NCBI GenBank assembly: GCA_905250005.1 | Contig: CAJNOH010000132.1 | Coordinates: 192,940 to 228,735 of the forward strand | DNA length: 35,796 nt | Direction of reading: 5' to 3' | Origin: Rotaria sordida | Taxonomy: Eukaryota | The notes under the pieces: generated by a model | Databases searched by the model: none | What the model was told of the DNA's origin: nothing | What the model saw: only the letters and a program-made list of their open reading frames with translations | Shown here: positions 1 to 35,796 of the stretch, one piece after another | Numbering within the stretch: position 1 is the first letter of the stretch | How the letters are laid out: each line of letters begins with the position of its first letter | Translations under genes and position numbers: made by a program

Positions 1-140
1 AATTTTTTCTTGTATTACATTCTTTTTCTTTTCACTATTGATCACCCTAAACCGGTTGATTGAATAATTTAGTATGAGACAAATGAGTTGGAAAGAAACT
101 TCATAGTGTTCTGAATTAGTAATGACGATACATTCTAAAA

Positions 141-560
141 ACTAGATTAGTCGTGACGAGTGTAGAAGAGACTTCAGACTAGTCCTGACTGCCATTGAAA
201 ACTTTTTAAACTAGTCAAGCCACTTGTCTTTGATAAGTTTTTAATAGTCTACCAAATGGACGAGCGTCTTTTTACTATTTGAACTATTTAAACTAATGAG
301 AGTCTATTGGTAAGTCACAGTGTGGTGTCTAGACATCCGTCAGGTATTGAATACTGTTGAGTCAGATGTTCGAATCCACCTTTTGTCTTCTTTTTTTTCT
401 GCTCTACGAACTAGTCTGGACGGGATAGATTAGACAAACGGATTAGACATAATAGGATTCAAGGACGCTCTGGACTAGTCCAGACGTGATTGCAGGACAT
501 TTCTTGTGAAGACAACTAGTCATGATGCGTATTGCGAACATTTCGGACTAGTCATGTCAC
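141..560. repeat. Cluster of 7 ACTAGTC-core (palindromic GACTAGTC-like) motifs spaced 30-200 bp apart, including a perfect 16-bp palindrome TCTGGACTAGTCCAGA at 469-484
   Basis: Motif occurrences read directly near 141, 177, 209, 407, 471, 513 and 545. GATTAGAC is duplicated at 427-450. Near 300-375 there is an imperfect Pol III box-A-like (CAGTGTGGT) and box-B-like (TGTTCGAATCC) pair about 45 nt apart. Confidence 0.5.
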
Positions 561-2301
561 TCGTCTTCACTTGCTTTTTTTTGATTACTTGGAATGAATA
601 ATGAAATAAATGTTATACACGTACTGCTCAATGACCCATGTCTCTTTTATTATTGTTTTATTTTTCTGTTTTTTATTTGGTTCTGCATTCTCTTGTACAT
701 GAAAAGTATCTTGCTAGCACAAGAGTATGAATAAAAAGGTATCTTTGCTTGTTGCATATCAGTGTGTGATTGTTATCGTTTAATAGATATGAGAACCTTT
801 TTTTGTAGAGTCACTATCATGCCTTGTATGCTTGTTCTACCTGGCTTGCATCCAGCTGATTCACCAATGTTAACAATATTGTTTATATCTGTGACAGATC
901 ATTGTGCTGAAAACTATAGTAATTCGAAATTTAAAAAAAACAGAAAAAGAAAAGAATAATAAAAGAGATACAACTCATTGTGTAGCACATGTATAACATT
1001 CAGTTCATTAATCTTGTATATGGAAAGATACTTCTAGGAATAATGAAGGACCTAATCATACGTTGAATAAGTTCAGATATATGGAAGAGTGACTTTAATA
1101 ACTTTTTTCTTGTCGAAAATTAGTTTTCTTTTTGAAATCTGAATTAAAGTGTCTGAAAACACATTTTACTAATACCCTAAAAAAAGAGCAAAGATTCTAT
1201 TCAACATCAGCACAACTTTTTCTTTCCATCATCTATCAACATATAATACCGACTGAATGACAATCACTAAGATCTTAGATAAAAATAGTAAAAAATTTTT
1301 ATTATTTCTTAATAAACATGGAATTGATATAAAAGTATCAAGTGAAACATCAATGATACATAGGTATCTACCAACAACAAAAGTATTCGCGAATTATATT
1401 TTTGATATGAGAAATACAGAATTTATGGTTGAAACAATGTCATGAAGATAGATATGAATAACATACAAGAAAGGACACTTATAATATAATTAGAAGTTTA
1501 GAACGAAGATACAAAGTATTCATATATCGTTTGTGTATAAATCATTGCATGTTTCAGCGATCATATTCTCTAGTAAAGAATATGATTTTGAAGTATGTGT
1601 ATGGTTAAATTACAATCTTGATTTTAACACTATTGAACTAGTAGAGAACATTATTAAACAAAAAATTAAAATAAAGAATCTGAAATTACCATGCAAACTA
1701 GAGAATGCACCCGATAAAACATACAATAACCTATCAGCAAGCATTATTCAATCAACATATTTAAAAGATTCAGATGTTTTATCAACACTTTTTATCTTTA
1801 TTTTAAACTTTTAAGAGTCTATTCTTGCACTATTGTCATTGGTAGTATAGTCAAACATTTCGTAATAAAATTATTTCGCTACTAGCAGCTATTTCTCAGT
1901 GAAGAAGCACATTAGAAATACACAGCAATTCAAAAATTTGTGAAATTAAACAATTTATTAAAACTTAGCTACCAAAAGTGATCTTTTTCTTTATCAAAGG
2001 GATGCGATACAGAAAAAGCGTTCATTAAATTGCAATCTATTAATTATTTCAAGGATATTTCTCACGAATACGATTTTATCTAATATATCAAAAATAAAAA
2101 TCTCATTTTGTTTTTTTCTTTTTATTTCTATCTTCGTAATATGATAAATGTCGCAGAATGATAAGAGTTCTGTTTTGTGAAATAAAACACTTAAAATAAA
2201 AGTAATTCGATTGAGTTTATTAGATATGTAAAAACAAAAAAAAAAAAGAAAAAATTTTAAAGTTTATTTGTAAGCAAAATAAATAATAGTCTTTGTAATT
2301 A

Positions 2302-2718
2302 TTAGTATATGGCAGGAACACATCGTCGGCAAAATTTTCCACAACATTTTTCAGAAGATTTGCATTGAGCATCTGTTGTACATTGTAACTTGCACTTAGA
2401 AGATGAATATTCTGTCGGGCAACAACGTGCATGTTCATATGGACAACAATAAATTTTGTCGTATTGATTCATTTTGCATATACCATCTTTAAGTGCACAT
2501 GCTCCTGATCCTTGTCCACAAACAACTCCTTTGATTGGTTGACCATATTTGCATGGATTACACATAGCTGGTAATGGATATATTAAACACGAAGGTTTTG
2601 AATTAATGATCTTTGTAGAACCCGCTGGCATTGATGATATTGAAGCATCGTCAGCTGCACATAAAGACATAATAGCAAAAGTTGCTAGTAATAAGTGTAT
2701 AATTAACTTTTTCATCAT
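2302..2718 (-). CDS. Secreted cysteine-rich protein with a C-terminal WAP (whey acidic protein four-disulfide core)-like domain; single exon, 138 aa
   Basis: The N-terminus MMKKLIIHLLLATFAIMSLCAAD looks like a signal peptide. The C-terminal spacing CP-x8-C-x3-C-x5-C-x5-CC-x3-C-x2-C (CPTEYSSSKCKLQCTTDAQCKSSEKCCGKFCRRC) matches the WAP 4-DSC pattern including the KCC core. Complete ORF with ATG and stop. Confidence 0.5.
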   Translation of the reverse strand: MMKKLIIHLLLATFAIMSLCAADDASISSMPAGSTKIINSKPSCLIYPLPAMCNPCKYGQPIKGVVCGQGSGACALKDGICKMNQYDKIYCCPYEHARCCPTEYSSSKCKLQCTTDAQCKSSEKCCGKFCRRCVPAIY

Positions 2719-3617
2719 CGTTTGATAATATCAAATTCGAATAGTCGTGTGTATACAATTGCTTATGTTGTACAATTGATGAGACTTATATAGTATCATT
2801 ATAGACTGGTAAAGCATGACTTCAAATAAAGAAGTAAGATAAAGTAGGCGATACTGTGTCCTATTTTATTTGAATCATATTGATCTATTTTTTTTCCAAT
2901 ATTATAGATTAATATTGCAATAAAATATTAATCTAATAATAGGATTAATCTTTGTATAAGACATGACTATACTGAGATGTGTACCTTCTTTTTTTATATC
3001 TTTTCTTTTATGGGCGTCATTCATCATATGTTTTGCGTATCATCATATTCATACATGAGTGAGTAGACTCCTTGGCTTTTTAGAGGAATTAATTATTAAC
3101 TTCTTTGAAGATTTCTTTGAAGAGATACAATGATTTATTTTTGATTGTGTTCTATTTGAATATGAAAAAAGTTTCTTCTAAATTTTGGATTGTTGCATAA
3201 TAGTAAGAACTAATTCTTAGCCAATCGATTTCAAGAATCATTCAATTTCAACGTAAAATTATGACTATTTTCCTAACAATATCGATATCTTGAAGAATAC
3301 GACTTTTTTTTCGTGGATTTTGTTAATTTTAAGATGCGTACTTTCAATTCAATTTCACAAAGTTATCAACCAAAATCCTAATCGCCATTCACTTTGTCAC
3401 TATACCTAAATAGATTGAGTCTTCCTAAAAACTTTCATTATTCATATGTGTTTTTTTTTCTCAATTATTTTTATTTTGTATATTGAATAAAACGGCGTAA
3501 AGAAATACAAAATATAAAAACAAAGACCGACAAAAAGAAATTTTTTTTGTTACTAGTACCTTTTTTCAATATGAAGAGTAGAGAAAGAAAAATAAGTAAA
3601 AATAAAGAAACACATAC

Positions 3618-5458
3618 AGATCCAGAAAGATTTATGTATGTAAAATGTTCATCTGGTCCTAACGTGACTAATTCTGGTCCAAAAATAATTCTTGAATTTT
3701 TCGCTTTGTAATCATATATTTGTACGACTTGATTTTGTGGTACTCGATATGTAATCAATTTGGATTTGTCACGTTTTGTCATTTGTACCGACGACGTTAC
3801 TGTTGTTTTGGCTTGTCTTCCACTTAAAGAATCTCGTTGAAGGAGTTCTTCTATACTTACTGGTAATTCTTTTTCCCAGAGTTCTTCATCTTGTGTTAAC
3901 ATGTATGTATTACCAATGATCGCACGAACACGACCAGTTTTCAAGTCACGAACATAGATACCTTCATTTTCATCTAGAAAAGTACCTAATGGATAGATAA
4001 AATATGCAAGATTAATTAATTTACCCAAAGGTATCGCTTTTCGTTTTTCTAATACTTCGACTTGTACTGGTGGTATATATTCTCTTGGTCCTCTTACTAC
4101 CCATTTATCGCCTTAAAAAAATTCACACATTAAAGACAGATTGAATTCTTTTCTCTTACCCGGCACACGAGTCACATTGTATATTTCATCATTAAACGAT
4201 TCGATACATTTCACTACGATGCCTTCATCGTCACTCAAGATGTATATATCTTGAATTCCTTTCTCTAATTGTTCATTAGGTTGCAGAAAAAAAGATTTAT
4301 CACCAACAACTAATTTCTTCTTGCCCAATTGATTTTTACCGTCAGCTTGAAAAGAAAATCGAAATTATAATAACCCTCGATCATAGTTTGACATCTAACA
4401 TTCTTACATGAAACTGGATTTAAGATGACACAATATTGTCTTGAATTCAATGTTTTTATATCAATAATTGCCACAAGTTGTTCATAAACATTCAAAATAT
4501 ATGTTTCAGTTTGTTCTTTTGTGACGAGCCATTCATCACCATTATTTCTTGTTTGACCAAAATCATCTTTGAATGTTTTCAATGCACGTAAATGTAAAGC
4601 TTTTTTATCTGTTACAACATGGGCATTCTCAATACCAACAACTGTTTCATAAGCCAATGGTACATAAGCACCCAACTGTTTTATTAACCAATTTTCACCT
4701 GCCACACGACGTTGACCCAAACGATCGATAAGTTCTTTTTTAGCACTCAATCTTATTGCTTGATTTGGACCGATCACGGTAGCAACAATATGTTCCTCAA
4801 CCGATACTTCTTTACGTGGTATATAAGTGCCTAACAAATCAAGATATTTGTACAGTTGACAGACATATATTATGTTTCGAGCGAATTAATTGCATGAATT
4901 ATAGCTGTGAACACATACACAGTCACTTACCTGGTCCTTCGAATAGCCATTCATCTCCAGCTTTTCTCTGTTCTCCATTATCATCAAAATCCAAAACACC
5001 CTTTAATCTTAATGCTGAATTAGCTGCAACATATTTTAAAAGTGTGGCAGTCTGAAACAAGACGAACATATACTGTTCAAAGGTACTTTCTATAATAGTA
5101 TTCACAATACTTGTTTTAAAACTTCACCAGGATACAATGGAAATGGTTCTTTATAATCTTTTTCTAATCTAACATCTAGGCTACCGTACGACAATTTTGC
5201 CTGACCATTTTTGTCGAATTGTGTTTGATCATCTTCATTTTTCACAACAGGATTTTCAATAACACAATAGTGTCTTGGTGGTAGAGTAATCATTTTATCA
5301 GGTCCAAAAACTATTGTCTCATGGTCTTGTCTAAAAAATGTTTTTGGACCGATTTCCAACCGCGTCACACTTGTATTCCGATCTAATACATGAATATAAT
5401 AATAAGGCGGAATACGATAGACAGGATCCATCTGAGCTGGTAAACTCTTAGAAGACAT
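3618..5458 (-). CDS. MVP: Major vault protein (MVP) homolog, N-terminal ~507 aa in 6 exons: 5458-5111, 5051-4931, 4830-4408, 4345-4160, 4111-4025, 3973-3618. The 3' part of the gene was not found in the expected place.
   Basis: The translated exons align residue-by-residue to the MVP repeat domains: [146 protein letters not shown]. All junctions have GT donors (GTATTG, GTAAGT, GTAAGA, GTAAGA, GTAAAT, GTATGT) and AG acceptors with consistent phases. The last exon ends in a GTATGT donor at 3617 with no stop codon. Confidence 0.85.
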
Positions 5459-6705
5459 ACTATTGTCGGGTTTTAATACTAGAATAGAACCAAAAAAAGA
5501 ACAACTAACACTGAATACTTCATTTCAATGTATGCATTCTTACGAGAATAATACGACTTGGGTGTGGATCTTCTTTTCATCCACTCCAACATTCATACCT
5601 CATACTACAGCCCATCAGGTTCAGGTCCGAAAAATTTTAATTAATCGGGCCCTGGTCCGAAAATTCTTGAACTCGATAGGCTCTACTTCACACCCTCGGT
5701 GCATGCACTCATTGAGCTCATGTAAATAACAATGGTGGCTCTTCAGTGTCAGGAAAAGCAGAAAAAGGGAATAAAACAAGTGCTAAACAAAAAAAAAATC
5801 GACGAAAACATGGATATAGGTACATTCTGAGAAGCATTTGAACGGTCTGGCATAGCTGTCGTTGATGGATGGCGATGACATTTCTGTGTGTCGGACGAAA
5901 TCAGCAAAAATTTGTGTACTCTGATGAATGAAGTACGACCACTAGACTCAATCGCCACATTTCTGCTGTCAAAGACTACCCGTTTTCCTCAATGTTTCAG
6001 TCAGACATTTACGGGTCCGACCAGTGGAATCATTGGTCTGGGCGCAGAAGCGGTATCATGGTTTTGATTTTTACTTTTTTGATCATCGAAAAGCTGGAGT
6101 AATAACGAAAGATGATCATCTTTGTTATGCCTTATGACAGTGTTCGATAGAGATTGGTTGACTATATGAATAATTATTGATGAAAAAAAAACACGGTGAT
6201 CTTAACAACAACAAGAAAAACTAACAATTCTCTTTCATCAATGCTTACCATACGAAGAAAAGTGAAAGTGTAATGTGTGCTACTTTGTTTCATGATCGTC
6301 TCTCTTTATAGTTTTTTACTATGAATCATGTCTCACATCTTGCGCACCATGCTCAACAGTGTTATGAAATAACAGAGAAGGAAAAAAAATGATTGACCCA
6401 TTTACTTCAACCAATAATTCAAACGAAATAAAAGGTGGCGTAATCTAAGTATTGAAACAATAGATCAAAGTAAGAATCCAAGTCGATGCGTACAACTATT
6501 GTACTCGTAGAGACAGTTATATATTGCGTCACAACATGAACGTTATTGTACTACGTAATGTAGTTCATAGGCACTATGAACCAAAGAGAATTCATCGGTT
6601 TCTCGATAATAATGTGTTGTGCCGCTGAACTCATATCTACATTAGGTGTACCTCTTGAAATTAAATTTAACTCAAACCTATAGACATGCAACTTACCGAT
6701 CATCA

Positions 6706-6822
6706 GGGTGTGGGTGTAGGTGTGGGTGTGGGTGTGGGTGTGGGGTGGGTGTGGGTGTGGGTGTGGGAGAGGCTGCGACCCGGCCAGCCCCCCGCCCCAA
6801 CCCACACCCACACCCACACCCT
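6706..6822. repeat. GT-rich/AC-rich hairpin element, copy A: (GGGTGT)x10 + 30-nt GC-rich spacer + (CACACC)x3. Strong G-quadruplex motif on the plus strand.
   Basis: Read directly: ggtgtgggtgtaggtgtgggtgtgggtgtgggtgtggggtgggtgtgggtgtgggtgtggga...cccacacccacacccacaccc. The arms are reverse-complementary. Confidence 0.8.
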
Positions 6823-6832
6823 TACCTCGTAG

Positions 6833-7601
6833 GTCAGTTATCTTTTGCAAATGGCGAACATATTTGGCCGTTGCCATACTATCATTGGCTACATTTTGTC
6901 TAACACTTGCATCAGTCGACCGATGTTTACTAACATCAAGCTCAAGAAAATGGCGTAGATTAAGTCACATTTCAATTGCTCGCTACATTATAGTTCTAAG
7001 TGTTATTTTCTGGCTACTTTGTTTGTGTCATATAGTCGTTTATTATGATTTACAATTAATAGATGTGAATAATAATATATACATATGTATGCCTAAATCT
7101 GGTATTTATACAATGTTTATTGGTACATTTTTGCTTGGTTGTAATACAATTTTGTTCTATACACCCATGTTTGCTGCTAGTGTCATTACTCTCATACATG
7201 TATGTATGTCGCGACATCGTGTACGAAATTTTAGAAGTCGAAGAGCTAGATTAAATAGAGCTGATCGTCATCTAATTACGATTATGTTCATTCAAGTTGG
7301 TATAGGCATGATATTGAGCTTATTTCGTACTACTTTCTTAACATATAGTTTACTGTCGAGAGATGTATCGAAAAACATTTACAGAATGACAATTGAATCA
7401 TTTTTGGATCGACTTTCATTGATTATATTTTATTTGAATTTTGCTAAATCATTTCCTGTCAATGCTCTGACAAGTCCACTTTTCTTTGATATCTTTCGTG
7501 AACGTTTGATCAATATATGGAAACATTTCAAAAGAGGTATATCTTGTAAATTTGAAATTAAATACCGTTCAATATCTTTGAATGTAGTTTCATTAGTATA
7601 G
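6833..7601 (+). CDS. Rhodopsin-type 7TM receptor-like, 3'-terminal exon encoding TM3-TM7 and the C-tail; upstream exon(s) for TM1-2 not located
   Basis: Hydrophobic segments have GPCR spacing. TM3 ends in a DRC motif (LASVDRCLL, a DRY variant). TM4 has the conserved W (VIFWLLC) and TM5 the conserved P (FYTPMF). ICL3 is basic (RHRVRNFRSRRARLNR). TM7 reads FPVNALTSPLFF, a degenerate NPxxY. The AG acceptor at 6831-6832 is preceded by the polypyrimidine C-rich arm of repeat copy A. Stop at 7599-7601. Confidence 0.4.
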
Positions 7602-9180
7602 TTTTACGAATTCAAAACTAAGAATATTTTATTTTTAAAACCTTTTGTTAGTCGATATTATTGATAATGATTTTTTGTTTTTGATTTTATTATTAAGATC
7701 AGCAAAATTCCATAATTCGCAGTGGTCGATTACGTCAAGATGCATTTGACTTGCTCGTCTACAATCATTAATACTATCCATAATTATCTTGATCGGAGAT
7801 CAATATTAATCTTTTAACGTGATGTAAATATAATTGTAAATATAAATATCGTTTGTTTCAATATTGTATTGTATTAATCTCTTTAATAGATATTTTTCCT
7901 TTGAATAGATTGAAAAAGACGAATTTCACTAAATCTCTTAAAATTTTATTCTCATATCTAGAATTTAAGAAAAAAAAACAAACAATTCTAAGTAATTTTT
8001 TCTGATTAGATTGATTTACTATAGTTTCCTACATAGTCTTGTTGAAATTGAAAATTGATTGAATAAAAATAAAGATTTCTTCATGGACATACTCAACCAA
8101 AATGAAACACGAAATAAGAATTGAGCTACTCAATAGTTTATATTTTGGCAACAAGTTTTTCAAGTAAAACATGGTCATATTCAATAAAATGGCGCCGTAC
8201 GGCTGAATGAAATATATTCGGTTTAAAATGATTAATGTTCTTTGAAGAACAAATGAATCTTCCTGTAATACTAAATAAGAACTTTAATGCTTTCATAGCC
8301 AACAGTACAAATATGTACTACTTTTTTTTTTGGTCAGAGAACTATAATGAATTAGGAAAAAATAATTCTGGTAGAAAGAACGACAATAGTACATAGATGG
8401 GATTAATTTCTAGCTATTCTACAGAAAACTTAATTGATTATTAAAATCACTATCTGAATTTAAGCTAGTCGCTTGACATTATAGAAAAAAAACCAAAAAA
8501 TACATTGTTGTTAAACTTTTTTCCACCCTACCTCATGGACATATATACAATATTAATATAGCAGATACAACTTCAACTAGGATAATAATGACGAAAAATG
8601 TGCAAAGAAATTGAAAAATAACTAGATTACACATCATTCATTCTCATTTTTTTATATAGTGAACTAATAAAAGTAGTTTTGTACGGGTGCAGGCGTGGGC
8701 ATGAGCAGCACAAGGCAAATTTTTCAGACGAAGTAACTGTACATATTACTTTGTTGATACAGTGCTCAGGTTCATATGAGTAATGAAGTTAAACTTAAAT
8801 GTATATTCTACTATGTATTATTATCAACAAAGAGGACTCAGACGAGTCGAGCGAGTTACATCAAAATGGGTCAATTCGTCAACATCTTTGACCTACATTA
8901 TATAACATACTCAACTAACCAAACCGACATCTATGTTTTTACATTCACTCGGTCAGGTCTTTATAATCACGCATACGCACACCTTCAGCATCTCAGATCC
9001 TCACATAAAACATGCTTTACCTGGTAGAATTGAATGCTCTTATCACATCTACTCATATTTTCTTTTCTTTTTGCTATATCGTTTGGCCATAAAAAAACGA
9101 ACAACAAGTGTGTTATAATATTTCTTTTTTTGTCGTTCGATGCAGATATCAACAAAAAAAATGATCATATTTTAGATAAA

Positions 9181-10716
9181 ATGTTCATTCTTATCATATT
9201 GCTTACCTTAGTAACGATCTTCTTCGCAACATGTTTTGTTATTTACTGGAAATTAGTTCGTCCAGAGAAATATGTTTATGATGCACTACGAAGCCAAGGT
9301 GTTCCTGGCGAACCGTTTGTGCCAATTCTCGGTCAAATGCCTGAAATTCGTCGTGCTCGTGATAACAATGCTTTATTTGAATATCATGAAAATCTTGCAA
9401 AGAAACATGGTCCAATTTTTCTCATTGGCTATGGTCCATTGGTGCGTCTTGTCGTGCTCGAACCAGACTTGTTGGCCGACGTTCTTGGTCGATCACACAT
9501 CTCGGATTATACAAAGCCAAGAGATTTGACTACGGTACTAAAACCATTGATCGGTTCTCACAATTTATTAGTAAGCATGGGATTGGAACATGAGCGCGCT
9601 CGACAAATGCTTAATCCAGCATTTCATTTTGTTAATCTTCAATCGATGATTTCGATCATGGCTGATCGAACAGCTGAAGCTATTCATAGGCTTCTGACGT
9701 CTTCGACCAATCAACCGATCGATCTACAAAAAGAACTGAATTCACTTACGCTAACTATCATTGCTTCAAGTGCATTCGGTCAAGGTTTCGAAACCATTGT
9801 CGATGCTAAAGAGATCATGTCTCGAACATTTACCGAAGCACTGGAAGCGGTTATGTATCGAACAATGCGTATGGTCAATCTCATACCTTTTCTTGCTCGA
9901 TTACCGTTCTGGCGTAAACATATTGTTGACCGAGCTACTCGAATGGTGAATGGATTCGTTGATCAGATTATTAGTGATAGAAGACAGGGAAAATCAACAA
10001 GTTCTTGTGTCGGAGCCGATCTACTCGATCTCCTTCTTTCTGCAGTCGATGATCAAGGACAACCGTTTACAGATGAAGAGATCAAAGAACAAGCATTGAC
10101 TTTTGTTCTTGCTGGACATGAAACTACCGGCAATTTGATGGCATGGGTGATGTATGTTCTCATGACTCATGAACATGTTCTACATGCTTGTCGAGATGAA
10201 ATCGATCGCATTTTGCCCAATGGTTTAGAACCAACTTATGATCATCTCAGTAGTTTGTCTGTGTGCGAAGCTGTCATTTATGAAACACTTCGTCTCTATC
10301 CACCGGCGCCTCTATTTACGCGCTACTGTATACGAGCACATACAATCGGAAGTGAGGGTCATAAACAACTTCACATACCTGTCCATACGACTGTATGGTT
10401 AAACACTTATACACTTCATCGTCGAGCAGAATTCTGGCCTCGGCCACACGAATTCGATTATACACGATGGTTACGTGATCCTAGCACAGGTTTCAAGCCG
10501 AAACTAGCGCATCCATTTTGTTATTTGCCGTTCTCAGCCGGACCTCGTAGTTGCATCGGTCAACACTTTGCCTTGCTAGAAGTGAAAGTCATTCTATCGA
10601 TGTTTCTACAACGATGCAACATTCAGCTTGAACCCGGTCAGAAAATTACGCCAGACATTCGGATCACTATGCGACCCAAATATGGTCTTTTTGCCAAGGT
10701 AACACGACGCCAATAG
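9181..10716 (+). CDS. Cytochrome P450 monooxygenase, intronless, 511 aa from Met 9181; an in-frame upstream Met at 9034 would add 49 aa
   Basis: Continuous ORF with an N-terminal membrane anchor (MFILIILLTLVTIFFATCFVIYW) and Pro-rich hinge (VPGEPFVP). I-helix AGHETTGN, K-helix ETLRLYPPAP, PERF-like PHEFDYTRW, and heme-binding FSAGPRSCIGQHFA with the invariant Cys. Stop at 10714-10716. Confidence 0.9.
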   Translation: MFILIILLTLVTIFFATCFVIYWKLVRPEKYVYDALRSQGVPGEPFVPILGQMPEIRRARDNNALFEYHENLAKKHGPIFLIGYGPLVRLVVLEPDLLADVLGRSHISDYTKPRDLTTVLKPLIGSHNLLVSMGLEHERARQMLNPAFHFVNLQSMISIMADRTAEAIHRLLTSSTNQPIDLQKELNSLTLTIIASSAFGQGFETIVDAKEIMSRTFTEALEAVMYRTMRMVNLIPFLARLPFWRKHIVDRATRMVNGFVDQIISDRRQGKSTSSCVGADLLDLLLSAVDDQGQPFTDEEIKEQALTFVLAGHETTGNLMAWVMYVLMTHEHVLHACRDEIDRILPNGLEPTYDHLSSLSVCEAVIYETLRLYPPAPLFTRYCIRAHTIGSEGHKQLHIPVHTTVWLNTYTLHRRAEFWPRPHEFDYTRWLRDPSTGFKPKLAHPFCYLPFSAGPRSCIGQHFALLEVKVILSMFLQRCNIQLEPGQKITPDIRITMRPKYGLFAKVTRRQ

Positions 10717-12836
10717 ACTGTTTTCATCATTGATATTCAGGAAACATTCGAACTATCTTGTAATATTTATATTGACCGATCATGCTACCATGTAATACAA
10801 TGATATCAGTTTTATTAAACTGAACATCGATATAGTGTTTCTTTTTTAGCATTTGACTCTCCGCTATTTATTCATGTTATGTCTGTTTCGTCTAATTTGA
10901 TCTTAACTGACATCGACTTTGCTATTCTTTTGTCAAAAAATTTGCTTTTTTACTGAATAGAACCTATTATGTTTGATACTAAAAATATGCTTGGGATCCG
11001 TTGATAGGTATTTTACTTTGAGTTGAAGTCGAGTAAAATGAAATATTTAAATTCGATTAATGATCCTATGTGTTAGATTTTCATCTGTTTTAGATGAATA
11101 AATCTCGGATGATTGAGATGAATTCCAATAAGAATCAGTTGTCATTGTTTCTAACGTTTGTTGTTGAACTAGGAACACAGTTCTTGCACGAACTCTCTAC
11201 CCGCATACCTTCTAAGTGAGTGCAAACTGCACTGAAGGCAAGTTATTTTGGGGTTTTCTTCTTATTAATGTGTACAACTTGCTAAATAAAGGCTTAAAAT
11301 GGAAGATACATATTTGGATTTACGTGGACGTACAACGAGACATCGATAGGAATTTACAAAAAATTTGACTGTGAACTTATGTTTTCGGCTAGATTGTATT
11401 TGAACCAACAACCACAACTAAAACAAATGCAGAATTTTTTGAACTGAGTTTTACTTTGTTTCTCCGACAAACGAAGACTTAAGGGTATGGGTATGAATAT
11501 AACATAATTATTACAAAAGCTTTTTTATGTATTAGATATTCTAGCAATTAAAAAAAATTACACATATTTCCTAAAGTTTATCATACAAATGTTACATTTC
11601 AATGAACTTTTGATTCTGTGAAAGACTTGCTCATTTTTGACACACTGTTTCTTCTCAACTACATATGACCATTATACTTTGATTTAAAGGAGAATATTGA
11701 ATTTAGTTTTTAAATAAATTACAATAACTATTTAGACAAAATTAACAAAATAAGAAGATGAAAAAGAAAACGATAAGATAGCAAAGTTTTGAATTGTATT
11801 TTGAACCTGGCGGCCAGATCATGGTGTAAGAACACATAATATTCAATGATACGAACTGTAAACACTCTACTATATTTATAAATATAATGTTATTAGTCGA
11901 TCCAAATTAACATTACACTTTAAAATGTTTAATAGTTGAATAAAACATGTTTACGGTATGGTATGAACGCTAGGATGATATTAACTTTTGGTATATCTTA
12001 TATTTAAAAACTCTCTAAATTAAAATCTCTACTTGATTAGTAGAATTGATTTTAATTGTTTAACTATCCGCAAATCTATATAAGGTCTAAATATAGATTT
12101 AAGAAAAAACAGAAACAATATAGATTTTATTTACAAGCAAATATTTTCATCATACTAGAAATAATTTAGAATTATCCTAGTGAATGTAATGAGTTCAGGG
12201 TACTCTGCTATCAGTATGATACATGAATCTTTGGATGCTTCGCTACTGTAAGGTACTTTATGGGTTTTTAGCACTTGAATACAAAATGCTTCTAAATATT
12301 CAATCTACTAACATATTGAAAAATTTTTCATAGAATGCTATAGAAACTAGGAAGGTGCTTAGATGGATCGCTGGTAAGTAGGCATGTACTGAGACAATTC
12401 GCGGTGGGATACTCAATCAAGATCCTGTGACATACTGATAATAGAGTACCCGAAAGGATACCTTGCTGCCAACACACAAATAGTTTAATTTGAAGAAATA
12501 ATATTCTCCACTTTTTAAACTGAAGTTTATTAATACTGGCGATATAAAAAAGAAGATTCAACTTTTATTTTGATTTCGCTTAAATTTTCGAAAATGCATC
12601 AAAAAGTTTTTTTTTTCTTTCATCGATTTTACATATGTGACATGGTTATTATTTATCTTTTATATCAATAAACTTAAGTCTATTGCTTGATGAATAACTA
12701 TAATAGATATAATGTATCTGTTAAAATAACATTTATGTAATGAACATCAAACTAATCTCTTGATTGTTTTATTAAAATAAAAATTACAACAATAAAATGT
12801 ATTAATGAAAGTTTTGCATGTATTATTCGTTTAGTT

Positions 12837-13353
12837 CTAACTAGAAGCTTTATTTAGTTGTTGTTTGAGATTATACAATTGAGGACTATCAATGTAACTA
12901 TCACATGCATAGCAAAAGATTGATTGATCTGAAAAACTAAGACAAATGTTATGTCCAGTTGATTCATGATGATTTAACATGTGCTTTTGATGATAACGAG
13001 AACAACCAATCTAATTTGAATGAATTATATATATATATATATATATATGAATATATTTTGATTGTTAATGAATGACTTACATAATTACAGTTCTCATGTA
13101 AGCAAGCCCAATTCTCTTGTGTTTTATTACAATCAACACAAGGCGGTTGATGTTCACGATCAAATTGAGTCGATGAAAGTAATAATTCAACACGATCACC
13201 CACATGAGGACAATCATACTTTGGTACGATAGCAAATGGCTTTAGAAAAAAAAATCATATTCGATTTGATCAATATGCGATATTTTTACTTACACCTATT
13301 TGATTTACGTCATCCATCTGCTCGGAAGTTGTAGATTTATTTGATTCACTCAT
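12837..13353 (-). CDS. Small ZnF-UBP (BUZ/ubiquitin-binding zinc finger) domain protein, ~135 aa, 3 exons: 13353-13294, 13239-13081, 13010-12837
   Basis: Exon 2 encodes CPHVGDRVELL...CVDCNKTQENWACLHENCNY. Exon 3 encodes IGCSRYHQKHMLNHHESTGHNICLSFSDQSIFCYACDSYI. Together these match the ZnF-UBP consensus (C-x-H...C-x2-C...W-x-C-L-x-C...C-G-R-Y...H...H...G-H...C-Y-x-C), as in HDAC6, USP5 and BRAP2 fingers. Both donors are consensus GTAAGT, both acceptors AG, both phase 0. Confidence 0.7.
13026..13048. repeat. (TA)n microsatellite, about 11 units, inside intron 2 of the ZnF-UBP gene
   Basis: tatatatatatatatatatatat read directly. Confidence 0.9.
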
Positions 13354-13618
13354 TTTTATTCTCAATAATTAACTACGAGAATATGTGATTTAAGACGACT
13401 GAAACTTGTGCTTTTTATACACTCGATGAGATTTATTACTTGAGTGTGGTGAAAGATGAAGACACATGGCAAAGAAAATGATGCATATTGCATTATTATC
13501 AACTGAGTCATTGGCAACTCTATTTGACATTAGTTGTTTTTTATTCTACTCATAACACATAAGAGAACGAACAAAAAAAAAGTCACATAAATTTCTTCAT
13601 CTAAATACTAAATATGGT

Positions 13619-13661
13619 AGGGTGTGAGTGCAGGTTTTCTTCAAAGCTATGCTCACACCCC
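13619..13661. repeat. GT/AC hairpin element, copy B: GGGTGTGAG + 24-nt loop + CTCACACCCC
   Basis: Perfect 9-bp stem read directly. Confidence 0.6.
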
Positions 13662-14394
13662 TTCTAACTTGTGCTGCATTACATTCTGGATATCGAATCA
13701 CAGTTTTTCTTCTTTCTGATTATTAAGATAATTGATTCATAAGGACATATCAGAATTTTAATAAATAAATTGTCCTATACTATTATTATACATTACCAAT
13801 TGCATGTTTTAAAAATTTTATAAATGAATTCTACTTTGTTTTCTTTGCTTATTCATATGAGATAGTTTCATAATATATTGATCCTGATAGAGAAAATGAC
13901 TTGAAAGCCTTGAAACAATCAGAATTTCATAAAAATTGCAAAAAAAAAGAAAAAGTTTTTTTTCTGATATGAATTTTTATAATCTGAATATATTTTCTAA
14001 CTTGTTTTTGATTCCATAAATAAGATCTTGTGTTTTTTAATAAATCTTTCTCCAATATTTCTAAGTTCAATTCAAGTGTTTTATCACAAGTAAGATGAAC
14101 GATTTATCATTATAATCATGTATTTTAGGTTCTCATAAGATGTTTTCTAAATAAATTTCCGAGAAAAAAGTATCGAAAAATGGTTTTCTTTATGGCAATA
14201 GCTTCAAAAATCGACCGAGAGTTCTGACAAGAATACTGATGATTATTGAGCGATTAAATCTAAAAATCAGAGGCTTGCATAGCTTTGTAGACCTTCCATT
14301 GCTGGTTCGGATCCACATGTGATGATTGAAAACTCACTATAGTCACTTCACAGAGTGCATTGATATTCAAAAAGGGCGATTGACAACCTTAAAA

Positions 14395-14545
14395 ACATCA
14401 GGTCGGAAAAACCTATAGTATACGATTCAATGCATCTACATTTCCTCTCTCTCTCTCCAATAATGAAAACTTCAGCTCTTTATCTTGTTTCTATCAAAAG
14501 TTATTGAAAAAATTCCCACTCGCTTTGTTTGCTTTGGAAATGAGC
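14395..14545. repeat. Dispersed repeat, copy 1; the homologous copy is at 27035-27185
   Basis: Shared blocks: atacgattcaatgcatctacatttcc vs atatccgattcaatgcatcatcatcttc, and atcaaaagttattgaaaaaattcccactcgctttgtttgctttggaaatgag vs ataacaagttattgaaaaaatactcacgttttttgttttttttcgaaatgaaaaa. Confidence 0.55.
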
Positions 14546-16282
14546 ATTAGATGTAGGCATCGTCCTTAGCCTTGTATTTTTCTTTGTTTTCACTCTCATC
14601 ATCAGCTCTGTAATGCCGCGGAAGCAACTGTCTGAAGTGCAACATTCATGTTACAAAATTTGTCGTATTTTTCTAATGAAATCAAACTTGTTGAAAAATG
14701 TAAGTAAGCAAGAATTTAGAAGAAGAATCAATTGAGAGATATAAGAATCAATAGAAAATTAAATAATTTTTTTTTCTGCATGTAAATTACTTAATCAAAA
14801 TTTAATTTATTTATCTTCAACTAAAAAAGAACTTTGATAATCGTCAAATTCAAAATTCATTCATTATCAAAGTCAATATTATCTAGCGTAATTTTTCTCG
14901 ATTTTATTGAACGGATATAAGATAGAGGGTAATGCAAGAGCGAAACAACATGGATAAATTTATGTGTGGTTATTGAATTATATAATTTAACGCACAGTAA
15001 GACATGTTCGTTTCTAATTGGTTGGCTTTTGGAATCATCTGCAAGGTTTTTAATCGAAATAAAAAGATAATCATCAGTTTGAAGCCATATATCTTTTTTT
15101 TCTTCCTGTAATAATCAACATTATCTATTTGTTTGTTGTCACATTTCTCAATTTTACTGAATAATTCTTATTCATTTCTCTGCGCCTGTATTCTATGGGT
15201 TTTATTTATCTACGAATAGGAATGTAACAATGTGGATTTATTGATCACTGGCTACACTTCATAGGCAGATGAATTCCAATAATCGTTCAAAATGAAAGAT
15301 ATCTGGATTTCTAGTATTTCTTTTTTTTTGAGCATAGAGGTGTTCGTGTCAATATTTTGTGTAGACACCAATACCGTGCATCTCTCTCATATACAATGGA
15401 AAGAAATTTTTTTCCAAGATTCATTAAAATCTAAATATTTACTGAAAAGGACAATCAAAAATTAATTGTAACTTAGATTGTTTATTATCAACCGGCATGA
15501 AAAAATTTGGTAAACTATTTTAGCAAAATAAAGTCTAAAATATAGACTAGTGGAATGATCGTGTACAAATTGTGAACTATCCGTCGTACGCTCAAATAAC
15601 TATGACATACCTGTAATGAATGCACATCAAACAAATTTATATTGAAGAAGACAGTACAATGGAAGATCATAGACAATACAACTACAAAAAAAGATCAACA
15701 TTTACCTTCAATGTTTCCATGTGACTTAATAAATATATAATTCTTAACCTGATGAGATGCTTAGTGAGTGAGAAATCAAATGCGGATGTATGAATTGAAC
15801 TGTGAAGAAGTATTTTCAATAATATGTTATAACTCGCTTTTGTTTCATGACTTTGTAAATAGATTCGAGTTTATTGTTAAACGAAAAAATAATCATAAAA
15901 GTCTTTCGTTTTTCAGTGTTCAATGCACAAATATATAAAGCCCTATTCGTGTAAGACGATTCCATCGCTCGAAGAATTTTACCTATGAATGATGACTTTG
16001 TTCACTTGTTTTTTGAGGCACTTGCATCCTTGAATTATACATGGAAACCATGCCATGACACAGTCTCTTTCGTAACGACAAAGTCACAGTGCTTCATCTT
16101 ATTCTTATCCAAATTTATTCGCAAACAAAGACTGCCGGGTAACTTTTGGACCACCCTACATATTAAACTTGACCTTTGAAATTCTCATGTGATTAATTAA
16201 TGGATTTTTTTTGTGAGAAATTGCGCTCTTTACTTACTTACTTTGTTATGATATGTATCAGAGGTGCCCATAGAGCAGTGCA

Positions 16283-16385
16283 ATGTGTAGGTGTCGAGCG
16301 TGAGTATGGATGTCGTCGAAGAGAAGACTTTCACTTACACAAGCATCAACACTAACACCGCATGCATACATTCACACTCTCATGC
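16283..16385. repeat. GT/AC hairpin element, copy C
   Basis: GT-rich gtgcaatgtgtaggtgtcgagcgtgagtatggatgtcg, then a spacer, then AC-rich cacttacacaagcatcaacactaacaccgcatgcatacattcacactctcatgc. Confidence 0.5.
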
Positions 16386-16907
16386 AAAGCTTCGTGTTGG
16401 CAAAATAGAAAAGAAAAAGCATATCAAATATAAGCATAGTACAAGTATGAAATGAAGAAGAAAATATATCGATTGTTTTAAAAGTCATCACTGGTCTATA
16501 ATGACTTTTGGGATATCCGGTATGTGGACATGATTGATCATGCATACGTCGAAATTGTTAATAACTCTCCCATTATTCTTTGTATGAACAAATTACTACT
16601 TTTATTCCAAAACAAATTGAAAAGAGAAAGAGCATACATTATATATTTATCTCTTCGATTACATCCCTACTTCTTCCAATGTATTGACACACTGATGACG
16701 TCTTTTTTTCTTCGAGATGGATGAATCAAAAGATAAGAGAAGCTAAGAGTAATAAAAGGAACTAAAGAATGCAATACGTAGTATAAGAACATGCAAGAAA
16801 GAACAAACAGTCTAAGAAAAATTGCGTCTTGATTAATGGCGATGATAGAAAGCGTGTCAATCGAGTAGTGCAGATGAATGTAACCGTGTGTGTGCGAAAA
16901 ATTGTGT

Positions 16908-17583
16908 TTATTTTCGAGGTAAGGCTTTATTTTTCACCATTTCTTTTGCCTTACTGTCGTATTCGGTCTTATTTTCCATATACTCTTTAAGTATCTCTAT
17001 AGCGAAACAAAAAGAGTGGGTTAATGAAAGAATTGAGAATATAAAATAAACCTACCAGGGCTCATTGCATAATCGGTTTTTGGATGATCGATAACGTCAA
17101 CGATAGATTTGACAATGTCGGCCAAAGATATTGTCGCATTCCACCTTTCCTTTTGCATCACAATCGGGATGCAAACTAAGCCTGTAGGTATGAACACGAA
17201 AAATGAAAAAGAATTGCTTGGAAATGATTGGAAGAGTTTTTTAACAATAATTTGAACAATATTATTCTTATGGATAATTACTCACCATCTTTATCAACAT
17301 TCACATGGTAGATGGGTGTAGTGAAGCGCACTAGGGGAGGCTTCATTGGATACTCGTTTGAAAATCTCATTTCAAGTCGATAGGCGCCTTCTTTGTAGAT
17401 TTCAGCACTTGGAAGTACACGTCCGGCAATGAAATCATATCCGGACCTTGCAGCAGCAGCAGCTGCTTCTTCCTCTTGAAATGGACATTCATCAACGATG
17501 AATATGCCCGGTGAATTACCATTCGGACCCAACAATTTTAGCTTACTCAGCTCTACCCATGCTTGTTTTGGTGTGATTGGCAT
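16908..17583 (-). CDS. E2 ubiquitin-conjugating enzyme, UBE2L3/UbcH7-like, 170 aa, 3 exons: 17583-17286, 17181-17056, 16996-16908
   Basis: UBC-fold signature YRLEMRFSNEYPMKPPLVRFTTPIYHVNVDKDG/LVCIPIV...ERWNATISLADIVKSIVDVIDHPKTDYAMSP/EILKEYMENKTEYDSKAKEMV aligns to UBE2L3 ([40 protein letters not shown]...). Donors are GTGAGT and GTAGGT, acceptors AG, and the phases are consistent. Stop at 16908-16910. The N-terminal region carries a (GCA)5 poly-Ala insertion. Confidence 0.7.
17450..17466 (-). repeat. (GCA)5-GCT-GC trinucleotide repeat encoding AAAAAA inside the E2 coding exon
   Basis: gcagcagcagcagctgc read directly. It translates on the minus strand as the EEEAAAAAAR segment. Confidence 0.8.
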
Positions 17584-18867
17584 TGAAAGTGAACGAACAA
17601 AATAATCTGAAAATAGAAGTAATGAAAATAAAGTTCACATGTCCACACGTTCGACATTTTCAATGTGGAAGAAAACGAGACATATGGGACTAGTTGTTGA
17701 TTTTTAAAGTGTGTCGTTATGAGTGTTTGTATGTTTATTTTTGTTATTCTGTAAGAACTTGTAACAGAGTGACTCTAACATGGCTTGCTTCTCTTTTTCT
17801 ATTTGCTACTGAGAGCATTCGTCTTCTGATGAATGCACTTGTTCACTGTCTCTTCTTGTGCGTGGATTATTTTTGTTCCGTACCGATGCCTAGATGCTCG
17901 TCGTTGTTCTCTTTCTCTCGTTTCCTCTATATGTGTATATGCCTTTCTCGTGTAAATCAGTGAATTGCACAACCATGATATCATTCAGTTTTTAAGTATC
18001 TTCCATTCATCTCTGTCGATTTAAATGAAATCTTTTTCTGCCAATTAATTGAAAACTACCGAATTTCCAAAAAATATATAGTTAAGGGTGTGGTTGTGGC
18101 TGGTGATGCTTTCTGTGGTTGTTAGTCCTCTCTTCACTGTCTTCTCTTCGCACACAACTGTACGCTTGAGAGTCGAACAGAGGTTAGCAATGTTTCGAGG
18201 AATCAACGGATATCTAGAACCGGATGCTTTAAGTCGAATCGAGCTTTCTAGTTCCACATTACTGAAAAAAACATTTCGAACAGCTCTCTATAACAATATG
18301 TAAAGTAAAGAAACACTGATTTTATTAATATAGTTTTGTTTTTGTAACAATTGATTGCATGGCTGTTTTTCTTCCTAGTTATAATATTTACTTACATGTT
18401 TTTCGGGGAATAGAAAAAGAGTTATTTACAGGTGAACAAGAAATATTTTTGTTTCGTCGCGAATGTTCGACAGCAAGTGTCTGCGTTTTTTTTTTAAATA
18501 ACGCATTTCGCTGTTGTTTTTCTCCATAGGAAGAAAAAATAGCGACACAACAGTACGAAGTATTCTTTTCATTCTCCCCATTTGATGATGAGTAATATCG
18601 TGGTTGGTTTTTTCAACATTTATTTGAAGAAGGAAAAAAAAATCTTCGTGCGTCTTTTGTATAACGTATTTTGTTCTTATTAAAATGAAATTGGTCAATA
18701 ATTAGACATGTGTGAAGTATAAAGTTAATAAACAATTATATTTTACAAAAGCATGATCTGAATCGAACATATCATTTTTTATTTTCATTTCGATGAAGCA
18801 TGCTTTATGTTGGTTGCAAGCAATATCTTGTTGTGAAAAAGAAGACGATGTAAATATGTTAAACCCC

Positions 18868-19292
18868 CTCCCAGAATAAAAGGGCATGCCCTTATACAGT
18901 GTCTTGGCACATCGCTACGTTTTGGATGGCCTTCTATTGGGGGTCAATTTTTCGCCAGTTTTTAATTAAAATTATTTAAAAAATGAATAATTAATTAATA
19001 ACTTTAATTATTGCTATTTAGGTGATTTTTGCTGAAAAAACTACCATCTTTTGTAAAAATTGTACTATTTATGATAGGAAAGGAAGGATTTCGCAAAAAA
19101 ACATTAGAAAATCGGTTATATTTCCATAATTATTAATTAATATTTATAAAAACTTCGATAATTTTGGAATATATTAATTAATTAGTAAATGGCCTTCTAA
19201 TAGAGCTTTTGAACTTTTGCTCGGACATGGCCTTATACAGGGGGTGGCCTTCTAATATAGGGTGGCCGTCTATTTTGGGGGGGGCTTTAGTA
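18868..19292. repeat. Repeat block with 4 or more copies of a GGCCTTCTAAT(A/T)-type motif and a duplicated GCCCTTATACAG motif around an AT-rich TTAATTAA core
   Basis: gcatgcccttatacagtgt and catggccttatacaggggg. tggatggccttctattgggggtcaattt, taaatggccttctaatagagc, gggtggccttctaatataggg, gggtggccgtctattttgggggggg. Confidence 0.5.
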
Positions 19293-19785
19293 ATTACTGG
19301 AGTATTGCACAATTTTTTATTCAAACGTAAAAGATTGATTCTTCATGTTGTTTATTCCCACTAAAAAACAATGTGTAGTGTTTTGCAACACCACGTGCTC
19401 GTTACGACACATTTCGTTACTTAGTCATGTAGTCATTTTTCTATTTCGCACTAAGTGTTTTGAGTGAAGATATATTATAAGAGTGAATAGCAAACAAAAA
19501 ACAAAAAACATAAAACAAGATCTGTTGGTATAAGTCCAATCTCGTCGAGGCTGTAGACGTGGCTGTCGGTAGTATCCAGTCAGACAAGACTCTAAAAAAC
19601 ACGTTTTTCTGCGTATTTTTCTGAATAGATATTATTATGTTCGACAATCGCTCGTTCTTTTTACGGTTTCCTTGAGTAATTCAACCCGTTTAAACGAATT
19701 TGTCTTTCGAGATTTCTTCAAAAGCAGAACTTTTAGTCGAATTATTTGTACTTACATGAATACATCTGATGTGAAAATTATTTTT

Positions 19786-21240
19786 GGGTTGTATTTAATT
19801 GTTCAGTATTTTATTATGAATGTTCAGTAAAAAAATATTATTTGTTCAGTAAATAATTCAAGAAGTTCAGTAAACAATTCAAAAAGTCCAGTAATTAATT
19901 TTAAAATAGGCACCTATTTAAATGCTAAGTGAAAAAATATAAATGCTAAGTAAAAAACTCTATTTTTTCTAAGGAATTTATTTAATATAAATCTAAGTAA
20001 AAAAAAGATTTTTGCTAAGTAATTTATTTAAATTCTCAATGAAAAAGTCCTGTTTTTTAGATAAAATATTAGGAATTGACAAATATATCATTTTTGCTAA
20101 GTAGAAATAAAATTTTTGTTTAGTAAAAATGTAGAAATTTCTAAGTAAAAAATTTAATTGAACAGTTAATCGATTAGCAAAGCTTTCGTTGCTTTTCGTG
20201 GTCGTCCTCGTTTTCTTTTTCCACCCAAAGGTACATCCTTGGCTATAGAAGGTGGTTTGCAATGTTTTAATCTAATTGCCATCCCAATCACATATTGACA
20301 AATGTATTCCTTCAAAAAGTTTGGACAATTACAAAATCCATTTTTCCATTCGGATCCAATGTTTCGTAAAGTCAATTTTTATATTCCAAATTGAACAACC
20401 TTAAATTGTGTAAACGAAGTCCATCTTTTTCTTTCGTATCTTTGAATTTCATCTTTTGACATATTTTCTACATCACTAGCCGGTACATAGTAATCGGTAA
20501 AACCGTTTGTTTTCGATGGTAATTGTAATACTAATTTTGAGGATTTTGCAAAATGATATGCACTGGCCCATTTTTGAAGTGTCATTGTTGGTTCTGCGGG
20601 AGATACAACTGGACTTGTTTGATTTTGATTGCGAGACATACACCATTTATTTACAATGTCACTTGGAACCATAAGAAATCTTGATAATATATGTCGTTCT
20701 CTAAAAGTATGTTCGTCTTTGATGACTTTGTTCGTGGCTTCTAACTGGTTATTAGTACTTGATGTGAACACATTATATTCTTCATACTACAAATCAAGAA
20801 TAGTTAACCATTCATGACATCATAACGATAGAAAATTCAGATGAAATTAACATATGTTATGTTGTCAAGCCAGCACTGATAGAATCAAAGAGAGAGAGAA
20901 AATGTACGAATCACATCACCGGTTGGCTATCGTTATTTTATCATAATCACGTTTACCTTAACAATATTTTTTTTTCATTCATACAATTTATTTTCTAACT
21001 TACAATTCTAATTTATCAACTTAATAATTAAATATTTTACTTGTATATTAATTATTTAACTTAACAAAAATTTTAATCATAGAGAAATATTAATTTCACT
21101 AAGCACCTAATAAATTCATTAAGCATCTAATTTATTTACTGAACATCTATAAATTTTACTTAGCAAAAGTCAACTTAGCATTTATATATTTCTACTTAGC
21201 TCTTAAATAGGTGCTATTAAATTAGGTAAAGCAGTTGTTT
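19786..21240. mobile_element. Foldback-type DNA-transposon-like element. The inverted arms at 19786-20165 and 20985-21240 are built from tandem 9-13 bp subrepeats (TTCAGTAAA, GCTAAGTAAAAA) and flank a degenerate SWIM-finger ORF.
   Basis: The left arm aaataggcacctatttaaatgctaagtgaaaaaatataaatgctaagt matches the reverse complement of the right arm aatagcacctatttaagagctaagtagaaatatataaatgctaagt. GTTCAGTAA and GCTAAGTA(A)n units are repeated at least 6 times in each arm, in inverted orientation. Confidence 0.55.
20166..20771 (-). pseudogene. MULE/FAR1-type SWIM zinc-finger ORF fragment, ~200 aa, interrupted by one in-frame stop at 20379-20381, with a basic AT-hook-like C-terminal tail
   Basis: ORFs 20771-20382 and 20375-20166 share one frame and are separated only by a TAA. 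The motif WKNGFCNCPNFLKEYICQYVIGMAIRL fits SWIM CxCx(n)CxH with His replaced by Tyr. The tail is GGKRKRGRPRKATKAL, with a GRP core. Confidence 0.4.
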
Positions 21241-21591
21241 GAATACACTCCTCATCTTAAACATCTTTCGGTAATTATGATAGTGACCAACAGTTACAAT
21301 CATATACGTATCATTACCTCTACGAACACTAATAACATTTTAAAAAAATAAATTTTCATATGCCTAGTACTTTGAAAGTGATTTCATTTTGTCTACAGAC
21401 ACCTAATTCACACCATTTGTGTACTCGTTTGATGAATAGCTTGTTTGATTGTCATCGATGGAAACAAATCATTCGTAATTACCGTCAATACTCGAAGTAT
21501 TTCCAGTGACAGTGAGAAGTAAACATCTTTGTGGATGAAAGTATTCAATAATGAGTCGAATAGTTATTTAATTCATTACAAAGTTCATTTT

Positions 21592-21680
21592 GGGGTGTGG
21601 GTGTGAGTGAAGAGATGAAATTCACATCCACCCCCACAGGCATCCACCCTACCCATACCCCACAACATCATCCACATCCT
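21592..21680. repeat. GT/AC hairpin element, copy D
   Basis: ggggtgtgggtgtgagtgaagagatg aaatt cacatccacccccacaggcatccaccctacccataccccacaac. Confidence 0.6.
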
Positions 21681-24600
21681 ATACCGTTATCAGATTGAAA
21701 TAAAATCATTGAACAAGTATTACAACTGACAAATATGTCAACGAATATTTATAAATATGTAGCTTCAAATATAAGGTTATTGGTTCAGGACAAGTAAGTC
21801 TAAAGATACGTATATATGATTTTATATCTTTAACATTCTACTTTTCAGTTCTTAATATTATCTTTTCAAAGTTTGGAGAGTATCTTGGTCTGTCCTTTCT
21901 AGGAACTCGAGCAAAAATCTTTTATTTATTATTAGAAAGTTTTCATTTTCTCAAAAATTTCACCAGAATACTTAGAATACTCGTCGTATTCTGCGTTATC
22001 AGCGATAGAAATGTACCAAGAACAGAGTAGGACTCAGATGGGCTCTGTTTTTAGAAGCTGTCAGGAAATATTATGACAATATTAAAAATTCTAACCAAAG
22101 GCGACAATGAATTGTTTCTAAAATCTATGTCGCCAACACTATGGCTTCCAACGCATTTACCTACATTATTAATGCATATTGAGCAATTTTCCTCTGTGTT
22201 CTGTTCTCATCTATCGATAAATAATAGTCATGCAATGCAGAAGCAATTAGATCAAGAAAGATTTGTGTTACTGTTGTTGATGTTATCGCTGTTGATCATA
22301 GTGCAACAACATATAGAACGCGCACGTAAGCGAGAGAGAGAAAACACAGTTTTGTGCATGTTACCAAACTCTTTCTTTTACTTTTTTTATTCCTTCACTT
22401 CAAGTGCTTTTCATCGGAGAGTGTAGCTGCCATTGAATGTAAGCTTTAATCTATTCTGTTCAATATATGGTTGTATATTTGAAAGAATTTTTCACGTCCT
22501 GTAAGAGCAAAGCTTCTAATAAACATTTATCTAAGCTGATTGAAATGAATTTGACTTGTACAGTGATTAAATTTCTTCTAGAAATCCTCATAGAAGAATT
22601 GAAACCATTTTTTTGTTATTATTACAACTTCTATACACTACATAAATTACATATCGTGAAAAAGAATTTTTTTACGGTGAATGCATCGTATAATCATGCT
22701 ATTCTGAAAAGAAAACCGTTTGAAACATATTGATCTTTTAAATTCTTAAAAGAGTAGATCAAGACCGTAAATAAAGTTTATCTTCAAGCTCTTGAGTTAT
22801 GCTCAAGAGAATATAATTCGAAGACTGCAAGGATGGCTGTAGGACCAATAGTCAATTCACTTGGCATTGTTTGTCAAAGACAAATTTTTGCAATTCCCTG
22901 TCTTTTTTATGTGCCTTGAGTTTCAATCAATCTGGTACTAAAATATTTGCAATAAAACAAGGCTGTCGGATTCAGTCATCATCTACTTATCCTTCTTACT
23001 GAAGCCTTCTCAGTTTGAAAGAATAGGTATTTAGAAAGTGTTCAGATCGAACATTCTGATTATCTAAAACAACGTCGTATACTGTCTAAAATGATGAAGA
23101 AACGGCATGATTGATGCCCTAAACGATGTAAAACGATCGCCATTTTTCATCGTTTTCAGCCAGTTCGTATTACGAGCCAGTTTTTTTTTGTCGTTTATGA
23201 CTCAATTTATCTACTCCGATGTAGTTTTGCTTTTCACTTTGCACATGTTTTCTAATATTATGAAACGTTTTATCACATAGATAGGATGCACACATATACA
23301 TGAATATGACGAAGTGTACCCAAAGTATGCGCGTAAAAATAAATACACACACAGAAAAAAAGAATTATATAGGTGAGAGTAGAACAAATAATGATTTCGA
23401 AATAAATGAGTTTCCTATTATAAGATACACTGATTTCAAGAATGACATATTTTAGAATAAGAGAAGTATCATTGTTATTTTTCACGGTTCTCAATCTTTT
23501 ACGAGCTGTATTTTTCGATGTGAGGGGGCAGATCAAAAGCTGGTACTTGAATGAACTTCTCACTGGGTATCCAGCATACAAAAGAATTAATTCCATCATA
23601 TATGGTACTTGGCTAATAAGAAAAATGACGGATAATGAGTGGTCAAAAATGTGCACTTTTTCTCGATGATTGTTGTTCATCGTGTATCATGACAAAGAGA
23701 CTGTTTTTACTAGAATGTGGTCTAGTTAGTAATGGTAGATAATATCATCAAGCTTTATCGATTGCATATCGTTGGAAAGTGTTTACTGATGATTTTAAGA
23801 CATTTTTTGAAACGATGAAAAACTGTGGGAAAATAACAATAAATGGCAATTATAACGATAATTGTTTCTGCTGGCACGTAAATGATCACCATAAAGGATA
23901 TCACTTATCGCCATATTTCTCCATTTTTACGGCAGATTGTAAACGATCATCATAATGAGAGTCTTTTTCAAGTCATTTACGGATCGTTCTGTACGACATG
24001 GGTGGAGATTGGAGATCTGATTTCGACTCTGAAATCGCTGCCGATAATTTTTTTTTTCGATTTGTCACAGCTTCATTCTTCATATTAATAAATAAAAAAA
24101 AATCAATACATGTCGTATAGATTAATAATGAAGTGTTGAACAGAAACATGAGTGAATCACCTTTCAGTTATAAAACTCAAATGATTCAGTGAGATGAAAA
24201 CGTAATAATATTAATAAAAAAAAATGATGTTAATGTCATTCAAAATACTACAACTGTATTCATCAACAATTCTTCGGTATTTAGACAAAGAACATCCAAA
24301 GCAGGTAAAATCTGTAACAAAAATGGATTTTTAGTAGTAAAAAATTATCGATTTTTTTACACTAATAACAAATAATATGAGTTTATTGATCATTTTATTT
24401 AAGTTTATTTAAAAACTTATGAATATTTTGAACTGATCTTGAGTCCATTATCAACACAAAATGACAAATAAAAAATATAAAAATTTTTATGTATAACTAT
24501 ACTTTTCTTTAACTCATTCAATACCTCATACCATTTACGAAATGATATACAGAACGTAAAAGAAATATTTAGCATTCTGTCGTCGTCTTAAACGACGAAT

Positions 24601-25664
24601 ATTTTACGATGTGCTTCGAGAAAAATCGTTCTCTGTGACTATCAATAATAACGCTGGATTGCAAATGCATCAGATTGTGACGACAGAACGCAAGAGAAAG
24701 ATTCACGCATTTTCCTTTGTGTGCATGCAGAATGTAAGAGAATGTCAGTATTGAAAGGGTTAATATTGCAATGCACAAGCACACGTTTCTTTTCATTGTA
24801 TTACAAAGTTAAATAAAAGAAGAAAAATACAAACAAAAGAAAAAAATAGTTATACATAAAAATTTTTGCACTTTTTGCTTGTCGTACATGCAAAAAGATA
24901 TTCGTTTTGAAAAAAAAGCGAGTTTGAAAAGGATAACATTCATAAACTCGTTTTTTTAGCGAAAAAAACTGAAATTTTTAGTGTAAATAGCGCGCAGTTT
25001 TAGGTATTAAATAAGGTTTCCTCGATTGACAATGTGTAATCTTTTAATAGCATTGTTAAAACATTTTGTAATTTCTCGGAGTTGAAATTGAAATCTTAAA
25101 AAATAATATCTCAGAGTCGGAATCGGGATCATGAGAAAGAAATTTTTCGGAGTCAAAAAAAAAAGTTGACTTCACACGTCTCCAGTAGAAATGCAGTAAT
25201 ACCGATTCTGACCAAGTTTGATTCCAGTTTTAGAGCTGGATTGGTCGTACTTAAGTGTTCTTGAAACTAAACTTGATTTGGGATCAGAACTGAAGCCCAC
25301 CAATTTCGGTTGGCATCGAATGAAATGCGTCAGGACTGAATTTCTAGACAAAGTTCAAAAAACGAGTGTAAGTTGATGAAAAGAGAAACGTCTCATATGC
25401 CTATATCTAAGGTAACGGACAAAATGTATTAGTGCCCTTGTGTATAAGTCAAATGATCTGAACTATTATCTATTTCAAAATAGAAGAATCGTGAGCAGTT
25501 TTTTGAAGAATTTTTAATAGAAATGATATAGTGAACTGCAATTTTTACTATTGGATGAAAAGATAACAATGCGTCGAATCGTATATTACATAATTTTTCT
25601 GGTAAGTTTTCTTAGGGTTTCCAATATAGTTTTTTTGTTTTTTTTGGAAACCAATATATTACCC

Positions 25665-26770
25665 CTAGAGATGGCACTTTCATCTTCTCTCTAAAAGGAA
25701 AAAGAAGTAAAGAGTGAGTTGAAAGATTTTCTTTTTTGTTTTTCGTGTTATGCAAGAGTGAGCCGCATTTCCTTTGCTGTTATATAAAGAGAAAAGTAAA
25801 AGGAAAGTAAAAACAGGAAAGCGAAAGAAAGTAAGAAGAAAATGAGAGAAAATAAAGAGAATGGATTAAAAAAAACGAAATAAGCCAAAAAGAGAGTAAA
25901 ATAAAGGTCAAAGAAAACAAAAAAAAAAGTGAGAGTCAGGCCTGCACGGTGCACGCTCATAAGCGCTTATATGAGCGTGAATATTTATCCTGTTTCGAAT
26001 ACGTGAGTGAAGTTACAATTACTCATCAGTTACATTATCAACTCATTAGCAACGAAAACTTTGCAAGTTTGTCAAAAGAAAGGTAGTTTTCTAAAAGTAA
26101 CAATTTTTTTTATAATGTTTGACCAAAAACAATGAGGCCGAGGAATCCAAATCTCTAGTCGATTTCTCAAAATTTTGAGTTTGATTCTTTTTTTACTAAC
26201 AAAAGCTTTTTTTAATTAGAAAAAAATCATTTTCTTCACAATAAAAATTTTTCTAGTATAAAAATAAATTTTTGTTGCTAAAAAACTTCTTTTTTTTATC
26301 TAGTGAAAAAATCAAACTCAAAATTTCTAGAAATCAATTACAGATTCAGATTTCTCGGTCTCTATTGTTTTTGGTCAAACTTTAAAAAAAAACCGTTGTT
26401 TTTAGGAAACTGCCTTTTCTTTTATGAACTCACAATGCTTCCATTACTAATTAATTGGTAACATGACTGACGAGTAACTATAACTTCCCTCTCCTATTTA
26501 AGACAGAATAAACGTTCACGCTTACATAAGCACTTATGAGCGTGAGCTGTACAGCTCTGACTTTCATTTTCTTTTTTGTCCCCTTTGACCTTTATTTTAC
26601 TTGCTTTTTGCTTATTTCGTTTTTTAATCTTTCCTCATTTCTTTCTTTCGCTTTCCTTTTTTTTACTTTCCTTTTACTTTTCTCTTTATCGAACAGCATG
26701 GGAAATGCGATTCACTCTTTCATAACACGAAAAATAAAAAAGTAAAAGTGACATCTCTAACTGCCCCCAG
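25665..26770. repeat. ~1.1 kb near-perfect palindrome (long inverted repeat/foldback) centred near 26245. The outer arms (25665-25990 and 26505-26770) and the inner segments (26121 with 26350, 26161 with 26330) are all mutually reverse-complementary.
   Basis: The reverse complement of 26701-26749 (cttttactttttttatttttcgtgttatgaaagagtgaatcgcatttcc) matches 25715-25772. gtgcacgctcataagcgcttatatgagcgtgaatattta matches the reverse complement of aacgttcacgcttacataagcacttatgagcgtgagctgtac. gaccaaaaacaatgaggccgagg matches the reverse complement of ctcggtctctattgtttttggtc. tagagatggcac (25668) matches the reverse complement of gtgacatctcta (26750). Confidence 0.85.
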
Positions 26771-27034
26771 TCATCATAACGAATTTTTGATTTTGAAGAG
26801 CGCATTAGAACCGCTGATCGAAGATCTGAAAAACTGTGCAAATTCTAGGTATATTACTTTAATCGTTCAAGAGTTATCGACATTTACTTTAAGCTTCGAA
26901 CCGTTCTTTCGAGAAAATTAGATGGAATTTTGACTTTTTTTCTGTATTTTCATGAAAATTTGCTTTGCCAATTCATCCAAATTCTCAATCGTTTTTGAAG
27001 AAACTCAAGAGAACTGAAAAAAAAAACTAGAGAA

Positions 27035-27185
27035 AAGTCTGTAATATCCGATTCAATGCATCATCATCTTCACTTTTCAATAGGGAAAATTCGCATCATT
27101 CTATCGTGTTCCTATAACAAGTTATTGAAAAAATACTCACGTTTTTTTGTTTTTTTTTCGAAATGAAAAACAGTCATGCTATGTG
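27035..27185. repeat. Dispersed repeat, copy 2; the homologous copy is at 14395-14545. It lies immediately downstream of the palindrome.
   Basis: See the copy 1 evidence. Confidence 0.55.
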
Positions 27186-27319
27186 ATCACGTGTGGCTGC
27201 TATCATATTCCTTGAGATCCGGTTCTGAACGTCCAAAAAATATGACGATACGTTATATTACTAGAAGCATGTAGAAATAACGTATGAGTCATGCAGCTAT
27301 CACATAGCATATTCAGGCT

Positions 27320-27398
27320 GAGTGAAAGTTGGTGTTGGATAATGTGAGTGGATGGGTGTGAATGAAGATAGGCTTTTCATCAACACCCTCACACATAC
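27320..27398. repeat. GT/AC hairpin element, copy E
   Basis: gagtgaaagttggtgttggataatgtgagtggatgggtgtgaatgaagatagg ... cttttcatcaacaccctcacacatac. GGGTGT pairs with ACACCC and ATGAAGA with TTTTCAT. The 5' arm shares the block gtgaaagttggNggtgtt with copy F. Confidence 0.6.
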
Positions 27399-27893
27399 AA
27401 GATATGTTTATCTATTTGGTCTTTAAGGAAAATATGATTAACATGGGATGAGTTTCGTTTACGAGTAGAACAGTTTCATCATGTTTAACATTCTAATCTT
27501 CCAGAGACTATACTGAAAGATTTTTCAACAATAATAAAAAGGGAGCTATTTTTATTGTGAAAAATCTGGAAAAAAGAAGATGTTATAACTCCGCAAGATC
27601 GATTTATTTTGATCGAGAATCTAAAATATATGGAAAATTCCTTCAAGTCTACAACCATCAGCGGACTGATACCTATAATAAAATTGTAACCTAGATAAAA
27701 TTTATCATTTTGGAAATTTACAAGCATATACAATATTATTGTTGAGAAGCAACTGAGTAGTTATGACGAACAATTTGAAGAAGACACCACGTCCATCGGA
27801 AGCAAAGCCCAAAGTAATACAAGTCTTAGCTAGATTTATATATTCTATTCTTTCATTTTCTGTAACTTTCTTGAGAATGACTCAAAAACAAAG

Positions 27894-30800
27894 ATGACAA
27901 CTGTTGACGATGATAATTTCGAAGAAGCACCAACTTGGGCTGCCGTCATTACTATACTCAGCTTTGCTTTACATACTCCAATCGGGTGGTTTCGTGATTT
28001 TCTTCGTTATATTGGCTTGGAAGAGAAAAAAACTGTTATAGATCCAAGTCCAAAGGTTCCAAAATACCTTATAGAAAGTTAATTATTAATGTTTTATTTT
28101 ATAGGATTTTGTACCACTTTATCAAAGTTTCGAGTGCTTCTATACGCGTAATTTCTATACACGTGTTCGTGATGCATTCAATCAACCGATTGCAAGCATA
28201 GCTGGGCCTATAATCGATGTTATGGAACGTGTTTCAGATGATTACAATTGGACATTCAGGTGAGTTTAAATGAGAAAGTCAACAACGAAAAAGAAATAAA
28301 CAAACTCATATGTTAATTTTCATTGATATAGATTTACTGGCAGAAAAATACCAGCCATTAATATGGGTTCATACAATTATTTAGGTTTTGCTGAAAATAG
28401 AGGTCCATGTGCAGAACAAGCTATAAGATCAATTGAACAGTATGGAACTACAACAGGTAGTACTCGTCAGGAATTAGGTATGTTATTCTTTTTATAAATT
28501 GAATCAATATCAATTTATGTATTCATTTTTATATTCATAGGAACTCAACAGTATATGAAAACTCTTGAAGAAATGATGGCCAATTTTCTAGGTGTTGAAG
28601 ATTGTATTGCTTTTGGTATGGGCTTTGCTACAAATGCATTGAATATTCCAGCAATAATGGGCGAAGTATAAAACTATCATCTTGTTTTTGTTTTTTTCAT
28701 CAAAAAAATGTTTTGTCATAGGGTGATCTTATACTAAGTGACAAACTTAATCATGTTTCAATTATTCTTGGTGCTCGATTATCTGGCGCACATATTCGCA
28801 CATTCAATCATAATAGTATGTATCTATATTTAAATTGACCAATTTTGATTCAAATTGATCTTTAAAGAAAAAAATATTTCTCATTTTTCTTCATTATATC
28901 AATGACTTTTAGACATGAAAAATTCTCAATTTGAAATCTAAATACGCATATTAAACTTAGGCAAATAAAAAAAAATATTTTTACCTTGAAAATAAAGTGT
29001 GATTTTTACTCGTCTTATGAATAAAATTCTATTGTTAGTATTTAAGTTTTGTAGTTTGAGTATGAATATGAGTGTAGGTGAAAGTTGGAGGTGTTAGGTA
29101 TTGGTTTGGGTGAAGACAAGACTCACACTCGTACCCAACATGGTTTCAAGTTATGCCTATGTCGCTGCATTTCTGATTTCTATCAGTTTATATCAAGAAA
29201 AATCGAATGTGTAAATGTTGAACTCAAAATTTGTTCAACGAAAGTGTTCTTTCAAGTTTATAAAGATTTCAAAAAACTAGGGTTTCTGAATTCTTTCTAA
29301 AATATATGTGTCTGTTGAGTATTTAATATCTTGAAAACGAAACATTCGTTTCGACGAAAAATTTTCGTGTATATTAGTTAAAAATATATACATATCTTTG
29401 CGATAAAAATAAATACAAAAAAAAAGTCGCTATACATTTCAAGAATGATTAGTAGTTAGATTATGCAAAAATTCAGAATTCTAAAGTCGAGAAAAATTCA
29501 TAATAGTGTAATCAAAAAATTATGCTGCCATTGTTTTCGAATGTATTACATTATGAATAAGAAAATCCTCTGTAGGCATGTTTCAAGAATCGAATGATTT
29601 ATTGGTTGCATATTCCACGATAACGCAATCCGAAATCTTCAAAACCTATAGATAAAAAACTGGAAACTCTGTAGTCCAACCAAACATAATTCTATAGTAA
29701 ATATAAATAATATGCAGTAAGATAAGAAAATCAAAAAGTTTTTTTTTCAATGATAAACTGTGAAACTAATATTTCAGTCTACTTATGCGAGTAGTATTTA
29801 AGTATATGTATTAAGCTATTGTTTTTAATATCATTATTTTCATTTGATGTATCACAATATAAATCTAGCTTGATAGATAACTATATATAGTAACTCGAGA
29901 TGGTACTAAACTAAGTGCTTTTGGTACTGATCTCAATAACACTTTTTTCCACCGGAATTATGTTCTAACTGATATAATTTAGAAGATAATTCACTTAAAA
30001 TCATAGAATATTAAACTATTATTTTGAGTTGCGATTGAGAAATTTTGTTTTTGTGACTTCGATCATGATCTAGTCTCATTGATTGAAATCGATACTAAAA
30101 TTTGATTTCACACATCTCTAATACTAATACTATAATCACGACCAGATGAATATATATTAACATCACAACCATATCATTAATACATATACTTTGATAACAA
30201 TCGTACGGATGGATCGATATATCAGTTTTTCAGGTTACTATTAAAATAAATTTATTAATTCTATTTTTTCGTTGCATATTATTCATATTAGGTTTCTTAA
30301 AAAAATAAAATCATGTGTTCTCTTATCATACATAATTCTATAGTGTCGAGATCCATTGTAGCATTATGACTTTACTATTATATTCTGAGTGAAGGAGAGA
30401 TTCATGTTTCTTGCTATGTAATTCAACACTCGTTACCAATCGTGTTTCTCAAAAGATTCGACATTGTGAAATCAATGAAAATAAAAAAAAACCATCGTAA
30501 TACGGAATAGACAGTGGCTTTAAAAACATGTCCGAGACAGACACAATGAAGTTAATTTCGAATTCCAGACCCTAGTCATGCAGTCGAAAAATCTGCAAAA
30601 ATTGGGCATTGTCGGGTACATTCATTAGTACTGAGTCTATTACCAGCCTTTTATTTATTTATCCAATAGTATATTTGAGTAGAGCATGAAAAATTGCATT
30701 TAATCAATATCGTTTCATTTAAATTCAAGAGTTTTCAGTGCAATAAGAATATAGGAAAGAGATATCACACACACTTATCCTGCCTTCATCTTGGTCATAT

Positions 30801-33147
30801 TTTATTTTTATAAATCACTCAATCTTCCTAATAGTTCCTATTCATCCGAATTCAGATAGAACTATTAAAGTAAGACCTAAAGAATGCTTTTCCGAACTTT
30901 TTATGGAGTAGTCTATGTGAGAAGTGAATCGAAAACTTGATGACGGTCGAAAAACTAACTATAGATAAAATTTGCCTCCTGGTTTAGCATTAAATTTCTG
31001 GAATTTGTTATTGTCAAATTTCTGATCAACGTAGCCAGTTTCATACTTCTAGCCGTTTTGTGAAAAGTGAATTTTGAAAAAAAAAATTTTTTCAAAATCC
31101 TGAAGACAAATAGAAGAGTCATATAATTGTTTTTCGTGAAAATATCGTGATCCAACAATATTATTTTTTACAAAGAAAACGACAGTATTGTGAAAGTCTT
31201 CTGTTTTTGAATTTTATATCGTTTTTCCTAATGAAATTTATTGATTCGGTTTTTAGATATGCAAGATTTGGAATATCAATTACGTGAAGCCATTGTTCAT
31301 GGTCAACCAAGAAAATTTCGGCCATGGAAAAAAATTTTGATTATTGTCGAAGGTGTCTACAGGTAGAACAAATAATTTTTTTCTATTTACTTTTGTTATT
31401 ATTGATTATATGGAATTTTAGTATGGAAGGTTCATTATGTAAACTGCCTGAAATAGTTGCCCTAAAGAAAAAATACAAAGCCTATTTGTATGTTGATGAA
31501 GCTCATTCAATTGGTGCTGTTGGTTCACGTGGTCGTGGTGCTGTCGATTATTGGAATGTTGATCCAAAGGATATTGACATACATATGGGTACATTTACGA
31601 AAAGTTTTGGCTCTGTCGGAGGTTATATTGCTGGTAAAAAGGTATGAGATATTTCTTTATATTAAATTGATCGAGTTTGATTTTTGTCATAGTCTTTGGT
31701 CGATCATATTCGAATTCATTCTCATTCTACATGCTACTCATCGAGCATGTCGGCACCTATCGCCTATCAAATCATTAGCGCACTTAATATTATCACGAGT
31801 CGAGATGGAACTGATGGTGGTAAGACATTATATTTCAAGTATTTTAAAGAAAGAAAACTACAAAATGAACTATTTGAGATATTAATGATGAGCTCTTATA
31901 CAATAAGAATTATCTTAACCTTTTCTTTCTTAATGGTTACCTATAGGTACCACTTTTTTTGAAGTTTTGTTCTTTTGAGCTATAAGACATATAGAAACTT
32001 ATTTTATATCAACAATCCGAACATAACATTCTTCATAATACATTTTATTTGCTATTCAGACAAACATACTATGGTATGGCATGTGCTAGAGCCGTGCCAT
32101 AAGAGAGTATTAACGCATAATTGATCTAACAAATTGGTATTGAACTTCTTCTTTATTTTCCAAATGATTATCAATATGATATATTTATGAACTAGTTAGA
32201 AAAAAAACAAAAATACTTGAAAAGAAACACGAACGCGAGATGAAAATATCTGAACAATATCCAAAGAAGAGAATGTTTCGAAACTAAGTAAAGGTAAAGG
32301 AGAGGATACATATATGCGTGTCGTACTTGTGGGTGTAGGTGTGGGTGTAGATGGAGTGAAAAACGACACTGAACACTCCAAACACAGTGACATCAATATT
32401 CCATACTCACACTGACACTCACACATACAGCTTGTGTCCATTTTGTTGTAACTTTCACAAGTATTTCTATACAATAAAATTTATTGAACATTTAACACAT
32501 TAACTATATTAACACTTAACTGATGTGATTCAAACTTTTCATGTGTATATTATAGACCATTATGATCACAATGCTAAACGAATTTCAGTTCTAGACCTTA
32601 AAATTTAGCCATGAAAATGAAAAGATTAAATGTATTTGATACTATTTTTAGGTCAAAAACGTATTCGACAATTAGCTCGTAATGTTCATTATTTTCGTCG
32701 TCAACTTGTCGATATGGGCTTTATCGTATATGGACATAGAGATTCGCCGGTTGTTCCAGTGATGCTCTTCATACCGGCTAAGGTTGGGTATGAAATTATA
32801 CTCTTTCTTTTCTTTTTGTTTCGTATGTTCATTGTTTTATTATATAGAGCTGTCAATCGAGAAATGTTGAAACGTGGATGCGCTGTAGTGACTGTAGGTT
32901 TTCCGGCTACTAAGGCTAACGAATCACGTATACGATTTTGTCTATCGGCCAGTCATACTAAAGAAATGCTCGATTATGTAATAGAGAAGATATCTGAAAG
33001 ACATAGTTGAACGATTTTATTTTTCTTTTTTCACAGGTTTTGAGTGTTTTCGATGAAGTGGGTTATCTTACTGGACTTCAATGTTCAAAACGAAATCCAC
33101 AACGTCGTTTAGTTGAACTCAATCCTGAAGACTATCTTGAAGATTAA
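27894..33147 (+). CDS. SPTLC2: Serine palmitoyltransferase catalytic subunit (LCB2/SPTLC2-like), 506 aa, 11 exons: 27894-28055, 28105-28259, 28332-28477, 28541-28665, 28722-28815, 31257-31362, 31422-31641, 31693-31819, 32652-32787, 32848-32986, 33037-33147
   Basis: Exon translations align throughout to SPTLC2: [134 protein letters not shown]...[27 protein letters not shown]. The PLP-lysine motif GTFTKSFG is present. Then [51 protein letters not shown], and the C-terminus [10 protein letters not shown]...LNPEDYLED. Every junction is GT-AG with consistent phase. Intron 5 is 2.4 kb and intron 8 is 0.83 kb; the others are 50-70 bp. Confidence 0.9.
29058..29145. repeat. GT/AC hairpin element, copy F, in SPTLC2 intron 5
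   Basis: gagtgtaggtgaaagttggaggtgttaggtattggtttgggtgaagacaag actcacactcgtacccaacatgg. Confidence 0.5.
32328..32430. repeat. GT/AC hairpin element, copy G, in SPTLC2 intron 8
   Basis: gtgggtgtaggtgtgggtgtagatggagtg aaaaacgacactgaa cactccaaacacagtgac...ccatactcacactgacactcacacatac. Confidence 0.6.
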
Positions 33148-34153
33148 TATATTTTATCATTTTAATACGTATTATTTATTGACAAGAAACTATTTTTTTT
33201 TCCTTACATGACAAATGAAATCAACGTTAATCTCGTGATTCATTTCGACGATCGCTCTTCGCGTATTCTCCGCAATTTTTAATGCCACATTCATATTATC
33301 TCTTTTAATCATTTTTTTTTCATATGCATTTGAACAACCTTCAATAAAACCTATTCAAGGAAAAATCTTAGTTGAGCAAACTCTAGTGTTATTCTTAGCG
33401 AAACATGTACAATAAGATGACTTTAAGAATCAACTAAGCTCATTGATAATATTCTACAAATGATCGATTTTATTTTCTATATTCATTGATGATATTGTAT
33501 AACTTTAACGAGATATTGCGCAGCAGTCACATATTTTTCTTGCATTAAGTGACCAAGAAAGACTATTTTAGCATGGAATTTTCTTGCATAAAGTTATATT
33601 GATAAAGTTCACAAATTTCTTGATGATTTCTTTATTGACATTCTCAGTAATTATAATTTTACGAACTCATTCGTACAGTAACTCATTTTTTTTATCGAAA
33701 CTTTGACATGTACAATTTACTTGAAAATTTCAACAAGAAGATATTAATAAAAGTAAACCACTTCATGGCATATCTCAAGAAAATCTTCAGCTGAAAAAGC
33801 TGAGCGTCTATATATGACAGTGAATATAATTGTGAGTGCACGAAATTGTATGAATAGTGCGAATGTAGATGTAATGGTAAGGCAGTAGTGCGATCTACGA
33901 GCAGTAGTCGATACATATCTGATCGGTAGAAGAAATGGTAAATTCAAGCGAAAATGTACCATTTAGATCCAAAAATGCCTACTTTTAGGTATTTCTAAAA
34001 CTAAGATAGGTAACAATCAATGCAGTAGAAATTTATGTTTGATGTCAGTGAAAAAATGGTCAAGGCAAGAGAAAATATTGGTGGTCATTATAGAATAATG
34101 ATGAACCATAATAGAAAAATAACTTAAAAAATACGAAAAATGATTGTCACTCT

Positions 34154-34243
34154 AGGGTGTGCATGTAGGGTAGGTGTGGATGTGGGTGTGAGTTGATTTT
34201 CTCTCAACCCACACCCACACACAACCACAACTACAGCCACACC
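34154..34243. repeat. GT/AC hairpin element, copy H: ~40-nt arms and a 7-nt loop; at least 16 bp pair contiguously from the loop with one mismatch
   Basis: gggtgtgcatgtagggtaggtgtggatgtgggtgtgagttga ttttctc tcaacccacacccacacacaaccacaactacagccacaccc. Confidence 0.75.
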
Positions 34244-35796
34244 CTATCAAATATTTAGATTCAAGGATCAACTAAAAATAGACTGATTATTTTATGTTGT
34301 GTTGTTTATCTTTTTTTTCTATGTTCTAGTTTTTCTTCAATATCAAAAAATTTCAAATAAAAATCTTCAAATTTTATCATAGAACAACGCTAAAAAATTT
34401 TTAATTCAAACTGACATTATTTAGTATATACGTTAAATACTTTTTAATCAACTATTATAAAAAAGAAACTATCAAAAAAGTTCTCTCTTAATTAATTTGT
34501 CAAGAACAATCTAATACAAATGTTTGTAACAGATGATAAAAGTGCAGTTTTCCGTTTCAAATCAAATTGATGTCTAGATGCTACATTTATATTGTCATTG
34601 GATGTGTGTTAATTCCTGATCGAATAACTGAACTATGTTTCAATCATCAAGTTCTTTTCTGAGAAGAACGGAAATTAATGTATTGAACATCTTATTTTTC
34701 TTATGCGTTTCATCTGTGACTACTCCAAATAAGGCCATGTAGTAAACATACATAAGTATGCTGGAATGAAGCCGTCAGAAATTTATTGCTATTTAGAATA
34801 AAATCAAATGTTCAAAAGAATTTAACTTCATGATCGTCATTCTTTTCTAAATTATGCTTTTGTCAAAAAGATTTTTTATTGTCATATTGAATATCAGGAA
34901 GAAACCTTGGATTGCTGGTTTGTTTTCCGACATCAGAAGTTCATCTGTTCTATATTAATAGAAAGGCGAAGAAAAATTATTGTTTTTCGAATTTAGATTA
35001 TCGAACATTAAAAATAGTCTTTATTATTGCATTCTGATTTCGGCCACGGTGAAGCCATGTTCTTCTTTACTTTTATTTTTTTTTTTTTATTAATCTTAAT
35101 TATTCAGTAAATGAAATAAAATATATAAGAATTCTTTTTTTTCCTGTTTTATTTATAGGCTGAGAGATTCGTTGTATAGTAATTTATGAACAAACAAGAC
35201 ATAAATAACAATAGAATGAAATGCAAAAATTATTGCGCATACACTGGTTATATGGTCATACATGGTTTTGTGCGCGACCATTTACGACTGTTATAACTCT
35301 TGACTTGAAGAAATTTATTCTCACGAGCAGAAGTTGAATTTAGTTTTGAAAAAGTATCACCATATAGTGAAAAAAAATCATGTTTCAATGTGTGACAGAA
35401 AAACTTTTCTTTCAACACCTATGTTTGTAATCACGTTTCATCTATTTTCGTTTGTTTAAAATGGCATCACTGCAACATAATTTACATATTGCTATATTTC
35501 TAACGAATCGATAAAATAATTCCATCATGATGTTGATTGCATTGCTTCTATTAATTTTTTCTACAAAACAAATGTCATTGAATACACAACAAAATAAAAA
35601 TAAATTCGTTTTTGCGCTCTCTCTCTCTCAAAGTAGTCACTCATTCATTCGTTGTACGGCAAAATAACGACGCGTTTTTGTACAATAGTGATTGAAGTAA
35701 GAGAAACGATTACATTTTGAATTCTCTTCCCCTCATTAGAAATAGATTTTTTTTACAGAACACTATCATATAGAAAATCATTGTTAGATTTATTTT

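Follow-up and report, generated by a model that had tools for sequence, protein, structure and literature searches.

We analyzed a 35,796-nt stretch of DNA (the window) from the bdelloid rotifer Rotaria sordida; it matches two R. sordida assemblies at 98.4% identity and carries a P450 that is 90% identical to the P450 of Rotaria sp. Silwood2. Further features include an MVP locus, an N-terminally truncated GPCR and SPTLC2 (Table 1). A first-pass annotation had picked out eight GT-rich/AC-rich sites, and at 8/8 of these the + strand does show a GT-rich tract, a short spacer and an AC-rich tract; we added a ninth. The nine elements lie within 29 kb, about one per 4 kb, and all copies avoid exons. 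As that annotation stated, two of them, copies 6 and 7, lie in SPTLC2 introns.

Table 1. Elements and associated features of the window, with wrap-around scores of the arms
Feature	Position	Strand	Composition and setting	G-arm score	C-arm score
Ninth element (weak, head-to-head; unbiased scan)	5558-5617		GGGTGTGGAT, 11-nt spacer, CCACTCCAACATTCATACC...	18	18
Copy 1	6705-6826		G arm 6705-6775 (~11 near-perfect GGGTGT units), GC-rich spacer, C arm 6791-6826	116	49
N-terminally truncated GPCR (7tm_1) reading frame	6828-7601	+	Starts at right edge of copy 1		
Copy 2 (short, old)	13619-13662		GGGTGTGAGTG, spacer, CTCACACCCC	17	<16
Copy 3	16284-16386		Decayed G arm 16284-16313, then decayed AC arm	22	<16
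Solitary telomere-like G tract	18086-18121 (scan: 18086-18102)	+	GGGTGTGGTTGTGGCTGGTG, without clear C partner	24	
Copy 4	21588-21685		Unequal arms: G arm 21588-21609, C arm 21623-21685	29	38
Copy 5	27320-27402		Degenerate G arm, short C arm; ~490 bp upstream of SPTLC2 start codon (27894)	19	17
1152-bp segment	29019-30170		Absent from homoeologous SPTLC2 copy L018; copy 6 lies 40 bp from left edge		
Copy 6	29058-29140		Degenerate G arm, short C arm; within 2.4-kb SPTLC2 intron	21	<16
707-bp segment	31919-32625		Absent from L018; non-autonomous transposon of ~703 bp plus duplicated TTAA; copy 7 internal		
Copy 7	32322-32430		G arm 32327-32358, C arm ~32401-32429; within 826-bp SPTLC2 intron	38	23
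Copy 8	34155-34247		G arm 34155-34193, 13-nt spacer, C arm 34207-34244; ~1 kb downstream of SPTLC2 stop codon	44	48

The key to this family, which had gone unrecognized in the first reading, is the hexamer TGTGGG, the published telomeric repeat of bdelloids (PMC7943196, PMC8494291, PMC13564844). The arms consist of (TGTGGG)n and its complement (CCCACA)n together with one-base variants of the unit (TGTGAG, TGTAGG and TGTGGA), and in a k-mer comparison of 20 elements the non-canonical k-mers that recurred among them were again one-base variants of TGTGGG. Across the window, we counted 99 occurrences of the six TGTGGG phases on the + strand, where 15.4±5.0 were expected (~6-fold), and 49 of their complements, where 12.5±4.7 were expected (~4-fold). 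We scored the arms by wrap-around alignment to (TGTGGG)n, using 10 shuffled windows as a control, in which the best score anywhere was 14-17. Copies 1, 4, 7 and 8 are strong on both arms; in copies 2, 3, 5 and 6, which are short or decayed, one arm has a borderline score. Hexamer counts and wrap-around scores thus exceed those of shuffled sequence, in keeping with the original view of a recurrent, non-random feature. The elements are built, as an ITS is, from the organism's own telomeric repeat, and they lie internally with unique DNA on both sides, flanked in all nine cases by genes, introns or intergenic DNA. We conclude that the bdelloid telomeric repeat makes up the tracts.

Without exception, the elements of the window are head-to-head, with their arms in the order G>C: whichever strand is read, (TGTGGG)n points 5' to 3' at the center and leads, across a short non-telomeric filler, into (CCCACA)n. 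Among adjacent tract pairs in 187 kb of bdelloid DNA, 12 were G>C and 1 was C>G, with neither G>G (0) nor C>C (0), an excess of head-to-head arrays such as characterizes a fusion ITS. This bias was not found in non-rotifer GGGTGT repeats: 526 kb of control contigs holding (GGGTGT)3 gave 37 G>C, 28 C>G and 160 same-strand pairs. Because a hairpin or cruciform forms equally well in C>G order, the G>C polarity points to extension of 3' ends. The elements are 44 to 245 bp long, and their arms are tandem arrays that span 10-160 nt between elements and are unequal within them (for example, 70 vs 36, 22 vs 63 and 162 vs 61 nt). An element's own arms were no more complementary to each other than to the arms of other copies. 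Spacers were unrelated, the best spacer-to-spacer local score of 20 falling inside the shuffle range of 17-28, and outer junctions were abrupt, beginning at GGGTGT. The initial proposal that the copies descend from one mobile or RNA-coding element is therefore not upheld: what the copies share is the telomeric repeat, their arms cross-pair and are unequal, and their spacers are unrelated. Nor is the extra block reported as common to copies 5 and 6 (then E and F) special, with a local score of 25 vs 17.3±2.9 in shuffles and 29-33 for other pairs.

In comparisons with related loci, the elements are associated with apparent structural breakpoints and with missing DNA. Copy 1, the youngest-looking copy, adjoins the truncated GPCR. 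When the intact Silwood2 GPCR was searched against the window with tblastn, only residues 83-355 matched, the first 82 codons being found nowhere in the window, and the Pfam 7tm_1 match starts at position 56 of the 260-position profile. Codon 83 falls at the right edge of copy 1; the supposed exon acceptor there ('ttacctcgtag') encodes LPRR in the intact orthologue. The left flank is the MVP locus, which is unrelated to the GPCR and lies on a different contig in Silwood2. Copy 1 thus appears to separate non-contiguous loci rather than to interrupt one locus. It is absent from the Silwood2 orthologue, which implies that it is younger than the species split. Silwood2 has a different G>C element at the point where homology to the MVP-upstream region of the window runs out; in window coordinates this point is 58 nt proximal to copy 1, and the sequence beyond differs. 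Homology to the Silwood2 MVP locus L010 ends exactly at the G-arm junction of the ninth element. The apparent breakpoint at L010 13292 adjoins an N and may be a scaffold join.

Two further elements lie in DNA missing from the homoeologous SPTLC2 copy. The 1152-bp segment that holds copy 6 also contains, at 29701-29815, an inverted duplicate of 30171-30288, the flank next to it, and its junction has a microhomology of just 2 bp, AT. The transposon that contains copy 7 is flanked by a TTAA duplication, where L018 has a single TTAA, and has piggyBac-like ends, CCTTTTC... and ...GAAAAGA. Copies 1, 6 and 7 and the ninth element are each absent from related loci within a larger change: a rearrangement (copy 1), a replaced segment (ninth element), a patchwork insertion (copy 6) and a transposon interior (copy 7). 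All informative comparisons were complex in this way, and none held a clean empty site or a clean break re-sealed with the element alone. In several cases homology ends 58-200 bp from the element instead of reaching it, and the alignment may simply break off there because the intergenic DNA is only 70% identical.

Several copies are shared between species or haplotypes. Silwood2 has copy 2 as well, at the orthologous position (L001 15858-15900), and the flanks align on either side. Copy 3 lies ~100 bp past the 3' end of an E2 homology block, and G>C elements occupy the equivalent place in Silwood2 (L014) and Silwood1 (L017). In the three species the block stops about 70-200 bp short of a G>C element, and the DNA beyond is unrelated among the three loci. 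Copies 2 and 3, which are common to several species, are both short or decayed. All three R. sordida haplotypes (the window, L008 and L009) carry copies 4-8, copy 4 differing in L008 and L009 by point substitutions only. We found no such elements in two loci of another bdelloid (L007 and L016; 42 kb).

The elements are probably the telomerase-extended 3' ends of a break or fragment, bearing short neotelomeres that were then end-joined. The starting point would be a double-strand break in the DNA, or a pair of free fragment ends, to each 3' end of which telomerase would independently add a short neotelomere seed of 10-160 nt. Seeds too short for end protection would be filled in and end-joined, in some cases with filler DNA and often with a partner other than the original one, and the scar would decay neutrally, chiefly through single-base changes. 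Indirect signs of 3'-end synthesis are the G>C polarity, the independent, unequal arms and the abrupt outer start at GGGTGT. Synthesis of the tracts by telomerase, their sealing by end-joining and a later role as fragile sites are our inferences. As scars of broken ends that were capped with telomeric repeat and joined, the elements may mark old chromosome breaks.

In vertebrates, telomerase inserts telomeric repeats at break sites (s-ITS or TERC-ITS; Nergadze, Giulotto and colleagues; PMC2246262, PMC7215372, PMC8537989). Like these, the rotifer elements are short internal arrays of the species' own telomeric repeat without target-site duplication, and several are part of DNA that related loci lack, at times accompanied by deletions, filler, inversions or inverted duplications. 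Unlike in vertebrates, where head-to-head pairs were found at 3/41 TERC-ITS loci and attributed to a second telomerase acting across the break (PMC8537989, PMC7215372), the head-to-head form dominates here (12/13 adjacent pairs), the elements are dense, several lie at junctions of non-contiguous loci and no clean empty site was seen. On this reading the elements would be a variant of telomeric-repeat insertion that is rare in vertebrates and the dominant form here. In irradiated Adineta vaga, telomeric repeats occur at deletion breakpoints, and transient neotelomere 'scars' have been proposed (BIHER model, PMC13564844); for bdelloid subtelomeres, PMC2861651 refers to interspersed telomeric repeats (Gladyshev & Arkhipova 2007 as cited there). 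The A. vaga scars involve the same repeat, the same animal group and the same idea of transient telomerase capping. The tracts in these reports differ from ours: they were either added to one side of a fresh breakpoint or lie with uniform polarity beside Athena elements. In the literature searched we found no description of fixed, paired, head-to-head tracts in gene-rich DNA.

More tentatively, it is quite possible that bdelloid telomerase routinely seeds both ends of a break without blocking end-joining, and that head-to-head TGTGGG/CCCACA pairs form a genome-wide fossil record of breaks and fragment fusions, re-used as fragile sites. Were this so, synteny breakpoints, gene truncations and captured DNA would be flagged by such pairs, and in a group of animals noted for surviving genome shattering the history of such desiccation- or radiation-driven events could be read directly from sequence.

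The elements might instead belong to a MITE-like or foldback transposon family whose terminal inverted repeats (GGGTGTG...CACACCC) are telomere-like by chance, which we think improbable. Such a family would have constant termini, as seen in the outer junction N/GGGTGT and in AGGGTGTG, present in 10/20 elements, and an invariant G>C order is also expected from a fixed terminal repeat. The region is rich in transposons, including a hAT element, a TTA-flanked MITE and a TTAA-flanked MITE, and the ciliate TBE and Tec transposons, whose ends are telomeric repeats, show that telomeric termini are possible on transposons; TBE ends, however, are arranged oppositely, with the C strand at the 5' ends and the element body between. 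The rotifer elements resemble MITEs, foldback transposons and TBE/Tec as short inverted-repeat structures dispersed in non-coding DNA, but they have neither a shared interior nor a similar length, and their arms are variable tandem arrays that pair no better within an element than between copies. The target-site duplications and insertion polymorphism expected of a mobile element were both lacking. Inspection by eye of the flanks of copies 1, 2 and 8 and of six Silwood elements revealed no target-site duplication, copy 8 having only a trivial TA/TA, unlike the real MITEs nearby, which show TTAA and TTA duplications. Copies 4-8 showed no presence/absence difference among the three R. sordida haplotypes, whereas these haplotypes do differ in two real transposons of the same region. 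The want of a clean empty site and the apparent position of copy 1 between two loci likewise speak against transposition.

We compared DNA folding of the eight copies with that of dinucleotide shuffles. Three of the eight folded far better than shuffled sequence (z = -4.6, -3.6 and -6.2 for copies 1, 2 and 8; z <= -3.6), and the other five did not (copy 3, 0.0; copy 4, -0.7; copy 5, -1.8; copy 6, +0.6; copy 7, -1.8). The hairpin or cruciform potential noted at the outset is thus real, but it goes beyond composition in these three copies only, which, with arms that pair equally well across copies, argues against a palindromic element family. The strong folding, the absence of copies from exons and the retention of copies 2 and 3 at the same intergenic positions across species, which would also fit conserved function, could indicate small- or hairpin-RNA precursors or selected DNA elements such as telomere-repeat or CACCC-box protein sites, insulators or terminators. 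We nonetheless consider such functional hairpins unlikely. The copy 2 orthologues pair in a shifted register without compensatory changes, and within species the arms have accumulated substitutions at approximately the background rate (about 1.8%) regardless of pairing. As to the suggested miRNA or hairpin-RNA identity, no Rfam family matched at the gathering threshold; relaxing the cutoff brought up dozens of unrelated miRNA models on both strands, which is generic hairpin matching. Selection on hairpins would also leave the scarcity of C>G pairs and the breakpoint positions unexplained.

Head-to-head orientation, with the G strand toward the center on both strands, is the signature of a fusion ITS such as human 2q13 (PMC8537989, PMC7215372), and the region resembles bdelloid subtelomeres in containing truncated genes and transposons (PMC8494291, PMC2861651). 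We give little credence, however, to the elements being fusion relics of true chromosome ends, or old telomere positions in a former subtelomere. Nine elements in 29 kb would require nine chromosome-end fusions, far too many for whole chromosomes. Elements occur between neighboring genes, twice within introns of a single intact gene and once within a 703-bp transposon. Their flanks are ordinary genes and their arms just 10-160 nt, on the order of tens of nucleotides, in contrast to the long degenerate arrays with subtelomeric flanks of fusion ITS. This explanation merges with that of end-joined neotelomeres if 'chromosome end' is taken to mean 'healed fragment end'.

Chance GT/AC microsatellites, low-complexity noise or assembly artefact, to which the weakness and poor folding of copies 3, 5 and 6 and the commonness of GT-rich simple repeats in eukaryotes might be thought to point, are highly improbable and already largely refuted, since the enriched unit is the hexamer TGTGGG and not TG, its wrap-around scores are above shuffles and its order is 12:1 in rotifers vs 37:28 in controls. 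A G array should also not be joinable to a C array by overlap assembly, and independent assemblies of R. sordida (L008 and L009), Silwood2 (L001-L004, L010-L012 and L014) and Silwood1 (L017) show the same structures again.

All eight sites reported in the first-pass annotation carry a GT-rich tract, a spacer of 7-45 nt and an AC-rich tract on the plus strand. The repeat unit of the arms is a hexamer, not the dinucleotide TG, and in copy 1, the clearest case, about 11 near-perfect GGGTGT units are followed by a GC-rich spacer and then by (ACACCC)n. The hexamer (TGTGGG)n is the published telomeric repeat of bdelloid rotifers (PMC7943196, PMC8494291, PMC13564844). The arm consensus originally proposed, GGGTGTGAGTG / GTGTAGGTG-like, is this same repeat with single G-to-A changes, and the most widely shared non-canonical k-mers in a set of 20 elements drawn from three Rotaria species were the variants TGTGAG, TGTAGG and TGTGGA. 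Counted in all six phases, TGTGGG occurs 99 times on the plus strand (15.4±5.0 expected from Markov shuffles) and its complements 49 times (12.5±4.7 expected), with the matches concentrated at the noted sites. We scored the arms by wrap-around alignment to (TGTGGG)n, for which the top score anywhere in a shuffled window was 14-17, and this also revealed a ninth element and a solitary tract.

Telomere-like elements, their wrap-around alignment scores, and other features of the window and of the loci compared with it
Feature	Sequence	Coordinates	G-arm score	C-arm score	Details
Copy 1	window	6705-6826	116	49	
Copy 2	window		17	<16	
Copy 3	window		22	<16	
Copy 4	window		29	38	
Copy 5	window		19	17	
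Copy 6	window		21	<16	
Copy 7	window		38	23	
Copy 8	window		44	48	
Ninth G>C element	window	5558-5617	18	18	
Solitary G tract	window	18086-18102	24		
G>C element	L010 (Silwood2)	2871-3113			G arm 160 nt, spacer 18 nt, C arm 60 nt
Element with GC-rich string	L010 (Silwood2)	20600-20790			
G>C element	L011 (Silwood2)	7511-7569			
Two tandem elements	L017 (Silwood1)	19083-19237			28 nt apart
MVP gene	window	3454-5458			
P450 gene	window	9181-10716			
E2 block	window	16499-18597			
MITE-like insertion	window	18862-19286			425 bp
Inverted repeat	window	25871-26625			320 nt, 74% complementary, arms 115 nt apart
SPTLC2 gene	window	27894-33147			
Segment with copy 6	window	29019-30170			
Inverted duplication	window	29700-29846 and 30143-30289			
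piggyBac-like element	window	31919-32625			~703 bp
SPTLC2 and P450	L018 (R. sordida)	248-5678			
Extra DNA	L009 (R. sordida)	4439-7997			~3.5 kb

Elements are symmetric in that either strand reads the (TGTGGG)n-like G arm first and the complementary C arm second (G>C), and a C-then-G order would fold equally well. We counted adjacent tracts, lying within 120 nt of each other, in 187 kb of bdelloid DNA comprising the window and loci of R. sordida, Rotaria sp. Silwood2, Silwood1 and another bdelloid. The pairs were G>C in 12 cases and C>G in one, with no G>G or C>C, and the sole C>G pair arises where two elements stand in tandem in the Silwood1 locus L017 and is just the gap that separates them. 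By contrast, 526 kb of non-rotifer metagenome contigs containing (GGGTGT)3, matches that are mostly non-rotifer DNA of about 48% GC and served only as a control, gave 37 G>C, 28 C>G and 160 same-strand pairs. The 12:1 ratio in bdelloids against mixed orders in the control shows that the invariant order belongs to these rotifer genomes. Read as telomeres, the G>C order sets two G-strand 3' ends against each other, a head-to-head arrangement.

Further G>C elements are present in other Rotaria loci, at non-orthologous sites, and none was found in two loci (42 kb) of the other bdelloid. The tandem head-to-head pair of Silwood1 precedes an SPTLC2-like aminotransferase gene by ~300-400 bp, a placement that resembles that of copy 5 of the window. 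The two were treated as non-orthologous: they have a 13-mer in common, but their flanks lack homology.

Genes recognised in the window are an MVP fragment, a GPCR, a P450 (90% identity with its Silwood2 counterpart), an E2 enzyme and SPTLC2, and comparison with related loci placed several elements at or near structural breakpoints. Across the GPCR/P450 block (window 6822-13731), the Silwood2 locus L001 shows collinearity with the window, and the GPCR reading frame of L001 is unbroken. In the window, GPCR homology sets in only with residue 83, at base 6828, where copy 1 ends on its right side; codons 1-82 are absent from the whole window, and the Pfam match begins at profile position 56. Copy 1 thus appears to truncate the GPCR gene. 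The first-pass annotation had placed this copy against an exon acceptor, but 'ttacctcgtag' is part of the coding sequence rather than a splice acceptor. DNA to the left of copy 1 is part of the MVP locus, which in Silwood2 lies on other contigs (L010-L012) with neither GPCR nor P450 within 10 kb. Because the two loci are apart in this sister species, copy 1 is the junction of two loci in the window assembly. Homology with L011 extends to about window 6645, where a separate G>C element stands in L011 and the sequence beyond differs, and the G arm of the ninth element starts exactly at the end of homology with L010. In several cases homology ends at a distance of 58-200 bp from the element, where intergenic DNA of 70% identity may simply stop aligning.

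Two other points in L010 were not taken as breakpoints. Its divergence from L011 at 7978 is a transposon insertion, with the same string, CACATAGACCAAGAGACGCAGTAGAGGGCGAGAAGCTCAAA, found twice (7943-7980 and 8955-8990, the second match at about 8960); this unclassified repeated element explains that divergence point. Position 13292 adjoins an N, may be a scaffold join and was not counted; single N characters stand at 7943 and 13293. The MVP gene of the window is apparently an N-terminal fragment only, of ~500 codons, and its homology to the Silwood2 locus, where the annotated product is 294 aa, ends at 3454. In L016, from another bdelloid, ~3.4 kb of extra DNA separates blocks aligning to window 4118 and 4151.

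Copy 2 is present at the orthologous Silwood2 site with both flanks aligned and is therefore older than the species split. Four independent Silwood2 assemblies (L001-L004) end their contigs ~250-290 bp past this orthologue, near 16115-16145, which suggests that a repeat that breaks assemblies, or heterozygosity for a structural difference, lies just past that point. The E2 block is common to Silwood2 (L014) and Silwood1 (L017). On the 3' side of E2, all three loci have a G>C element, and homology stops ~70-200 bp short of it; past these elements the three are mutually unrelated, L014 and L017 included.

Over window 17504-35796, identity to two R. sordida assemblies (L008, L009) is 98.4%, which assigns the window to this bdelloid rotifer species, and copies 4-8 are present in three of three R. 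sordida haplotypes or isolates. As first reported, two copies lie in SPTLC2 introns; these introns measure 2.4 kb and 0.8 kb, and the remaining ones ~40-60 bp. L018, a divergent R. sordida SPTLC2 copy (homoeologue) with 84-86% identity to the window, lacks a segment holding copy 6 and an inverted copy of adjacent flank, with only 2 bp of junction microhomology. The left copy of the inverted duplication in the 2.4-kb intron is the reverse complement (~70%) of flank homologous to L018 614-731, which suggests a templated patchwork insertion. L018 also lacks a piggyBac-like non-autonomous element, bordered by a TTAA duplication, in an SPTLC2 intron, and has a single TTAA at its site; copy 7 lies inside this element and may mark where the parent transposon underwent an internal deletion.

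Outer junctions of the elements are abrupt, at GGGTGT, and lack target-site duplications. The junction is AGGGTGTG in 10 of 20 elements, and GGGTGT is preceded by A in 14 of 18, a bias that is weakly significant once ambiguous T and G cases are dropped. GAAGA/TCTTC, a motif chosen post hoc, occurs in 8 of 22 spacers (window, L001, L010, L011, L014, L017) against 2.0 expected. This motif and the AGGGTGTG junction might reflect how telomerase starts and stops; for the motif, read-through into telomerase RNA was considered as a source. By eye only, a GC-rich string in the copy 1 spacer resembles one in an L010 element.

The simplest account of the elements is extension of break ends by telomerase on both sides, followed by end-joining and neutral decay. 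It draws on their telomeric composition, invariant G>C polarity, independent arms of unequal length, abrupt duplication-free GGGTGT junctions, filler spacers and association with structural breakpoints. Telomerase would add repeats to the 3' ends on either side of a break, or to the ends of two free fragments; end-joining would seal these short telomeric seeds, and the joined scar would decay neutrally. An age pattern fits this origin: copy 1, which the Silwood2 orthologue lacks, is near-perfect, and copies 2 and 3, found across species, are short or decayed. Beyond telomerase authorship and the joining pathway, we infer that elements may be fragile later, since the same block ends bear elements in several species. 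In none of the loci compared did an element stand as the sole insertion within DNA that is otherwise collinear.

A functional RNA or DNA hairpin is disfavoured, although the persistence of copies 2 and 3 across species is compatible with a function. In DNA folding against dinucleotide shuffles, hairpins exceeded composition in copies 1, 2 and 8 (z -4.6, -3.6 and -6.2) but not in copies 3 to 7 (0.0, -0.7, -1.8, +0.6 and -1.8), so the hairpin family first described holds only partly. When every G arm was paired with the reverse complement of every C arm, own-arm pairing did not exceed cross-copy pairing: the copy 1 G arm with the copy 8 C arm scored 55, higher than the 50 and 40 reached by own-arm pairs, and six copies scored no higher than the cross-copy mean. 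Pairing therefore stems from telomere-like arms rather than copy-specific palindromy, and the reading of each copy as a genuine inverted duplication was therefore rejected. A few variant positions are shared in copy 8, and its A-rich/T-rich flanks pair, but this signal is of low complexity and not decisive. Substitutions in copies 4-8 accumulate at about the background rate irrespective of pairing. An Rfam search returned no matches at gathering thresholds, and no hammerhead or other known RNA was found in the spacers. With the cutoff relaxed to E<=10, copy 1 and one Silwood2 element drew matches, on either strand and well short of threshold, from dozens of unrelated miRNA models, as is normal for any long hairpin. 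A functional hairpin would also leave polarity unexplained.

A transposon family bearing telomere-like ends is likewise disfavoured. The elements have variable tandem arms and lack duplications, polymorphism and common interiors: the top spacer pair scores 20, inside the shuffle range of 17-28, and the extra block attributed to copies 5 and 6 proved no more similar than other copy pairs. Genuine MITEs in the window do have duplications and polymorphism. One MITE-like insertion, with ends AACCCCCTCCC... / ...GGGGGGGGCT and a TTA duplication at its flanks, is absent from R. sordida L008, which has a single TTA, making it a within-species insertion polymorphism. Fusions of true chromosome ends cannot account for the elements, as nine events in 29 kb would be needed, intron sites among them. 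Plain GT/AC microsatellite noise or an artefact is excluded by enrichment and scores above shuffles and by recurrence in independent assemblies.

Bdelloid rotifers survive desiccation and radiation that shatter the genome into many pieces, and the elements may be a trace of how such pieces are rejoined. Telomeric repeats at repaired breaks are of a kind already known. Short interstitial telomeric sequences of vertebrates are inserted at break sites (PMC8537989, PMC7215372), and 3 of 41 TERC-ITS loci are head-to-head, ascribed to a second telomerase acting across the break (PMC8537989). Two-sided action is thus rare in vertebrates, whereas the head-to-head form dominates here. A 2026 study of Adineta vaga proposes transient neotelomeres that leave 'scars' (PMC13564844), of which the Rotaria elements look like fixed, evolutionary versions. 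In the literature searched, we found no description of a dominant head-to-head form, of such a density of elements in gene-containing bdelloid DNA, or of their coincidence with synteny breaks. The signature is simple, two short telomere tracts face to face. If the proposed origin is true, a census and dating across bdelloid genomes would map historical breakpoints, test whether elements coincide with rearrangements, gene truncations and the capture of foreign DNA, and allow desiccating and non-desiccating species to be compared. Two-sided telomerase action at breaks could then be a normal outcome in another animal lineage, and the history of bdelloid genome breakage could become readable from sequence.

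Gene order and a further transposon also differ among the R. sordida copies. In L018 a P450 with 70% identity to that of the window lies 1.8 kb downstream of SPTLC2. The window has its P450 17 kb upstream of SPTLC2, separated from it by the E2 gene and four elements; gene order is reshuffled between the two copies. A long inverted repeat in the window looks like an internally deleted hAT element, and at its site L009 has extra DNA encoding a zf-BED / hAT-dimerisation transposase.

Follow-up and report, generated by a model that had tools for sequence, protein, structure and literature searches.

A fold-back-shaped, probably hAT-type transposon fossil of Rotaria sordida, a bdelloid rotifer, upstream of a serine palmitoyltransferase gene

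Transposons of the hAT superfamily end in the consensus 5'-YARNG; the terminus of Ac reads CAGGGATGAAA and that of Tam3 reads TAAAGATGTGAA. Typical hAT derivatives carry short terminal inverted repeats of 10-25 bp, with subterminal regions that are unrelated to each other. The predominant size of the hAT target-site duplication is 8 bp, a size that is also produced by P, some MULE, Merlin and a few other superfamilies (PMC5499845). A different architecture is found in the foldback-like transposons, among them Drosophila FB, Galileo/Kepler/Newton and the Muta1-type MULEs, which have very long arms with little or no spacer and arms-only non-autonomous copies with the potential to form cruciforms or hairpins (PMC4168063; PMC5499845). 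[quoted passage not shown] Galileo, of the P superfamily, generates 7-bp duplications and sometimes 8-bp ones (PMC4168063), MULEs generate duplications of 8-10 bp, and the arms of Muta1-type MULEs are subterminal tandem repeats (PMC5499845). A long inverted repeat that can yield dsRNA if transcribed is also a feature of hairpin-RNA (hpRNA) or endo-siRNA loci and of transposon-derived hairpin silencers such as maize Mu killer.

The locus described here belongs to the bdelloid rotifer Rotaria sordida. All positions refer to the window, the whole 35.8-kb stretch of DNA that was analysed, unless another contig is named; L001, L002 and L006 are R. sordida contigs used for comparison. The features of the locus are as follows, with the strand given where a feature has one.

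25666-26759: fold-back element, an inverted repeat of 1094 bp in the window with its axis at ~26236
25666-26236: left arm, outer part purine-rich (self versus reverse-complement alignments)
26237-26759: right arm, outer part pyrimidine-rich (self versus reverse-complement alignments)
26190-26306: AT-rich turn at the centre of the palindrome, with low arm identity and weak pairing
25949-25980: local 32-bp hairpin GTGCACGCTCATAAGCGCTTATATGAGCGTGA in the left arm, a member of direct-repeat family D2 that is itself palindromic
26514-26545: mirror copy of the 32-bp hairpin in the right arm (repeat search)
25666-25680, plus strand: left terminal inverted repeat TAGAGATGGCACTTT, a hAT-type YARNG terminus
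26745-26759, minus strand: right terminal inverted repeat AAAGTGACATCTCTA, which reads TAGAGATGTCACTTT on the minus strand (terminus alignments)
25658-25665: left copy of the 8-bp target-site duplication, ATTACCCC, identical to the right copy at 6 of 8 positions
26760-26767: right copy of the 8-bp target-site duplication, ACTGCCCC (flank alignment to L006)
25935-25942: insertion site GTCAGGCC of an autonomous hAT in the left arm, filled in L002 only

With the non-autonomous hATs (Ac/Ds-like, of the Ac clade, with ZBED-type transposases), the element shares an 8-bp duplication, TAGNGATG termini, the lack of coding capacity and a precise empty site, and its terminus is near that of an autonomous zf-BED/Dimer_Tnp_hAT element of the same species. 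It differs from them in an inverted repeat that spans essentially the whole element, and in that no family members or matching autonomous partner were found in the loci and databases searched. Its shape is that of the foldback-like transposons; however, it departs from the Galileo and MULE foldbacks in the size of its duplication, 8 bp, in its hAT-like terminus and in having no real tandem arrays by TRF. Unlike hpRNA loci and Mu killer, it has arms that are 18% diverged and tolerate large indels, and no target, conservation or strand-specific maintenance of pairing was seen. We consider it probable that the element is a single, old, immobile, fold-back-shaped, non-autonomous class II (cut-and-paste) transposon, most likely of the hAT superfamily. 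As to the parts of this reading, we are highly confident that a transposon insertion is involved, and the assignment to the hAT superfamily is likely. The element consists of two arms of ~550 bp that reach from its termini nearly to the centre, and it has no coding capacity. As a genomic fossil it is of an ordinary sort.

The window is eukaryotic DNA of ~30% G+C. Among its ORFs and exons are those for major vault protein repeats, for a rhodopsin-type receptor, for a ubiquitin-conjugating enzyme and for a cytochrome P450 without introns. The P450 is 90% identical to a protein of Rotaria sp. Silwood-2, and its best matches are to bdelloid rotifers throughout; exact-protein look-ups returned no record for the P450 gene model or for P0136. 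A multi-exon serine palmitoyltransferase (SPT) gene starts at 27894, placing the palindrome 1.1-2.2 kb upstream of its start codon, and no gene is called at the palindrome in the NCBI annotation. Our rough SPT gene model is 98% identical to the R. sordida protein P0121, which is encoded on the L001 and L002 contigs, both of them 98-99% identical to the window across the region. The same assembly as L001 also contains L006, a 5-kb contig with a paralogous SPT gene (P0122, 84% amino-acid identity), whose non-coding flanks align to the window at 70-74%. The orthologous Rotaria sp. Silwood-1 loci (L003-L005) lack the whole stretch that matches window 23342-27474 and are uninformative on the insertion itself.

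The inverted-repeat signal was far above chance by BLAST and by repeat search. BLAST of the sequence against its own reverse complement aligned 25716-26757 at 76% identity (bit score 739, E = 0), and the repeat search recovered nested arms of 320 nt (74%), 105 nt (84%) and 62 nt (71%) around a common centre, where 115 nt separate the best-matching arms and the short overlapping palindromes I6 and I7 occur. Global alignment of the arms gave 82% identity when gaps are ignored and 70-75% when they are counted; mismatches number 90-96 and gap columns 54-84, and no perfect run exceeds 25 bp. The arms form most of the element, and their pairing stops ~50 nt short of the centre; outwards it reaches the very ends (25666 and 26759) if the 48 bp deleted from the right arm are taken into account. 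The original prediction of a ~1.1 kb near-perfect palindrome therefore stands in its size, coordinates and self-complementarity, but not in its perfection, given the 82% arm identity without gaps. Likewise, the ~500 bp dsRNA hairpin that it expected from a transcript is matched by a strong predicted fold, a single long hairpin on either strand (-487 and -514 kcal/mol), although the duplex is imperfect.

No other inverted repeat of comparable size is present in the 35.8-kb window. Within the arms, TRF detected only weak purine-rich repeats of 2-3 copies (score 31-61) and no real subterminal tandem arrays. The two mirror ORFs of the arms belong to no Pfam family and have no homologue among 1.84 billion proteins; the element itself gave no Pfam, Rfam or tRNA match, and Rfam and tRNA scans across the whole window gave nothing. 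We rejected an arrangement in which two copies of some shorter element are nested or lie head to head, as there are no internal termini of the TAGAGATG type.

The terminal repeats, TAGAGATGGCACTTT and TAGAGATGTCACTTT, are identical at 14 of 15 positions, and both ends of the element fit the hAT consensus 5'-YARNG (TAGAG). A target-site duplication, one of the checks proposed with the original prediction, was found: the flanking 8-mers match at only 6 of 8 positions, which taken alone has a chance probability of ~0.01. More telling is the paralogous contig L006, which lacks the element, with window 25246-25633 aligning to L006 1066-1451 and window 26750-26867 to L006 1455-1573. When the flanks were aligned separately, the left flank ended and the right flank began on the same single L006 8-mer, ACTTCTCC, and the empty site reconstructed by removing the element and one 8-mer aligned colinearly to L006 at 73% identity, without a gap where the flanks meet. 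The single ACTTCTCC and the gapless empty site are the hallmark of a transposon that duplicated 8 bp of target on insertion. The overlap of the flanks on the empty site is 8 nt and not 7 bp, as in Galileo, or 9-10 bp, as in FB and MULE elements; a MULE-like 9-bp register, with the sequences inspected by eye, fitted more poorly. The two target-site copies, at 6 of 8 matching positions, appear degraded in line with the age of the element.

The palindrome is also present in the R. sordida assemblies represented by L001 and L002, at 98-99% identity and with SNPs and indels of its own in each, and the three separately assembled genomes have 16 variable sites within the element. Compared with L001 (~8797-8844) and L002, 48 bp are deleted from the right arm of the window allele, at ~26735/26736. 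The 48 bp kept in L001 and L002 pair with the matching part of the left arm, and the L001 version, 1140 bp long with the 48 bp present and located at 7729-8868 of the L001 locus (CAJOBE010001090.1), pairs from its very termini to the centre.

L002 differs further in carrying, at positions 4439-7997, a 3559-bp hAT inserted in the left arm of the palindrome, with a perfect GTCAGGCC duplication on either side and the window and L001 representing the empty allele. The ends of this hAT are TAGTGATGGG (also given as TAGTGATGGGACG) and CCCATCACTA, and its called gene contains zf-BED, ZBED1 RNase-like and Dimer_Tnp_hAT domains. It is an intact-looking, segregating and presumably recent insertion. Related copies are L007, from R. 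sordida (92.5% identity), and L008, from Rotaria sp. Silwood-1 (70% identity, with the terminal inverted repeat TAGTGATGGGCCG and the duplication TGATCCAC / TTGTCCAC), and relatives occur in several other bdelloids, on one to three contigs each. These sequences indicate that hATs are present and have recently been active in R. sordida. Recent TE activity in bdelloid populations is also described by Nowell et al. 2021 (PMC7943196), and the segregating, intact autonomous hAT agrees with the DNA-transposon activity reported there.

The left end of the palindrome matches the terminal inverted repeat of the L002 hAT, TAGTGATGGGAC, at 10 of the first 12 bases and shares the motif CATCTTC further in; with the first five bases held fixed, 2 of 5000 shuffles reached the score of the left end. 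At the right end the terminal motif alone is shared, the extended likeness being confined to the left end, which counts against the hAT assignment. The terminus would put the palindrome among the same kind of hAT as the L002 element. Beyond the terminal 12-23 nt, the interior of the element has no similarity to the recovered hATs (L002, L007, L008), and with interiors unrelated we rejected the possibility that the palindrome is a deletion derivative of that family.

Within the arms, the 60 transitions and 30 transversions that distinguish them are symmetric between strands, and G·U-compatible transitions number 28 for a plus-strand RNA against 32 for a minus-strand RNA. Across the three assemblies, SNP density is 14.6/kb in the element, compared with 27.3 and 17.0/kb in the flanks and 6.4/kb in the region of SPT exons 1-5 (27894-28835, short introns included); the density in the element is thus comparable to that of the flanks and well above that of the SPT exon region. 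Both the 48-bp deletion in the right arm and the 3.6-kb hAT insertion in the left arm segregate within the species. Arm divergence therefore looks neutral, and the patterns of SNPs, substitutions and indels suggest no maintenance of pairing. By BLAST, the arms are 76-77% identical, against 70-74% for the flanks shared by the window and L006; the value for the arms resembles the 75-77% seen in non-coding DNA when R. sordida is compared with Silwood-1. Provided that the two arms started out identical, these values are consistent with an insertion that slightly post-dates the divergence of the paralogous loci, in keeping with the absence of the element from L006. The argument that a perfect palindrome must be either recent or maintained does not apply here, as this one is imperfect, old and decaying.

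We propose that a hAT transposase acting in trans would have recognised the TAGAGATG... termini and excised the element, which would then have integrated into a ACTNCCCC-like target ~1.1 kb upstream of the SPT gene, where filling-in of an 8-bp staggered cut would have left the flanking duplication. The fold-back shape could have originated in the inverted duplication of one transposon end, for instance by template switching during gap repair. After insertion, the arms and the target-site copies would have diverged roughly neutrally, to ~18% mismatch plus indels. We infer that the element has no present function.

The evidence for transposition comes from the ends of the element, its flanking 8-bp duplication and the empty site. 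Searches of the window and of ~170 kb of Rotaria loci gave no second copy. Exact-pattern scans of the JGI metagenomes with the terminal inverted repeat plus subterminal motif gave 0 matches; the internal hairpin motif gave 4, which we rejected as chance, motif-only matches in GC-rich contigs (50-63% GC) with no relation to the element. The 70-aa arm ORF had 0 matches among 1.84 billion representative proteins, a library that probably excludes non-coding rotifer ORFs. A multi-copy family is not demonstrated, and these negatives are weak, covering R. sordida at the recovered loci only.

Several other origins for such a structure deserve comparison with a hAT-type insertion. Spurious palindromes can result in short-read assemblies, here from two haplotypes or reads fused head to head. 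The palindrome recurs in three assemblies, each with its own SNPs and indels and one with a transposon inserted in it, and it is therefore not an assembly chimera; moreover, arms that differ by ~18% are unlike a chimera of one sequence. The concern about an assembly artefact that accompanied the original prediction is thereby refuted, and we assign it practically no weight. Break repair can also produce palindromes, and double-strand-break repair is frequent in desiccating bdelloids. A local inverted duplication made by fold-back priming or template switching during such repair, with no transposon involved, would agree with the one copy seen across the window, the ~170 kb of loci, the ORF search and the JGI metagenomes. 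Repair palindromes, however, copy local DNA that was already there, and the empty site has none of the 1.1 kb; together with sharp boundaries with a hAT-type motif at both ends, an 8-bp direct duplication that is single in the empty paralogous site and a terminus resembling the end of a genuine hAT from this genome, this makes such an origin very doubtful. If the insertion was a transposon, it could instead be a fold-back non-autonomous element of another superfamily that gives 8 bp, MULE, P or Galileo-like. MULE duplications of 8-10 bp (PMC5499845) and the occasional 8 bp of Galileo (PMC4168063) would allow this, and the dissimilar interiors, which leave the element with no autonomous partner identified among the recovered hATs, count for it and against our preferred reading. 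We nonetheless regard it as unlikely, since the TAGAGATG terminus fits YARNG and matches the R. sordida hAT terminus at 10 of 12 bases, the 9-bp register fits worse than 8 bp by inspection, and the arms have short, weak, purine-rich TRF repeats but no subterminal tandem arrays like those of Muta1 (PMC5499845).

The remaining explanations concern RNA. In a functional hpRNA or endo-siRNA locus, an imperfect dsRNA of ~500 bp would be diced and the structure maintained for its small RNAs. The long hairpin predicted on both strands (-487 / -514 kcal/mol), with several perfect duplex runs of 15-25 bp, is compatible with such a locus, as is the expansion of RNAi gene families in bdelloids (PMC7943196); inverted-repeat transposon derivatives are, in some published accounts, known sources of siRNAs or miRNAs in other organisms. 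Yet arm identity is no more than 82%, in an alignment that has 54-84 gap columns; G·U-keeping substitutions (28 vs 32) have no strand bias, as expected without selection on an RNA; and alleles with 48 bp deleted from one arm or 3.6 kb inserted in one segregate within the species. The paralogous locus lacks the element, the Silwood-1 locus lacks the corresponding stretch, no target-like similarity exists elsewhere in the window, similarity to the active hAT family ends after ~20 bp, and there is no Rfam match. A maintained hpRNA locus is for these reasons quite improbable. Of the two classes named in the original prediction, the hpRNA reading thus finds no support in the face of neutral-looking arm decay, tolerated indels and the lack of an Rfam match, and the foldback transposon is favoured by the hAT-type terminal repeats, the 8-bp duplication and the precise empty site. 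If transcribed, the element could still give some small RNAs, like many inverted-repeat transposons. That the fossil is in fact still transcribed, for example by read-through upstream of SPT, with its hairpin feeding the expanded bdelloid RNAi machinery and heritably silencing its own hAT family in trans, strikes us as a long shot; if true, such a trans-silencer would be the rotifer counterpart of Mu killer in maize and might be one reason why DNA transposons stay at low copy number in an asexual lineage. Taken as a fold-back-shaped, probably hAT-type insertion, the locus adds one characterised ancient non-autonomous transposon of this kind in a bdelloid, with a clean empty-site comparison. 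For striking palindromes in such genomes, transposon structure is a more economical explanation than hairpin-RNA genes or assembly errors.

The comparison with L006 revealed other differences between the paralogous loci. At L006 1029-1072, a stretch of ~44 bp starts with TAGAGATGTCCC, a sequence that matches the right terminus of the palindrome at 11 of 12 positions. Its start at 1029 is a homology breakpoint, and L006 lacks ~2.2 kb of the window there (23040-25245). The ~2.2-kb stretch is probably ancestral, its start being found also in Silwood-1, and the TAGAGATGTCCC stretch may be what remains of a related hAT-type element next to which DNA was deleted. In the large SPT intron, window 29696-29815 and 30171-30288 both match L006 3243-3371, in opposite orientations, and represent an inverted duplication within the intron; ~1.1 kb of the intron (29073-30171) is missing from L006. 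A second TAGAGATG 10-mer lies in the same gene's intron sequence, at 30109-30120 on the minus strand (TAGAGATGTGTG motif), and was set aside as it has no convincing element boundaries.

Other repeats occur in and around the window. The dispersed repeat that the original prediction placed beside the palindrome was confirmed by BLAST: ~135 bp just downstream of it, at 27032-27166, match 14406-14543 at 75% identity, and two more copies, inverted, lie in L006 (1572-1726 and 1304-1415). Window 19905-21218 comprises ~1.3 kb between 47-nt inverted repeats (19905-19951 and 21173-21218; 87%; ...GCACCTATTTAA...) and encloses a 130-aa ORF on the minus strand (20379-20771) that matches nothing in Pfam; this segment may be a further DNA transposon in decay. 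Two 76-nt inverted repeats, at 599-674 and 935-1010 (83%, ~260 bp apart), form a pair that is MITE-like in size, and the GT/CA dinucleotide microsatellites at 6551-6877 and 32254-32412 give rise to spurious HTHTHT / GVGVGV ORFs. Lastly, the L002 hAT has a palindrome of its own, ~200 bp long with 81% identity, upstream of the transposase start (~5065-5268, element positions 627-829), which is conserved in both R. sordida copies (L007 2070-2280).
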